This document shows positions 1 through 64,000 of a DNA stretch of 64,000 nucleotides, piece after piece. The stretch lies in the NCBI RefSeq assembly GCF_044704955.1, contig NC_091994.1, positions 101,060,001 to 101,124,000 of the forward strand. The letters run 5' to 3'. Origin of the DNA: Pristiophorus japonicus. Its lineage: Eukaryota. The translations under genes were made by a program, and so were the position numbers. Every line of letters starts with the position of its first letter. The first letter of the stretch is position 1. A model generated the notes under the pieces. It ran no database searches, was not told the origin of the DNA, and saw only the letters and a list, made by a program, of their open reading frames with translations.

Positions 1-504
1 AATCTGATTGGGCGGCAGCGGGCGGGAGGTTTCATTCTCGGCGGCAGAGGTGCTTGCCGCCCAAGTGCCGCCGAGGATGGAGTCGGGCCCACGGAGGGTC
101 GAAGACCTGAAGAAAAAAATCATCAGTAAAAATGTTTTAAAACTATCGGATCTTCAGGGGATCCCATCCAGGTAAGTCGCTGTGGAAAAAATATATAAAT
201 GTTCACTAACCTTTTTTTCAGGTTCTTCATACTTGCCGTTGGGGACAGACCAGCCTCCAGCCAGCGGTCCACCCCCGTTCTGGCGCCGACTGCCGCCCGC
301 ATCAATATGGGAGCTCGGCGGGCAGGAGGTCAGTTACGCCACTCGGCCGTCCGCTGATGTCAGCGGGCGGTTCCCGGCGGCTCTCCCCTCCTGCCCACTC
401 CAGGCCACCTCGAAAGTAGCACTGGGCAGATCTGCAAGAGCAATGTCAGCGGCAGTGGGTGGCAGTCGGTGGCAGTGGGCGGTGAGTTGATGAATTTCGG
501 CTCC
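1..504 (-). mobile_element. Non-autonomous PIF/Harbinger-type MITE (truncated by window edge), same family as 41460-42103
   Basis: Ends in TGATGAATTTCGGCTCC, a variant of the 17-bp TIR of the 41460 copy. Its reverse complement aligns by eye with the 41460 copy. Confidence 0.75.
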
Positions 505-533
505 AAGCTAACTTAGCACAGATTGCAGATTTA

Positions 534-705
534 GAAAGAAAGGACTTGCATTTGTATAGCACCTTTCACAGCTTCAGACATCCCAAGGCGTTTTACAGCT
601 TGACCACTGTTGCTATTGAGAAACATGGCAGCTAATTTGAGCACAGTAAGGTCGCACAAAAATGACCAGTTAATCTATTTTGGTGATGCTTGTTGTGGGA
701 TTGCT
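534..705 (-). mobile_element. Deu-domain SINE (SacSINE1-like), 3' fragment
   Basis: GAAAGAAAGGACTTGCATTTGTATAGCACCTTTCAC tail, shared with about a dozen copies in the window. Confidence 0.75.
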
Positions 706-799
706 CTTCTAATATTACTAACATTGGGAGATGCAGCTTGGGCACAATGAATGGGTACAGTAAGCGACAGTTTGAGAGAGTATACTGGTTCAGGTTTGG

Positions 800-1110
800 A
801 GCACTGGTCTAGTAAGTAAAGGTTCTGTGTGAGCTATACAGAGCAGAAGGCCTCAGGCTTGATTGCTGGTCTGTGTTGAGTTAGCAGACCTCAGCTAAGG
901 CAGTAACTGGGGCACTTCAACTGGTCTCAACAGCCCTGGGCTAGGGAGGGGACAAATCAGCTCGGCCCTGACCCTACTGGAGAAAATGTACATGGATTGA
1001 TGGGAGCTTGACTGTGATGCCCTTCACACAGTTGAGTGGCTTGCTGACATTCACCGTTTAGTCTCACAATTGAAGAACAGCAAATTGGTGAGGAACCAGA
1101 GGGCTGCTGA
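800..1110 (+). mobile_element. Old tRNA-head SINE-like family (unnamed here, 'family X'), diverged copy
   Basis: Motifs GGTCTGTGTTGAGTTAGC..CTCAGC, CCCTGGGCTAGGGAGGG and CTGTGATGCC recur in many diverged copies across the window. Confidence 0.55.
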
Positions 1111-1699
1111 GGGGGGGAGGGGGGGGGGGGCAAAATTGCCCCAAAACAAATTGATTTTGTTTTACCAACAATCTAGACTTTGAATGGGTGGAAGGGGAAA
1201 GCTTGGTAGCGGGTTATAGAAGATGAGATAGCTGCAACATTTAATCCCAACCCATGCTTTATCCACTATTTATCATCACCTTGTTGTCACAGGGCAGAAC
1301 GTCATGTGGCAATAAATGTCCAAACATGGTGATTGATGGGATCAATGGTATCGATTAGCCATAAGCAGTTCATAACTGACAAACAAATCATTACAATCTA
1401 TTGACAGAAATGTCAGACAGTCTTAAAGGCAGAGGAACCCACGCTCGGATACTGCACTTCACAGGGTTACTATGTTTGGATACTAGGTCGTTGGGTCAAT
1501 ATAGATCAGTATCTTTTAATAATGTTTCATATTAATCACTTTAGTCTTGTTCACATTATGGACTGCTAGATTACATATTGCTTTTTGTGATTTGTTATCC
1601 CATCCAATCATGCGCTCTTGATATCTGCTCATTCACCAAGTGCAGCAAACTGAAACATTTTTAGACAGAAAGGATTATCGAATTGTGAGCCTCAACCAG

Positions 1700-2090
1700 G
1701 AATCAAAGGCTCTTACAGCACTGAAGGAAGCCATTCAGCCCATCGTGCCTGTGATGACTTTTTGAAAGAGCTGTCCAATTCGTTCCATCTCCTGCTCTTT
1801 CCCCATAGCGCTTGAATATATTTCCTTTTCAAGTATACATCCAGTTCCCTTTTGAAAGTTACTATTGAATCTGCTTCCAATACCCTTTCAGGCAATGCAT
1901 TCCAGATCATAATAACACACTGCGTAAAAAAAATTCTCATCTCTCATGTGGCTCTTTGGCTAATTATCTTAAATCTGCGTCCTATGGTTACCGTCCCTTC
2001 TGCCAGTGGAATCAGTTTCTCCCTATTTACTCCATCAAAACCACTCATAATTTTGAACACCTCCATTAAATGTCTCCTTAGTCTTCTTTG
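1700..2090 (-). mobile_element. CR1 LINE 3' fragment
   Basis: Minus-strand peptide FFTQCVIMIWNALPERVLEADSIVTFKRELDVYLK is the CR1 ORF2 C-terminus, followed by a CR1-type 3' UTR. Confidence 0.9.
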
Positions 2091-2394
2091 AGGCCTAGAA
2101 GTTCCATTAAAATTACACCAATTCGAAAATGTAAGCTGGAGGGTTAGTGGATCGCTTGATCATGGAGGACATGATGGCTAAGCTTGCTTCTCCTCTTCAA
2201 CTCAACGTTCACACGCCCACTTTTACTGGACAGAAAGGATTATCGAATTGTGAGCCTCAACCTGGCTAGTATTTGTGTACCTCCCTTGCCCAAGGGTACT
2301 TAGCCTAGACACCCCGCCTCTTCCCACCGACCCCTACCTCCCACCCCACCAGATAGGATCAGCATTTTTAAAAACTTTAATGTAAATGTTATCG

Positions 2395-2550
2395 AATCTA
2401 CATAGGAACAGGAGTAGGCCATTCGGCCCTTCAAGCCTGTTGCGTCATTTATTTGGATCATAGCTGATCTGTACTTCAACTTCATTTATCCGTCTTTCTT
2501 CTTGATATTCTTACCCAACAAAATTATATCAATCTCAGTCTTGGAAATTT
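2395..2550 (-). mobile_element. CR1 LINE 3' tail fragment
   Basis: CATAGGAACAGGAGTAGGCCATTCGGCCCTTCAAGCCTG, the same tail as at 22725 and 35891. Confidence 0.75.
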
Positions 2551-2719
2551 AGTGTCACAACCTTCCAATTTACAATAGACCCACTGACTTCCCAGTGATG
2601 CAGCCGGTTAATGCACTGGCTGGTGAAGGTCCTCAGATACAGAACAGGACGGTCTTTGATCCTTGGCCTGTGCCGAGCTAACTAATTGTAGCGGGGGTAC
2701 CAGCAGGTTATTACAATTT

Positions 2720-3155
2720 ATAAAGCGCATTTCAGGACATCCCAAAGTGCTTTACAGCTAATGCACTACTTTTGAAGTGTAGTCACTGTTGTCATGCAGG
2801 AAATGCGGAAGGCAAAATGTGCACAGCAAGGCCCCACGAACAGCAATGATATAATAATCCGATAATCTATTTTAGTGGTATTGGTTGAAGGATAAACAGT
2901 GGCCAGGACCTGGGAGAACATTCCTTCTGTTCTTCGAAATAGTGCCATGGGACCTTTTGCATTCACCAGAGGGTAGATGGAACCTCGGTTCAACATCTCA
3001 TTCGAAAGACGGCAACCTCTGACAATGCAGCACTCCCTCAATACTGGCATGGCACTGGGAGTGTCAGCCAAGATTATGTGCTCTTGAGTGGGACTTGAAC
3101 CCACAACCTTCTGACTCAGATGCAAGAGGGCTATAGACTGAGCCACGGCTGACAC
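2720..3155 (-). mobile_element. Deu-domain SINE (SacSINE1-like), near full length
   Basis: tRNA-like head with A/B boxes (TGGCTCAGT...GGTTCAAGTCCCAC on minus), Deu core and L2-like tail. Confidence 0.85.
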
Positions 3156-3864
3156 CGTAATCTTAACCAAGAAAGGAGTCAGTGCCTTCAGGAGAAAAGA
3201 GGATGAAAATAGAGGGAGGGTGATGCACCTGAAACTGGGAAATTATCAACTTAATAGAGATAACTGCCATTTAAACAGGGAGGTAAAGGATTTCACATTT
3301 AACTGCAGAGTGACACTTTATTGGAGACCCCTGACGAATGAATATTGCTATAGGTCAATGATATTCAGAGGGACAAACTGTTTATTTACTTGAAGAGGAG
3401 GTTAAAGCACCCAAGTTCCAAATAGTACAAAGTGTAAATGATGGGTAATGTGGTGTAATTGCTTAAGCACTTGTAACAGATGGGGCATTTAATACTGGGT
3501 TTCTGAGGGAGTTAGAATATCCTTGACCAGTAAGCATGACGAGCAGACCATTACACTAACTTCCTTGGCAGGGAATCAATCAGGCTTGTCTGTACCAGTA
3601 ACAATATTTTACAGAAGCAGACTGTCCAACTAACTTTATTAAATCACAGTAACAGCAACACAGAGAGATTTAGATTCAGGCTGAGGAAATGCCTGCCTGT
3701 AGTGCTGCTTAAAGAAATGGGAGTGCTCAAAGAAGAATGTGTGAACAGTACTTTGTCCTTTTTGTTGCGAATTTGTGACAATTGACTCGTCAATATACCA
3801 CGTTAGTTCAATGTTGGGATATTTTTTGTTGTCAATTTTCCCCATTCGCTAAAAGTAAATGTTT

Positions 3865-4115
3865 TCCATGGCACTATTCAAAGAATGGGGAGTTCTCCCA
3901 ATGCCATTGCCCAAAACTCGCCACTCAATCAGCACCATCGAAGACTGATTGACTCGTGTCAATGCTGTATATGGGAGCTTGCTGTGCACAGATTTGCTGC
4001 TGCATTTCCTACATTACAACAGTTATCTACACTTCAAAACTACTTCATTGGCTGTAAAGTGTTTGGGACATCCTGAGGACGTGAAAGAAGTTATAGACAT
4101 GCATGTCTTTCCTTT
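3865..4115 (+). mobile_element. Deu-domain SINE 3' half
   Basis: CCATGGCACTATTCAAAG...ACTTCATTGGCTGTAAAG motifs. Confidence 0.75.
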
Positions 4116-4129
4116 TAAATGAGCTTGTT

Positions 4130-4420
4130 GGGTAAATGCACGCCATGCAATATTGAGCCAGTTGGTGCTGAATTTATTCATCCCTCTTGTTCCGAAGAAG
4201 GAAAAATTAGACAGAGATCCCAGTCCTAATCACTGGCCAGTGACTTCTATTGGGAAATATGAATATCTGGACATAGAGCAAAGGCGGGACCAGGCAAGGG
4301 TATAATGCCCTTCATGGTCGCAAAACCTGCTGACACTTTTTGTGTAGACTCTCACAAGAAGAATGACCACTTGAGTGAGTTATCAGAGGACCGCTATTAT
4401 GAGTCAGCGAGGCAATGCTT
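4130..4420 (+). mobile_element. Family X old SINE-like copy
   Basis: GATCACTGG/CCAGTGAC, CCTGCTGACAC and GAAGAATGACCACTTG-type motifs. Confidence 0.45.
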
Positions 4421-6444
4421 TTTATTTAAGGAGCAGTATGAAATCTCACTAATAAACAGACACTCAAAAATATATTTTGAGTTCTCTTCACATTACGCGT
4501 GACATTCAGTGGTAAGATCCTGACTGACTTGGGAATAGTTGTGATTAGAGGCAGCTCGTCACTGTTAGGATATAAAGATTCTTACCAGACTGGCCAGCTG
4601 TGACTAGATAACAACTATATTAGGATGTTTGGGAATTGCTTTGGAATCTGCTCTGTTTAATTCAAAGGAAACACAGAGTTGTTTTAAAGGACTTGCGAGA
4701 GGACAAAAGGATGTAATGTACCCGCTAATGTGTTTGGCTTTCACAACTGGAATCCGTTTTATCAGTTTACATGGTCCTGATGGGAATATGAGACAGAGAG
4801 AGAAGCAGAGGCCCTTATTCATCCTCTCTATGTGTATGGGCAGTCTGGGTAATCTCTACATTCCCCAGAGAGTGCACTGTGCCTGGCACTGCAGACAATG
4901 TGTGTCTTGTGTAAGTAATTCACCGGCATGGCAGTCAATCTGGTGCCGGCCTTGGCTCTGTGACCCTCTCGAGAGCAACCCCTTTCTCTGTATCACCATG
5001 CTAAACATTTCTCTTTCACTCCTTGACATTCTGCAGATTGAGATGTTCTGCCGACTGTTTACCCAATTCTCGCTCCTCCCCCCGCCCGCCCCATCCCCCA
5101 CCACCCCATCACCACACAACACCACCATGCCGATGGTCCTCTTGGGCTCACATTCCAACCCATCAGCAGTGTCTGTGAGACCACATGCTGGTGTCAAAAT
5201 ATTAAAAAATAGCAACTCGAGTGCTGTCAAGAGAAATGGCGAGTGAAAGGATCTTGGGCTGTGTCCTCTGTGCCTAACAACAGTATTAACCCTTTCCGCA
5301 GCACCTTTGCCTCAGCGATAGAAATAAAAGCGACATCTTCAGAACGCCAATGAAATAGTTTAGTCTGTGCCAAGTTGAAATCTTTAACACTAGCAGTTCG
5401 CAGCAAACTAATCCCTACGTCTGTTAAGTGAGAATCCAGTGCAGCTTTTTTGAAATCCCTGCAGTTACAGGGTTAACCTGTCACCCGGCTATATTCTCCC
5501 TTCAGGGCTTCGGCTTTCAATTATTCAGCAGTTTAATGACAAAAATACATTTTTATTAAGTTTGCACAGCATTTTTGAGGAGATTTAAAAACAATTCTAT
5601 TTATTGATACAGGCTGGACTATAAACCTGTCCCCAAATCTACTGCGCACACTGCAAAAATGTAACATGTTTTAAAATCTTTAAAGCAGCGACCACTCCTT
5701 GAGGTAATCAGTAAAATACAGAGAATCGTGACAAACGAAGCAGTATCCTATAAGTTCAATGGAGTTTAGAATGAAGGGGTTTGCACAGATTGTAAGAATT
5801 GCTGTGAACGTATTTGGCAGCAGCAAGATACAACTTTCAAAGGGGTCACTGTGGGTTCCTGTCCCCGCACCCAGCCCGAAGCTGTGGCAAAGGGCGATTT
5901 CAACCAGGAGGCCCTTTTAAAATGTCTCATATGTGAATCAGAAAATAAAATAAGTGCGGAATGAAAAGAGGACGATGGTGACCCCAGCGAGAGTGGAGTG
6001 TATTAACTGGAGGAGAGAGGCCGGCCTCCCTGTGGAGATACAGACTCTTTCATTTGCAGCCTACGACTGGGCTTCAGAAGGGCTTTTGTGCGAGGAGGAA
6101 TCTTCTTCACCCCATTCTCGACAATAGACGTTTTGTGAGGGAAAGACAGAGAAGAGAATCATCCCCGGCAGGGGAAGCTTAAGCCTACAGATGCTGGGAA
6201 TGGATGATTTATTGCCCAATGTCCTTGGTGGCATTTGGCCGTCTTCCCAGCCTCAGTGATGGCAAAGGATTTTTTTGTGTATGTGGGAAGGGGAGGGGAG
6301 CGGGAGGGGGGGGGGGTGGTTAAGGCTTTGAGGCATAACGGAGTCATTTGATACCTTGTATGGACATGCAAGACCCTTGAACTGTTTCATCAAATGTGGA
6401 AAAAGACTCAGTACTATTGACATTGATTATACACATACACATTC

Positions 6445-6615
6445 AGAGAGTGGGAGGGCAAGAGGAAAGTAGAGAGGGGGAGACCAGAGAAGAGGGGAGC
6501 AGCGGGAAGGGGCGAGGGGACACATTGTGGGAGAGGGAGAGAGGGATGGAGTGAGGAAGTAGGTGAGAAAGGAAGAGCAGGAGAGAAAGAAGGGGAAGAC
6601 AAAAGGAGAAAGAGA
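6445..6615 (+). repeat. GA-rich low-complexity tract
   Basis: Nearly pure purine run; it produces spurious S/P/L-rich ORFs on the minus strand. Confidence 0.8.
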
Positions 6616-7146
6616 GTTGGTTTAATGGTGATTCAATTTGATTTTGTTTCTGAATTCCAAGCAATCAGACCTGCTTTGTATTTTATCTAACATGGGGCTA
6701 GATTTTCCACTTTTGTGCATATCACCCAAAAATGGGCGTTATTTCTGGCATGGGCGCTAAAAATGGGTTTTCAGATCGCCGGCTTCTCGCCCATTCTCAA
6801 AGCAACTAGTCTCCATTTTTGAAATCGGGCGTTACCACAAGCGATATGAAATGGGCAGTAGCGTTAAATCTCTCTGACCTACTGCCGTAAAGTGTCGCCG
6901 TCCTTAGCAACGGCATGGCAACGCTCGATTCCTGCAATTCAGGAGGTCAAGGGTCATCATGACATGTGCAAAAGAGGAGACAGAGAGAGAGAAGGAGCTG
7001 AGAGGGACTGAAGGCATGTGTGGTTGTGGTGTGTGCTTGTCTGGCTGTTGTGGGAAGCACGAGGGAGATTCACCAGCAGCAAAAGGCCTACTAAGCACCA
7101 AAAGCATAGTTGGCACCAAGTTTTTGTCCAACAAATAAGATATAAC

Positions 7147-7560
7147 ATGGAAGGGATGGTGTAGGCCCTGGAGCTGGTAGCCAGAAACACTGGTGGCAGA
7201 GGGCTCCCAGTGGTGCCGGAGCGCGGCACTGCACCCCAAGGTGCAGCACCCCCATTGCCAACCACACATGAGAGCCAGCAGCAACATCTTGCTTCTGGCT
7301 CGGAGCACGTTCTCACCTCGGGACCGTCCTCTCTCTTATCCGTCCAAGCAGTGGTTCGGCCGTCATTCCTCGCCCCCCCCCCGGCCCCCCCAATGAAGCA
7401 TCGCCTGAGGAGCTCTTCGGTCAGGCAGCTTGGAGTCAGGAGGGGAAGGGGAAGGGATAGAGGTGGGAAGGAGAAGCAAGGGGGGGGGGGGGGTTGGGAA
7501 GGGTTTGTTTTTACAGAAATACTGATGATTTCAGACAACTGTCCGGTTTCAATGTTTTTT
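7147..7560 (+). pseudogene. Possible internally deleted remnant of the Harbinger second (Myb/SANT-type accessory) gene
   Basis: Pro-rich open frame inside the element, convergent with the transposase. No Myb domain is visible; the call rests on position only. Confidence 0.3.
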
Positions 7561-7757
7561 ATTTAACAAAACCTTGTAGCGCATTGGCTCAGATAGCTGC
7601 ACCATTACACACTGGTGATTCCTTAACATCAAAGGGTACAATGACACTTAACTTCAATCAAGTTAAACTTTAACTGTCACCAAGATGGTGCCCACCATTG
7701 ATGTATGACCTGCACACCCAGCAGTGTGTCAGCCTTGCAAATAACACCAACATTCTT

Positions 7758-8952
7758 TCAGGCAAAGCGATCATTGATGAGCTCCTGACGTAAGGTTCTT
7801 GCATGGGCCCTTTCATGTGGTCTACAGGGAGGTGGGGGCATGGCTTCAGCGTCAGCCTGATTGTCTGTGCCGATGTTAGCGTCCACCTCCTCGTCCTCCT
7901 CTTCCTCTCTCTGATGAGGTGGACTGTCAGATTCATCAGGCAATTTTTGACCCTCCTGATAGCTGAGTTGTGCAGCATGGAGCACACCACCACGAATTGA
8001 GCTACCTGCTCAGGGTGGTATTGGAGGTCACCTCCTGAGTTGTCCATGCATCTAAAGCGCTGTTTAAGCACACCAATAGTTTTCTCCACGATAATACGAG
8101 TGGCTCTGTGGCTCTCATTGTATCGCCTCTTGGCTTCAGTGAGGGTGTCACGCAGGGGGTTCATCAGCCAGGTGGCGAGGCCATATCCTTTGTCACCAAA
8201 CATCCAGCATTGACTTTGTGGCTGATTGTTAAACAAGTCAGATACAGTGCTCTCACGCAGGATGTGAGCATCATGGATGTTGCCCGGAAATTGAGCATTC
8301 ACTGCCAGTATAATTTGCTGGTGGTCGACAACGAGTTGGACATTCAGGGAATGGAATCCCTTGCGGTTTCTGAAAACCTCTGCATCCTGAAAAGGTGCCT
8401 GCATCGTGATGTGCGTACAGTCTATTGCTCCCTGCATCTTGGGTAAGTTTGCAATTCTGGAGATTCCTAGAGCCCTCTCACTCTGTGCCTCCCTGGTCAT
8501 AGGGAAGTTGATCAAGTCCCTCCTGCGTCCGTACAGGGCTTCAGTGACCTGTCTAATGCAGCAATGTGTGGCATGCTGAGACAGTCTGCAAATGTCGCCA
8601 GCTGTGGCCTGAAAAGAACCTGAGGCATAGAATGACAGTGCCATGGTGACTTTGTCCTCGACGGACAGTGCAGTACCGATGGTGCTGGCAGGCTGCAGAT
8701 CTCCCCGTATGAGCTGGCATACCTCAGTGATAACCTCTTTGTGGAAGCACAGTCTCTGAAACAGGTGGTGTCGGGCAAGTCGAGGTAAGACTGCTTCTCC
8801 CTGTACGTGCAGGGGGTGTAACGTCTGGTCCTCCTCATCAGTCTGGCACGTCTTACATTGGGCACATAATGCTGTGGAGCGTACCTTCGGTGATCTCGAG
8901 TCTGCAGCATGTAATTGGTCATCAAGAGAGGGTGACAAAGGACAGACCCCAT
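7758..8952 (-). pseudogene. Harbinger (HARBI1-like) DDE transposase, frameshifted
   Basis: Assembled from three frames: MGSVLCHPLL... (ATG 8952), core ...FYASGSFQ...GAIDCTH...NRKGFHSLNVQ...GNIHD...GDKGY...YNESH..TRIIVEKTIGVLKQRFRCM...MLHN, and an acidic tail ending RQELINDRFA* (7758). Two frameshifts, near 8760 and 7950. Confidence 0.9.
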
Positions 8953-9679
8953 TGCAATTGCTCTCTGTTTTCCACTGATTGGTCACAAACAATGAATATC
9001 CCGACAAAGAACACCTATTCAATTCCAATCAGTCACAGTATGGTCAAGATGTTTGTACAGATGTTCACATCAACTCCAATGGCCTCCAGAGTACATCCGA
9101 GCTCCCCCGAGGTTGAAGCACCGCAGCCTTTGAAAGGATGCAACATGCGATCCAGAACATGGCATCCATAACGCTGTGATTAGTTCCGGTTAGTTCCACT
9201 TTTTCTGGGCGTTTTTTTGGGCGAGCGATATTTAAGGCAATATGTGTACGAGGTGGTGAAAGTGACGCTGGATGATCTCATGGCCGCTAGTTTCGCTAAA
9301 TATGCTCTTTACGACAAAAAAAAAGTGGGCGGGCGGTATTATTGAATCTCGGTATTAAATCAGTGCAGAAACTAATGCTGGGTGATATTATGGGCGTTGA
9401 TTTCGCCCATTCTGATGATTCTGCCCCCAAAAAGTGGGCAGGCGGTATTTTTTCCCCACGTTAAGCACATGGGGAAAGAAACGCTCGCCGATAAGTTTCC
9501 GAAAAATGCCCGTCAGTTTCCATTTTGTGGCTAAATGGGCAATATATGGGCGTTATACGTCATTTCAGCGGTAAAATGGGCGTTGTGGGTGTTAAGCATG
9601 CAAAAAAATCGGAAAATCTAGCCCCACTGACTTTAGTTAATAAAATAACAGAAATGAAATGGCAGAAGTCGCGTCTTCT

Positions 9680-9975
9680 GACATCTCCGAGTTCTTTTGC
9701 CTTTCTCTCTTTCTGAAAATGTAGATTATTGCTGGGGTACAATTCCCCAGGTGCCCAGCGCACAGACGCATTCTGCTATACTCGACCTACTGACACTCTT
9801 TCACACGTGAGTGTAGACAATGAGTATCAGCAGGCGACTCAACCCCACAGGTACTGCCCGCACATACATACACTTTCCAGTAAAGTGTGGTGGTGTGGGG
9901 GTGGGGGGGTGGGGCGGGGGGGAGAGGAGGGAGGGGTCACTGGCTTGTGATGAGGAGTGGGGGAACCAAAGCAGA
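9680..9975 (-). mobile_element. Family X old SINE-like copy
   Basis: CACTTTCCAG and GGGGTCACTGG motifs, as in the other minus-strand copies. Confidence 0.45.
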
Positions 9976-10389
9976 TTTCTGCGTCATCTAACCCCAGGGG
10001 CACCTTTTGGTCTGCATGGCTTAGTCCCACACCAGTGTAATTTGTGGAGAGGTTTGCATTTTATATTATCTGCTCCACTCTGTGCTAATGATGACCTCAG
10101 TAAGAATTTCTGTTCATTGAATATGCACTGACCAAATCATTTTCTATAGTAACTAAATGGTCAATGTTATAATCCAAGGACAATTGTGTCCCTTCACAAG
10201 AGCCTCCAGTGGGCAGCTATTAAAATGTAAAAGAGATACAAGAAAGGATATTCTGTGTGTGTTTGAATTCCTTGACTGATACCATCCTGGCCGTTAGTCT
10301 TTTAAATGCTGTTGTGCTTTAATTGCCACCCCCGATGACTCGATTGGTAAATGCACTACCCAGTGTGGTGTTGAGTCACAGTCCCAGAT

Positions 10390-10776
10390 TAAAAGTGCCT
10401 TTCACAACCAGCGGACGTCCCAAAGCACTTTACAGCCAATGAAGTACTTTTTGAAGTTTAGTCACTGTTGTAACGTAGGAAAAGCAGCAGCACAATTTGC
10501 ACTCAGCAAGCTCCCACAAACAGCAATGTGATAGTGACCAGATGTTTTTGTTATGTTGATTGAGGATGAATTGGCCAGAACACCAGGGATAACTCCTCTG
10601 CTCTTCTTTGAAATAGTGCCATGGGATCTTTTAAGTCCACCTGAGGAGTCAGCCATGACCTCAGTTTAACGTCTCATCCGAAAAACAGCACCTCCGACAG
10701 TGCAGCATTCCCTCAGCACTGCACTGGAGTGCCAGCCTAGATTTTTGTGCTCAAGTCTTTGGAGTGGGACTTGAAT

Positions 10777-10814
<38 letters not shown>

Positions 10815-10830
10815 TAACTGACACTGACAC
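10390..10830 (-). mobile_element. Deu-domain SINE (SacSINE1-like), full length
   Basis: Head, Deu core and tail all present. Confidence 0.85.
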
Positions 10831-10875
10831 ACTATCACTCTGGTACATGTGCAACACACTGATGTTAACCATACT

Positions 10876-11050
10876 GGGATAGATTTTGACTTTGTGCAAT
10901 GCTGTAAAATGGGTGATAATGAGTTGGCAGCCCGTTTGACATTTCTCCCGATTTTTATTTCTGTTGAAGTCAATGGACCAAAAAATTGGGAGTGGTGTAA
11001 AATGGGCTGCCAACTCACTATTACTATTTGCACAAAGTCAAAATTACCCC
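10876..11050. mobile_element. Palindromic 175-bp Harbinger-type MITE
   Basis: TIRs GGGATAGATTTTGACTTTGTGCA / TGCACAAAGTCAAAATTACCCC, 3-bp TSD ACT (10873-75, 11051-53), inner inverted arms. Confidence 0.85.
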
Positions 11051-11271
11051 ACTTTTACTCAGGTACATGTATGACACACTGGCATTCTAGACACTGTCAC
11101 TCTGCTACAGGTGTGACGTACTAGTGTTAGAAACTGTAATTTTGGCACAGGTGCGACACACTAGCATTGCACATATTGTAAATCAAAAAGTGCTCTTTGA
11201 TTTCATATTCTCACAACTCTTAACCTTAAATAGACATAACACGCTTGTGATGCAGTGACTCTTCTTATCAA

Positions 11272-11427
11272 CTGTATCTAACCCAGGCTGTATCTGCCCT
11301 GGGAGTGTTTGATGGGGCAGTGCAGAGGGAGCTTTACTCTGTATCTAACCTGTGCTGTACCTGCCCTGGGAGTGTTTGACAGGGCAGTGTCGAGGGAGCT
11401 TTACTCTGTATCTAACCCGTGCTGTAC
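11272..11427 (+). repeat. 67-bp tandem repeat (about 2.3 units) followed by an LF-SINE-like tail
   Basis: Unit CTGTATCTAACC(C/T)GTGCTGTACCTGCCCTGGGAGTGTTTGA...GGGAGCTTTACT starts at 11272, 11339 and 11406. Confidence 0.9.
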
Positions 11428-12105
11428 TTGACACAGATACTGGGTATCTGAAATGGGAATAGCACTTCCAGCACTAAAAGTCTCTCACCTTGATCTGCAG
11501 AAAAAGTCACAATAACAAAAAAAATGAGTAGACATTGTGGAAAACATCCGAAGAGATTGATTACAGAATAATGAGTGTAGAGCTGGAGAGATGTAGCATT
11601 GTCATGGAGATTGCTTATATTATGCTCATGAGTCCTTTTTAACAATTTATGGAGTTGTTTTCGGGGCTGATGAATGAATAAATGATACATCATTGACTTG
11701 GCTGAACAGATCATTATCAGTCCGTCACATAATGTATTTCGCCCCAGGGCAAAATCAATACACAAGTGAGTATTCATTCGTTTGTGCAGTCATTACCAGA
11801 TTTATTTATCTGTGACTGTCGCCGAGCTTAGTAAACTAAAAGTTTCCAGTATTTATATTTTTTGTGATGAGCCACTTATCTTTCTTCAGTTTTCTCCCCC
11901 AACTCTCCTGGAGGTGCTGACTGACACTGGACTACGAATCGCAAGTGTTAGCAACCCTTTGGGTGCCTCACCCAATTGACCCATTCATCTTTAGTGACCC
12001 GAGGCAGCAAGTGTCCACAAGCTATTTGAGTCTGGGGGCATCACAGATAAATCAGATTCTGTCCTCATCCAATACCTACACGTATTCACTTTCCAGCTGA
12101 GGTCA

Positions 12106-12310
12106 TGTCATGTATGTATGCTTGGGTTTACTAGCCACCAGGTGGCACCACTGTCGGAGGTCATTGGGCTGTGCGCATGTGTGTGCGGCCCAGGTATAAA
12201 AGCCTAGCCATCTTGTAATGTAATCACTTTGGGCCCTAATAAAGTAGAGCCAGGTTATACCTGTTTGGAGTTTACAGTATTCAGTCTATTGAGTTATTGC
12301 ATACACAACA
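12106..12310 (+). repeat. 5' LTR
   Basis: 205 bp, TATAAA and AATAAA inside, about 10 differences from the 3' LTR by eye. Confidence 0.95.
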
Positions 12311-12312
12311 TT

Positions 12313-12323
12313 TGGCGACGAGG
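12313..12323 (+). other. Primer-binding site, probably tRNA-Ser(GCT)
   Basis: TGGCGACGAGG, 2 nt after the LTR, complementary to the ...CCTCGTCG-CCA 3' end of vertebrate tRNA-Ser(GCT). Confidence 0.75.
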
Positions 12324-12347
12324 TAACAAGAACATTCACATGCAAAA

Positions 12348-15300
12348 ATGAGCACAATTGGAATTCTGGAGCGATTTGTGGAACGAGAAGATTGGGTAGA
12401 CTTTATAGACCGCTTGAACCAGTATTTCGTGGCCAACAAAATGAAGGAAGAAGCAGATTCAGTTTGGCGCGGGGCGATCCTCCTCACGGTTTGCGGTCCG
12501 AAAATCTATGGACTCATAAAGAATCTCCTCTCGCCCTTAAATCCAATGGACAAGGACTATGAAACATTGTGTGCTCTGGTAGGTGGCCATCTCAAACCAG
12601 ATGAAGGCATCATCATCTCAAGATATCGATTCCATACGCACGTTTGTTCTGAGGGCCAGGATGTTTTGGAATTCGTTGCCGACCTAAGATGTCTAGCTGG
12701 ACCGTGTAAGTTCGAAACTGCATTGGCAGATATGCTGGCGGGACTTCTTTGTAATTGGCATCAACCACAAGGTGATCCTGCATAAGCTACTGGCGGCAGA
12801 GACGCTGATTTGAGCAAGGCCATCCGGATTGCCCAATCATGCATGACGACAGACAAAAGCTTAAAGCAGATATCATTGAAAAATCGGAATTCGGCAAGTA
12901 CTGTAAACAAGATAGTATTGTCGTTTGGCAGAGCTGCATATGGCAGGGCTTACCCGAATGCGTACACGAAACCTGTAGCTGCTCAAAGTCCACCAATGGG
13001 AATGAATCCGATATCACCGTGGTGGCGTTGTGGGGGAAATCATCGGCATCATCAGTGTTGGTTTAAACAGTATATTTGTAAAGGCTGTCCGAGATTGGGG
13101 CATCTCCAGCGCATGAGTCCACAACTGAGCAAGCGTGCTGCGACACACCACGTGAAGGATGATGACCAGTCTAGCGCAGATCCGGATATGCAATCCGAGA
13201 TAGCAGTGAAGGAAGTGCATGGACTGTATTTGTTCCTAACAAAGAGCCAACCGATAATGATTAATGTAAATCTTAATGGTGTGCCAGTATCGATGGAATT
13301 GGACACGGGTGCGAATCAATCAATAATGAACCAGAGGACATTCGACAGGCTGTGGGATACTAAGGCTGTGAAGCCTAAGCTGAGTCCAGTCAATGCCAAG
13401 TAGCGCACATACACTAAAGAATTCATAACGGTGATTGGCAGTACAGTAATCAAGGTGTCGCATGATGGTGTGGTTCACGATTTACCATTATGGATTGTTC
13501 CAGGCTAAGGTCCAACGCTGTTCGGCAAGAACTGGTTAGAAAAAATCAAATGGAACTGGAACGAGCTGGATCTGACGTCGGCCTACATGACACAGGAGCT
13601 GGTCGACACGTCGCAGAAACTTACGTGCATAAACACTCATAAAGGACTGTTGATCTACAACAGGTGCCCTTTTGGAATTCGCTCGGCTACAGCCATATTT
13701 CAAAGGAACATGGAGAGTCTACTGAAGTCCGTCCCCAGGACCGTCGTGTTCCAAGATGACATGCTGGTCACAGGTCGTGACTCCAACGAACATGTGAACA
13801 ACCTGGAAGAGGTTCTACATCGTCTGGACAAAGTGGGACTCAGACTGAAATGCTCGAAGTGCGTCTTCATGGCACCGGAAGTCAAATTCCTGGGGAGGAA
13901 AATTGTTGCTGACCGTATCAGGCCTACAGACTCGAAAACAAAGGCTATCAAAAATGAACCCAAGCCTCAGAATGTGACGGAGCTGCGTTCGTTCCTTGAT
14001 CTGCTTAACTACTTCGGTAATTTTTTACCTAGATTGAGCACCTTATTAGAGCCACTGCACATGCTGCTAAGAAAAGGCGACAACTGGGTTTGGGGTGCAT
14101 CTCAAGATAGAGCTTTTGTGAAAGCTACTAATCTACTTTGCTCTAACAAGCTGCTGGTACATTATGATCCGTGCAAGTGTCTAGTATTGGTCTGTGATGC
14201 TTCGTCATATGGAGTTGGTTGCGTGCTCCAACAAGCTAATGAGTCGGGCAAATTACAACCTGTTGCATAAGCTTCAAAAGGTTTGTCAAAGGCGGAAAGA
14301 GCCAACAGCATGGTAGAGAAAGAAGCACTAGCCTGTGTGTATGGGGTTAAAAAGATGCATCAGCACCTGTTTGGTCTTCGGTTTGAACTAGAAACAGATC
14401 ACAAGCCACTCATTTCATTGTTTTTGGAAAACAAAGGTATCAATACCAATGCATCGTCCCGCATCCAGAGGTGGGCGCTGACATTATCTGCCTATGATTA
14501 TGTCATTCGCCATAGACCTGGCACTGAGAATTGTGCCGATGCATTGAGCCGTCTGCCGTTGCCCACACCGAAGGTGGAAATGCCACAACCGGCAGACCTA
14601 CTGTTAGTCATGGGTGCTTTTGAAAGTGAAGGAACCCCTGTCACGGCCTAACAAGTTAAGACCTGGATCAGCCAGGACCCAATATTATCGGTTGTGAAAC
14701 ATTGTATCCTTAGTGGTGATTGGTCTGCCGTACCCAAGCAAATGTGTGAGAGACCAAACCTTTTACATCCATCGCAAAGACGAATTAGCCATTCAATCAG
14801 ATTGTATACTGTGGGGTAATCGTGTTGTTATGCCCAAGAAAGGCAGAGAGAAATTTGTGCATGATCTACATAGCACGCATCCCGGTATTGTCACGATCAA
14901 AGCCATTGCCAGGTCTCATGTATTATGGCGTGGAATTGACTCTGAGCTGGAATCATGCGTGCATCAGTGTAACACTTGCATGCAGTTTAGTAAAGTACCA
15001 GCGGAATCGCCACTGAGTCTGTGGTCATGGCCATCTAAACCAAGGTCCAAGATCCACATCGACTTTGCAGGTCCCTTCCGAGGAAAGATGTTCTTAGTTG
15101 TGGTGGATGCTTATTCCAAGTGGATAGAGTGTACAATCATGTCATCCAGCACATCCACAGCTACGATTGAGAGCCTTCGTGTCATATTTGCTGCGCATGG
15201 TCTGCCTGACATCATTGTAAGTGACAACGGATCTTGCTTCACCAGTATGAAGTTTCAAGAGTTCATGAAACCCAATGATATCAAACATGTGAGGTCAGCA

Positions 15301-15987
15301 CCATTCAAACCCGCATCCAATGGACAAGCAAAGCGTGCGGTCCAAACCATCAAGCAGAGTATGAAACGTATAACTCAAAGTTCACTGCAAACTCGCTTGT
15401 CACGCATATTGCTTAATTACAGGACAAGATCCCATATGCTTACCGGCGTCTCCCCTGTTGAACTATTGATGAAGAGAAGTCTGAAGACCAGGCTCTCTCT
15501 TGTCCACGCTGACTTGAATAATCGTGTCGAATACAGACATCAAAATCAGCAGTGGTATCATGATCACACAACTGTGTCACGTGACATTTCTATCAATGAT
15601 CCTGTGTATGTACTGAATTATGGTCAAGGTCCCAAATGGATTGCCGGTACTATTACGGCCAAGGAGGATAACAGAGTGTTTATCGTTAAGCTCAAGAATG
15701 GGCAGACATGCAGGAAATGTGTCGATCAGATAAAGCTGTGGCACACGGATGAACTGAAACAGTCTGAGGAAGACACAATCAGTGACCACCAACCTACCCT
15801 CAGTCATCAGAGGACTCCGCTGTCATCAATGAATCTGGACTTTCAATCCCTGACGTGGTTATTGCCACTCCGATCAGATCGGCCCCAGCCCCCAGTCATA
15901 ACAGACTCAGAACACTCGCCTCGGACTTGCGTTGAACTGAAACATTCAACTCGGGAGCGGAAAGTCCCGGACCGTCTCAATTGGTAA
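12348..15987 (+). pseudogene. gag-pol polyprotein pseudogene (Gag, two Zn knuckles, protease, RT, RNase H, integrase)
   Basis: EDWVDFIDRLNQYF (Gag), degenerate double CCHC, MELDTGA (protease), RCPFG and FQDD (RT), CDASSYG/EKEALA/TDHKPL (RNase H), HHCC plus IHIDFAGP/SDNG (integrase). Several stops and frameshifts. Confidence 0.95.
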
Positions 15988-16020
15988 AAAGACCATTATT
16001 AATATCTTAAAGAGGGATAT

Positions 16021-16226
16021 TGTCATGTATGTATGCTTGGGTTTACTAGCCACCAGGTGGCACCACTGTCGGAGGTCATTGGGCTGTGCGCACGTGTGTG
16101 CGGCCCAGGTATAAAAAGTCAGCCATCTTGTAATGTAATCACTTTGGGCCCTAATGAAGTAGAGCCAGGTTTGTACCTGTTCAGAGTTTACAGTATTCAG
16201 TCTATTGAGTTATTGCATACACAACA
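16021..16226 (+). repeat. 3' LTR
   Basis: 206 bp, preceded by the purine tract AAAGAGGGA and followed by TSD GGTCA. Confidence 0.95.
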
Positions 16227-16999
16227 GGTCACTCACCAGACAACGATCAGGTGTGCGGTTGACTTTTCTCCTTCTTCGGTGAGGAACACTAAGGTCAATG
16301 GTAGTGCCCCAAATGCAACTTTAGCTAAAATAAGCTAACAGCACTGACCAGGGACCTAAAAGTGGGCAGCCCTTCCTGATCTCCATAGCTCAGTGCCACA
16401 TCCTAATGGATGGCATATCTGACAAGCCATGAGAACTTCTCCCCTTAGGCTGCATTTACACTGCCAGTTTAGCACTGCTGTGAAGTGATATCACCTTCTA
16501 GGATCGATTATTCCAATCCCTACCCTCCATAAATTGCACCTCATTCAAAGCTTTGCTGCATAATGGTGCGATCTTGCACCAAGTCCTGCTTACCCAACAC
16601 TCTTGTCCTGGCAGACCTGGTCCTCAAACAGTTCAACATTAAAATTCTTGTCCTTGTCTTTAAATCCTTCCATTGCAGAGATGAAAATTAGTGGGCGACC
16701 ACTCCTGAAACCAGATTTTTCAATCAAAAGCAAGGTGGGAATGTGGTTGGTGTTTGGGAACATGGCAGTGAGGAAATCAAAGCACTGAAATTCCTGGTGG
16801 GCCAATTGCTTCCGGCAGTGTAGTCAGCGGGACTTCTGCTCATCAATTGACCCCGATGCCAATCCTCGGGTCAGTTAGTTTGAATACTTTTGGTGGATAC
16901 CAGTGCCATTTCACCACAAGTGGGACACCCGTCCCATGGGAAGGTGGGGTTGGGGGTGCAGGGTGCTGGTGGGTGGGGTGAAAGAGGTAAGAAGCCTCT

Positions 17000-17160
17000 G
17001 ATTGTGGTTATGGTTTGCTGTGCGCAAACTGGCTGCCATGTTTCCTACCTTACACCAGTGACTACATTGCAAAAGTACTTCATTGGCTATAAAACGCTTT
17101 GGGACCTCCTGAGGTTGTGTAAGGCACTATATAAATGCAAGTCTTTCTTTCCTTTTTTTC
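17000..17160 (+). mobile_element. Deu-domain SINE 3' fragment
   Basis: TGCTGTGCGCAAACTGGCTGCC...TATATAAATGCAAGTCTTTCTTT. Confidence 0.75.
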
Positions 17161-17989
17161 ATGGTGCCTTGTCATAGCGTCCTGCAACCAGCCATGCTGG
17201 ACAAAGAAATGCCAGATGGACCAGAATTTAAAGTTGCCACTTTCCTGGCTGTGCCGCAGTCAAATGAGCTTTTAAAGAGCCTCTGGTCTCCAGTTCCGCT
17301 ACACCTCCCTCCTGGCACATACTGCAAGCCTGCTTGATACAGGTGCATAGCATTTTGGAACATCTCAGGCAGGCATCGCGAATCTTCCCCCCTTCACAAC
17401 ATGAATTTCTCTGCAGCCCTTTCAACCAACAGGAAGCCCTCAACAAATGTTCAGAAATCCAGTCACTAAAGTGTTAAAACACAATACCAGATAAATTTCT
17501 CAGGCGCGTTTTGAATGGGAACAAAATAGCTGCTACTGTAAAAAGTGCTGCATCAGCAAAAATAAATGGTTCAACTTTGTCTTTTCCCCTACGTGGCTTT
17601 TTTGAACATGATAAACCCTTCTTTCCCATGGAAATTTCTTCTCTGTAATGTGCTTTGTTTAGGAAATGCCAACCCAAGTTTCATTTAAGGTTAATCGCAA
17701 ACAAGAGAATGTAAATAGACAAAGGATATCATACACATCAGTTTTGAATGACCGTTTTCAGGCTGCATGAATAATTTAAATCATCATCACTGTATTATTC
17801 TAGCATTGGGAAAAATGCCTCTTTCTGATCCCTTTAATTCTTGTCTCATCTCTTTCATGTGTTGCAGAGCCCATTTTCTACCAATCTGAATCTGCAGTGA
17901 ACAATGAGATATATGAAGGCTGAGGAGGCTCTGAAGAATACAGCTCTTGTTGTAAACTGTGCGCGGTGACGTTGATTAATGACTGTAAG

Positions 17990-18690
17990 GACATGGACAG
18001 AATTTGTGAGAGAGCAGGAAAATTAGAGGACCTGAGGGCACCAAAGGGAGAGAAGCTGAACGAGGGGATGCCCAGCGTTTGCAGAGCGCAAGAGAAAAGA
18101 AGAGGAGAGAGCAATGTGCAGTGGGGAAGGAAAGGACAGAAGGTGAAGGAGGAGTGAATTTCTGTTAACTCACAGGGTGCAAGGAGTGAGAAAGGAAGAG
18201 AGTGAAAGAAAAAGAGTGAGGGAGAGAAAGGATGAGGGAGAGGTAGAGAGCATGAGGGAGGCAGCAAGAGAGACCGAAAGGGAAACAAATCGATAGGGGG
18301 CCAAGTGGGACATATTGAGAGTAAGAGAACAAGAAGGTGAGGTGGAAAGCGAGAGTGTGAGAGAATGAAAGAACAGGAGGGAGTGAAAGAGAATGCACAC
18401 AAAAGGTAAAGAATGTGAAGATGAAATAGCCAGGAAGGAAAAGGTGCAAGAGAGAATGCTGGAGAGAGAATGAGGGAGGAACACGATCACAGAGAGTAAA
18501 AATCAAAGCAAGAGAGAAGGAAAGTGAAAAGGAGGGCGAAAGAACATATGCCGAGAGAGAGGAGATATAGAATGAAAGAGGGATGAAGATAGCCAAATTA
18601 AAAGGGAGAAAGAGGGAAAATAAATGGCACTAAAAAATGAGATGAGATGTAAAAGAGAAAAATGCAAAGGAGAGTGAAAAAAACACCCAG
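17990..18690 (+). repeat. Long GA-rich low-complexity tract
   Basis: About 700 bp dominated by G/A; it explains the F/S/L-rich minus-strand ORFs. Confidence 0.85.
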
Positions 18691-19869
18691 AAGTCAGAGG
18701 TGACATACTGAGGGTCATAACAATTGTGTATCAGTCCCTTTCTGCACAAAATACAGAGAACTTGGCATTTTTTTCTCTTGTATTCAGGAATTCTTTTGTA
18801 AAAGTGCACTCTTCATAAAAGTGAATTGGGTAACAGACAAGTAAACAGTCCCTCACAACAGACCTGAAGTGAATAGGAAACACAGCTGCATATCCAAGTC
18901 ACAGAACCCAGGGTCACCTCAACATTCAGCTGACACTTCAAGAAAATGTCAAAGATTAGAATATACAGTTGTGTCTTGTTTAAAATGCCACACATGGGCC
19001 TGTTCCTTCATGGACCCAAGGTGCGCTGGAATCCTGCGGCAGAGATGATTTTGAGGGTGCACTGTACAGTAGGGAGGAGAAACTGAAGAATAGAAGGAAC
19101 TGAAATAAAATGTCACTTTGGAAAATGGGAAGAAGAAAATGTGGAGTTCAAGGGAGGGGTTTGGCTGTAAACATTCCCCAGACCAAAGATGCATAGGCCT
19201 TGTCTCTTGCTCTCAGGCCTTCCCAGTCCCTTTCTTCAGCTGGCTGACAGCAGGAGTGCCGCTAGTTAATTAAACTCTCTGATGTTCTTCATACCCCTCC
19301 CCCGCTCAAAGGAAGAATCTCCTCTGTGGTCATTACATCCTTGAATGGCCAGAACTAAGATTTAGGGAATGATCACGCATGTCAAATTGACTGGAGATGG
19401 ATCTTGCACCTGGCTACATGTGGCAGAGCGGTGTCAAAGCTTTCATCATCAAGGCCACACAGGTATGTACCCTGGAACCTTGGGGCCCACCAGTAAAGTT
19501 AAATTCCCAGAGATCTTCGATTGCTGATAGTAAAAGGTCTCAGCATTTTAATTTAGGATTTGAGGCAATAACATTAAAAAGAAACATTTCCAAACCTCCA
19601 GACCCAAAGAATTCAAACAACAAGCCTGCAAATAAGAAATGCAAGTGCAAATTGGGCTGATCTGCCCAGCCTTTGAGGGCCAGATTTACAGGGCTGGGAG
19701 GCCGCAGGTTAAACATCCGTTTTGTAGACTATCACTGCAGTAACATACTGCATTACTCTGCCACACAATGGGAGCTCTTTCATTAGGCTTTGCAGTTAAT
19801 GGTTTTATCTTGTTTCCTGCATAAACTTCCAGAAGCCAACCAGAAGGCCTCAAATTCAACATCTGCTCT

Positions 19870-20200
19870 GTGCTGAGGTAGCTCGTCTCAGCCTGAGGTA
19901 ACAGTTGGCTTTAGTGCCCCCTGGAGTGGGATGAGGAAACCAAATATCAGCACTTCTGATCACTATCCAGCGGCCTGTGTGTGCATGTGTGGGGAAATGG
20001 TAGTGTGTGTGTACCTGTGTTTGTATGGGCATGGATGTCAGATGATAGTAAGTTTTAAGGTTCTGGCTGTGATGCCCACCACAGTCAAATTGCACGATAC
20101 TCGATCCTCTGATCGATTTTATTTTAACGCCAGGAGGACTGCTGATTGGAAGATCCAGGCCTCCACGTCAAGGCTCACATTTGCCCATTGAGGGGTGGTT
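19870..20200 (+). mobile_element. Family X old SINE-like copy
   Basis: CTGTGCTGAGGTAGCT, CTGATCACTATCCAG, GGCTGTGATGCC and AGGCTCACA motifs. Confidence 0.5.
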
Positions 20201-20253
20201 TTGGATAGCAGTCTATGCATGTGGCTTTCAGGGGAGGAAAAATAAAATATTAC

Positions 20254-20932
20254 GGGGTGGAAATTGCCCTCTGCCCCAAATAGGGTGCGCATTCCATTTT
20301 TTAAGTGTTCTGTCTGGCCCAGTGCATCGGGCGGACAATCCAGGGAAATTCAGCTCTTTTGTTTTTTTTTGGAGCGGAGCGCATGTGGGATGGTCAGCGG
20401 GGCGGAAGTGTGGGTGGGACGGTTGTAGTTCCGAGTCGTCAGCCTTCAGTTAAAGGGGAGGACCACTGGGAAATCTGCAGCCACTTTAGTGGCAAACACC
20501 GAGCCACCGGGGTGGGTTTTGGCCAGAACCAGTGGCCACCATTGTCGGGCTGACCTAGTGGTCAGCCGACAATTAAAATAAAATGGCGGCCGCGGCAGTG
20601 CGCCCTCCCCTTTAAGCGCAGTCGCGCCGCCCAGCCACATGAAGCTTCCCACCGGGGAAAGCTGTCAGGGGCACCGAGCGGCAGCCGATCCGATCCCGCG
20701 GGGCAATTTCCCATGGGGCAATTTCTCGTGTGGGGCGGAAAGGGTGTCGTCTCCGGTCGGTAAGGGGTCAGCGTATGCCCAACGGGGCAGGATGATGGGC
20801 GGGGCGATCCCATACACTGCTCCAAAAATAAAGGAGGGCAATTTTCAAAATGGCGGCCTCTCCATGCCGACTGAGCGGTGAGTCCTTACCGACATGTGGT
20901 CAGCTCTTATAGAAAGGGGCAATTTCGGCCTC
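20254..20932. mobile_element. GC-rich Harbinger-type MITE
   Basis: Imperfect TIRs GGGGTGGAAATTGCCC / GGGCAATTTCGGCCTC (13/16), 3-bp TSD TAC, internal GGGGCAATTT repeats. Confidence 0.85.
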
Positions 20933-21454
20933 TACAGTGACAGCTTTTTATTCCCTCCCTGACCAATTTTCTCCTGTCCTCTGAAGGGGATGACTCCTGC
21001 AGGGGTATAAATCCACAGGCCCTGCTTATGCAATGAGGTCGTTCCACTGTAGTGCGGAAAACGTGAGGTAAACCGATGCAAAATTATTGCAATCCACAGG
21101 GCTGAGCGACATAGACTGCCATGTCTGCGGATTACTGAACTACGTACTTTCTGTTTTGGGAGAACGAATTCTGTGCACCATTCTGCTGCTTTTATATTTT
21201 GAGTGGAATGTTTGCCCTTTATTTTCTCTCCTCCTTTCCTGAAGGTGCCGTCTCTTTCTAGGGTCCAGTCGCACAGAGGCCAACAGGCCTCATTCTAGTA
21301 GTCATTTTGTTGTGTGTGAGCCCAGGCAATGAGTGTTGATGGGCTACTCAACTGTGGGGGGCAACCTGCCCTCATCAGCTTGACAGCTTACCCATGCAGC
21401 TCGGAATTGTAAATCAGGAACAGGAAGATGTCAAAAGTGACCTTCCGGGCCTGG

Positions 21455-21930
21455 GTCAGTTATCGCCTGTGCCGCAAGTCCTGTCCCCGACGTGGAACTG
21501 CCCTGTGCGCCCCTCAAACGGGGCGAAGCGCTGTCTCAGTCTCTCCACCACCTTGAAGGGGCGCTCCCGGCCAGTGGCCCAGCACTCAAATAGGAGTGCT
21601 GGGCTGCATGATGGTGGCCTGCTCGAGACGAGGGCCACCATTATCGCGCCTACGGAACAGTCGGCGACAGAAAAAGAATGTTGGCCTGGGGTGCATACGA
21701 CCTCCCCTTTAAGGGGCACCCCAGGCGGATGTCAGCACCCCGTGAAGCCAGTCTCGCGTCCCATGGGGTGCAAAGGGGTTGGCGCAGGACGGTGAGGGGT
21801 CGGTGCGCATAGCGCTAACATTAAATCGCCCCCAAAATCTTGGGGCAATTTTGCCCCAGGCGCAATCAGCAAAAGGCAATTGCGCCCCTTTAACGCTAAC
21901 ACGACGCAAAAAAGGGAGAATTTCAGCCCC
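21455..21930. mobile_element. GC-rich Harbinger-type MITE fragment (one terminus)
   Basis: Right end GGGAGAATTTCAGCCCC resembles the other GGGG-N2-GAAATT termini; no left TIR found. Confidence 0.55.
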
Positions 21931-22724
21931 CTTGTGTCTGGATGGCTGAAGATTTTTCTTTCTTCTTCCACATTGGCTGAAATCTTTAAATCCTTTCTGA
22001 TTGGTCAGAGGGAGGACTACAATAACCAATCATATTGCACAAGCAATCCTATGATTGGTGAGGTTAAAGAAAGCTATTATAGGCAAGCACATTCCAGAGA
22101 AAAATAAAATAAAATTGACCTCCAGATATTACCTCAGCATCAAGTCTCATTGAATGAAACCTATGTAGACCTAGATACAGTGCAGGGTTCATCCCTGTGT
22201 AAGAAAAACCTTTCAAGAATCGATAATATTAATGGCATTTGCAATCATTCAAAAACATTAATTATGCATTTAAAGAGCATAAATGAATTGCTATAAATAA
22301 ATTTATACAGATGTACTCTTAGATAATTTCATATAAATTGAGTCCGTCACACACCATATGTAAAACTCCATTTGTCACGCCCCAGACATTAACTCTCCTC
22401 TCCTCCCTCCCGCAAACGTCACTTCCAACACATCACACGTCAGACGTCAGACTTTTTTCTCTGACCTTGGGGAGAAGCCAGGGATTTACAACCAGCTGCC
22501 AATCTACAGGGAAGCAATTACCCTCTAATTGACCTTATGCGTCCAATAGAAATTACCTGCTAATTGACCTCTGGATGAGCCTATTCCTCAGCAATTCGAC
22601 CTTCTGGCCTCAAAGAGACACGCTTTAGCAGCAGAATAATACACGGCTCATTGAATGGTGCATTGTCCTTATGAAACAGTGTAACCTCTGACTTACAGCA
22701 AGCAACAGCACTGCAGTTCCGCTT

Positions 22725-23853
22725 ACATAGAAACAAAAGAAAATAGGTGCAGGAGTAGGCCATTCGGTCCTTCAAGCCTGTACTACCATTCAATATGATC
22801 ATGGCTGATCATGCAACTTCAGTACCCCATTCCTGCTTTCTCTCCATACCCCTTGATCCCTTTAGCCATAAGGGCCACATCTAACTCCCTTTGGAATATA
22901 TCTAACGAAGAGGCCTCAACAACTTTCTGTGGTAGAGAATTCCACAGGTTCACAATTTTCTGAGTGAAGAAGTTTCTCCTCATCTCGGTCATAAATGGCT
23001 TACCCCTTATCCTTAGACTGTGACTCCTGGTTCTGGACTTCCCCAACATCGGGAACATTCTTCCTGCATCTAACCTGTCCAATCCTGTCAGAATTTTATA
23101 TGTTTCTATGAGATCCCCTCTTATTCTTCTAAATTCCAGAGAATATAAGCCTAGTCGATCCAGTCTTTCTTCATATGTCAGTCCTGCCATCCTGGGAATC
23201 AGCCTGGTGAACCTTCGCTTCACTTCCTCAATAGCAAGACTGTCCTTCCTCAGATTAAGAGACCAAAACTGTACACAATATTCAAGGTGTGGCCTCACCA
23301 AGGCCCTGTACAACTGCAGTAAGACCTCCCTGCTCCTATGCTCAATTCCTCTCGCTTTGAAGGTCAACATGCCATTTGCCTTCTTCACCGCCTGCTGTAC
23401 CTGCATGCCAACTTTCAATGACTGATGTACCAGGACACCCAGGTTTCATTGCACCTCCCCTTTTCCTAATCTGTCACCATTCAGATAATATTCTGCCTTC
23501 CTGTTTTTGCCACCAAAGTGGATAACCTCACATTTATCTAAATTATACTGCATCTGCCATGCATTTGCCCACTCACCGAACCTGTCCAAGTCACCCTGCA
23601 GCCTCTTAGCATCCTCCTCACAGCTCACACCGCCACCCAGCTTAGTGTCATCTGCAAACTTGGAGATATTACATTCAATTCCTTCGTCTAAATCATTAAT
23701 GTATATTGTAAATAGCTGGGGTCCCAGCACTGAACCTTGCAGTACCCCACTAGTCACTGTCTGCCATTCTGAAAAGGACCCATTTATTCCTACTCTGTTT
23801 CCTGTCTGCCAACCAGTTCTCTTTCCACATCGATACCTCACCCCAAATACCAT
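22725..23853 (-). mobile_element. CR1 LINE, 5'-truncated (RT C-half plus 3' UTR)
   Basis: QGSVLGP, KFADDTKL, RPHLEYCVQFW and FFTQKIVNLWNSLP, with a CTATGT-type tail. Confidence 0.95.
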
Positions 23854-23884
23854 TAATTAATTAATTGTAAATTAGTAAATTCAA

Positions 23885-24290
23885 GAAAGAAAGACTCGCA
23901 TTTATATAGTGCCTTTCATGACCTCAGGATGTCCCAAAGCGTTTTAAAGTCAATGAAGTACTTTCAAAGTGTAATCACTGTTGTAATGTAGGAAAATGCA
24001 GCAGCCAATTTGCGCACAGTAAGGACCCACAAACTGCATTGTGAAAACACACAGATAATCTGTTTTAGTGATGTGGTTGAGCGATTAATATTGGCCAGGA
24101 CCGGGGAGAACTCCCCTACTTTTCTTCCGTGGGATCTTTTATGTCAGCTGAGAGGGCAGACGGGGACTCGGTTTAACGTCTCATTCGAAAGACAGACCCC
24201 CCCCCCGACAGTGCAGCACTGACTCAGTACTGCACAGGAGTGTCAGTCTAGATTATGTGCTCAAGTCTCTGGAGTGGGGCTTGAACCCTC
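23885..24290 (-). mobile_element. Deu-domain SINE (SacSINE1-like)
   Basis: Tail, Deu core and B-box part of the head. Confidence 0.85.
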
Positions 24291-24476
24291 TAAATATATA
24301 AATATTAGTATCTCAGCTATGCACCCAGCACATTGCTACATGTTCTGTTGGCTGTGACCCTTTGATAAAACCTCCGACCACAAATAAACAATTAATTGTT
24401 ATTAAATTCAGGTCATGAGCAACAGAACATCAATGACTTATATTGAAAAGTATTCGCCTAACAGCTACTTACAGTG

Positions 24477-27400
24477 ACAGTCCAACAGCGACAGGCCGGA
24501 ACGCCGCACCGCCATAGTTGCCCGGGAACTTAGACACTTTGACATTGACATCGCCGCCCTAGGCAAAATCCGGCGGGCAGAGGAAAGCCAGCTCAAGTAA
24601 CATGGTGGAGATTCTACCTTTTTCTGGAAAGGAAAACCAGAGGAAGAACACCGCCTTCATGGAGTTGGCTTCGCTGTCAAAAATGAACTGGTCGGCCGCC
24701 TCAAAGACTCCCCCTTCGGGATTAACGAATGCCTGATGACTCTTCGCCTGACCCTATCCCAGAACCAATGTGCCACAGTCATCAGTGCGTACGCCCCACA
24801 CTCGGTGCAACGGATGAGGCTAAAGAAGGTTTTTATTCCAACCTCGAGACATCCCTGCCCTGCGTCCCCAAGGACGACAAATTGATCCTTCTATGAGACT
24901 TTAACGCCAGGGTCGGCAAAGACACAGCCCTCTGGGGAGGTGTGATTGGCAGAGAGAGGGTAGGGAAATCCAACTCCAATGGCACCCTACTCCTGACAAA
25001 ATGTCTAGAACACAAACTCCTCATCACCAACACCCTGTTCCGCCAGAGGGACAAATACAAGGCATCGTGGCAACACTCTCGCTCCAAACACTGGCACCTG
25101 CTCGACTATGTCATTGTCCGAGCCAAGGATCGCAAGGATGTGCGATCACCCGTGCCATGACAGGAGCTGACGACTGCTGGACGGACCACCGCCTAATCCG
25201 ATCCATCATCGACATCAACATAGCCCCAAAGCAGAGTGGACAGCAAAAGCAATGCCACAAAAATATTAATGTCGGAGCACTTAAAGACCCAGCTAAGAGA
25301 GCCCTATACAGCCAGCGCCTCACAGCCAACCTGGCGTGCCTTGATGACCCTGAGATGCACAATGCCCACAGCGCTTGGGCTGCCCTCCAGGCCTCCACAA
25401 CCAGTGCCTGTGAAAAAACACTTGGATACTCAACTAGAAAACACCAGGACTGGTTTGATGAAAATGATCAGGAGATCCAAGAGCTAATAGATCATAAGCG
25501 CAGAGCATTTTTGAGCCTCAAGCAACAACCAAATTCGGGAGCTACAAAGCAACATTACAGACGGCTCAAGGCTGAGGTCCAACAAAAAACCCGGGACCTA
25601 AAGAGCAGGTGGTGGATGGAGAAAGCGCAGGTGATACAACAATTAGCCGACAGCCACGACACACGAGGATTCTTCACTGCAGTCAAGGCCACCTATGGTC
25701 TAAACTCCCAAGGCCCCACCCCACTCCTGGCAAAGAACAGGGAAAGACTCATCAAGGACACCAAGGCTGTCAGGGCCCGCTGGAAGGAGCACTTTGAAGA
25801 TCTCCTCAATCAAGACTCTGCCTTTGACTTGAGTGTTCTCAACTCCATCCCGCAGCATGCGACCCGCCACCACCTCAGTGAAACCCCAACACTGCACGAG
25901 GTAGGCAAAGCCATAAAACAGCTAAATAATAACAAGGCTACGGATGCGGATGGAATTCCTGCTGAGGCACTAAAATATGGTGGAGAGGCGCTGTTGGTGC
26001 GGATACATGACCTCATCTCTCTCATTTGGAGGAAGGAGAACATGGCGGGAGATCTCAGAGATGCAGTGAACGTGTCCATTTTTTTAAAAGGGGAACAAAT
26101 CCGACTGCAGCAACTACAGGGGAATCTCCCTGCTATCAACCACTGGGAAGGTTGTCGCTAGAGTCCTCTTCAACCGACTTCTCCCTGTGGCCAAGGAGCT
26201 CCTCCTGGAGTCACAGTGCGGATTTCGTTCCCTACGGGGAACAACGGACATGATCTTTGCAGCACGACAACTGCAGGAAAAATGCAGGGAGCAGCGCCAG
26301 CCCTTATACACGGCCTTCTTCGATCTTACAAAGGCCTTTGACACTGTCGACCGTGAGGGCTTATGGAGCATCCTCCTCCATTTTGGGTGCCCCCAAAAGT
26401 TTGTCAACATTCTTCGTCTGCTCCACGACGACATGCAGGCTGTGATCCTTACCGGCGAATCCGTTACAGACCCATTCCATGTCCGAACCGGGGTCAAACA
26501 GGGCTGCGTCATCGCTCCAACCCTTTTCTCAATCTCCCTCACTGCCATGCTCCACCTCACTGTCAACAAGCTCCCTGCTGGAGCGGAACTAAACTACAGA
26601 ACCAGTGGGAAGCAGTTTAACCTAAGCCGTCTCCAGACCAGGTCCAAGACCACCCAAACCTCTGTCGTTGAACTGCAGTACGCGGACGACGCCTGCGTCT
26701 GTGCACGTTCTGAGGCTGAACTCCAGGATACAGTTGATGTATTCACCGAGGTATATGAAAGCATGGGCCTTACTCTTAACATCTATAAGACAAAGGTCCT
26801 CCACCAGCCTGTCCTCGCTGCACAGCACTGCCCCCCAGTCATCAAGATCCACGGCGCGGCCCTCGACAACGTGGACCACTTCCCATACCTTAGGGGCCTC
26901 TTGTCAACAAAGGCGGACATTGATGCAGAGATTCAACATCGCCTCCAGTGCGCCAGTGCAGCCTTTGGCCGCCTGAGGAAAAGAGTGTTCGAAGACCAGG
27001 CCCTCAAACCTACCACAAGCTCATGGTCTACAGGGCTGTAGTAATACCCGCCCTCCTTTATGGATCAGAGGCATGGACAACTTACAGAAGACACATCAAG
27101 TCGCTGGAGATATATCACCAACGATGTCTCCACAAGATCCTGCAAATCCCCTGGGAGCACAGATGCACCAACATCAGTGTCCTCGCCCAGGCTGACGTCC
27201 CCAGCATTGAAGCACTGACCACATTTGATCAGCTTCGTTGGGCAGGCCACTTAGTCCGCATGCCAGACACGAGACTCCCGAAGCAACTGCTCTATGCGGA
27301 GCTTCTTCATGGCAAACGAGCCAAAGGTGGGCAGCGGAAACGTTACGAGGACACCCTCAAAGCCTCCCTGATGAAGTGTGACATCACCACTGACGTTTGG

Positions 27401-27671
27401 GAAACCCTGGCCGAAGACTGCCCTAGGTGGAGAAAATGCATCTGGAAGGGCGTTGAGCTCTTCGAATCTCAACGCTGCGAGCGTGAAGAGGTCAGGCGTA
27501 GGCAGCGGAAGGAGCGCGCGGCAAATCAGTGCCAGCCCCGCTTCCCCTGACGAATATCTGTCCCACCTGTGACCGGTTCTGTGGCTCTCGTGTTGGACTG
27601 TTCAGCCACCAAGGAACTCACTTTAGGAGTGGAAGCACGTCTTCCTCGATTCCGAGGGACTGCCTAAGATG
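24477..27671 (+). mobile_element. RTE-clade (BovB-like) LINE, near-complete ORF, frameshifted
   Basis: APE endonuclease (RPERRTAIVAREL, SKHWHLLDY, WTDHRL), RT (ESQCGFR, FFDLTKAFD, GVKQGCVIAP, YADD), C-terminal zinc-finger remnant, short 3' tail. 10-bp TSD ACTTACAGTG at 24467-76 and 27672-81. Confidence 0.95.
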
Positions 27672-28061
27672 ACTTACAGTGCTTTGGATAACTCTTCTGA
27701 TACATAGCTAGGTATCTACCCAGCTTTACCTCACTACCACTTCTGTTGACCCCTCCTTGGTCTCTAAATTGTAAGATATCCAGTTCTGGGTGAGCAGAAA
27801 TTTTCTCCAATTGAGTATTGGTGTAAAGTATCTGCTTCATGGGTACCTTGCTTAAGAATTCATAGTAACACATTGCTATTAAGAACTTGTTGGTTTATTA
27901 GCAAAGGTTTAACAATCACACTACACATTACCAGTTCATCCACCAGGCTCACAACCACATGCCTCATCATGGATCCCCTAAACCCAACTGGCTGGGGTTT
28001 TATTGAGTCTTGTGAACATCACGTGACTGGCTAAGCCACTCACAACTCAACAGCTCTACAA

Positions 28062-28732
28062 CTATTTTTGTAAGAACTTTAAATCAAGTACCCCTTTTGT
28101 GAGGGCACTCGAACCCACAAATGTCCAAATTAACATGGGAACTTTACCAAATTAAATTAAAATTCTGTTCCCGGAAGTGATGATGCACTCCAGTCTCTCC
28201 GGTGTCCATCTCTCGCGGAAGGCCGCAAGCGTACCGGTGGACACCGCGTGCTCCATCTCCAGGGACACCCTGGCTTGGATGTAACCGCAGAAGAGAGGCA
28301 GACAGTCAGGCTGAATGACCCCCTCGACCGCCTGCTGCCTGGACCGGTTGTTGGCCCCCTTGGCCGTGCACAGGAGCAGTCCTACAAGGAGGCCTTCCGA
28401 TCTGCCCAATCCCCTCCGCACAGGGTGCCCAAAGATCAGGAGTGTGGGACTGAAGTGCAACCAGAATTTGAGAAGCAGCTCCTTCAAATAATGGAGTAGG
28501 GGCTGCAACCTAGCACACTCAACATAAATGGAACACGGACTCCTCTAGACCGCAGAAATTACAGGCGGCCTGGGAGTCTGTGAACCGACTTAAAAACCTA
28601 TTGCACAGGACTGCTCCGTGCAACACCCTCCAGGCCAAGTCCCCAATAAATAAAGGGAGGACTCCCGCGTAGAAAGCACTCCATTGGGGACCCCCACCTT
28701 CTCCGGAGGGCAAGATGGTGCGCCATGGCGTG
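28062..28732 (-). mobile_element. Tx1-clade (L1 group) non-LTR retrotransposon 3' fragment, unit 1
   Basis: DTPWR...DLAWRVLHGAV...RFTDSQAACNFCGLEESVFH...KFWLHFSP resembles the Xenopus Tx1 ORF2 C-terminus (zf-RVT). Flanked by TCAACAGCTCTACAA at 28047-61 and 28733-47. Confidence 0.9.
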
Positions 28733-28747
28733 TCAACAGCTCTACAA

Positions 28748-29521
28748 CTATTTTGCAGGAAACAGAAAATCATGTGGCCCCTGATTAAAGGCAGGGGACA
28801 CACCAAACATTTTCAAACAAGTGCCCCCATTTTTTTTTGAGGGCACTGAAACCCAAATTATACAAGTGCCCCCTGGCTAAAAAGGGGGGGGGGGGCATTA
28901 AACCGGTAAATTAAACAAATTAAACTTTAAACATATAAAGCCAAATTAAAATTTGATTGCCGATGATGATGATGCATTCCAGTCCCTCCAGTGCCCACCT
29001 CTCGCGGAAGGCTGCAAGCATATCGGTGGACACCGCGTGCTCCATCTCCAGGGACACCCTGGTTCGAATGTAGCCGCGGAAGCGAGGCAGGCCATCGGGC
29101 TGAACGACCCCTCCGACTGCCCGCTGCCTGGACCGGTTGTTGGCCCCCTTGGCCGTGCCCAGGAGCAGTCCTACGAGGAGGCCTTCCGACATGCCCGATC
29201 CCCTCTGCACAGGGTAGCCAAAAATCAAGAGCGTGGGACTGGAGTGCAACCAGAATTTGAGGAGCAGCCCCTTCAAATAACGGAAGAGGGGCTGCAACCT
29301 GACACACTGAACATAAACGGAACACGGACTCCTCTAGACCGCAGAAATTACAGGCGGCCTGGGAGTCTGTGAACCGACTTAAAAACCTATTGCACAGGAC
29401 TGCTCCGTGCAACACCCTCCAGGCCAAGTCCCCAATAAATAAAGGGAGGACTCCCGCGTAGAAAGCACTCCATTGGGGACCCCCACCTCCTCCGGGTGGC
29501 AAGATGGTATGCCATGGCGTG
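28748..29521 (-). mobile_element. Tx1-clade 3' fragment, unit 2
   Basis: Same ORF2 C-terminus with a longer 3' UTR. Flanked by 15-bp repeats at 28733-47 and 29522-36. Confidence 0.9.
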
Positions 29522-30179
29522 TCAACAGCCCTACAAACCTGTGAACATACTCACAGGTGCAGACTCCACAGCTGGGAAGATCGAAGCCATTGTTTTCAGT
29601 CCCTGCCAGAAACTCTGTTCCCTAGTCATTGGTTCCATCCCGCTCCCCAACTTCTGTCTGAGGCTGAACCAGGCTGTTTGTAACTTTGGTGTCATATTTG
29701 ACCCTGAAATTAGCTTTCGATCACATATCCGCTGCATAACTAAGACCGCCTATATCCACCTCCATAACATCGCCTGTCTCTGCCCTTGCTTCAGCTCATC
29801 CGCTGCTGAAGCCCTCATCCATGCCTTTGTTACCTCTAGACTTGACTATTCCAACACGCTCCTGGCTGGCCTCCCACATTCTACCCTACGTAAACTAGAG
29901 GTGATCCAAAACTCGGCTGCTCGTGTCCTAACTCGCACCAAGCTCACCCATCACCCCTGTGCTCGCTGACCTACACTGGCTCCCGGTTAAGCAACGCCAC
30001 GATTTCAAAATTCTCTTCCTTGTTTTCAAATCCATCCATGGCCTCGCCCCTCCCTATCTCTGTAATCTCCTCCAGTCCGATAACCCCCGGAGATGTCAGC
30101 GCTCCTCTAATTCTGCCCTTTTGAGCATCCCTGATTATAATCGCTCAACCATTGGTGGCCGTGCCTTCTGTTGCCTAGA

Positions 30180-30467
30180 CCAGCTCACTCAGGTGGACAT
30201 AAAAAATCCCATGGCACTATTTCAAAGAAGAGCAGGGAGTTATCCCTGGTGTCCTGTCCAATACTTATCCCTCAATCAACATAACAAAAAACAGATTATC
30301 TGGTCATTATCACATTGCTGTTTGTGGGAGCTTGTTGTGCACAAATTGGCTGCCGCGTTTCCCACATTAGGACAGTGACTGCACTCAAAAATTACTTCAT
30401 TGGCTGTAAAGCGCTTTGATATGTCCGGTGGTCGTGAAGGTGCTACATAAATGCAAGTCTTCCTTCC
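30180..30467 (+). mobile_element. Deu-domain SINE 3' part inserted in L2
   Basis: CAGGTGGACATAAAAAATCCCATGGCACTATTTC...ATAAATGCAAGTCTT; L2 sequence resumes afterwards. Confidence 0.85.
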
Positions 30468-30764
30468 CTGAGCTCTGAAAGTCCCTGCCTAAACTGCTCC
30501 ACCTCTCTACATTTCTTTCCTCCTTCAAGACGCTCCTTAAAACCTATCTCTTTGACAAAGCTTTTGGTCACCTGCCCTAATTTCTCCTTATGCAACTTGG
30601 TGTCAAATTTTTTTAAATCTCATAATACTCCTGTGAGGTACCTTGGGACATTTCACTACGTTAAAGGTGCTATATAAATACAAGTTGTTGTTGTTGTAGG
30701 TCCCTCTGATTTACAACCTACTTTAGAATGTTGAAATAGGAAGAATAATTTTACGTAAAGGAAG

Positions 30765-31115
30765 AATTGCATTTATACAATGCCTTCCCAGGTTTCTCCG
30801 AACCATCTCCCAGTACTTCACAAACAGTGACTGTTCTCATGTAGGCAAAACATGGCAGCCATTTTGCATATAGCAAGATCTCTAAAAAAGTAATGAGTCG
30901 AATGATCACAGTTAATTTTTGGTGGTGTTGGTTGAGGGAGGAATGTTGGTCAGGACACCAAGAGAACTCCCTGCCGTTCTTCAAATAGTGCTCTGGGATC
31001 TTTAACATCCACCTGAACCCCTGCAACAGGCAGACCAAACCTTAGTTTAATGTCCAGCTCGGAGGATGGGACCTCTGACAATGCAGTACTCACTCAGTAT
31101 TTTTCTGGAGTGTTA
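30765..31115 (-). mobile_element. Deu-domain SINE, diverged
   Basis: Same motif order in reverse orientation. Confidence 0.75.
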
Positions 31116-31559
31116 GAGGAGAGAGTATTGCAAAGTAAGCCAAGCTGACACATTAATACAGGGTATTACATTTACTTATGTCATGCTGTCTGTACTTTTC
31201 CTTACTTTTCAAGCATTGAGTGGGTCATATATATCACATTATTTCATATCTGCCATTGCACCCAATTCCTGTCATTGTAATTACAGGACCTTTAGTGAGT
31301 CAGAGAAAACACTGTGTAAGTGGCCTATGGGGTGGGTGAGGTATCCCAACTTCATTATACTTTAACGGTTAATACCTAAAATCTGAATCTGAGGGCCTTT
31401 CTTGTCTGCTTTCTAATGCAATATTCCTAAATTATGACCCCCCCCCCACCTTTCCAACCCAAGAGACCTTGAGGCTCTCTCTCCTTTGTGAAACAAGAAA
31501 ACACCATTCAATTATGCAGCTCCCTCCAACATGACCCAGACTACTGCTTGAATCCCAAC

Positions 31560-32050
31560 TCCCAACTCAACTTCTAATAACCTTTACACTTTTCATTTTT
31601 TTTTGCACACTATCCATCATTTGTATTACTCTATCAGACTCTTGGCTTCCAAAATTCCAGTTCTTCCAGCAATATATACTGGTCCAACTCTTTTTATTAA
31701 ATGAATCCATTGTTACTCTATTAGTTGGCCGTTTATTCCAATTTTCCATAATTCCTTAAGATATTTTTTCCAAACCTTAATTGTTTCCTCTCATTCCACT
31801 CCTGCCTCTTACTATGAAATTACTTAATCTGAATTTTATCAATTTCCTTCATCATTTTAAATATAGTGTTGTATTGTATCCCCTGCCCAACAGTCTCTGC
31901 TCTAACAAGATGAGTCTAAAAGCTTTAACTTTCTTTAGTGGTTACAGGGTATGATCTCAGTTGAGATAATTCCTTCATCTTCTCTTCTTTCAATATTCTG
32001 CAGGCGTTTAAAATGCAAGCGTGTCTTCATTCTAATCACAACCTTATCTT
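31560..32050 (-). mobile_element. Very old CR1-like remnant
   Basis: Weak similarity on minus (WNKRP...V..DSF.KK) to the CR1 ORF2 C-terminus; AT-rich decay. Confidence 0.3.
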
Positions 32051-32419
32051 CTCTCTGACTCTTCTCAATGTTGGTGGTATATGTGCACCGTGGGCATTAT
32101 CCCTTCATCTGAATTGCTCAATGAAAAAAATCATATCTATACTGTCTGGTTTTCATATCCTAGCAGCACGGTCCTAGAACTTCTGACCTCCCTCAGTCTT
32201 CCCTTCTTCCTACAAACTATAGGTTTTTAATGTTCAAGCTTGTTCCCATGTAATCACTGCTTCTCAATATATCTAATCTTCCCTACTCTTCTTAACATTG
32301 GTGGTTTCCTAACTAAGGGATTTGGTTCTTCATCCAGGTTTCTCAGTGAAGAATGAGGAATACTTATTCAACCCATCTGGATTGTGGCTTCATATTTAAG
32401 ACCCAAAGGGGACCTCGAT

Positions 32420-32506
32420 GGAAAACAAAATTGGTTGGAGTGTAAAACTGGCTGCCAATTCACTATCGCTCATTTTATGCTACCGCTCAAAATGAATTTC
32501 ACCCCA
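32420..32506. mobile_element. Half of a palindromic MITE related to 10876-11050
   Basis: GTGTAAAACTGGCTGCCAATTCACTAT...AATTTCACCCC. Confidence 0.55.
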
Positions 32507-34134
32507 TAGTCTCTTTTCACTCCTCTCCTGAAAGCGCTGACTCCTTCCTGGGCTATGGTTTTATTGGTTTTGGTAACCACCCCTCTACTGTTCCTCACTC
32601 AAATGGGAATTCTTCATGAGAGAATAGAAAATGAGTGTTGACCCATTACCTGTCCATGGTGAGTGACAGCTGAGCTCGATCTTGCCCTCCGCCAACAATC
32701 AAACACATACATTTTCCACTGAGAGGCACTGGATAGTGGGAAACGGTTGGGTTTTTCTGCCACTTTTTTTTCTTGCTTACTTAGTTTTGGCTGATTTGAC
32801 CCGAATGGAGGTCACATCCTTTCACCTCAAAAAGAAAAGATTTGCGAAGCAGCTTTTTTTCTAAGAAGGTACCTTTCTGAAATGTCTGCCCCGTGTCATT
32901 GCTAGCGTTTAATTTCCGAGTTGTGCGATGACTGAACTTTCTGATAGGAAATGCGTCAGTAGCACTGTGATGTCGTGCTGATGGGCTCATCCTGTTGCTG
33001 CCGGCACGTGAAGACCGTTTGTACCAAATCACAAAGAGATCTACAGGCTGTACCACTCGTGATCCTCCTCACACCTGTCAGAAGTGGGCCAATTTAAATC
33101 ACTAAATATTCATTTTCACAACAGTTAGAATGTAATAAATGCAAGTCTTTATTTCATAACAGTTATATCAGAAAAGTCTGAAAATTTAGTTATACTAAAA
33201 ATGGAGGGAAAAAACTGATGTTCTTTTAATAAAATGCTACATTTTTTGCAAAGTTTGTTTTGCCACTGGCCACTCGATATCTTGCAAAATTTAAATGAAG
33301 CAAATCTCTTCTGTATCGCAGTGTAAGGCAGATAATTGTTTCCATACTGCAGCTTTGAGGAGTTTAGGTCAAACTGGATGATGATCATTCTTTGGTAAAC
33401 AAGAAAATATTATACTCCTGTAATCAGCACACTTATCTTCCCTTGGACTTGTAGTTTCTGACCTCTCGTGGAGTTGGATTTCCCCGAAGGGAATCGAAAT
33501 AAACTAACGAGTACTGGGGAGGCCGAGAACTAGAGACCATGAAAGAGAGGTTGATGAGTCGAAGGGGAAACTAGCATTAAAAGTAATCAGCCTTCTTATT
33601 ATCTTATGCTGTTCTAGATTCCCAATTAGCTTTTTTTCCTTTTGGTCTCTGCCTCAGGTTGAGGGGAGCTGGTGTTGGGGGAGGGAGGATTGTGGAGGAG
33701 GGAACCGTTGAATGAACAAAGGGTCAACTTGCCTCAGGGTCTTGTCGTAGGGTGGCCATCTTGTGCCCAATCGAAAACCAGATGGGTCTCTAGTCCGGCG
33801 AATAGCAGGGAATAATGGGAAGCCGATCTGAGCAGGCATTCATGAAATGGAACGTAGGCTCGACTGCACATTTGGGTAACTAGTCTGCTCACGCACGTGC
33901 ACAGCGTTGCTTTATTTAAAAAAAAAAAGGAGTTTTTATGCCTGGTTTTCCATCGTCAAAATTATTAGGTGGGAAACACAGAACTTGATTGTCTGGTTCA
34001 AAGTTGAATAGATGGTCTTACTACCTTGTCGACCAGCTGACAGAGCATCTCAATTCTACAGCCGACATCTGACAAATGCTAATTTGTTTACAAAATCAGG
34101 ATGCAATATCACTGGTTGTGTCATCGCATCACAG

Positions 34135-34490
34135 TAACGGTATCGCCCCGTTCGGGGGCGGTAAAACTCGGTCGATGCGAGACTTAGCGCCAGGCACAGA
34201 AGTCTTGTTCCTTTCGATAAATTCAGGTTACCGGCCCCGGAAGGAAGCACTCCACTAAGGCACTAAGCACGCCACTTCCTTCCTGGGGCGGTAACAGGGC
34301 AGATACCTCAGCAGCGTTACGCACTTGGCCGCATAGCGCTGCCGCGTCTGAGGGGCTCTTCCCTCAACTAAAGGGAAGGGCCAATGCTGCCAACTCTGCA
34401 AAACAAAAAGACACCTACCGGGACCGCGGGGAGTGGGGGTGCCAGCCGGGGGTACTAACGGGAGGTGCAAAGTAGCCCAATTTCTTCCCC
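34135..34490. mobile_element. GC-rich MITE fragment
   Basis: CpG-rich block ending in GCCCAATTTCTTCCCC, a GGGG-N2-GAAATT-type terminus. Confidence 0.5.
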
Positions 34491-34669
34491 CTCATTTGTG
34501 ATTTCAGAAGAAAATCAGAAGGAAATTCCTTTAGTTGGGGGTGCTGCAATTTGCATTGGGGCCTTGCACTAGAGCTGGGGGGCTAATAAAATCAGTCAAG
34601 ACATTCACACTTACTTTTCTGAGCAAAACAGTGATCTGCTAAGCAATCAGATTCTCAGAATTCTGTGTA

Positions 34670-35075
34670 GGGGACTAGGTGGGTAAGACTCTCACCTCTG
34701 GAACATGGCTCCAATTCTAGCCCCACTGAAGGGATGAAAGTCTCTTCTGTAAGGGCCCTCTGTGAAATGAGTTTGGAGCAGGGGCCTACAATACAAAACC
34801 TCCCTCATTCACTACTAATTGGCCTTGTCATTCGAAACAGGCCTAAGGGTGGTTTGTGTGGGAAATGGATATAAACACTGCATTGATGCAGCAGTGGAAC
34901 TCATCTGAGATCAGGACTGAGGCATGTTGCAAGGATAGAGTGGAGAGAGCTTTAGTCTGCTTCTAACCAATGCTGTACCTGACCTGAGAGAGCCTGCTGC
35001 TGTCACTGGCTGTGTAAGGTGGAAAGTATTTCATTCCCCAGCACTAATATCCCTCATCTAGATAAACACTAGAAA
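34670..35075 (+). mobile_element. LF-SINE-like ancient SINE
   Basis: Ordered motifs TCACCTCT, TGTGAAATGAGTT, CTAATTGGC, TCAGG..TGAGGCA and GCTGTACCTG match my recollection of the LF-SINE consensus. Confidence 0.65.
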
Positions 35076-35890
35076 ATGGAAGTTGCAAATTTCCAAGCAA
35101 CACACCCTTGTAATTTTGTTGGCATGCCATTCATTCTGTTTTTCCTAAGCGAGGAACTTGGGACCACTGATTGCGATCCAGTTGACCCCTGGATGCAAGA
35201 GTGAGAACAAGGTCAAGCCCAGCCATGATACCCTTCATGGTAGCATAGCCGATGGACACTCGCAGACTGGGTGCCGACAAGTAGGCCAACACAGCTAGCC
35301 CCTTATGGACAGGAAAAGAAAAAATTGGCCCAAGAATAACTCTTGACTGCTGGAAAGATGTGGCCCATTTCAAAATCTGTCAGTAAACTGGATCGATCAC
35401 AGATTTTCTTTTGAATACTGTCTAAGAGTGGAATCAAAATAGTGTTTTAGTGGTATTATCAATCAACCTTTGTTCGGTTCCTTCAGAATACTAGCCCTGC
35501 CGTCTACTCATTACACAACCAGCTGTTTCTCAAATGAATGACGTTCAAAGGCCTAAACTATTGCTCCTGGCAACCTAGCATTCATTGCTATGATAAAACC
35601 CCTGATATATGCATAACTTCAGTTTGTTACTGTAGGTTAGAAGCCTTAAATCTTCCAGTAGGTTAGTTTAAACACCCAGCTGGTGAAATCAATCTCGTTA
35701 ATGGCGGATCGCATCTCCCTGGTGTCTTTTCCCTGTTTTTTCACCTCTTCCCTCCTTTTTTCCTGATGGTGTGGACTCCTTGCTGTGGTATAGGTCCAAA
35801 AGTACGAGATGTACTCCAGTACTATGCCAAACTAGTCGTTCTTTGTGCCTGGGCGTTGAGTGTCAGCAGGCTATTCGATCACAGAAGGTG

Positions 35891-38800
35891 GAACATAAGA
35901 AGATAAGAAACAGGAGCAGGAGTAGGCCATTTGTCCCCTCTAGCCTACTCTGCCATTGAATAAGATCAATGGCTGATCTGATCTTGGCCTCAACTCCACT
36001 TCACTGCCCACTTCCCAGAACCCTTCACTCACTTAGCATTCAAAAATCTGTCTACCTCCACCTTAAATATATTGAATGATCCAGCCTCCACAGCTCTTTG
36101 GGTACAGAATTCCAAAGATTCACGACCCACTGAGAGAAGAAATTCCTCCTCATCTCTGTTTTAAATGGGTGATCCCTTATTCCGAAACTATGCCCTGTAG
36201 TTCTAGATTCCCCCACGAAGGGAAACATCCTCTCTGCATCCACCCTGACAAGCCCACTCAGAATCTTATACGTTTCAATAAGATCACCTCTCATTCTTCT
36301 AAACTCCAATGAGTATAGGCCCAACCTTCTCCACCTTTATTCATCAGACAACCCCTTAGTCTCAGGAAGCAACCTTGTGAATCTTCTCTGAACTGCCTCC
36401 AAAGCAAGTGTATGTCCCTCCTTAAATAAAGAGACCAAAACTGTATGCAGTACTCCAGGTGTGGTCTCCCCAAAACCCTGTACAGTTGTAGCAGGACTTC
36501 CCTACTTTTATACTCCATCCACCTTGCCATAAAGGCCAACATTCCATTTGCCTTCCTAATTACTTGCTGTACCTGCATGCTAACATTTTGTGTTTCATGT
36601 ACAAGGACCCCCAGATCCCTCTGTACCACAGCATTTTGTAATCTCTCTCCATTTAAATAATAATTTGCTTTTTTATTTTTCCTACTAAAGTGGATAACCT
36701 CACATCTTCTCACATTATAGTCCATCTGCCAAATTTTTGCCCACTCACATAGCCTATCTATATCCCTTTGCAGATTCTTTGCGTCCTCCTCACAACTTGC
36801 TTTCCCACCTATCTTTGTAGCATCAGCAAATTTGGCTACATTACACTCGGTCCCAAGTCATTAATATAGATTGTAAATAGTTGAGGCCCCAGCATTGATC
36901 CCTGTGGCACCCCACCAGTTACAGTTTGCCAACCTGAAAATTACACATTTATCCGGACTCTCTGTTTTCTGTTAGAAACATAGAAACATAGAAATTTACA
37001 GCGCAGAAAGAGGCCATTCAGGCCCATCGTGTCTGCGCCGGCTGACAAAGAGCCACACAGCCCTTGGTCAGCAGCCCTAAAGGTTACACATAAACCTATG
37101 AACAATGACGGAAAGGCAAAGAGCACCCAGCCCAACCAATCCGCCTCATCACAACTGCAACACCCCTTATACTTAAACATTCTACACTCCACCCCAACTA
37201 GAGCCATGTGATCTCCTGGGAGAGGCAAAAACCAGATAAAAACCCAGGCCAATTTAGGGAGAAAAAATCTGAGAAAATTCCTCTCCGACCCACCCAGGCA
37301 ATCGAAACTAGTCCAGGAGATCATCCTGGCCGTACTCTATTCCCTGCAGTACTTACCATTATATCTGCTCCGTCCAACAAAAGGTCATCCAGTCTAATCC
37401 CAATTACCAGCTCTAGGTCCGTAACCCTGCAGGCTACTGCACTTTAAGTGCCCATCCAACCAGCTCTTAAAAGTGGTGAGGGTTTCTGCATCCATCACTC
37501 TTCCGAGCAGCGAGTTCCAGATCCCCACAACCTTCTGTCTAACGAAACCTCCCCTCAGATCCCCTCTAAACCTTCCACCAACCACCTTAAAACTATGTAT
37601 GCCCCCTTGTAATAGACCCCTCCACCAATGGAAATAGACCTTTATTATCCACTATGTCCAGGCCCCTCAATATTTTGTACACCTCAATGAGGTCTCCTCT
37701 CAACCTCCTCTGTTCCAATGAAAACAAACCCAGCCTATCCAATCTGTCCTCATGACTAAGATTCTCCATTCCAGGCAGCATCCTAGGAAATCTCCTCTGC
37801 ACCCTCTCTAGTGCAATCACGTCCTTCCTATAATACGGCGACCAGAACTGCACGCAATACTCCAGCTGTGGCCTAACCAAAGTATTATACAATTTAAGCA
37901 TAACCTCCCTGCTCTTATATTCTATGCCTTGGCCAATAAAGGCAAGCATTCCGTATGCCTTCTTAACCACCTTCTCCACCTGGCCTGCTACTTTCAGGGA
38001 TCTGTGGACAAGCACTCCAAGGTCCCTTTATTCATCTTCACTATTAAGTGGCCTACCGCTTAATGTGTATACCCTTTCCTTATTAGCCCTCCCACAGTGC
38101 ATCACTTCACACCTCTCTGAATTAAATTCCATTTGCCACTGCTCTGCCCACCTGGCCAGTAGATTGTTATCCTCCTGCAGCCCATGACTTCCCTCTTCAT
38201 TATTAACCACACAGCCAATTTTAGTGGCATCTGCAAACTTCTTAATTATACTCCCTATATTCAAATCTAAATCATTGATAAATACCACAGAAAGCAAGGG
38301 TCTCAGTACTGAGCCCTGCGGAACCCCACTGGAAACATCCTTCCAGTCACAAAAACATCCATCAATCATTACCCTTTGCTTCCTACCTCCAAGCCAATTT
38401 TGGATCCAACTTGACACTTTGCTCTGTATCCCATGGGCTTTAACTTTCATGACCAGTCTATTATGTGGGACCTTATCAAAAGTTTTGCTAAAGTCCATAT
38501 ATACTACATCGTACACACTACCCTCATCGACCCTCTTGGTTACCTCCTCAAAAGATTCAATCAGGTTAGTCAGACACGATCTTCCCTTAACAAATCCGTG
38601 CTCACTGTCCCTAATTAATCCTTGCCTTTCCAAATGCAGATTTATCCTATATCCATGCTAATATATTACCACAAACCATGTGAGCTCTTATCTTGTGCAG
38701 TAACCTTTTATGTAGCACCTTATCGAATGCCTTCTGGAAATCCAAATACATGACACCTAGTGGTTCCCCTTTATCCACTCTGCCCGTTACATCCTCAAAG

Positions 38801-39510
38801 AACTCCAGCAAATTTGTCAAACATGATTTCCCTTTCATAAAACCATGCTGACTCTGCTTGACTGTATTATGATTTTCTAAATGTCCTGCTACTACTTCCT
38901 TAATAATGGATTCCAGCATTTTCCCAAAGACAGATGTTAGATCAACTGGTCTGTAGTTTCCTGCTTTCCGTCTCTCTCCTTTCTTAAATAGGGGTGTTAC
39001 ATTTGCGGTTTTCCAATCCGCTGGGACCTCTCCAGAATCCAGGGAATTTTGGTAGATTACAACCAAAGCATCCACTATCTCTGCAGTCACTTCTTTTAAG
39101 GATGCAGGCCATCAGCTCCATGGGACTTGTCTACCTTTAGTCCCATTTGTTTGCCTAGTACTTTTTCTCCAGTGAGAGTGATGGTTTTAAGTTCCCCCCT
39201 CTCAATAGCCCCTTGATTATCAATTATTGGGATGCTTTTAGTGTTATCTACTGTGAAGACTGATACAAAATATTTGTTCAAAGTCTCTGCCATTTCCCTG
39301 TTTCCCATCATTAATTGCCCAGTCTCATCCTCTAAGGGACCACGTTTACTTTAGCTACTCTCTTCCTTTTTATATACCTGTAGAAGCTCTTACAGTCTGT
39401 TTTTATATTTCTTGCTAGTTTACTCTCATAAACTATCTTCTCTCTCTTTATTATTTTTTTAGTTGTCCTTTGCTGGTTTCTAAAAATTTCTCAAACCTCT
39501 GGCCTTCCAC
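35891..39510 (-). mobile_element. CR1 LINE (host copy) split by a second CR1
   Basis: ADWKTANVTPLFKKG, NYRPV, QHGFMKGKSCLTNL, LDFQKAFDKV...NILAWI | NRKQRVRIN. Reading resumes across 36973-38644. Confidence 0.93.
36973..38644 (-). mobile_element. CR1 LINE of a different subfamily, nested in the host CR1
   Basis: Own (TTTCTATG)n tail, long 3' UTR, RT motifs HGFVKGRSCLTNL, GVPQGSVL and KFAD. Confidence 0.92.
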
Positions 39511-39514
39511 TATT

Positions 39515-39670
39515 TATCACATTGTGAGGCCTTGCTGTGCGCAAAATGTACCGCATTTCCTACAGTGCAACGGTGAATAAACTTCACAAGTACTTCATTG
39601 GTTGTAAAGCATTTTGGAACATCCTGAGGCCATGAAAGGTGCTATATAAATCCAAGTTCTTTCTTTCTTA
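39515..39670 (+). mobile_element. Deu-domain SINE 3' fragment
   Basis: CTTGCTGTGCGCAAAATG...GCTATATAAATCCAAGTTCTTTCTTTC. Confidence 0.75.
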
Positions 39671-40419
39671 GTTTTATGAATCAGCACCATCCGGAAAGGA
39701 AGGGTTACAACTGGCATAAAAGTTGCTTTGTTTGATTATTAGTTATCTTGGTTTTGCCTGGTCTTTTTTTTACTATACATATTGTCCAGGGAAAATCTGG
39801 CAGTGTAGACTGTCTTTAAGCAAAGAGATTTTGTAATGTCTGGATCTGCTAATCTTGGGGCCAGGAGGGAACAATCCCCCACCCATCCCCTCCTCTCCCC
39901 TTGTGCTGCTGACCTCACAGACACCGTAGGCCTCAAAGCTCAGACTGAAATCTTTGTTTATTACCAATTTATCGGTACAGAGCTAGCAACTTTATTGAGC
40001 CTTCCCTTTTCATTGTCCTCCACTACCCTGCGGGCCTCAGGTAACTTAAATGAAAAGCTCAAGCCCTTCAGAACAGCAAACAAAAAAAAGGAATTTCCTC
40101 CCAATTTACCTAAAGAAAGAGGACTCCCAGTCTTTTCATTTGCTCTGAATAGCTTACCTAATTCGGCCTGAATTGTGCACAAGCCTAGCATTTCCCGTCC
40201 CTACTTCAGACCATTCAGGGGCTTCTGACTTCAGCTAATTCACCAACAATTTAGCCAATGCTTCCAGCTCCCATTTCTTTACCTCATTGTCCTGAGAACA
40301 TTCACAGAGCTGAGTGCCCTCTCCTCTCCACTTCACCAACTAATAAACCTGCTGCTGGCCTGGGATGGCTCTCACTCTCCATCCATTTTGTCAATCTTCC
40401 TTGATTTATCTTCTTTTCT

Positions 40420-40990
40420 TTTTTCAAATGTCCTTTTATCCTCATCTCCTGAGGACACGTGAGTCTTGCTGGGTACGGTTCTGCAGGGAAATGGCAAGCC
40501 TAGTAGAAGTGGTCATTCTTCATATCTGACAGAGAAGGTCGGCAAGTTACACTGGCTTGCAGCCAGATCCTGTACTCACCAACGCCCAGAGATAGAAGCA
40601 CATCCTGGCAAGAGTCACTGGATAGTGGTCAGGAATGAGAAGCAATTCATGTACCAACAGATGTAGAGGCCAATTGAAGCCCTCTAACTTACTATCCTAG
40701 CTGGACTAAGCTAATTCAGCACATCCCTGGTCTGTGCTGAGTTAGGTTATCTTGGCTTATCACAATTGGTTGAAGTGTCCCCTGGGTAGACAAGGGAATA
40801 ATTGGCCAATGTTCCTGCTCCTGATTGTTATTAAATGCATATGTGTGGATGTCGGGTGAGGACAGAATCAGGCTCAGCAGTGTTGCCATTCATGGTGGAA
40901 TAGTTGACTGATACTTGCTGTTTGTCTTCACAAATGACGAATGGCCACTTGGGTGAGGTACTAGAGGACTCCAGCATCCACGGAGCTGTG
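40420..40990. mobile_element. Two family X SINE-like copies in inverted arrangement
   Basis: Minus copy about 40420-40722 and plus copy about 40723-40990, meeting at CTAATTCAGCACA-TCCCTGGTC-TGTGCTGAGTTAG. Confidence 0.55.
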
Positions 40991-41374
40991 AAACCAAAGA
41001 CTTTGGTAGAAGAGGGGCGAAAATTGGTGCGTAAATGTGGCAGCGCCTTCATTTCATTGGAAAGTTTCTGGATTTTTTGATCGTCTCAGACTCAGGAGTG
41101 CAAATTGGCTCATAGGTCCTTGAATGTGCAGGGAAAAAGCTATAGGGCAGTCAAGACACGTAAGTCTCAGGCTGTGGGAGCAGTCTATACCTAATGAATG
41201 TTCTTTGAGGCGGAAAATAGATGAGATAGTTCTGAGTCAAATTTGACGTGTATGGTCATTCCCAATGCTGGTTTTTGATTGGCCAAGAGGCGTTGTGATT
41301 TCCGCACCCTGACTTGACCATGTGACTCTTGGTACTTGGACGTAACCTCCTTATATCATTTGTAATTGACTGCA

Positions 41375-42390
41375 AAAAGACTTAAGTTTATATAGCGCCT
41401 TTCACAACTTCAGGATATCCCAAATCCTTTTACAGCTAATAAAGTACTTTAGAAGTATAGGGGCCGATTTTCATCAGCCCACCACCTGCTGCTGCCGACT
41501 GCTGCCCACTCCCGCCGACATTCCTCGCGAAGATCCGCCCAGTGCCACTTTCGAGGCAGAAGGGGAGAGCCGCCGGGAGCCGCCCGTTGATGTCAGCGGA
41601 CGGCCGAGTGGCACAACTGACCTCTCGCCTGCCGAGCTCCCAGATTCCTGCGGGTGGGAGTCAGCGGCAGGACGGGGGTAGACCACTGACTGAAGGCTGG
41701 TCTGTCCCTGACAGTAAGTCTGAAGAACCTGAAGAAAAGGTAAGTGAACATTTAAAAAAAACATTTTAAACAGCGACTTACCTGCATGGGATCCCCTGAA
41801 GGTCTTCGGATAGCTTTTGTATTTTTTATTGGTGATTTTTTATTTCAGGTCTTCGACCCTCCGTGGGCCCGACTCCATCCACGGCGGCACTTGGGCGGCA
41901 AGCGCCTCCGCCGCTGAGAATGAGACCTCCCGCCCGCTGCCGCCCAGACTGGTGGTGTACGTCATCCATTTGCTGCCCGCCGACCTTCAAGGGACCTTGG
42001 CCATGAATATCCCACCTAAAGTACCCATCTGGTACCTTGGCGGCCATCAGCGGCACTCTGGCTGGCACTTGGGCGGGTGGAGGCCTTGATGAAAATCGGC
42101 CCCATAGTCACTATTGTAATGTGGGAAACTTGGCAGCCAATTTGCGCACAGCAAGCTCCCACAAACAGCAATGTGATAATGACCAAATCATCTGTTTTGG
42201 GATGTTGGTTGAGGGATAAATATTTGCCAGGTCAACAGAGAGAAGTCCCCTGGTCTTCCTTGAAATAGTGCCATGGGATCTTTTAAGCAAACCTGAGAGA
42301 GCAGACGGGCCCTCGGTTTAACGTCTCATCTGAAGTATGGCACCTCCGACAGTGCAGCACGCTCTCAGTTTTGGTACTGGTGTATCAGTC
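41375..42390 (-). mobile_element. Deu-domain SINE interrupted by MITE 41460-42103
   Basis: GAAGT-ATA-[MITE]-ATA-GTCACTATTGTAATG restores the SINE sequence. Confidence 0.85.
41460..42103 (+). mobile_element. 644-bp Harbinger-type MITE
   Basis: Perfect 17-bp TIRs GGGGCCGATTTTCATCA / TGATGAAAATCGGCCCC, 3-bp TSD ATA. Confidence 0.92.
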
Positions 42391-43199
42391 GAGTCCACAA
42401 AACAGATGATGCTACTCTGCATAGTGCAGTAGTAACACACTGGCTGGGACTATCAGATCGCAAGCAACAGCTTCTGAAGGTAGACACTTAAGATCAATTG
42501 AAGTATAGTGAATAAGAAGTAATAGGATATTAGGATATATTAAGTTAGGCAAGGAGTCAAAGCTTGTAGGTCCGAATCACCAAAATAAGGAAACATAGTA
42601 AACAAGTATACTATGAAGATGCACAGCCCATGTACAATAATTAAGTCATGAAGAGTAAGTGACTTTAAGTCGGTAAGCTGCCACCACACTTTATATCTGT
42701 GAAGTAAAACTTCATTCAGTACCTTCACTTTTTACCAATTCCCCTTCTGCGCAGGTTCACTCCAAAATCGTCAGAGCGGTCCCCAACAACTGGAGGGAGG
42801 AGGATGGTGGAGAATGCGGTCAAATCTGGCCTGCTGCAATGGAATGTTGCAATGTATTCAATAATCAGTGGTCAGTTCCACTCTGCCCCAAAAGCTAAAT
42901 TGGTTAATGCCCTGCCTAATATGGCATGGAGCCAGCCATTTGCAGTTTGTACGAATAGGTTGATCTGAACCACAGCCAATTACTCTGGAACCATACATCA
43001 CAAGTCAAAAGGGTAGGCAGGGTGTGGTGCTTAATCTAAATCTGACACCATAACTTCATATAGGCCTGCACAAGCCTGGGAGTCAATTTTGACGTTCATC
43101 AGCCCAGAGTTGGCACAAGCTGCTAGGAATGGATATCCTATATTGCTGACCAGTAGTTGCTAGATTGTGGTTGACTGATGAGTGCAAGATTTTTCCAGC

Positions 43200-43505
43200 C
43201 TAAAATTGTGCTTAAACATTCGGTTCTTTCAACCATGATCAATGTCTCCTCCTCTCTCTCTGCTCCACAATCGCTCGCATTGCGATCAACCACCAAACTC
43301 TAACGCTTTGGAATTTTCTCCCTAAAAATCTTCACCTTCCTATCTCTTTCCCCATCTTCAAAATACCCCTCATAACTCACCTCCATGCTTTCTGTTACCG
43401 TCGCTAACATTCCCTCCTTCTTCTTGCTCGGTATCCACTGCTGCTCCTGTAAAGCGCCTCGCAAAGCTTTGATGCGTGAAAGGCATTGTATAAATGCAAG
43501 CTCCT
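43200..43505 (+). mobile_element. Old L2 3' fragment
   Basis: Pyrimidine-rich 3' part ending in TGTAAAGCGCCT...TATAAATGCAAG. Confidence 0.55.
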
Positions 43506-43534
43506 TGTATCCTTTCTGGCAATGGATGCTCATT

Positions 43535-43680
43535 TAGTTGGATATGAAGGGAATCAAGGGATATAGGGACAGTGCAGGAAAGTGGAGTTGAGGTAGAAGA
43601 TCAGCCATGATCTTATTGAATGGCGGAGCAGGCTCGAGGGGCCAAATGGCTTAATCCTGTTCCTAATTCTTATGTTCTTA
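43535..43680 (+). mobile_element. CR1 3' tail
   Basis: GATCAGCCATGATCTTATTGAATGGCGGAGCAGGCTCGAGGGGCC...TTCTTATGTTCTTA. Confidence 0.85.
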
Positions 43681-44084
43681 TTTTAAAAACTGCTCTCTTA
43701 GAACTGAGCGATCATTTCAGCCCCGAGCTTGTCTGCATCTCGTCAACTCGCATCATCATTAAAAACATTTTTGAAGGTTTCTGTTACACATGGTTTTTAA
43801 ATGCAGCTGATTCCTATCAGCTCCCTCATGCTGCCCTTGCCATCCGGTTCCTTGTAGCAGTCAGTATCTGTTTGCAGTAATGATACCACCTGGCATCCAG
43901 CAAGGCCCAGGGGCTGCAGTGGGGAATATGCCAACTGGCGAGTTTAACCAATGAGTTAATTAATATCCAACAACCCTCATTGACGGTCAAAATACATGGC
44001 CTATAGCTGCACAGAAAACTAGGTGTACAAACTCAATGGATATATATATATATATATATTCCAATGTTATCCTTCCTCTCTTGC

Positions 44085-44420
44085 CTTGTTTTCGGATGCG
44101 ACGTTAAACTGAGGCCCCATCTGCTCTCTCAAGTGGACGTAAAAGATTCCTTGGCACTATTTCGAAGGAGAGCAGGGGAGTTATCCCCGGCGTCTTGGCC
44201 AATATTTATCCCTCAATTAACATGACAAAAACAGAGATTATCTGGTCATTATCACATTGCTGTTTGTGGGAGCTTGACTGTGCACAAACTGGTTGCCGCG
44301 TTTCCTACATTGCAACAGTGACTACACTTCAAATGTACTTCATTGGCTGTAAAGTGCTTTGAGACGTCCGGTGGTCACGAAAGGTGCTATATAAATCCAA
44401 GTCTTTCTTTTTTCTTTCTT
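44085..44420 (+). mobile_element. Deu-domain SINE lacking its head
   Basis: TTCGGATGCGACGTTAAACTGAGGCCCC Deu core through to the tail. Confidence 0.85.
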
Positions 44421-45844
44421 TGTGCTGTGGTACAGTTGCACTGACCGTCAGTACCTCACCGGTGTGGCCATTCAGCATATGAGCCGAGGCGGTCAATGCT
44501 GACGGGCTATCTGACTGTGAGGACGCATCACAGTGAAGACCCAATCTGTCCTCACCCCAATATTCACATGGAAACACTTTCCATCAGAAGCCATTGGATT
44601 GTGGGGGGAGGAAAGAGAGACACAACTAGGAGGGAAACAAAATCAAATTCAGAGAAAGACATTTCAATCGACCGGGTAATGATTTAAAACAATGGGATAA
44701 TCATTTGAAAAGGGATCTGATCTTATTAAGCTGTGCAGAGACCCTAGTGGAGCAAATACTGACCACCATACAAAGAGTTAAGCTCGCCTCTGCCTCTCTC
44801 ACTCTGCTTCCCAAGACTCCATTAGTGAGCGAAGGTTAATAGTGGTCCGTCAAGTTTAAAGAAGGCAGCTTCAGACCAGGATAATAATAGGCAGAATGGT
44901 TTCCAGTTTATTTCTCTTAAAAAAAAATCGTCTGAGAGCAAAAAGTCAGACATTGCTAAGGCCTGTCGGATGCCCTCCTGGATAGTATGGATTATCTCTC
45001 TGCCTCCTATTCTTGTGAAAGCCAAATAACTAGGTGTCTGTAGTGAGAGAGACTAGCCAAGCTTCTTAATCCTCCCTTCATTCATGCTCTTAATAATGTT
45101 CTTTCACGACCTCTCTGGGAATCGGGGCCAAAATGAAGGCTGATAAATTAGTTTGGAGTGAACAAGTGAAGACTAGTTGTAAAGGTCACTCAAACGTTGT
45201 TCCTGATGAGGATTTATCTCAACTGCAGCTGTGGTACACAAAGCCCTGAGCCTAAACAGTAGAAATCCGATCCTTGCTCACTAAATTACTGCACAGATAA
45301 GGCATAATAGATTTTACTCAGATCCCAACTGATGGTGTAAATGGAAGGGAGACAACATTCATTTCAGCCAAAATGTGATTTCTTTTTTTGTTAAACAGAC
45401 GCGAGGGATAAAAGTAACAAGAAGATAACACAGGGAGGTGGAGAAGCGACCATTTTATTCTCGGTTAAAATGATTGTTTCAAAAAAAATTATCGCTACAG
45501 AATCCTGTAGGACATAATTTGTCTGGTTATGTCTGCTTTGTCCAAGTCAGAAGAAAATGCTAACAGATCTCACTTGGGGAGGAGCGGGGCTGGGTATGGG
45601 GGCGGGGGGAAGCGGGGGGGGGGGGGGGGGATTGAGGGTAGTCTAATGGGCTTCAGTTTTTCAAGATTCCCACTCAACAACAACTTGCATTTATACAGCA
45701 TCTCCAGTGTAAAAAACAGTACCAAGGTGAAGTCTTGCTTCACTGATAGGCATAAGGGAACAGAGACTGAGCCAGAAAGGGAGTGATTAGGAGGGATGAT
45801 GGAAAGCTTCATCGAAGAGTTGGGCTTTAAGAAGATTTAACCTT

Positions 45845-46050
45845 TCTTCAAAACTACGTGTGCATGCCTATGTATGCATGTTTTAAAAAATGTATTCATT
45901 CATGGGATGTGGGCATCGCTGACAAGGCCAGCATTTATTTCCCATTCCTAATTGCTCTTGCGTGTTGGTGAGGCGCTTTCTTGTGTGTGCATATCTGTGC
46001 GCCTGCGTGTGCATGTGTATGTATGCATGTGTGTGCACGTGTGAGTTTGT
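45845..46050. repeat. Degenerate (GT)/(GCAT) microsatellite containing a retroposon 3' tail (45885-45960, minus)
   Basis: TG-rich alternation. The inserted tail TTCATGGGATGTGGGCATCGCTGACAAGGCCAGCATTTATT is the reverse complement of the tail at 60720-60785. Confidence 0.7.
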
Positions 46051-49000
46051 ATGGATTTTGCGTCGCGACAGGATTGGGTTCACCTGCAATGCCCTTAACA
46101 GTTAAGCAGCCAGCTGATGCTCACTGTTTTGGCTCATACATGAAGAATGATTGATTGATGTACGGGTGGGCAAATGGTGATCATGGAATGATACCCCGGC
46201 GGAGTGAGTAAATTCAGGAGAGGTAAGGTGTAGGAAAATGGAGAAAACTGACAAATGGAAAGTAAACACTGAATTGCCTCCCTCTGCATTCTACACAGGG
46301 CAGAACTACTCATTTAATTATCCCCCCCCCCAAGTTATCTCCAAATAAATTGTATAATATTTTTGTGTTCCAGTTCTTCACGCACCTGCTCTGCGCTGAG
46401 TTCCCAGAAATTTCTTCTTTTCCTTCTAATTTTAATAAGGCTTTGCTGGGAAGTGGTGAAAGCAAGACTTGTTCATTGCACACTGGGTTGTGCGAAAGCA
46501 GCTATTCTCTGTATGGAAGATGTTTAGTTTAGTTTAGTTTTATTTAGTGACAGGTCCCATTTGAGTATTTGTAGCTTTAGCTCCTGGTTTGCATATTTAA
46601 CACCTACAGATAACAGCTTAACCTAAAAAAAAACTGATTAAATTAACCAGGTTTCATTGTGCACGCATTGCATGAAAACCACACAACAGGGAGGTGCCTG
46701 GTTCCATCCAAGGTCCATGTTGAAATGAAAGCAGAAAATGCTGAAAGTGCTCAGCAGGCCCAGTAGGCCTGGCATATGTCCAATGCCTGGCAGTCTAGTG
46801 GGGGTTGGGGGAGATGGGGGGGTGTATATACCTGATGCCAGGCAGTCTAGGAAGTGTCCTTCCTCAAAGCTGGAGGAGTGTCATGGCTGGAGAAGTCTAT
46901 AGTCCAGATCATTCTGATTTCACAGTTTGAGAAGCCTGTGCCCTGTGCTTTCATAACCCTCAGTCCATCGGTATTTTTATACTTAAGTGAAATCTGTGAC
47001 TCTTGCAGGGATGGTAGAACATGATACAAGATATTTTTATGAAACTCTAGGTGAGCTGAGGAAAAATAGCCCTTACTTTACTGCAATGCTAGTAATTAAT
47101 GTATAAAATTGAGAGGCTCCACAACTATTTGGGTATATCTTGACATTCACAAAGGATCAATATTTAATCCCCCATAGTCAGATGGGGTCGAGTACTGTTT
47201 GTCAGAGTCAAAGGTCAAAGTGACAGGAAGCAGAAAAAGAAGAAGAAAAAATGACTGAGGCAACTGAGGCCTTCATTCAGCCAACTTCAAACTTGAGAAA
47301 AATTTTTCCATGGACATTTTCAGAACCTTTGTTAAAATAATGCAGACAAAGACTTTATCCATTTTAAAACGATCTGAGGCAATGATTGTTTTGACAACTA
47401 TCACACGGTATGGAGCTGAATCACAGTGACCAAGATAGTGTCAGGTCTGATCCCCAGTTGTCAATTTTTATAATTTATAAATAATTTTAGAGTTTTAATC
47501 AAGTTCTATCTTAGTTTGTAATCCCTTCCCTCCTCTCGTGAAGGCATTGATTTGTCATAGACCTAGGTACTGTCATTGCTGTGTTAGCTGACCTCTGTCA
47601 GGGCTGTGATAGAAGGACTATGATTACCTTCAGTGACCCTGGGCTAAACAGAGGGAAAAAAATCAGCTAGGGTTCCTGCTTCTGATCGCCATTTAGTGAC
47701 CCCTGCTGTAACGTCAGGTGAGAATTGGCTTGACTGTGATGCCATCCATGGTTGAATATCCGAAACTCATGTGAGCCTGCATCTTCTGGTCAGCATTATT
47801 TTAACGCCAGCAGTAACCCATGGGAAATATAACAGTTTACTGTTGGCATTAAATGAACATTCATCAGAAAATCTAGGCTTCAAGGCCTCAGCGCCCAGGC
47901 TCGCACGTGGAAGGTGAGATACCAGAGGGAAGCTGACACCCGTGCGATTGTATCCCATCATGAATCAGCTCCGTCAGACGAGTTGGGAAGAAAAGAAAAT
48001 TCAAAACCACTTCACGTCTGCTCAAAATATAGCAGTGAAAGTGTTAAGAGTGGCCTGTGCGATTATGTTTTGGGCTTGGAAAGTCACACTCATTTTTCTT
48101 TCCCAGTGACTTAAAACAAAAACATGATTATGACTGAGAAGTTTACGTTTCATTTATGCAATTTAAAAGTAGAAAGCCCAGCCGTCGGGTTTAACAGATT
48201 GTTCCTCGTCTCCTATAATCAGTCCTTGTTCAAGCTGTAATGGTGAAATCAGCCAAACTTGTTGAAAACAATTCAGTTCATGCATGTCTTCCAAAAAAAT
48301 GTATAAGAAAACATAAGAGATGTTTCCTCTTCCCTTTCAAATCAGGCTGTTCCAATTCAGGAAAGGCAGTCATTCCCACATCAGTCAACAGTTTTTCCCC
48401 TTCTGGGATGGGAGCAATGAATCAGAGGTTTTCTCTGGTATATGGGTGAAGGAGCAGGCCGAGTCAGAGTGCTCTGTATAATGGAACTGCTAAAATAAAA
48501 ATGTAATCATTCTGAGTCAAGATGAGGTGCCTTTCCTTCCCAATTTTCACCCGTCTTTTCCTGAAATCTCTGACTCCTGCTGGCTATCTACACGCCTCTC
48601 CCCTTGGCTCTCTTTGAAAAACCCAGATTTACAAACAAGTTTTCAGTCACCTCTCCTACCTCTTCACATCCTGGCCTGGTGCCAGCTCCTTTATCTTTTT
48701 CTCTATTTTTGTTCCTCTCTGTCCCAGGTGTGTGAAGTGTCTTGGGTCAGTTTTCTATTTTAAAAATGCCAGTTATGCCAGAAATGTAACAGGTGTTGTT
48801 GCAATGGTATGGCCCATGGTGAGTTAGCTGATCTCTGCTAGTATTGGCATATTCTTTAATTGGCCTTAGGATTCTTGGGTTGAATGGAGTAAATCATCCA
48901 GGGTTCCCATTCTGGATTGATATCTGATGAAACCCTCCCGCCACCCCACTTTAGTGGAAAATTCACACACGTGGACATCGGGTGAGAACAAGTCAGGTTT

Positions 49001-50014
49001 GAGCTTGGCTGTGATGCATTCCACAGTTGAATAGCCCATTGGCTGTCTAAACTCACCTGGGAGGAATAGCCACTGGACAAACTCCTGGAGAGACAAATGT
49101 CAGTATCTTCATATCTTCAAGGGGGGTGGGGGGGGGGGGGCGGGAAACACCGGGAAAGAAGAGACCCGAACGGGTCAATATTCATTATTCTTTCTAAACA
49201 GTGACAGACATTACAACATCAACCCGCAATATTTTGTGTTGCTGTCCTGTCCAAGGATTGCAATTCATCACCGTAAGTCAAAAAAATTACAATAGAACGT
49301 ACACATTGGCTCAAAAAATACTTTGGGAGAAAAAGAAGAAAAGCTAGGAATATTTACATTTCCGTTTGATTTTGGCAACAACCATTAATAAAATAAACAG
49401 AATCCTGCGCGCTTATAAAGCGTTGTTAAAATGTGACAGCAGCTGGGAAAATGCGCAAGATAGAAACAGCCTATTTTTTCAAAGTGAAGTCTATAATCTT
49501 TGCCGTGTAGCTCAGTGGGTAAATGACAGTCCAGGAGTGCTACTTTGAGCTACACAGGCCAGGGTGAGACTAGAGGGGTGATTCATGATCCTGCCTTGCC
49601 AGAAGGGAGGTGCACTCACAGGGACTGGGATCACAGGTCAGTGAGAGACCCAATTCACATTTACACTCGTTACCCATAATTGGTGAAGTATAAACAATAT
49701 AGCCGATGCACGCGAGTCCATATAGCTCAATGATGGCCCGCCTTCCATTTCTTTTGATTCTTCCTTTTTCAAATTAAAACAGATCTCTCCTGGAACACCA
49801 CTGCCAGTTTGGGTGTGTTACCACTTTAAAATAATGTGTGGACCCCACCGGATTTAACACCTTTGTGCTCTGGAGTCATGTCCGCCCACTGTTTAAATGC
49901 GGTCTCGCCTGGGATCCAGATGTCAGCTGTGGCTCAGTGGTAGCATTCTCACCTCTGAGTCAATAGCTGGTAGGTTCAAGTCCCACTCCAGAGACATGAG
50001 CATAAAATTTAGAC

Positions 50015-50415
50015 CAGGGGTGCCAAACATACAGCCCATGGGCCGGATCTGGCCCGCAGAACAGTTCCATCCGGCCTGCAGTGTGCGACTTAAAGTCTCC
50101 CGAGTATTGCTTCTTACAGCCCAGGAGACCTGCACTGTCAACTTTTGCCTAAATTAATCCATTGCTGATTTTAGGTAGCTTGCTAGGGATGCCTAAAAAC
50201 TGTGAGGACCAATATGACGGCAAACATGTCATCGGTGAAGGACATTGCACACAGCAATTAGTATACAATGCACCCATTTTACATCCAAAAATTGAGGCGA
50301 AATGCATACCAATTTCTACCCCAGTGTGTCCAAATAACTTTTGGCGAATGTGGCCCATGCCAAGTGCCAGAATGTCAAATCAGGCCCACCATGTAAATTG
50401 AGTTTGACATCCCTG
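50015..50415. mobile_element. hAT (Charlie-type) MITE
   Basis: TIRs CAGGGGTGCCAAAC / GTTTGACATCCCTG, GGCCCG-type subterminal motifs, target ATTTAGAC resembling NTCTAGAN; the right-hand TSD is disrupted. Confidence 0.75.
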
Positions 50416-50419
50416 ATCT

Positions 50420-50870
50420 GAAAGAAATACTTGCATTTCTATAGCGCCTTTCACAACTTCATGACATCCCAAAGTGCTTTACAGCCATTGAAGTACCTTT
50501 GAAGTATAGTCACTGTTGTAATGTAAGAAACGCAGCAGCCAATTTGCAGACAGCAAGATCCCACAAACAGCAATGTGGTAATGACCAGATAATACGTTTT
50601 GTTGATGTTGATTGAGGGAGAAATATTGGCCAGGAGACAAGGTATAACTACCCTGCTCTACTTTTAAATAGTGCCATGGAATCTTTTACATCCACCTGAG
50701 AGGGCAGACGGGGCCTCAGTTTAACATCTCGTCCAAAAGATGGCGCTCCCTCAGTGCTGTACTGGAGTGTCAGTCTAGATTTTTGTGCTCAAGTCTCTGG
50801 AGTGGATCTATGAACCCACAACCTTCTGAGTCAGAGGCGAGAGAACTACCAACTAAGCTACAGCTGACAC
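50420..50870 (-). mobile_element. Deu-domain SINE, full length
   Basis: Complete head-to-tail motif set on the minus strand. Confidence 0.85.
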
Positions 50871-51889
50871 TATGAGCTGATGCCTCAGTGCAGTACTGAG
50901 GGAGTGCTGCATTGTTGGAACTGCCATCTATGGAAGAGATGTTAAACAGAGTCATTTAACAAAAACAGATTATTTGGTCATTATCACGCTGTTTGTGGGA
51001 CCTTTCTGTGTGCAAAATGGCTGCCAGGTTTCCCTACTTTACAACTACACTTCAAAAGTACTTCATTGGCCGTAAAGCACTTCAGGACGACCTGAGGGCA
51101 TGAAAGGCGCTATGTAAATGCAAGTCTTTCCTTTCCTTTCAGATGGCATCTGTCATATCATTGGGGGCTCGGCAGCAAAATATCAGTAGTGATAAAAGAC
51201 AGAATTTAGCCCTGCGGAGCGGCAGAGTTTGAACTGTAGCTTCCTTCACGACTTTTGCAGATTTCTTTCCCTTCCCGTGTGGTTACTTTGAGTTGTTATT
51301 ACTTAATTAGCAGGATAAACTGAAGCATGATAAATGCCATTATTTACTCAGCGAAAGACCACAATCATTGTTGTTTTGACCCTTGGGGCAAAAAGGCAAA
51401 ACCCTTGGTGATTTATAAGGGGGACTATGAGTGGTGCTTTCTGTATCAGCAAGCAAGGGAATAATGTGCTGGAAGTCTCAACATAAATTCAAACACATCA
51501 CAATAAATAAAGCACGTCATTTTTTTTCTCGGCCTGAGTCCCACACTGGAAATCTCTATAAAAATCCAACACTCACTACGGAGAATTATGGCCTTACTGC
51601 TCCAAAGCCTAGTGGTTGTTATTTTTCCTGTCAAGATTCACTAGAGAAAGAATACCAGTCTGAAGTACAGCCCTCCTTTTCATTAGCTATAATAATATAA
51701 TGTGCGTAATGACCAGCAGTTGTAAGTCTTCATACATTTCATTAGCCTGGGATATGACAATATAGTAATTGAAAAGAATTTGTCCACTCCTGTCTCCTCA
51801 AACTTCTAATGTGGTAAATGAATCAATCATTGTCCCAGGAATAAACAAGGGAAGGGAGCAATTCTGCAAGTTTTTTGCAACATAATTAT

Positions 51890-52618
51890 TTGAATGTTCC
51901 AGAAATTGTGCTTTGGGGGAAGTAGGAACCTTTATTTGGATTTCACTCGCCAAATACAGGAGAGGCCTAACCCAACTAGTACAGGTAAGATCTAACCCCT
52001 CCAGTACAGGATAGGCCTAACCCACCCAGTACAGCTAACTAAACACAGGTCACAGGTCAAACCTGGAACTTTTCATGCTGGAATGGCTCAATAACATACT
52101 GGGCACTAACCAACTGAGCTCTCATGGGAGCCTTCAGTAGTGTTTATATAACTTCCCGCTGTTAATATACAGTAGGCCTAATCCTATGGAATCAAAGGGG
52201 GCATTTGACTCCTCTTTGTTAAGTGACAACTCCTTGTAGGTGAGAGAATGACTAGTTCTGAGGCATCTACACTTTAGGCTGTAATGGTGTTTGTTTAATA
52301 GGATTGATTGGATAAAGGGAACAACGTGCTTGGCATATAGCGTTTCCCTGTTACATGGGTCTAGTTTATTGTGAAAAAGCTCAATGTACTCCAGAGAAAG
52401 AGTTGATTTGAAGCGAGAATTGGGGTTGATCTGTTTGGGTTAGATCTGGGTTTAGATCTTACGTGTACTGGTTGGGTTAGGCCTCTCCTGTACTGGGTGG
52501 ATTAGGCCTATCCTGTACTGGGTGGGTTAGGCCTATCCTGTATTTGGCGAGAGAAATCCAAGTAAGGATTGCCAAAGATTTCCTACTCCCCCCAAAGCAC
52601 AATTTCTAGAACATTCAA
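51890..52618. mobile_element. Foldback-like element with about 150-bp inverted arms containing 25-bp tandem units
   Basis: TTGAATGTTCCAGAAATTGTGCTTTGGGGG... versus ...CCCCCAAAGCACAATTTCTAGAACATTCAA; unit AGTACAGGATAGGCCTAACCCACCC x3 per arm; no TSD seen. Confidence 0.75.
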
Positions 52619-53699
52619 CCTTGTTTGGTCTGGATGTTTTTGCCTGTTCATAAAAGTTATGCTCCTCCCTGCTCCTGATTCAAGAGACACCGCTGTTTGA
52701 GCAAGCTGTTTTCAGCTGATTCCTGCAAGGTACTTTATTGTGATAATACTGCCCTATTAAGTGGCGATTCAATCTCAGAAATTGTAAAGCTCCTGTGAAA
52801 TGCAGTCTTATACCTCAAAGAGTTAATGTGAAGACAACAAACATGGTTGGTATGGTGACCCATGCAACCTAATGAAGGATTTAACCTCGGGTGAAATTTT
52901 CAGGAAGCATTCAACAATTATTATTTGAAAAATCTACATTAATCAACTAGATCAGCAGTCAATTAAATCACCTGTATTATTAAGGGCTCCTGTGCACATT
53001 CAGGAATCATTCTCCTACTCAAACCCCCCTCTCCCACACAAATAACAATAAAATGGAGATTAAAAAGGGAGTGAGGGTGTTGCAAACTTGAAGGAGAGGG
53101 TGTGACTGAACAAATTCAGCGTCTAAGGACGTTAGTTTGAGGTTAAGTACCTTCAAATGAACGTTACCTGTTACGTCAGGATAAGAGGACAAAAGAATAC
53201 TTCAGAAATAAGGAGTAGCATGGAGATGAAAGTTTTGTTCATGTACCAGAGTAAATAGATCACAAAACGAGCTAGGAAGCACAGAGAAAGGCCAACCGCT
53301 GGCTGATGATGATGTGGGTTCAATAACAACCGGAGTCATAGCCATTGAAAGACAAAACACAAAATAGCAATATGTGACTGAGGAGGCCATTCCCAAACAC
53401 TCCCAATCTGACATTCCTGCAGCTATGGGTTAGTCACAACACAGTTTATCCCCTCCCCTTCCAAACATCAATGAGGGGTGAAATAGGTCTTCAGTGGAGC
53501 ACAAAACAGGCGACAGCAAATCGGCAGTCTGTTTTATACCCTGCCCGATTTCTTTTCCATTGAAATTGAAGATCAATGCCACCACCGATGTCTTTGCTAC
53601 AGTTCCCACTTTACCTTAAAAGCACGATGCCACAATACCTACAAGCACTCAAATGATTTATGTGTAATGCACAACAACAGGCATGAGTGATCTGTCACT

Positions 53700-53974
53700 G
53701 ACTAGTTTTAGCTGTGTATATTGGGTTTATTGGGGTGCTGGGACCTAAATTTATTAAAGCTAACTCACCATTGTTTTACTGGACCTCACCCGTGGCCGAC
53801 TTTAATGACCTTGATTTACGTTAGGGGTGCCGTCGGCTACGCAAGTCCTATGTTTCAGGAGCTGCCGGTCCCAGTAGTGGAACCTGTCCGAGGGGTGGGG
53901 GGGGGGGGGGTATTTTGAATGGCCCCTGCATTAATGGGGGTGCACGTGTCAAAAAACAATTAGAGGGAACATTG
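53700..53974. mobile_element. Possible hAT-like fragment (one terminus)
   Basis: Ends in TTAGAGGGAACATTG (reverse complement CAATGTTCCCTCTAA); no partner TIR found. Confidence 0.35.
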
Positions 53975-54374
53975 GACATGACCCCTCAATCGTTTTGAGG
54001 TGTCCAGCGTAGCTTTCGAGGACCTTCTCCATTTTGCTCCCAGGAACCTCTGTCATTTGTCTTTGGCCTCTAGGTTCAGCCTTCAAGTCTGTGCGGTTCC
54101 TGGCTTGGCCTTCGGATCAAGTATGTTGGCACTCCCTGTAATGTATTTGCTTCATGGGTTCTTTGCTTAAGATTTCATAGCAACACATTGCTATTAAGAA
54201 CTAGTTGATTTATTAACAAAGGTTTAACAATCACACTACACATTACCAGTTCATCCACTTGGCTCACAACTGCATACCTCATCGTGGATGACCTAGACTC
54301 AATTGACTGGGGTTTTACTGAGTCTTGTGAACATCACGTGACTGGCTAAGCCACTCACAATGCAACAGCTACAA

Positions 54375-54733
54375 CTCTTTTGTTGAGAACAAATAACCAA
54401 TGAAATCAAGTGCCCCCTGATTAAAGTTGGGGGGGGGGAATACCACAAAAACTTTTCAAGTGCCTCTTTTTTTTTAGGGCACTAAAAACCAGCAAATTAA
54501 ACAAATTAAACTTTAGACAAACATCAAAGTAAAATTTGGTTGCCGGGGGTGATGATGCACTCCAGTCCCTCCGGTGCCCACCTCTCGCGGAAGGCCGCGA
54601 GCGTACCGGTGGACACCGCGTGCTCCATCTCCAGGGACACCCTGGCCCGGATGTAACCGTGGAAGAGAGGCCGGCAGTCAGGCTGAACGACCCCCTCGAC
54701 GGCCCGCTGCCTGGACCGGCTGATGGCCCCCTT
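54375..54733 (-). mobile_element. Tx1-clade 3' fragment, unit A
   Basis: KGAISRSRQRAVEGVVQPDC...AAFRERWAPEGLECIITPGNQILL*. Flanked by TGCAACAGCTACAA at 54361-74 and 54734-47. Confidence 0.9.
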
Positions 54734-54747
54734 TGCAACAGCTACAA

Positions 54748-55181
54748 CTCTTTTGTTGCAAAACAGAAACAAACATGAAATTAAGTGCCTCCTGATTAAA
54801 GGGAAGAGGGAAACACTCCAACCAGTTTTCAAGTGCCCTTTTTTATTTTGTTTTTTTTTGTGTTTTTTTGTGGGCATTAAAACCACAAATTATACAAGTG
54901 CCCCCTATAAAAGGGCAGGGGGACACTAAAACCCGGCAATTAAAACAAATTAAACTTTAAAACATATAAAATCAAATTAAAATTTGGTTGCCGGGGATAA
55001 TGATGTACTACAGTCCCTCCGGTGCCCACCTATCGCAGAAGGCCGCGAGCGTACCGGTGGACACCGCGGGCTCCATCTCTAAGGACACCCTGGCGCGGAT
55101 GTAACCGTGGAAGAGAGACAGGCAGTCGGGCTGAACGACCCCCTCGACGGCCCGCTGCCTGGACCGGCTGATGGCCTCCTT
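54748..55181 (-). mobile_element. Tx1-clade 3' fragment, unit B
   Basis: Same ORF2 end with a different 3' UTR. Flanked by repeats at 54734-47 and 55182-95. Confidence 0.9.
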
Positions 55182-55195
55182 TGCAACAGCTACAA

Positions 55196-55392
55196 CTCTT
55201 TTGGGGTAAACAAAATTAAACATTAAATCAAGTACCCCCTGATCTGGGGGTCACTCCAAACACTTTTCACATGCCCTTTTTTGTTGTTGTTTTTTTTGGT
55301 GATTTTTGTGGGGATTTTTTGTGATTTTTTTGGGGGTATTAAAATCATATAATTTACAAGTGTCCCCTATAAAAGGAGAGGGGGACACTAAA
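55196..55392 (-). mobile_element. Tx1-clade 3' UTR-only fragment, unit C
   Basis: Same CTCTTTTG terminus and CAAGT(G/A)CCCC modules. Flanked by repeats at 55182-95 and 55393-406. Confidence 0.8.
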
Positions 55393-55829
55393 TGCAACAG
55401 CTACAAACCTGTGAGCATATTCACAGGTGCATACATTATACTCCCCAGTTCTCACCTCGGGTTTCCTTCTTGTCAAGTTGGCAAGTCTCGAGTTCAAACA
55501 CCCCTATCCCCACCAAGTTGGTCAAATCCAACTGAGCAGTCCCAGCACCTCACTAATCCCAGTATCAAATCAGCTTTTCACTAACAGATTGCACCATTTT
55601 CTCAATGGCCGCCACCCAGTTTTGTATCTGTTCGACTCGCAGCAGTAGGCTCTGCCTTCAATTCGCTGATCTGAGCTGGGGCTGTGGTTGAGGTGCTTCA
55701 ATTGGCTTCAGCACTCCTAAGAAAAACAGTTAGAAATAAAAGGGCAAAGTTTGCCCTCACCAACAGTTATGGGAAAGGAAACCTTAATTAAAAAATTCAA
55801 GATCACAAAATGAAAGGAGTGTTTTCGAG

Positions 55830-56135
55830 AGAAACTATTTCCACTGGCGGGTGGGTCGGTAACCAGAAGACACAGATTTAAGATAATTGGGGGACAAAAT
55901 AGGGGGTAATTTATTTTTATGCAGCAAGTTGTTATGATCTGGAATGCACAGCCTGAAATGGTGGTGGAAGCAGATTTAATAGTCACTTTCAAAAAGGATT
56001 TGGATATATACTAGAAATGGAAACGGGCTATGGGAAAAAAAGGGAAGTGGGCCTAATTAGATTGCTCTTTCACAGAGTCGGTACAGGCACAATGGGCTGA
56101 ATGGTCTCCTTCTGTACTGTAGGTTTATATGATTC
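55830..56135 (+). mobile_element. CR1 3' fragment
   Basis: GTTATGATCTGGAATGCACAGCCTGAA...AATGGGCTGAATGGTCTCCTTCTGT. Confidence 0.8.
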
Positions 56136-56577
56136 TAGTGGAAGGAGGTCGAATTAAATAAGACTGTGGTTGCTCGGATTGATGGTGCTATTGTCTCTGG
56201 TACCTTTCCACTCTGTTAGTTCAGCTCTCACCTGTTAAAGAGCTTTGTGCTGGTTTTGTGAACCTTAAAGACCTGTCATATCGATCACTTTTCTTGTTCT
56301 TCTCACATTAGGAAGGTCTTACACCTGCCTGCTTCATGGACAGCAACTCAATAAACTGATGGCCCCAGTCAAAGCTCATCCACTGATAACTGCCTGGCCA
56401 GCACTATCAGTCTTTCAGTCAACGTGGGTGGGTAAAAAGAAATCAAAAGACAGATAAGCAAAGATAAACAATATGGATTCAGTGGATTGCAGTTTGTCCC
56501 ACGATTGAGGAGGACATACAGTCTCAAGGCTGAATATTTCAGTGTCTTGTTGGGCTCATTGCATATTCATTGTGGAA

Positions 56578-57876
56578 TAATCATCATAGGCAGTCCCTCG
56601 AAATCGAGGAAGACTTGCTTCCACTCTGCAAGTGAGTTCTCAGATGACTGAACAGTCCAAAACGGGAATTACAGTCTCTGTCACAGGTGGGACAGACAGT
56701 GGTTGAAGGAAAGGGTGGGTGGGGAGTCTGGTTTGCCGCACGCTCCTTCCGCTGCCTGCGCTTGCTTTCTGCATGCTGTCGGCGACGAGACTCGAGGTGC
56801 TCAGCGCCCTCCCGGATGCTCTTCCTCCACTTAGGGTGGTCTTTGGCCAGGGACTCCCAGGTGTCGGTGGGGATGTTGCACTTTATCAAGGAGGCTTTGA
56901 GGGTGTCCTTGAAACGTTTCCTCTGTCCACCTGGGGCTCGCCTGCCGTTTAGGAAGTGTGCAACGGCCACCACACGTTAAAAAAAATTCACGCACAGGCA
57001 TCTTCCACCCTTCAACATGTAGTTCGGGATCTGGAATGTCAAGTCACTCATTGAAACACCTGTGAACTCATCCCTTTTTGGTGAGGAAGCGGGTCATCCT
57101 TGGGGAAGTCCAGAACCAGGGGTCACAGTCTGAGGATAAGGGGGAAGCCATTTAGGACCGAGATGCGGAGGAACTTCTTCACCCAGAGAGTGGTGAACCT
57201 GTGGAATTCTCTACCACAGAAAGTTGTTGAGGCCAATTCACTAAATATATTCAAAAAGGAGTTAGATGAGGTCCTTACTACTAGGGGGATCAAGGGGTAT
57301 GGCGAGAAAGCAGGAATGGGGTACTGAAGTTGAATGTTCAGCCATGAACTCATTGAATGGCGGTGCAGGCTAGAAGGGCCGAATGGCCTACTCCTGCACC
57401 TATTTTCTATGTTTCTATGTTTCTATATGAGGAAACACCTATGATGATGAGGAGGAGTTCTGCGTAGAGCGCTTGCTTTGGGAGTCTTGTGTTGGGCATG
57501 CAGAAGATGTGGCCCGCCCAATGGAGCTGATCGAGTGTGGTCAGTGCTTTGATGCTGGGAATGTTGGCCTGATCGAGAACACTGACGTTGGTGCGTCTAT
57601 CCTCCCAGTGGATTTGCAGGATCTTGCGGAGACATCGTTGATGGTATTTCTCCAGTGATTTGAGGTGTCTACTGTATATGGTCCACGTCTCTGAGCCATA
57701 TAGGGGGACGGGTATCACTACAGCCCTGTAGACCATAAGCTTGGTGCCAGATTTGAGGGCCTGATCTTCGAACACTCTGTTCCTCAGGCGACCGAAGGCT
57801 GCGCTGGCGCACTGGAGGCAGTGTTGGACCTCATCGTCAATGTCTGCCCTTGCTGATAATAGGCTCCCGAGGTATG
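56578..57876 (-). mobile_element. RTE LINE 3' fragment interrupted by two nested inserts
   Basis: YLGSLLS...LMVYRAVV...RLPKQALYAELL | GRRAPGGQRKRFKDTLK...CPTCDRDCNSRFGLFSHLRTH, with an (ATG)n tail. Confidence 0.92.
57100..57427 (+). mobile_element. CR1 3' fragment nested in an RTE-tailed insert
   Basis: GKSRTRGHSL...FFTQRVVNLWNSLP, with a (TTTCTATG)n tail. Confidence 0.92.
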
Positions 57877-57909
57877 AATGCACTGGTGAAAAGTATCAAA
57901 GGAAAGGAA

Positions 57910-58250
57910 GCTCTGGGCTCCCTCGATGGGTCAGTTGGTAAACACACTGTCCATTATAGGACTGAGCCACACAGATCAAGAATGTTTCTGGCCTGTGTTA
58001 GCTGATGTCAGTCATTTGGGTTGTTCCAATTGGTCCCTGGGTCAGTGATCAATATCACATGAATGCACATGAACATGGGCATTGGGGAGGAGGGCTTGTG
58101 TAACACCCTGCCCACCTCAGCCCTCGTTATTGAATACTCTGCCGACATTCACTGACCAAGCTCACACATGAAGACCTCTTGATATTCCAGCAAGTGGCTA
58201 GTATCTGTGGAAACATACCCCAGAAAGAGCCAGAAGAGGAGGTGAGGAAT
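57910..58250 (+). mobile_element. Family X old SINE-like copy with recognisable head
   Basis: GGGCTCCCTCGATGGGTCAGTTGGTAAAC A-box-like start; AGCTCACACATGAAGA. Confidence 0.5.
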
Positions 58251-58504
58251 CAGGCAAGCATGTTGAAGGGGTTAAACCCTGTGAGTGTGTCTGTGTCTCT
58301 AAGCAGCAGCTGAAACAAATTATCTATGCAGATGAAACTTGGCAAACTCTTAAATAAAGATACGGAGAAGCTGGGATTAAGTTGCAGCTCATTACACAAT
58401 CAGGATCATTGAAAGCAAAAACAACTGAGGGGGTCTAGATGCTTCTGTTAACACACTTTATAAAATATTTATGTGAGCCTTCTTTTGCTATTTGGTGGAG
58501 ACAT

Positions 58505-58725
58505 TAACCCATACTGCACTGTCGGAGTTGCAGTCTATCAGATGAAATGTTAAACCAAGGTCCCGTCTATCCTCTCAGGCACTATTCAAAGAAGAGCAGG
58601 GAGTACTCCCCAGTACCTAGTCCAATATTTATTCCTTAACCAACATCACTAAAATGGATTATCTGGCCACTTATCTCATTGCTGTTTGTGGGAGCTTGCA
58701 GTGTGTAAATTGGCTGCTGTGTTTC
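58505..58725 (+). mobile_element. Deu-domain SINE internal fragment
   Basis: CTGCACTGTCGGAG...GCTGTTTGTGGGAGCTTGC. Confidence 0.75.
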
Positions 58726-58799
58726 CTTTCCCCTGCCCCCTTCCATACCACCTTCCCCTCTCTTCCACCCCCCACCCCCCCGATCTCAGACAGGGAAAC

Positions 58800-59310
58800 A
58801 GTGAAGTTTCCACAATTGGCTTGAGCATCCCTGGGTTAGTGAAACAAAATATCATATGGGCTTTCTGCTCCTGATGTTTACTCAGTGACTCTTGCTGGAA
58901 AATGTACCTCTTGTGGACTATGGCTCAAGACAAGATCAAGCTTTGCTGAGATGCCCCCCTACAGTCAAACAGCCTGCCAAGACTGTCTTGGCTCACACAA
59001 TAGAGCATGGCCACTTGGTCGAGGTACAGGACCCCTGTCAGGGCTAAACCCAATCCTCAGCTTGCCTGATTTCTGCAGGCATGGACTGTCCAGCAGGGGC
59101 TACTGGATAGTGATCAGGAGCAGGAACCCAGGCGAATTTCTTTTCCATCCCCCTTTGCCTACAGAACCTTAAAGTTATTGTAGCAACCCTTGAGCTATCT
59201 TAGCTGAGATCAGCTAACTAAGCAGAAACTGGGGATCAAACCTGGGGTCTTCTTGGTCTGTTTGGCTCATTATCACACCAAGCAGTGGATTTACTAATAA
59301 GCCACTGGGG
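58800..59310. mobile_element. Two family X SINE-like copies in convergent orientation
   Basis: Plus copy about 58800-59040; minus copy about 59050-59310 (CTGGATAGTGATCAGGAGCAGGAACC, GCTGAGATCAGCTAACT). Confidence 0.55.
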
Positions 59311-60039
59311 GGAGCTCTCAGTTGCTCGTTAACTCCAGAGATTTAAATTGGTTTTACATTAATATATGTCCTGACTTTGATCTGTTTTTTCGCAGCTCAT
59401 TTTTAGGGTAAGGTAACTGTTACTGTGGTGGCCTTGTCTGCCAACAAGACAACAGCAGTATCTTCTTGTGATAACCTCTGAATCAGGCATCGGCCAATGA
59501 CAGGGAACGTAGATACGTGCCAACATACTGGGAGCAGGTTTGAGCTGTACCTCGGCTTTGGTGGGGCTGGAAGGTCGATTGATTAGTCATGGGAATGAGT
59601 GGAATGGTTACACTGCTCTGAGGTGTGGCTGCTTCATCCTGAGTCCAAATCTTTCAACACAAAGCTATCAAAGGCAAGAGAAAATCAATATTAGCATCCC
59701 CTTTCAATAGAGAATCTGGACCTTGTTCCCTCACTCCAAGGTGTCCTTCAACTTAAATTTGTAGATTATCTTTTATTGTATTATATGTCGCAGAGGTGTC
59801 CTGAAAGTCTGAAGATAGAGTCAGACTTTTATCAGCCTGCCTCTCAATGTGCTGTCAGTAAACAGTGGTGTCTGATAGAAAGTACAGACCACAGAAGATC
59901 GCAGTGGCTGTGCATCCAAACATCTCTGCGGAGACTCTGTTTCTTTTTTTTCTCTTTTGCAACTTTCTCCCTCCCTCCCCGGAAGGTGTTGGCTCATATT
60001 TGGGTATGGCTCCGTGTACACTTACCATCTCGACTCGAT

Positions 60040-60385
60040 CCTTCAGAATAGCCACTGAAACCCCTCAAACTCATCTACCAATCCTTCCACAGCCCCTCCC
60101 AATCTCTGCATCCACCTTCAGCCTCCTATCCCCTTCAATACCCATCCGGTTATCGAACACTGACTTTCCTCTCCAGAGCTCTCCCCCTAAACCCCCGTAT
60201 CTATTAATTCTATTCTCTCAGCCTTTAAAAACCTTCTCAAACCCTACCATGTTGACCAAATTTTCAGTTAGCACTCTTAATTTCTCCTACTATCGCTCAG
60301 TGCCCCAACCTATTTCCATTTATGAGTCTCCTTGGAGTTTGACTTTTGATTGAAGGTGCTAAATATAAATGTGTCTTTTCTAAAT
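60040..60385 (+). mobile_element. Old L2 3' fragment
   Basis: Pyrimidine-rich decay ending in GAAGGTGCTAAATATAAATG. Confidence 0.45.
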
Positions 60386-60494
60386 AAATGCAAATGGTTG
60401 CTGTTGGCCAAGTAAAGAGGTCAGTGATCATGAGTGACCGTAGAAAGTGAGCCTGACTCGGGCCTCGGGGACACACTTCGCAGTGTGAATGGGG

Positions 60495-60788
60495 AATGGT
60501 AGTGTCGTGGTTATGTTACTGGGCTAATGGAAAAACCCAACTGGATCATTAATGTCCCTTAGGGAAGGAAACCTGCCAGCCTTACCCCTTGTCTGGTTGA
60601 TATGTGACTCCAGTCCCACACCAATGTGGTTGACTCTTAACTGTTCTCTGAAGTGGCCTAGCAAACAACTCAATTGTATCAAATCGCTACAAACAATAAG
60701 AAATCCCCCCACCACCTGGGCAACTAGCGATGGGCAATTAATGCCCGCCTTGTCAGCGCGCCCATATCCCACTATGAATTTTTAAAAA
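60495..60788 (+). mobile_element. Second shark SINE family, diverged copy
   Basis: GTGGTTATGTTACTGG head, TTAGGGAAGGAAACCTGCC core and GGGCAACTAGCGATGGGCAATTAATG tail. Confidence 0.65.
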
Positions 60789-61364
60789 GGAATCGGAGAA
60801 TCATGAGCAGGTGCAGGAAATCTGGTTGACTTTATTTCCTCCTTTCTTATGCCTGGAACATGAGAAGAATTCCTATGACCCTACCAGTGCTTCACCTCAG
60901 TGCAGGTGTAGATCAGGGATCAAATCTGGAAGCTTGCTGGGCAATGAGGCAGCTTCAGGTTAATTGCTGCTGATAGCTTTCAACTTTGTAATTTAGAAAA
61001 AGCAAAAAAACTATCTATTTTGTTAAGTTTCCATGTGCTCTGAATCCCTTGAAGGGAAAGTAGTTGTTTAAGGAGAAGACAGAGTCGGGTTGAGGGATAG
61101 TGTACCCAGTTCCACCCCTCCCCCATTTCCTGAGGTTAGTAGTGGATCTGTTCAATTTGTCCAGGAGCTCCTCCAGAAGGACAGAGGCTGGTTTTATAAT
61201 ACAGGCAGTCCCCGATTTGTTAAGCAGGTCAAATAAATATGGATAAGGGAGTCCCATTTGGCCAAATTTACTCAAGCAGAAAAAAGACCCATATCATAGC
61301 ATCCAACTTACTCAAATGATTCCACAGGCTGTGTCTCCACCACTCCACCCACAGATCTCTTCCG

Positions 61365-61475
61365 TGGCAGGCAGGAGTTTCTGCCTTTGCGTTTGCCTGC
61401 CTACAATCTTCCATCCATCAAAGTGAATGGGTGGAAGATCTTGGGCAGACGAGTGTTGATGCAGAAGCCCCGTCC
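61365..61475. repeat. Hairpin / palindromic MITE core
   Basis: ATCTTCCATCCAT-CAAAGTGA-ATGGGTGGAAGAT with extended imperfect arms. Confidence 0.55.
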
Positions 61476-62159
61476 CTGCAGTGATGACTCTTGTGTGAAG
61501 TAGAACTTCCTGACATCAGTCCTAAATTCTCTTACCCCTTCGTCTTTTCATCGCAGTTTAATTTGAAGTAGCTTTCTGGATTAGTCTTTGGTATAGCCTT
61601 TACTTTCTTATACCTTTGAAGCCATGGCTTAATGCCCTCCACAAGTGAAGCCCTATCTATATACAGAAATAAAAAAGCACACGGATACTACTGCAGGATT
61701 CCAATTCTCATCTTGAAATGGTGGTCTGCATTATCATTCTTTATCATTACTTATAATGATGGGCAAATACATTTTTATGCCATTTCTATATCACAATGTA
61801 TTAGTTTCCTGACACACTCTGACATTGCTAATGGAGCTGTTATGGAACAGAAATACCTGTTTTATATTAAAGGCCTGGTGTTGTCTTGTTAGGAAGAGGA
61901 GGAGGAGAGAGAAGGAGACATCATCTCTGTTGCCAATGGCAACCTTGCTTTGGTGACATCAGGCCAACTAACTTTGTTTGTGTTCACCTGAGGATTACAG
62001 GGATTGTGCCTGTCTCATAATACCCTGATGGTCCAGTTTATGAATGGGTGTCCAAAATTTTCTAAACTGTAAACCCGACACCAAAAGGCTGTTTCTGAAA
62101 ACAGAAAGCTGGTTCTTCTCACTTACTCCTATCTTGTGAGGGTGTTAATTATTCAAGTT

Positions 62160-64000
62160 AACATTGCAACAAAATTCTAAAAGGGCAAAGTGTGTTAAAA
62201 AGACAAGCCTGAATGCTTTGTGCCTCAATGCGAGGAGTATTCGTAATAAGGTGGACGAATTAACTGCACAGGCAGCAATTAATGAATATGATATAATTGG
62301 CATCACGGAGACATGGCTCCAGGGTGACCAAGGCTGGGAACTCAACATCCAGGGTACTCAATATTCAGGAAGGATAGACAGAAAGGAAAAGGAGCTGGGG
62401 TAGCGTTGCTGGTTAAAGAAGAAATTAACCCAACAGTAATATTAATAGTAATAGTAATAGTAATAGTAATAAATGCAATAGTAAGGAGGGACATTAGCCT
62501 GGATGATGTGGAATTGGTATGGGTGGAGCTGCGGAATACCAAAGGGCAGAAAACACTAGTGGGAGTTGTGTACAGATCACCAAACAGCAGTAGTAAGGTT
62601 GGGGACAGCATCAAACAAGAAATTAGGGATGCATGCAATAAAGGTACAGCAGTTATCATGGGCGACTTTAATCTACATATAGATTGGGCTAACCAAACTG
62701 GTAGAAATATGGTGGAGGAGGATTTCCTGGAGTGCATTAGGGATGGTTTTCTGGACCAATATGTCGAGGAACCAACTAGAGGGCTGGCCATCCTGGACTG
62801 GGTGATGTGAAATGAGAAAGGACTAATGAGCAATCTGTTGTGCGAGGCCCCTTGGGGAAGAATTATCATAATATGGTAGAATTCTTTATTAAGATGGAGA
62901 GTGACACAGTTAATTCAGAGACTAGGGTCCTGAACTTAAGGAAAGGTAACTTCGATGGTATGAGACGTGAATTGGCTAGCATAGACTGACAAATGATACT
63001 TAAAGGGTTGACGGTGGATAGGCAATGGCAAACATTTAAAGATCACATGGATGAACTTCAACAATTGTACATCCCTGTCTGGAGTAAAACTAAAATGGGG
63101 AAGGTGGCTTAACCATGGCTAACAAGGGAAATTAAGGATAGTGTTAAATTCAAGGAAGAGGCATATAAATTGGCCAGAAAAAGCAGCAAACCTGAGGACT
63201 GGGAGAAATTTAGAATTCAGCAGAGGAGGACAAAGGGTTTAATTAGGAGGGAGAAATTAGAGTATGAGAGGAAACTTGCTGGGAACATAAAAATTAACTG
63301 CAAAAGCTTCTATAGATATGTGAAGAGAAAAAGATTAGTGAAAACAAATGTAGGTCTCTTGCAGTCAGATACAGGTGAATTTATAATAGGGAACAAAGAA
63401 ATGGCAGACCAGTTGAACAAATACTTTGGTTCTGTGTTCACGAAGGAAGACACAAATAACCTTCCGGAAGTACCAGGGGACCGAGGGTCTAGTGAGAAGG
63501 AGGAACTGAAGGATATCCTTATTAGGCGGGAAATTGTGTAAGGGAAATTGATGGGATTGAAGGCCGATAAATCCCCGTGGCCTGATAGTTTGCATCCCAG
63601 AGTACTTAACGAAGTAGCCCTAGAAATAGTGGATGCATTGGTGATCATTTCACAACAGTCTGTCGACTCTGGATCAGTTCCTATGGACTGGAGGGTAGCT
63701 AACATAACACCACTTTTTAAAAAAGGAGGGAGAGAGAAAACGGATAATTATAGACCGGTTAGCCTGACATCAGTAGTGAGGAAAATGTTGGAATCAATCA
63801 TTAAGGATGAAATAGCAGCGCATTTGGAAAGCAGTTACAGGATCGGTCCATGATGAATTTATGAAAGGGAAATCTTGCTTGACAAATCTTCTGGAATTTT
63901 TTGAGGATGTAACTAGTAGAGTGGACAAGGGAGAACCAGTGGATGGAGTGTATTTGGACTTTCAAAAGGCTTTTGACAAGGTCCCACACAGGAGATTGGT
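62160..64000 (+). mobile_element. CR1 LINE ORF2 (endonuclease to RT N-half), degenerate, runs off the window
   Basis: LNARSIRNK, IIGITETWL, GVVYRSPN, IMGDFN, EEPTR...ILDWV, DWRVANITPLFKKG, NYRPVSLTS. Confidence 0.95.

What the first reader, a model, noticed from the sequence alone, without database searches (positions are those of the whole stretch)
28047..55406. Neighbouring Tx1 units share an identical 5' truncation point but have different 3' UTRs
Seen: units 1 and 2 both end at ...GCCATGGCGTG|TCAAC, and units A and B both end at ...GATGGCC(C/T)CCTT|TGCAAC. Yet the 3' UTRs within each pair differ strongly in length and sequence, and the termini are locus-specific (CTATTTT at locus 1, CTCTTTTG at locus 2). 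Random 5' truncation should not coincide in both pairs. Inference: either the new cDNA switches template onto the resident copy and reads through its 5' junction and TSD to complete integration, or units arise by tandem duplication followed by rapid UTR turnover. The first model would mean homology-assisted, possibly polarised array growth.
Basis: partly seen in the sequence, partly recalled or inferred. Interest (0 to 1): 0.72.

Follow-up and report, generated by a model that had tools for sequence, protein, structure and literature searches.

The report
Stacked retrotransposons share copied 5' ends
Short jumping-gene fragments that pile up at one fixed site in a fish-like genome appear to have copied their front end from the copy already there, which hints at an undescribed twist on a known stacking process, but only two stacks were seen.

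Summary
Five 5'-truncated L1/Tx1-type units lie in two head-to-tail arrays (u2-u1; C-B-A), each unit bounded by a 14-15 bp target-site duplication, at the same site of a 272-bp LTR-like repeat. u1/u2 and A/B end at the same base; C does not.

Neighbours also share damage that is rare in the family, so their 5' parts descend from one DNA copy; a truncation hotspot is unlikely. Plain duplication fits A/B poorly: private changes 2 vs 10 (p 0.039), and UTR divergence exceeds ORF divergence (22/155 vs 12/201, p 0.011). A looks chimeric: 75-100 nt of B's 5' end on a younger 3' end.

Best reading (0.42): a new cDNA primed beside the resident invades it and copies its 5' junction (SDSA-like), growing the array at the 3' side. 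Conversion uncoupled from insertion (0.33) gives the same product. Site-specific Tx1, TSD-separated tandems and cDNA-to-DNA switching are each known; I did not find this combination described. Evidence: two arrays only.

The parts
27822..28046 (.). Host repeat, left part, locus 1 (LTR-like, about 272 bp in all)
   Evidence: 22 mismatches in 219 aligned bases to 54142-54360; sharp end with varied flanks in 217 and 317 contigs
28047..28061 (.). Target-site duplication, locus 1, copy 1 (15 bp)
   Evidence: 218 and 284 contigs run on from 28061 into the host right part, i.e. empty sites
28062..28732 (-). Unit u1: short one-hairpin 3' UTR plus ORF2 C-terminal fragment
   Evidence: hairpin z -2.57, 6 of 200 shuffles as good
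28530..28699 (-). 170-bp tract identical in u1 and u2 (partner 29319-29488): late gene conversion; a shared 2-nt frameshift lies just outside it at about 28527/29317
   Evidence: 0 of 170 mismatches; 0 of 200000 permutations reach this run; frameshift absent from other copies shown (tables 4, 7)
28733..28747 (.). Target-site duplication between u1 and u2
   Evidence: identical to copy 1
28748..29521 (-). Unit u2: three-hairpin 3' UTR plus ORF2 fragment, same 5' end as u1
   Evidence: weak zf-RVT match, E 0.021, below cut-off
29522..29536 (.). Target-site duplication, locus 1, copy 3 (1 mismatch)
   Evidence: the differing base is private, 98% of depth reads otherwise (row 29530)
29537..29570 (.). 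Host repeat, right part, locus 1 (matches to 29561, last bases degenerate)
54137..54360 (.). Host repeat, left part, locus 2; begins with a 10-bp terminal inverted repeat, preceded by the 5-bp duplication CTCCC
   Evidence: and sequence
54361..54374 (.). Target-site duplication, locus 2, copy 1 (14 bp; all 4 copies identical)
54375..54733 (-). Unit A: two-hairpin UTR plus open ORF2 tail; inferred chimera with a switch between about 54634 and 54660
   Evidence: 2 private changes in 209 nt; variants shared with B at positions 14 and 74 from the junction only
54734..54747 (.). Target-site duplication between A and B
54748..55181 (-). Unit B: three-hairpin UTR plus decayed ORF2 tail with a stop codon, same 5' end as A
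   Evidence: 10 private changes in 209 nt
55182..55195 (.). Target-site duplication between B and C
55196..55392 (-). Unit C: 3' UTR only, its own 5' end
   Evidence: 17-26% non-CpG divergence from the other four UTRs
55393..55406 (.). Target-site duplication, locus 2, copy 4
55407..55440 (.). Host repeat, right part, locus 2, followed by the 5-bp duplication CTCCC

Best explanation
SHOWN: an L1/Tx1-type non-LTR retrotransposon inserts at one site of a 272-bp LTR-like repeat, makes a 14-15 bp duplication, and so regenerates its target and stacks. Neighbouring units share their 5' segment by descent from one decayed DNA copy. INFERRED: when a new copy is primed at the duplication downstream of a resident, its cDNA leaves the RNA, invades the homologous resident a few hundred bases away, is extended through the resident's 5' junction and upstream duplication, and anneals by that duplication to the cut top strand (synthesis-dependent strand annealing). 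The product is a chimera: the resident's 5' end on a 3' end and UTR from another master. Growth would be at the 3' side (C oldest, then B, then A; u2, then u1). A unit too short to hold coding homology (C) cannot be captured this way, which fits B not sharing C's end. Later conversion between neighbours (170 bp at locus 1) blurs the signal.
For: Exact shared junctions in 2 of 3 neighbour pairs. Bases shared by u1 and u2 but read otherwise in 99% or more of contig depth: 28351/29140 and 29198 (u1 28409), both outside the conversion tract; 28351 changes an isoleucine of the A-I-N-R-S-R-Q motif kept in 4 of 5 homologues at that column, valine in the fifth. A/B share two variants against u1/u2 within 74 nt of the junction and no clear one in the next 134 nt, where private changes are A 1, B 8. 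Whole tail A 2, B 10 (sign test p 0.039). A/B UTR non-CpG divergence 22/155 vs ORF 12/201 (p 0.011; strict filter 13/92, p 0.025), equal to the cross-locus level (u2/B 28/191, u2/A 20/139). Counts fit downstream growth (expected A 2.7, B 6.3) and not upstream growth (p 0.014 and 0.006). u1's UTR shares a 16-nt word with C at the other locus but only 10 nt with u2, keeps an intact hairpin, and one contig shows another copy with a UTR of u1's length at the same target (record 1, 28017-28195, 23 other letters, 7 gaps). Precedent for cDNA pairing with nearby DNA, akin to SDSA: passage in 10.1101/2024.08.27.596794.
Against: Two arrays only. The A/B boundary was chosen after seeing the data and several informative sites are CpG (74, 135). 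UTRs are more diverged than ORFs in all 6 unit pairs (ratio 1.2-2.8) and are rich in homopolymers and hairpins, so local hypermutation or misalignment may add to the excess. u1/u2: private changes 13 vs 15 (p 0.85), UTR excess not significant (p 0.25; strict 0.059), no switch point visible in the ORF, and 5 of 33 bases next to the junction differ, with a private change in each unit (28700, 29496). The 170-bp tract is most simply read as homogenisation without insertion. For R1, tandem growth is reported at the 5' duplication, the opposite side (PMC2718515). Nothing ties the copying to the moment of insertion.
Confidence: 0.42

Rival explanations
1. Recombination uncoupled from insertion. Either units are duplicated as DNA and the downstream unit's 3' end is later replaced by ectopic conversion from a younger paralogue (all copies share the same host flank as an anchor), or two independent insertions are followed by break repair that copies the neighbour's 5' junction using the duplication as landing site.
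For: A homogenised 170-bp tract exists at locus 1 (0/170 vs 5/33 next to it, p 9e-5). In both arrays the odd UTR is on the unit touching the 225-bp host flank, as flank-anchored conversion predicts. It explains the same chimerism of A.
Against: Needs two events per locus at both loci. At locus 1 the only homology beyond the junction is the 15-bp duplication. B's terminus resembles A's more than C's, so no double-ended conversion using C is visible (alignment). The three-unit unequal-crossover version fails: C has no coding part to donate B's old tail, and counts misfit.
Confidence: 0.33
2. Plain tandem duplication of a whole unit between its two duplications, then neutral decay with fast UTR turnover by slippage and hairpin deletion.
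For: Explains shared junctions, shared rare variants and shared termini at once. u1/u2 decay is symmetric (13 vs 15). A's shorter UTR is one module lost between similar motifs. UTRs diverge faster than ORFs in every pair.
Against: A/B asymmetry p 0.039 and UTR excess p 0.011-0.025, combined about 0.008. A/B UTRs are no closer than cross-locus UTRs, and exceed the 19/224 non-CpG divergence of the two host repeats, which are older than the units. A UTR of u1's length exists in another copy (one contig).
Confidence: 0.15
3. Independent insertions that end at the same base: a microhomology or RNA-structure hotspot, or a short non-autonomous master with a fixed 5' end.
For: A 2-nt match to the duplication at the u1/u2 junction (loose ends at 28734 in 54 contigs). 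Contigs with the u1/u2 junction would align without a joint, so cannot count them.
Against: The two loci use different points. None or one base of microhomology at A/B. Other 5' ends joined to the duplication appear at 28442, 29279 and 28755, while the A/B point is not among the 15 joints shown of 962; table 6 lists no place where many molecules end. Shared variants are rare in the family.
Confidence: 0.07
4. Assembly or polishing artefact that homogenised neighbouring copies (would explain the 170-bp tract, less so the junctions).
For: The tract is of short-read scale; no listed contig spans the stretch.
Against: Units differ by 7-15% elsewhere and right up to the u1/u2 junction; duplications and host ends are coherent at both loci.
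Confidence: 0.03

Closest known systems
Crocodilian Tx1-Mar group, Tx1-8_Crp / Tx1-4_AMi and SINEU-3 (PMC4494074)
   Same: Tx1 families that target another transposon, two of them LTR retrotransposons; tandem SINEU-3 copies sandwiching a 16-bp duplication, ascribed to sequential insertion (sections 14, 15).
   Different: The parts read say nothing of shared 5' truncations or chimeric neighbours; here the host is a shark-like genome and the target a 272-bp LTR-like repeat. Its supplements (target sites) were not read.
Drosophila R1 tandem arrays (PMC2718515; 10.1101/158386)
   Same: Site-specific APE-type element, units separated by a 14-bp duplication, arrays built by re-insertion; identical junctions ascribed to amplification of one event.
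   Different: R1 is said to add at the resident's 5' duplication; here the younger 3' end lies downstream. Identical junctions in R1 arrays are whole-unit amplifications, not chimeras.
L1 templated insertions and chimeric L1s by SDSA-like repair
   Same: Nascent cDNA leaves the RNA and copies nearby DNA during integration (passage in 10.1101/2024.08.27.596794). Chimeras between new cDNA and resident L1 (Gilbert et al. 2002/2005) are recalled; the paper was not held.
   Different: In L1 these are sporadic events at unselected sites; here site specificity would put a homologous resident beside every re-insertion and make it a recurrent way to build arrays.
R2 5' junction formation by annealing to upstream target DNA
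   Same: Homology between cDNA end and upstream DNA completes the 5' junction ('anneal' junctions, PMC11371274; Fujimoto et al. 2004 recalled, not held).
   Different: R2 uses target sequence carried in its own RNA and a different endonuclease class; here the homology would come from a resident copy.

Membership tests
L1/Tx1-group non-LTR retrotransposon | ORF2 with RT followed by a zf-RVT cysteine motif | tested here: met
   Window fragment matches P0003 at 63% (E 6.6e-41); P0003 has RVT_1 and zf-RVT below curated cut-offs, matches human L1 ORF2p (E about 1e-6) and RVT_1/zf-RVT atlas clusters. The window's own piece hits zf-RVT only weakly (E 0.021).
L1/Tx1-group non-LTR retrotransposon | 5'-truncated copies flanked by target-site duplications | tested here: met
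   7 duplications of 14-15 bp around 5 truncated units.
L1/Tx1-group non-LTR retrotransposon | APE endonuclease and ORF1 | tested here: inconclusive
   Not in the window. 8 of 28 relatives of P0003 carry PF03372; a search for longer forms found none.
Tx1 clade | Placement by RT phylogeny with named Tx1 families | not testable with these tools
The window holds no RT of this element and no named Tx1 reference was returned.
Tx1 clade | Target-sequence specificity | tested here: met
   2 of 2 loci at the same site of one repeat; empty sites in 218 and 284 contigs; other 5' ends joined to the same duplication. Share of all family copies at this site not measured.
Solo LTR (host repeat) | TG...CA ends, short terminal inverted repeat, 4-6 bp duplication | tested here: met
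   Locus 2: 10-bp inverted termini with one mismatch and a 5-bp duplication; other copies end in CA (loose ends at 29561).
Solo LTR (host repeat) | Copies attached to an internal gag-pol region | tested here: inconclusive
   Loose ends shown have varied flanks (agreement 0.33-0.5); a MITE is not excluded.
Sequential-insertion tandem (R1/SINEU-3 type) | Independent 5' ends in neighbouring units | tested here: not met
   Independent in 1 of 3 neighbour pairs (C/B); shared in u1/u2 and A/B.
Plain DNA tandem duplication | Uniform and symmetric divergence along both units | tested here: not met
   A/B asymmetric and UTR-biased; u1/u2 symmetric but non-uniform.
Insertion-coupled SDSA chimera | Switch occurs during target-primed reverse transcription | not testable with these tools
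   Needs population haplotypes or an integration assay.

The most novel reading that the evidence does not exclude
For this site-specific element, capture of the resident's 5' end by the incoming cDNA is a regular way to finish integration, so arrays grow in one direction, propagate one truncation point, and keep shuffling old coding fragments with new UTRs.
Probability: 0.35. Interest if true: 0.68.

Novelty: new variant of a known kind. Interest (0 to 1): 0.46.

Why it matters
How non-LTR retrotransposons join their 5' end is still unsettled. Site-specific arrays put a homologous template beside each new insertion, so thousands of natural events could be counted in one genome: how often cDNA invades a neighbour, where it switches, and on which side arrays grow. 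It would also mean that identical junctions in TE tandems, usually read as unequal crossing-over, can come from new insertions. If it is only duplication plus conversion, it is an ordinary case of tandem TE turnover, with an apparently undescribed target site as the residue.

Tried and rejected
No whole genome is held, so arrays could not be counted. Scans for more loci found none: viral contigs, metagenome contigs. Earlier scan notes: nothing in 3 look-ups. Rfam and ARAGORN found no RNA gene in the window, so an snRNA or tRNA target was dropped. A search for full-length ORF2 relatives found none. Whole-UTR folding of B was not significant (z -1.38, 21 of 200 shuffles as good). Rejected: recent read-through at locus 1 as the cause of the 170-bp tract (each unit has a private change between tract and junction); the shared frameshift as proof of old copying (it abuts the tract and may have been converted); a three-unit unequal crossover for C-B-A; upstream growth for A/B; the 36-bp identical run at 28334-28369 as a second tract (0.0075 per start, about 50 starts, so expected by chance); locus-specific termini as strong evidence (one base). 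The two organism-B runs gave zero depth over 27863-28075 while covering the coding part; missing cover in contigs proves nothing, so it is listed only here. Two papers wanted as precedent were not held.
Full report
1. The observation. The window is repeat-rich animal DNA; relatives of the element's protein come from sharks and turtles, so a cartilaginous fish is my inference. A self-comparison finds the element only at 28.0-29.5 kb and 54.4-55.4 kb. Locus 1 reads duplication, u1 (28062-28732), duplication, u2 (28748-29521), duplication. Locus 2 reads duplication, A (54375-54733), duplication, B (54748-55181), duplication, C (55196-55392), duplication. The three duplications at locus 1 are 15 bp with one mismatch; the four at locus 2 are 14 bp and identical.

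2. What the element and its target are. The coding fragment is the C-terminal end of an L1/Tx1-type ORF2: 63% identical to P0003, which carries RT and zf-RVT traces and matches human L1 ORF2p. The clade Tx1 could not be tested by phylogeny. Both arrays sit at one site of a 272-bp repeat, which at locus 2 has 10-bp inverted ends and a 5-bp duplication, like a solo LTR; a MITE is not excluded. I laid contigs of 4 of the 13 runs listed; X1 and X4 are one sample and may be the window's own source. They show the empty target (218 and 284 contigs run from 28061 into the host's right part), sharp host ends with varied flanks, and other 5' ends joined to the same duplication at 28442, 29279 and 28755. 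These tables are cut: 40 of 593 variant rows, 12 of 32 indel rows, 15 of 962 joints, 24 of 5296 loose ends and 32 of 178875 pieces were shown.

3. Neighbours share DNA ancestry at the 5' side. u1 and u2 both carry bases that 99% or more of contig depth reads otherwise: 28351/29140, 29198 (u1 28409, row shown for u2 only) and 28674/29463, plus a 2-nt frameshift near 28527/29317. The first two lie outside the converted tract described below. A and B share two changes against u1/u2, at 14 and 74 nt from the junction; the second is a CpG site. The u1/u2 junction has a 2-nt match to the duplication; the A/B junction has none or one base. With different points at the two loci, a hotspot is unlikely, though cannot count other copies with the u1/u2 junction because they would align without a joint.

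4. Locus 2 does not look like plain duplication. Over the 209-nt tail common to four units, private changes are A 2, B 10 (p 0.039); beyond position 75 they are 1 and 8, and B's include a stop codon. Non-CpG divergence of A and B is 12/201 in the ORF but 22/155 in the UTR (p 0.011; 13/92, p 0.025 after removing columns near gaps and long homopolymers). That UTR figure equals the cross-locus level (u2/B 28/191; u2/A 20/139) and exceeds the 19/224 between the two host repeats, which must be older than the units. Combined p is about 0.008. The counts fit A as the newcomer with 75-100 nt of B's 5' end (expected A 2.7, B 6.3; seen 1, 8) and misfit B as the newcomer (p 0.014, 0.006). Caveats: the boundary was picked after seeing the data, numbers are small, and UTR divergence exceeds ORF divergence in all 6 pairs (ratio 1.2-2.8).

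5. Locus 1 is mixed. u1 and u2 differ at 23/173, 21/179, 0/170 and 5/33 positions from the 3' to the 5' end of the coding part. The 170-bp run is far beyond chance (0 of 200000 permutations), and each unit has a private change between it and the junction (28700, 29496). So it is a late gene conversion (or a polishing artefact), not a recent read-through. Private decay is symmetric, 13 vs 15, so both units are old and no polarity shows. The UTR carries the only hint of a different source: u1's is half as long, shares a 16-nt word with C but only 10 nt with u2, keeps an intact hairpin, and one contig shows another copy of similar length at the same target (record 1). The substitution excess is not significant (p 0.25; strict 0.059).

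6. Mechanism. Shown: site-specific stacking, shared 5' ancestry, a homogenised tract between neighbours. Inferred: a cDNA primed at the downstream duplication invades the resident, is extended through its 5' junction and duplication, and anneals back (0.42). A nick within the resident's last T-rich bases would also explain why all units of a locus share one terminus, but that is a one-base signal. Conversion uncoupled from insertion gives the same product (0.33); plain duplication 0.15; hotspot or short master 0.07; artefact 0.03. Sequence from two loci cannot separate the first two.

7. Comparison with the literature. PMC4494074 (passages, sections 14 and 15): Tx1 families that target transposons, including LTR elements, and tandem SINEU-3 around a duplication by sequential insertion; supplements not read. 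PMC2718515 (passages): R1 tandems separated by the 14-bp duplication, said to grow at the 5' side; identical junctions ascribed to amplification. 10.1101/158386 (abstract, sections 8 and 14): tandem dimers by double insertion. 10.1101/2024.08.27.596794 (passages): L1 templated insertions akin to SDSA. PMC11371274 (passages): R2 anneal junctions. PMC1920257 (passages): considers SDSA for endonuclease-independent L1 insertions and does not favour it. Gilbert et al. and Fujimoto et al. are recalled only (not held). Eight searches listed no paper whose title or abstract start describes neighbour-copied 5' ends in site-specific arrays, or this target; the library lacks most subscription papers and Repbase, so this is weak evidence of novelty.

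8. Verdict. A real feature and a new variant of known processes. Each ingredient has precedent; the interesting claim, insertion-coupled capture with one-sided growth, has moderate support at one locus and little at the other. It is cheaply testable in a whole genome. Interest 0.46.

Noticed in passing
window 28530-28699 / 29319-29488: 170-bp tract of perfect identity between units that are 13-15% diverged on both sides; late gene conversion or polishing artefact.
   Followed up: partly
window 27822-29570 and 54137-55440: The 272-bp LTR-like host repeat is very abundant in organism A contigs, mostly with an empty target; at locus 1 it is itself inserted in a CR1/L2-like LINE (joints 27812-27821 to 29573-29587 in both organisms laid; family name recalled).
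   Followed up: partly
window 28755 to 29523 (joint): 3 and 4 contigs show only about 8 bases of the element terminus between two duplications: possibly abortive insertions at other loci.
   Followed up: no
window 28062-28158, 28748-28947, 54375-54532, 54748-54980, 55196-55392: The 3' UTRs are built of one to three similar hairpin modules with homopolymer loops; module number differs between units.
   Followed up: partly
window 12106-16226: LTR retrotransposon with protease, RT, RNase H and integrase in Gypsy order, two 205-bp LTRs 95% identical, a 5-bp duplication and a primer-site-like motif; its reading frame is split into several ORFs.
   Followed up: no
window 7670-9028 (-): 452-aa open frame of a DDE_Tnp_4 (Harbinger-like) transposase, E 4e-37, with a 201-aa frame beside it at 6957-7562.
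   Followed up: no
window 24905-27640 (+), 38028-39492, 63203-64000: Fragments of other LINEs; RT domains at 26088-27041 and 38028-38657.
   Followed up: no
window 2731-3155, 10394-10825, 23881-24291, 30183-30471, 44089-44425, 50420-51139 and others: A dozen or more copies of a 70-85% identical SINE-like repeat; no Rfam match.
   Followed up: no
P0007, P0014: Two annotated shark protein models appear to include pieces of this element (83% identity over short stretches): likely gene-model contamination or exonisation.
   Followed up: no

Follow-up and report, generated by a model that had tools for sequence, protein, structure and literature searches.

Tandem Tx1-clade LINE fragments at one site in two Gypsy-type LTR copies: probable independent insertion between loci and local copying within them

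Our analysis of a 64-kb window, meaning the whole 64,000-nucleotide stretch of DNA under study, revealed that all five of its Tx1 pieces sit at one site in the two host LTR copies present (one piece, B3, being placed by DNA match). Judged from the sequence, Tx1 insertion into the two LTR lineages, designated A and B, was very probably independent. The five units have only three 5' junctions among them, which argues that local copying had a part in building the arrays. As the best overall explanation we propose a targeted insertion in each LTR lineage followed by re-cutting of the duplicated target and copying of the neighboring unit, an account that, taken whole, we regard as having about an even chance of being right.

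At locus A, the initial annotation had described a word repeated three times around two Tx1 fragments of about 670 and 775 bp, and this description was confirmed: the word TCAACAGCYCTACAA occurs at 28047-28061, 28733-28747, and 29522-29536, and the units, both on the minus strand, measure 671 and 774 bp. These are the sole matches in the 64-kb window at up to two mismatches. Shuffled windows gave a mean of 0.38 such matches and reached three in 1 of 100, and the exact-match expectation for a 15-bp word is 2.7e-4. The 3' part of host LTR copy A (27822..28061, minus strand), which carries E-box, TATA-like, and polyA-like motifs, ends in the downstream word (copy 1, 28047..28061, minus strand). 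There follow unit A1 (28062..28732, minus strand), an ORF2 C-terminal fragment with a short 3' UTR; word copy 2 (28733..28747, minus strand) between A1 and A2, whose first two nucleotides double as the unit's Asp codon, that is, as microhomology; unit A2 (28748..29521, minus strand); the upstream word copy 3 (29522..29536, minus strand), with one T>C change; and the 5' part of the LTR (29537..29562, minus strand), in which a hairpin with a 9-bp stem (29537-29558) abuts the word. A1 reads from DTPW to a stop at 28152-28154, with a frameshift near 28529, and has one of the three hairpin modules in its 3' UTR; A2 has the 5' junction and frameshift of A1 and three 3' UTR modules. Truncation had been placed at DTPWR codons, which holds for DTPW in both units and for DTPWR in A1 only, A2 reading DTPWH.

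At locus B, the host LTR copy (54137..55440, minus strand; 272 bp without inserts) is flanked by a 5-bp TSD, CTCCC, at 54132-54136 and 55441-55445. Four 14-bp words, at 54361, 54734, 55182, and 55393, are shorter by the 2 nt and start with TG. They delimit three units on the minus strand: B1 (54375..54733, 359 bp), with its 5' junction at AKGA codons; B2 (54748..55181, 434 bp), with B1's 5' junction and an in-frame stop; and B3 (55196..55392, 197 bp), which is 3' UTR alone and has its own 5' junction. Both host copies being occupied, the 64-kb window contains no host LTR copy without Tx1.

The units are assigned to the Tx1 clade of LINEs by ORF2 homology that includes the C-terminal CCHC region. 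Two peptides of A2 match Xenopus Tx1 ORF2 (P0090, name from source), one at 54% identity across 68 aa (E 2e-22), the other at 37% across 117 aa (E 3e-16). Identity to P0003, a Tx1-type protein without a name, is ~60%; P0003 is itself 41% identical to P0090 across 99% of its length. Pfam returned no family for two short A2 peptides. The endonuclease and RT core are absent from the 64-kb window, tblastn with P0003 matching residues 426-622 only. Hallmarks of target-primed reverse transcription are present, namely a 3' junction common to all five units, three distinct 5' junctions, and a duplication of 13-16 bp. The 3' UTR lacks a poly(A) tail and consists of up to three AAGTGCCCC...GGGCACT stem-loop modules (28748-28945, 54748-54975, 55196-55392), with one, two, or three per unit. 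The third module is missing in the downstream units A1 and B1 and kept in A2, B2, and B3; a long T tract and the third module are common to B2 and B3. Shuffled sequences fold as well as the 3' UTR hairpins do (z 0.08 and -1.0). Rfam gave no match at gathering score in the whole window, and thus no sign of a snRNA, tRNA, or rRNA target such as those of Keno or Dewa. Three proteins considered as tandem Tx1 arrays on account of long multi-stretch hits (P0011, P0061, and P0085) turned out to be unrelated repeat proteins; they are still within the 86-protein BLASTP set (E<=1e-3, 85 alignments) used for the homolog columns below.

What is the host element? The left parts of the two copies (54137-54370 in B) are 89.7% identical over 234 bp, with 23 of 225 positions differing. 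Copy A has, on the minus strand, CACGTG at 28025 and AATAAA at 28004 and 27899. The ends of copy B form an inverted repeat at 9 of 10 bases, with the terminal CA present as TA, and its TSD is within the 4-6 bp range of Gypsy-type LTRs, which have TG...CA ends. A complete Gypsy-type element lies at 12106-16226 on the plus strand, with 205-bp LTRs that are 95% identical, a 5-bp TSD (GGTCA), and Pfam hits to protease, RT, RNase H, and integrase in separate broken frames. Its LTR start matches at 9 of 10 bases, and in its 3' LTR CACGTG stands ~13 nt before a TATA box, the same arrangement as on the minus strand of the host copies. We infer from these features that the host is a Gypsy-type solo LTR oriented like the Tx1 units, and that the insertion site probably lies in U3, ~35-48 bp from the LTR 5' end and directly after the small hairpin, itself of borderline stability (z -2.5 for A and -1.5 for B). 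No internal gag-pol was Pfam-detectable beside either copy in a scan of 21 window frames, which took in 21 of 28 ORFs with a length of 150 aa or more, and the host might conceivably be a short non-autonomous DNA transposon rather than an LTR. Copy A lacks its terminal ~9 bp and the flanking TSD where it is abutted by a fragment at 29563-30690 that we take to be L2-like, and nothing corresponding to the missing end was found near the locus. A SINE-like repeat is nested at ~30180-30440 inside this fragment. In the 3' LTR of the Gypsy element, 16166-16181 matches the locus-B target stretch at 15 of 16 bases and carries no Tx1 insertion; this near-match is statistically weak (E 0.076 window-wide, 7e-4 locally).

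The words carry the variant of their own LTR in all seven cases, as the initial annotation had pointed out on the basis of the 2-nt indel. All four B words start with TG, which is not supplied by element sequence at the junctions. The 5' junctions differ between A and B, and each is flush with the word. Microhomology amounts to 2-3 nt at A, given that RP|DT stands at this point in 4 of the 20 listed homologs, to 2 nt at B3, and to 0-3 nt at B1/B2. A single mutation cannot change both terminal words once an insertion is in place, and so the LTR lineage with the derived word would have been empty when it mutated, after the split of the lineages. Because each word matches the LTR that holds it and the 5' junctions of A are not those of B, insertion in the two lineages is best read as independent, and to this extent the earlier proposal of independent insertions at two LTR copies is supported. 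The argument rests on mechanism and not on the sorting of variants, which as a bare statistic is weak (1 in 35 for seven words, 1 in 10 after dropping duplicated words). The word variants may mark LTR subfamilies rather than single copies.

Within the loci, the units are not independent. The 5' ends of A1 and A2 are in exact register (28732), as are those of B1 and B2 (28361), and distinct 5' truncation is found in only one of three adjacent pairs, B2/B3, while all three internal tandem junctions have the full word. Different truncation points, as claimed earlier, thus distinguish the loci; inside a locus, A1 and A2 are truncated at the same base, and so are B1 and B2. A1 and A2 have in common the 5' junction, the frameshift, a 170-bp tract, and a 19-nt tail spacer, and counting the units as separate insertions is therefore not supported. 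The tract (28530..28699, identical to 29319-29488 with no mismatch) contains none of the 57 differences found over 580 coding-region positions (0 of 100000 permutations), and in its flanks the two units differ by 12-16%, including 5 of 34 positions beside the junction. Such a tract is probably a later gene conversion inside an older A1/A2 pair. It could be an assembly artefact, which would leave the junctions unexplained. The common frameshift borders this converted tract and so does not count as a separate line of evidence.

A coding tree from the 177 bp common to four units, outside the tract, groups (A1,A2)|(B1,B2) with 99% bootstrap. The AU test rejects the alternative trees (p=0.03), whereas the KH test does not (p=0.08), and clean two-state sites number four for the grouping by locus (two at CpG) against one. 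Site 28362 was left out of the informative sites because the word's first base falls there in B. At single columns, Asn is common to A1 and A2 where Ile is found in the two B units and in 58 of 73 homolog alignments, and a Ser common to B1 and B2 occurs in only 2 of 74. A Thr at 28367 in A1 and A2, found in none of 75 homolog alignments, was kept out of the locus-specific residues, because the B units do not reach this position and because the family has further rare residues that are common to both loci. The tails sort by locus as well, A with CTATTTT and spacers of 19 and 19 nt, B with CTCTTTT and spacers of 28, 30, and 29 nt. Non-CpG divergence is 28/293 between A1 and A2 and 21/219 between LTRs A and B, 9.6% in both cases, which would date the A pair to an early phase in which the family was probably still active. 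The A1-A2 differences are near neutral: of 52, 22 are synonymous, where 16.9+/-3.3 would be expected (p=0.085). Selection on A1 versus A2, considered on a raw pN/pS of 0.45, was dropped because a test that preserved the mutation spectrum gave no significance (the same p=0.085); one of ten comparisons in this mutation-spectrum test fell under 0.05.

The 3' ends tell a less uniform story. Between A1 and A2, 27 of 122 aligned 3' UTR positions differ, with six gaps, versus 44 of 345 in the body (Fisher p=0.018), and the A2 UTR is closer to that of B2 (33/217) than to that of A1. The last ~115-165 bp of A1 diverge while its body groups with A2. B1 and B2 have a similar UTR excess (23/176 versus 12/178 in the body). 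A UTR tree, built as a test of chimerism, resolved in none of five alignments, with one site for the grouping by locus and two to three for A1B1|A2B2. Private changes number 1 in B1 versus 9 in B2 (p=0.02) and 8 versus 13 in the A units (p=0.38), or, pooled, 9 in downstream and 22 in upstream units (p=0.03), contrary to the prediction of a clean duplication. UTR divergence and unequal private changes hint at chimeric units; they do not prove them, because homopolymers abound in the UTR and make its alignment difficult, and because the excess at B1-B2 is similar.

We propose the following model. The endonuclease of a Tx1-clade LINE would recognize a site in the U3 of a Gypsy-type LTR, where insertion would proceed by target-primed reverse transcription. 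Separate insertions in LTR lineages A and B would each have duplicated 13-16 bp of the local target and been truncated at short microhomology. The duplication would regenerate the target and leave the site cuttable; the regenerated word would be cut again, and the break closed by copying the neighboring unit through its 5' junction and word, with 3'-end priming of a short new cDNA as a possible earlier step. The units would then decay approximately neutrally, with later gene conversion homogenizing 170 bp at locus A. Target specificity of the endonuclease is highly likely, and we are similarly confident that the 5' halves were copied locally, whereas re-cutting of the regenerated word as the trigger could equally well be right or wrong. 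A sequence-specific endonuclease and target-primed reverse transcription are established for Tx1L and R1 (PMC1950540 and PMC2718515, cited here and below for their available portions), and in vitro the Tx1L endonuclease nicks its target almost exclusively (PMC1950540). The most upstream unit at A has its neighbor's junction, which implies that it was copied through the 5' end and the word, something that crossovers in the body cannot achieve, and junction sharing at both loci suggests a repeatable route. Re-cutting with homology-directed copying would take one step, recur at both loci, and fit the early date; for this combination we see the scales as roughly level. Nascent L1 cDNA is able to recombine with resident copies in cultured cells. 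The available part of PMC10760644 contains nothing on cDNA invasion of resident copies. A more speculative extension, which we hold to be rather unlikely, is that the arrays extend themselves: a re-cut TSD would prime cDNA from a different family member, and synthesis would switch to the neighbor's body, junction, and word. If this were true, chimeric units would combine new 3' ends with inherited 5' junctions, shared truncation points need not mean hitchhiking, and tandem counts would overstate insertions.

Alternatively, each unit may have inserted sequentially into the regenerated word, in the manner of R1, with unequal exchange and gene conversion homogenizing the array afterwards. This route, already published for R1 and SINEU-3 tandems (PMC2718515; PMC4494074 and PMC5932611, likewise cited for their available portions), deserves serious weight, although we consider it unlikely for these arrays. 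It would accommodate UTRs more divergent than bodies, the unequal private changes, and the conversion evident at A, and if a B3+B1 dimer had expanded to a trimer, B2 would have its 5' end from B1 and its 3' end from B3, with which B2 does share the long T tract and third module. The B2-B3 UTR mismatch (31/173) is, however, not below that of B1-B2. Body crossovers leave the 5' junction of the most upstream unit intact, and at A this junction equals the neighbor's, so that the route requires either that a third unit was lost precisely or that conversion was one-sided, with 15 bp as its anchor; that an identical truncation at 2-3 nt of microhomology came about twice by chance, in both pairs, is implausible. 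The duplication might instead have arisen while the Gypsy element was active, from one Tx1 hit per LTR lineage in U3 and template switching in the element's own reverse transcription that duplicated unit and word, the present copies being solo-LTR relics of loaded elements, a form of hitchhiking inside a lineage. LTR replication copies U3, in which the insertion site would lie, and the equality of A1-A2 and LTR-LTR divergence is what an LTR arriving with two identical units would produce. We nevertheless judge this route improbable, as it leaves the UTR divergence, B3's separate junction, and the unequal private changes unexplained and still requires two independent hits on one site.

The initial annotation had named, as the outcome that would count against independence, congruent unit and LTR trees tracing to a single composite ancestor with later deletions. 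The trees are congruent, with the bootstrap given above, and a single composite ancestor is not indicated; the congruence points to local copying within each locus instead. In such a history, an LTR already carrying tandem Tx1 units would have been amplified, with later deletions and concerted evolution making the loci look private. The locus-wise coding tree, the lack of the third UTR module in A1 and B1, as orthologous positions might show, and the occurrence of conversion at A agree with it. Yet the 2-nt indel and two substitutions would have to spread to both terminal words across different flanks, and two deletions would have to end exactly at the word edge. The upstream A word moreover keeps its private change and 5 of 34 junction-adjacent bases differ, which argues against recent conversion across the junction, and we regard a composite ancestor as very unlikely. 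We give just as little credence to the idea that the truncated units are themselves mobile, a SINE-like derivative whose read-through RNA of word and unit is reverse transcribed in trans, its 5' word annealing to the cut target. That process would reproduce junction and frameshift exactly, and for R2 and SINEU the possibility of co-transcription with the target has been discussed (PMC4494074), but it predicts one junction at unlinked loci, and here the junctions sort by locus.

The initial annotation had argued for true target specificity as opposed to co-amplification. The independence of the loci speaks for this view, but two loci cannot establish specificity across a family, and co-amplification inside each LTR lineage is possible. 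In the available text of PMC4494074, a Tx1 family counts as target-specific when >20% of copies are flanked by one sequence type; here five of five pieces are at one site, although in a 64-kb window with two loci and three junctions only. The hitchhiking-versus-targeting question was tested for SINEU-3 with truncated copies, 86 of 88 of which were associated, by the same logic as that of the initial annotation (PMC4494074).

Tx1 targeting of LTR elements and TSD-separated tandems are already published. In the available portions of PMC4494074, Tx1-8_Crp and Tx1-4_AMi, of the crocodilian, Keno-related Tx1 group, target LTR elements; the units described here resemble them in LTR targeting, a likeness by target type, as the window units are without an RT core. 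Tx1L of Xenopus laevis, found in Tx1D, has a homologous ORF2 C-terminus (37-54%) and likewise inserts sequence-specifically into a transposon (PMC1950540, PMC4494074); its target, unlike the LTR here, is a non-autonomous piggyBac DNA transposon, and the present units are 3' fragments only. Drosophila ancestral-type R1 forms head-to-tail units with a 14-bp TSD between them by re-insertion into the regenerated site, with 1-5 nt of 5' microhomology in its tandems (PMC2718515, PMC5932611). Identical R1 junctions were read as amplification of one event (PMC2718515), and distinct 5' truncations as evidence for double insertion (PMC5932611). The arrays in the window are head-to-tail and TSD-separated like those of R1, but most neighbors are without distinct 5' truncations; R1 also belongs to the R1 clade and targets 28S rDNA, in contrast to a Tx1-clade family with an LTR target. 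Finally, SINEU-3 in Mariner-N4_AMi forms Tx1-driven tandem insertions with a 16-bp TSD between them inside another transposon (PMC4494074); it is a SINE with a DNA-transposon target and genome-wide counts, whereas the family described here is known from two loci. The literature covered, largely without subscription journals and Repbase, describes neither the Tx1 family of this window, which may already be named, nor 5' junctions shared by neighbors in Tx1 arrays. The neighbor-shared junctions add a minor mechanistic twist to a known kind of feature.

If confirmed genome-wide, the site would represent an extra natural target, 14-15 bp in an LTR U3 beside a small hairpin, for sequence-specific APE endonucleases, which matter for retrotransposon target switching and for site-specific gene insertion. 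A note of caution also follows for the counting of insertions: LINE fragments in tandem with a TSD between them are usually taken to represent one insertion each, and in this case five units have three junctions.

Other elements are found in the same window. An open 452-aa frame at 7670-9028 on the minus strand has a DDE_Tnp_4 domain (E 4e-37) and is presumably a Harbinger-like transposase. A long LINE with RT, which we take to be RTE-like, occupies 24905-27672 on the plus strand and ends ~150 bp before LTR A; related pieces lie inverted at 56581-57876, where another repeat (57100-57408, matching 22738-23046) interrupts the LINE copy at 56.6-57.9 kb. Two short 25-bp tandem arrays at 51927-52570, inverted and 420 bp apart, are possibly the ends of a DNA transposon.

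What the first reader, a model, noticed from the sequence alone, without database searches (positions are those of the whole stretch)
54137..55440. Site-specific Tx1 retrotransposon array inside a solo LTR (three stacked insertions, four direct repeats)
Seen: a solo LTR with TSD CTCCC is split 34 bp from one end. The 14-bp word TGCAACAGCTACAA occurs four times (54361, 54734, 55182, 55393), and each interval holds a different same-orientation Tx1 3' fragment. The homologous LTR 26 kb away is split at the same position. All five Tx1 fragments I recognised in the window lie at this site. Established: Tx1-clade elements are often target-specific (Xenopus Tx1/Tx2 in a host transposon, Keno in U2 snRNA genes, Kibi/Koshi in microsatellites). 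Inference: this is a shark Tx1 family whose endonuclease targets an LTR-retrotransposon LTR and regenerates its target with every TSD. Each solo LTR would then become a growing repeat-insert-repeat record of retrotransposition. I do not know of a description of this family or target, but cannot rule one out.
Basis: partly seen in the sequence, partly recalled or inferred. Interest (0 to 1): 0.88.

Follow-up and report, generated by a model that had tools for sequence, protein, structure and literature searches.

The report
Stacked jumping genes inherit neighbours' ends
A Tx1-type jumping gene sits at one exact spot in about two-thirds of the copies of another mobile element's terminal repeat and piles up there in ordered stacks, and most later arrivals share their front end with the copy next to them, likely because the new copy pairs with the resident one while it inserts.

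Summary
Three Tx1 3' fragments, separated by four locally copied 14-bp repeats, split a Gypsy-like solo LTR 34 bp from its 5' end. Genome-wide, 2,827 of 4,215 exactly matching LTR junctions (67%) are occupied at this base. First inserts have 58 different 5' ends among 61, so this is repeated targeting, not hitchhiking. The full-length element is 48% identical to Xenopus Tx1 ORF2.

Two corrections. (1) The inserts are not wholly independent. 36 of 57 later inserts share the exact 5' junction of an older neighbour (2 of 1,830 pairs across loci). They share rare variants only near that junction, and often have a different 3' end. They are chimeras, likely formed when the new cDNA pairs with the resident copy. 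Arrays are polarised: older to younger subfamily 20 times, the reverse once. (2) The LTR is not the lineage's only target. A younger branch with a ~90% identical endonuclease hits one site in a CR1-like LINE (15,664 junctions).

TE-targeting Tx1, including LTR targets, and TSD-separated R1 arrays are published. Frequent junction inheritance and the LTR-to-LINE switch were not found in my searches.

The parts
54132..54136 (.). Left 5-bp TSD (CTCCC) of the host LTR
54137..54360 (-). Host Gypsy-like solo LTR, long arm (its 3' part on the minus strand; holds CACGTG and an AATAAA-like word; the promoter and polyA roles are inferred)
54361..54374 (-). Target repeat 1 (14 nt; locus-private 2-nt deletion relative to the family)
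54375..54733 (-). Tx1 insert I1 (inferred oldest): last 69 codons of ORF2 plus a 145-nt-class 3' UTR ending AAAAGAG(TT)
54734..54747 (-). Target repeat 2
54748..55181 (-). Tx1 insert I2: same 5' junction as I1, 1 mismatch to I1 in the first 53 nt, 14 more in nt 54-205, and a different (219-nt class) 3' UTR; inferred chimera
55182..55195 (-). Target repeat 3
55196..55392 (-). Tx1 insert I3 (inferred youngest): 3' UTR only, with its own 5' junction
55393..55406 (-). Target repeat 4, next to the intact upstream flank where the next insertion would occur (inferred)
55407..55440 (-). Host LTR short arm: the first 34 bp of the LTR on the minus strand
55441..55445 (.). Right 5-bp TSD (CTCCC) of the host LTR
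27822..29564 (-). Second LTR of the same family with two Tx1 inserts (about 28062-28733 and 28749-29522) that share one 5' junction; they are identical over nt 35-204 from it and ~14% different beyond; weak zf-RVT match (E=0.02)

Best explanation
This is a stack of three Tx1-clade retrotransposon fragments at one fixed site of a Gypsy-like solo LTR, likely built by repeated target-primed insertion in which each new cDNA often pairs with the copy already lying next to the cut. Steps: (1) The APE endonuclease would nick the strand opposite the element at ...CTAC/AA/ACC, 34 bp into the LTR (inferred from junctions; not assayed). (2) Reverse transcription starts at the RNA's AAAA(G/U)AGUU end, and a 14-15-nt target duplication results (junctions shown). 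(3) Only the repeat that keeps the LTR's own upstream flank is likely cut again, so stacks grow on one side and are ordered in time (order shown, cause inferred). (4) In about 63% of later events the new insert ends up with the resident's 5' junction. The likely route is that the nascent cDNA anneals to or invades the homologous resident just downstream, so the duplicated stretch covers the repeat, any short inserts in between, and the first ~50-200 nt (up to kilobases in young arrays) of the resident (chimeric structure shown; timing inferred). (5) A younger branch moved to a site in a CR1-like LINE and stacks there the same way.
For: Occupancy: 2,827 occupied versus 1,388 empty exact junctions; 9,018 Tx1 3' ends at this repeat. 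Independence: 58 distinct 5' ends among 61 first inserts. TSD 14-15 nt in 43 of 52 scored; 8 diverged ones were set aside. Polarity in 90 occupied LTRs: AAAATAG-type to AAAAGAG-type 20 times, the reverse once (P=2e-5), and the AAAAGAG type is less diverged (5.4% vs 7.1%, P=2e-5). Inheritance: 36 of 57 later inserts share a junction, against 2 of 1,830 cross-locus pairs, including non-templated bases (6 of 8 pairs identical). Shared rare variants: 34 of 3,253 sites in the first 100 nt, 4 of 4,724 beyond 400 nt, control 168 of 177,075. Mismatch 7.4% versus 13.0% matched control at nt 16-50, and 11.9% versus 12.4% beyond 400 nt (n=24 pairs, P=0.001). 19 of 35 sharing pairs have a different 3' end type or a UTR more than 50 nt different in length (my count). 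In 13 of 21 closed multi-insert arrays the outermost insert shares a junction, with no upstream donor for its 3' end. ABAB blocks occur in L144, L164 and L213. The two repeats flanking junction-sharing inserts differ by 5.6%, similar to the copied tract, which fits copying at the time of insertion. Young arrays show sharp switches, e.g. 2 differences in 5,355 nt then 34 in ~1,830.
Against: No biochemical test. Plain duplicates also exist: a6/a7/a8 differ at 0-3 of 7,183 nt and b2/b3 at 10 evenly spread sites. Neighbours' UTRs are more alike than random same-type pairs (median score 0.375 vs 0.15), so some of the 36 may be simple duplicates. The window's second locus has a 170-nt perfectly identical tract between two old copies, which shows that later conversion between neighbours happens. 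21 of 57 later inserts do not share a junction (8 longer, 13 shorter than the neighbour). Specificity is a preference: of the 28 best matches to I2, 17 are in the LTR (after three manual corrections), 3 in CR1-like sites, 7 elsewhere and 1 unresolved. The 90 LTRs are the first 90 listed on one chromosome, and 41 arrays could not be closed.
Confidence: 0.68

Rival explanations
1. Second insertions are ordinary and independent. The shared 5' junctions arise later, by gene conversion or break repair between neighbouring copies (perhaps started by repeated nicking of the same site), or by crossover with the older allele.
For: It gives the same final sequence, including ABAB blocks. The 170-nt identical tract between old copies at the window's second locus shows late conversion.
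Against: It must reach 36 of 57 between copies ~11% diverged. Identity is concentrated at the 5' junction rather than spread along the homology. Tract divergence (7.4%) is close to TSD-pair divergence (5.6%). Very young arrays already show the pattern.
Confidence: 0.2
2. The arrays are tandem duplications of one insertion (slippage or unequal exchange at the 14-bp repeats), not repeated insertion.
For: Shared 5' ends; exact duplicates a6-a8 and b2/b3; neighbours' UTRs are somewhat more alike than random.
Against: 19 of 35 sharing pairs differ in 3' end type or UTR class. Shared rare variants fall to background beyond 400 nt. The subfamily order is 20:1. 21 of 57 later inserts have their own junction. 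In the window, I1, I2 and I3 have different UTRs.
Confidence: 0.07
3. One ancestral Tx1 insertion was amplified along with the LTR element (hitchhiking).
For: The site lies in the LTR's 5' region, which is copied during LTR-element replication (established knowledge).
Against: 58 distinct 5' ends among 61 first inserts; 1,388 empty LTRs; both LTR variants occur empty and occupied; the repeats follow each locus's own variant.
Confidence: 0.01
4. Targeting comes less from the endonuclease than from RNA-DNA pairing or from another part of the protein. The element's own 5' end resembles the LTR repeat, and its 3' UU pairs with the AA at the cut.
For: Full-length copies outside LTRs begin CAAT-N-GTRGAGCAGT(T)G, 9-10 of 12 like the target. 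4 of 6 hits are full-length copies joined precisely through that 12-mer, and one search found 0 unannealed full-length junctions. The endonucleases of the LTR and CR1 branches differ at only 23 of 238 residues, many of them decay.
Against: 5' homology cannot act before the first nick. Most inserts are 5'-truncated yet on target. Eight residues separate both LTR-type from both CR1-type endonucleases. One search selected for precise junctions. This rival is compatible with the best explanation and concerns only step 1.
Confidence: 0.2

Closest known systems
Xenopus laevis Tx1L (YTX2_XENLA), type element of the Tx1 clade
   Same: ORF2 is 48% identical over 1,297 aa; APE endonuclease, RT and zinc knuckle; inserts at a fixed site in another transposon (PMC1950540 and PMC4494074, passages read).
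   Different: Here the target is a Gypsy-like LTR and a CR1-like LINE, not a piggyBac derivative. The endonuclease hairpin loop is 3 residues shorter. Stacked, junction-inheriting arrays were not described for Tx1L in the passages I saw.
Crocodilian Tx1-8_Crp and Tx1-4_AMi (Kojima 2015, PMC4494074)
   Same: [quoted passage not shown]
   Different: The main text gives no site, occupancy or array structure; the supplements could not be read and may hold junction details. The relationship to this family was not tested.
Drosophila R1 tandem arrays in 28S rDNA (Stage and Eickbush 2009, PMC2718515)
   Same: Copies separated by the 14-bp TSD, formed by insertion into the TSD at the 5' end of a resident copy; the paper proposes cDNA annealing to the top strand for precise 5' junctions (passages read).
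   Different: A different clade and an rDNA target subject to concerted evolution. The passages seen do not describe inheritance of a neighbour's truncation point. Here there are thousands of dispersed, independently datable arrays.
Human L1 chimeras formed by cDNA pairing with a resident L1 (Gilbert et al. 2002/2005; recalled, not retrievable)
   Same: A new 3' part is joined to a resident 5' part, with duplication of the DNA in between.
   Different: As recalled, these are rare events of a non-specific element. Here site specificity places a homologous copy beside each cut, and the outcome is the majority.

Membership tests
Tx1 clade non-LTR retrotransposon | ORF2 with N-terminal APE endonuclease, RT and C-terminal zinc knuckle | tested here: met
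   L094 ORF2: PF03372 E=1e-9, PF00078 E=1.5e-36, PF13966 E=9e-5 (below the curated cut-off)
Tx1 clade non-LTR retrotransposon | Sequence affinity to Tx1 ORF2 | tested here: met
   48% identity to YTX2_XENLA over the full length; window fragment 35%, E=4e-10
Tx1 clade non-LTR retrotransposon | Placement in an RT tree with Keno, Kibi, Koshi, Dewa and Tx1-Mar | not tested
   No named sequences of those families appeared among the 120 listed hits
Tx1 clade non-LTR retrotransposon | ORF1 upstream, fixed 3' end, variable 5' truncation, TSD | tested here: met
   ~7.1-7.2-kb copies with an upstream ORF (no Pfam match for ORF1); 3' end AAAA(G/T)AGTT; TSD 14-15 nt in 43 of 52
Target-specific Tx1 (Kojima's criterion: >20% of flanks in one repeat) | More than 20% of copies flanked by one target | tested here: met
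   17 of the 28 nearest relatives of I2 are in the LTR. For the lineage as a whole the LTR is 4 of 30 and the CR1-like site 17 of 30, or 11 loci after merging duplicates and arrays
Target-specific Tx1 | Endonuclease nicks the target in vitro | not testable with these tools
   needs an assay
Gypsy/Ty3 solo LTR (host) | TG...CA ends with short inverted repeats and a 5-bp TSD | tested here: met
   29 of 38 with at least 4 of 5 TSD bases
Gypsy/Ty3 solo LTR (host) | Attached to an internal region with PPT and RT-RH-INT order | tested here: inconclusive
   One copy (L067/L093) has a purine tract and an integrase-like remnant (label recalled; no Pfam hit) next to the LTR, and PF17917 about 8 kb upstream across other insertions. 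No shared PBS among 30 LTR+TGG matches; no two-LTR element was seen.
CR1 LINE (second target) | RT-bearing LINE ORF2 of the CR1 clade | tested here: inconclusive
   The site lies in an RT C-terminal frame reading RDLGVLVHE/SQKV; the CR1 label is recalled, and no tree was made
R1-like tandem arrays (works like) | Copies separated by one TSD, growing at the 5'-side TSD | tested here: met
   order 20:1

The most novel reading that the evidence does not exclude
When a site-specific LINE re-targets an occupied site, the usual way it finishes integration is by pairing its cDNA with the resident copy. Thousands of dispersed LTRs and LINEs thus become one-way, time-ordered recorders in which each new entry inherits its neighbour's 5' end. 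Next to a full-length resident, a truncated cDNA is rebuilt into a full-length element, which would explain the 7-kb head-to-tail arrays with intact ORF2. The same lineage switched its target from a Gypsy LTR to a CR1-like LINE with only a handful of endonuclease changes.
Probability: 0.5. Interest if true: 0.75.

Novelty: new variant of a known kind. Interest (0 to 1): 0.58.

Why it matters
How non-LTR retrotransposons join their 5' end is still poorly understood (review PMC10760644, passages read). Here thousands of independent natural arrays offer a countable record which suggests that pairing with adjacent homology dominates when such homology is present. That bears on making targeted, full-length insertions with retrotransposon tools. 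Two young-to-middle-aged branches with ~90% identical endonucleases but different targets, one with intact ORF2 copies (12 of 15 full-length copies examined), give a direct test of what sets APE-endonuclease specificity. The polarised stacks also order Tx1 subfamilies in time without a clock.

Tried and rejected
A PBS search (LTR end + TGG) gave 30 matches with no shared downstream sequence. A PPT pattern gave 2 matches, which I did not examine. The Gypsy pol in L097 has its own different LTR and is not the host. Pfam found nothing for the window's 69-aa fragment or for three of four L093 pieces. The tree of 95 3' ends (51 older LTR inserts dropped at random) clusters 25 CR1-site copies with 2 changes inside the younger LTR group, but the bootstrap had not settled and the root is a midpoint, so the LTR-to-CR1 direction is only suggested. 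Hitchhiking and pure tandem duplication were rejected as general explanations. A 'ruler' reading of TSD length from the window's 2-nt deletion rests on one locus and is not claimed. Paper searches: searches returned 0; searches listed no description of this family, target or junction inheritance. The Gilbert 2005 paper is not held, and the Kojima supplements were unreadable. Repbase and Dfam were not available. Sequencing-run tools were not used.

Full report
OBSERVATION. The word TGCAACAGCTACAA occurs four times at the stated positions and nowhere else in the window at up to 2 mismatches (chance mean 0.76). It splits a ~272-bp element, 54137-55440, with CTCCC on both sides and inverted ends. 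The three intervals read on the minus strand as Tx1 3' ends. A second copy of the host at 27822 is split at the same site by two inserts. All four repeats lack the same two bases of the family's usual 14-mer, so they are copies of local DNA, i.e. target-site duplications. I1 and I2 end at the same 5' base, and so do the two inserts at the second locus. That was the lead I followed.

HOST. The left arm has at least 2,594 candidates in the 5.9-Gb genome. Of the 29 best other copies, 12 carry Tx1 at the same base and 17 do not (my reading). Occupied, closed copies have 5-bp TSDs (29 of 38 with at least 4 of 5 matches). One copy follows a purine tract and an integrase-like remnant (label recalled), with an RNase H match about 8 kb upstream. 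This points to a Gypsy-like LTR on the minus strand, with the site 34 bp from its 5' end and Tx1 in the same sense. No primer-binding site or two-LTR element was found, so the host label rests on one degraded copy.

ELEMENT. Natural full-length copies are 7.1-7.2 kb. One has an uninterrupted 1,309-codon frame with APE endonuclease, RT and zinc knuckle, 48% identical to Xenopus Tx1 ORF2 over its length. The 3' end is AAAA(G/T)AGTT, without poly(A). An exact 21-mer from the ORF2 end occurs 27,202 times.

TARGETING. Exact LTR-side junctions number 2,827 occupied and 1,388 empty, i.e. 67% occupied (exact matches only). Tx1 3' ends at this repeat number 9,018. Among 61 closed first inserts there are 58 different 5' ends, which excludes hitchhiking. 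TSDs are 14-15 nt in 43 of 52 scored, counting two A's shared with the element end; 8 diverged ones were set aside. The LTR is not the only target. Of the first 30 Tx1 matches on C1, 17 sit at one site of a CR1-like LINE (five are one segmental duplication and two pairs share an array), 4 at the LTR site, 8 elsewhere and 1 unresolved. That LINE junction occurs 15,664 times, with 27,414 empty sites; it lies antisense in the host RT frame. Of the 28 closest relatives of I2, 17 are in the LTR, 3 in CR1-like sites, 7 elsewhere and 1 unresolved (with L057, L056 and L044 corrected by hand). A rough tree nests the short-branched CR1-site copies inside the younger LTR group (unsettled support, midpoint root). 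The endonucleases differ at 23 of 238 residues, 8 of them consistently.

ARRAYS ARE ORDERED. I parsed the first 90 listed occupied LTRs on C1. 49 could be closed: 28 single and 21 with 2-7 inserts; 34 of 90 have at least two. Moving away from the long arm, the AAAATAG type is followed by the AAAAGAG type 20 times and the reverse once (P=2e-5); the exception lies in a duplicated block. The AAAAGAG type is the less diverged (5.4% vs 7.1%). New copies therefore enter at the repeat that keeps the LTR's upstream flank, as published for Drosophila R1 (PMC2718515, passages). In the window this makes I1 the oldest and I3 the youngest (inferred).

LATER INSERTS ARE CHIMERAS. 36 of 57 closed later inserts share the 5' junction of an older neighbour, against 2 of 1,830 cross-locus pairs, often including non-templated bases. 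They are not plain duplicates. Shared rare variants run at 1.05% of sites in the first 100 nt, 0.24% at 100-400 nt and 0.08% beyond, with a control of 0.095% (the window's two pairs are included). Mismatch rises from 7.4% (matched control 13.0%) to 11.9% (control 12.4%) (the first 16 nt, used for selection, are excluded). 19 of 35 pairs have a different 3' end type or UTR class (count). Three arrays show ABAB blocks in which a short insert was duplicated along with the junction. Young arrays at the CR1-like site show the same pattern with kilobase tracts: 1 difference in 3,721 nt then 15; 2 in 5,355 nt then 34. In the window I2 differs from I1 once in the first 53 nt and 14 times in the next 152, and has another UTR.

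MECHANISM. After the first nick, the cDNA is complementary to the sense strand of the resident copy lying just past the repeat. Annealing to it, or invading it and copying back through the repeat, yields flank-repeat-[old 5'/new 3']-repeat-old, which is the observed product. This step is inferred. TSD pairs around such inserts differ by 5.6%, near the 7.4% of the copied tract, which fits copying at insertion. Full-length copies in LTRs are joined precisely through a target-like 12-mer that the element carries at its own 5' end (4 of 6 hits; 0 unannealed; selected by pattern). This also points to cDNA annealing.

AGAINST. Exact duplicates exist. Neighbours' UTRs are more alike than random ones. 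The window's second locus has a 170-nt identical tract that must be a late conversion. Sequence alone cannot separate copying at insertion from repair soon after.

KNOWN AND NEW. Tx1 families that target transposons, including LTR retrotransposons, are published (PMC4494074; Results part 2 and passages read; supplements unreadable). TSD-separated polarised arrays are published for R1. L1 chimeras with residents are recalled only (searches failed). Nine paper searches listed no description of this family, of majority junction inheritance, or of a CR1-targeting Tx1; subscription journals, Repbase and Dfam were not searchable. Two earlier AI findings in other genomes report similar Tx1 stacks (leads only).

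VERDICT. Real; a new variant of a known kind; interest 0.58.

Noticed in passing
G000:C1:9.70-9.77 Mb (L222-L228), also C1:10.64, 22.64 and 2.72 Mb: Head-to-tail arrays of young Tx1 copies at the CR1-like site: up to 9 copies (7 full-length), separated by the TSD. 12 of 15 full-length copies examined have an unbroken 1,306-codon ORF2 frame.
   Followed up: yes
L094 and L096, Tx1 3' flank: A second CR1-like family is hit at the homologous position (repeat CTGTGGAC), also in tandem, by copies that group with the younger LTR branch.
   Followed up: partly
5' ends of full-length copies (L094, L096, L220, L240-L243): The element's first ~17 nt contain a 12-mer resembling the LTR target. It is either a captured relic of the LTR target or the reason for precise joining there.
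   Followed up: partly
L101, L102, L103, L105, L109 (C1:0.3-3.2 Mb): Five loci 98.5-99.9% identical over 3 kb: a segmental duplication carrying one CR1+Tx1 junction.
   Followed up: partly
L044: One insert in an LTR array has its 3' end about 15 nt upstream of the usual site, flanked by the LTR's upstream sequence.
   Followed up: no
L046, L057, L120, L112: Off-target sites of the LTR branch often read (T/C)ACAA followed by CC in other repeats, suggesting a short core motif.
   Followed up: no
L097:35-3250: A fairly intact, unrelated Gypsy pol (RNase H and integrase Pfam hits) with its own LTR, 4 kb from an occupied LTR.
   Followed up: partly
window 51927-52570: Two inverted 25-bp tandem arrays (51955-52034 and 52464-52542) form 112-nt inverted arms 420 nt apart, possibly a MITE-like element.
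   Followed up: no
window 55410-55425: Imperfect palindrome TGTGAGCATATTCACA in the LTR's short arm, just upstream of the insertion site; a role in recognition is untested.
   Followed up: no
window 11272-11427: 67-bp tandem repeat, 2.3 copies.
   Followed up: no
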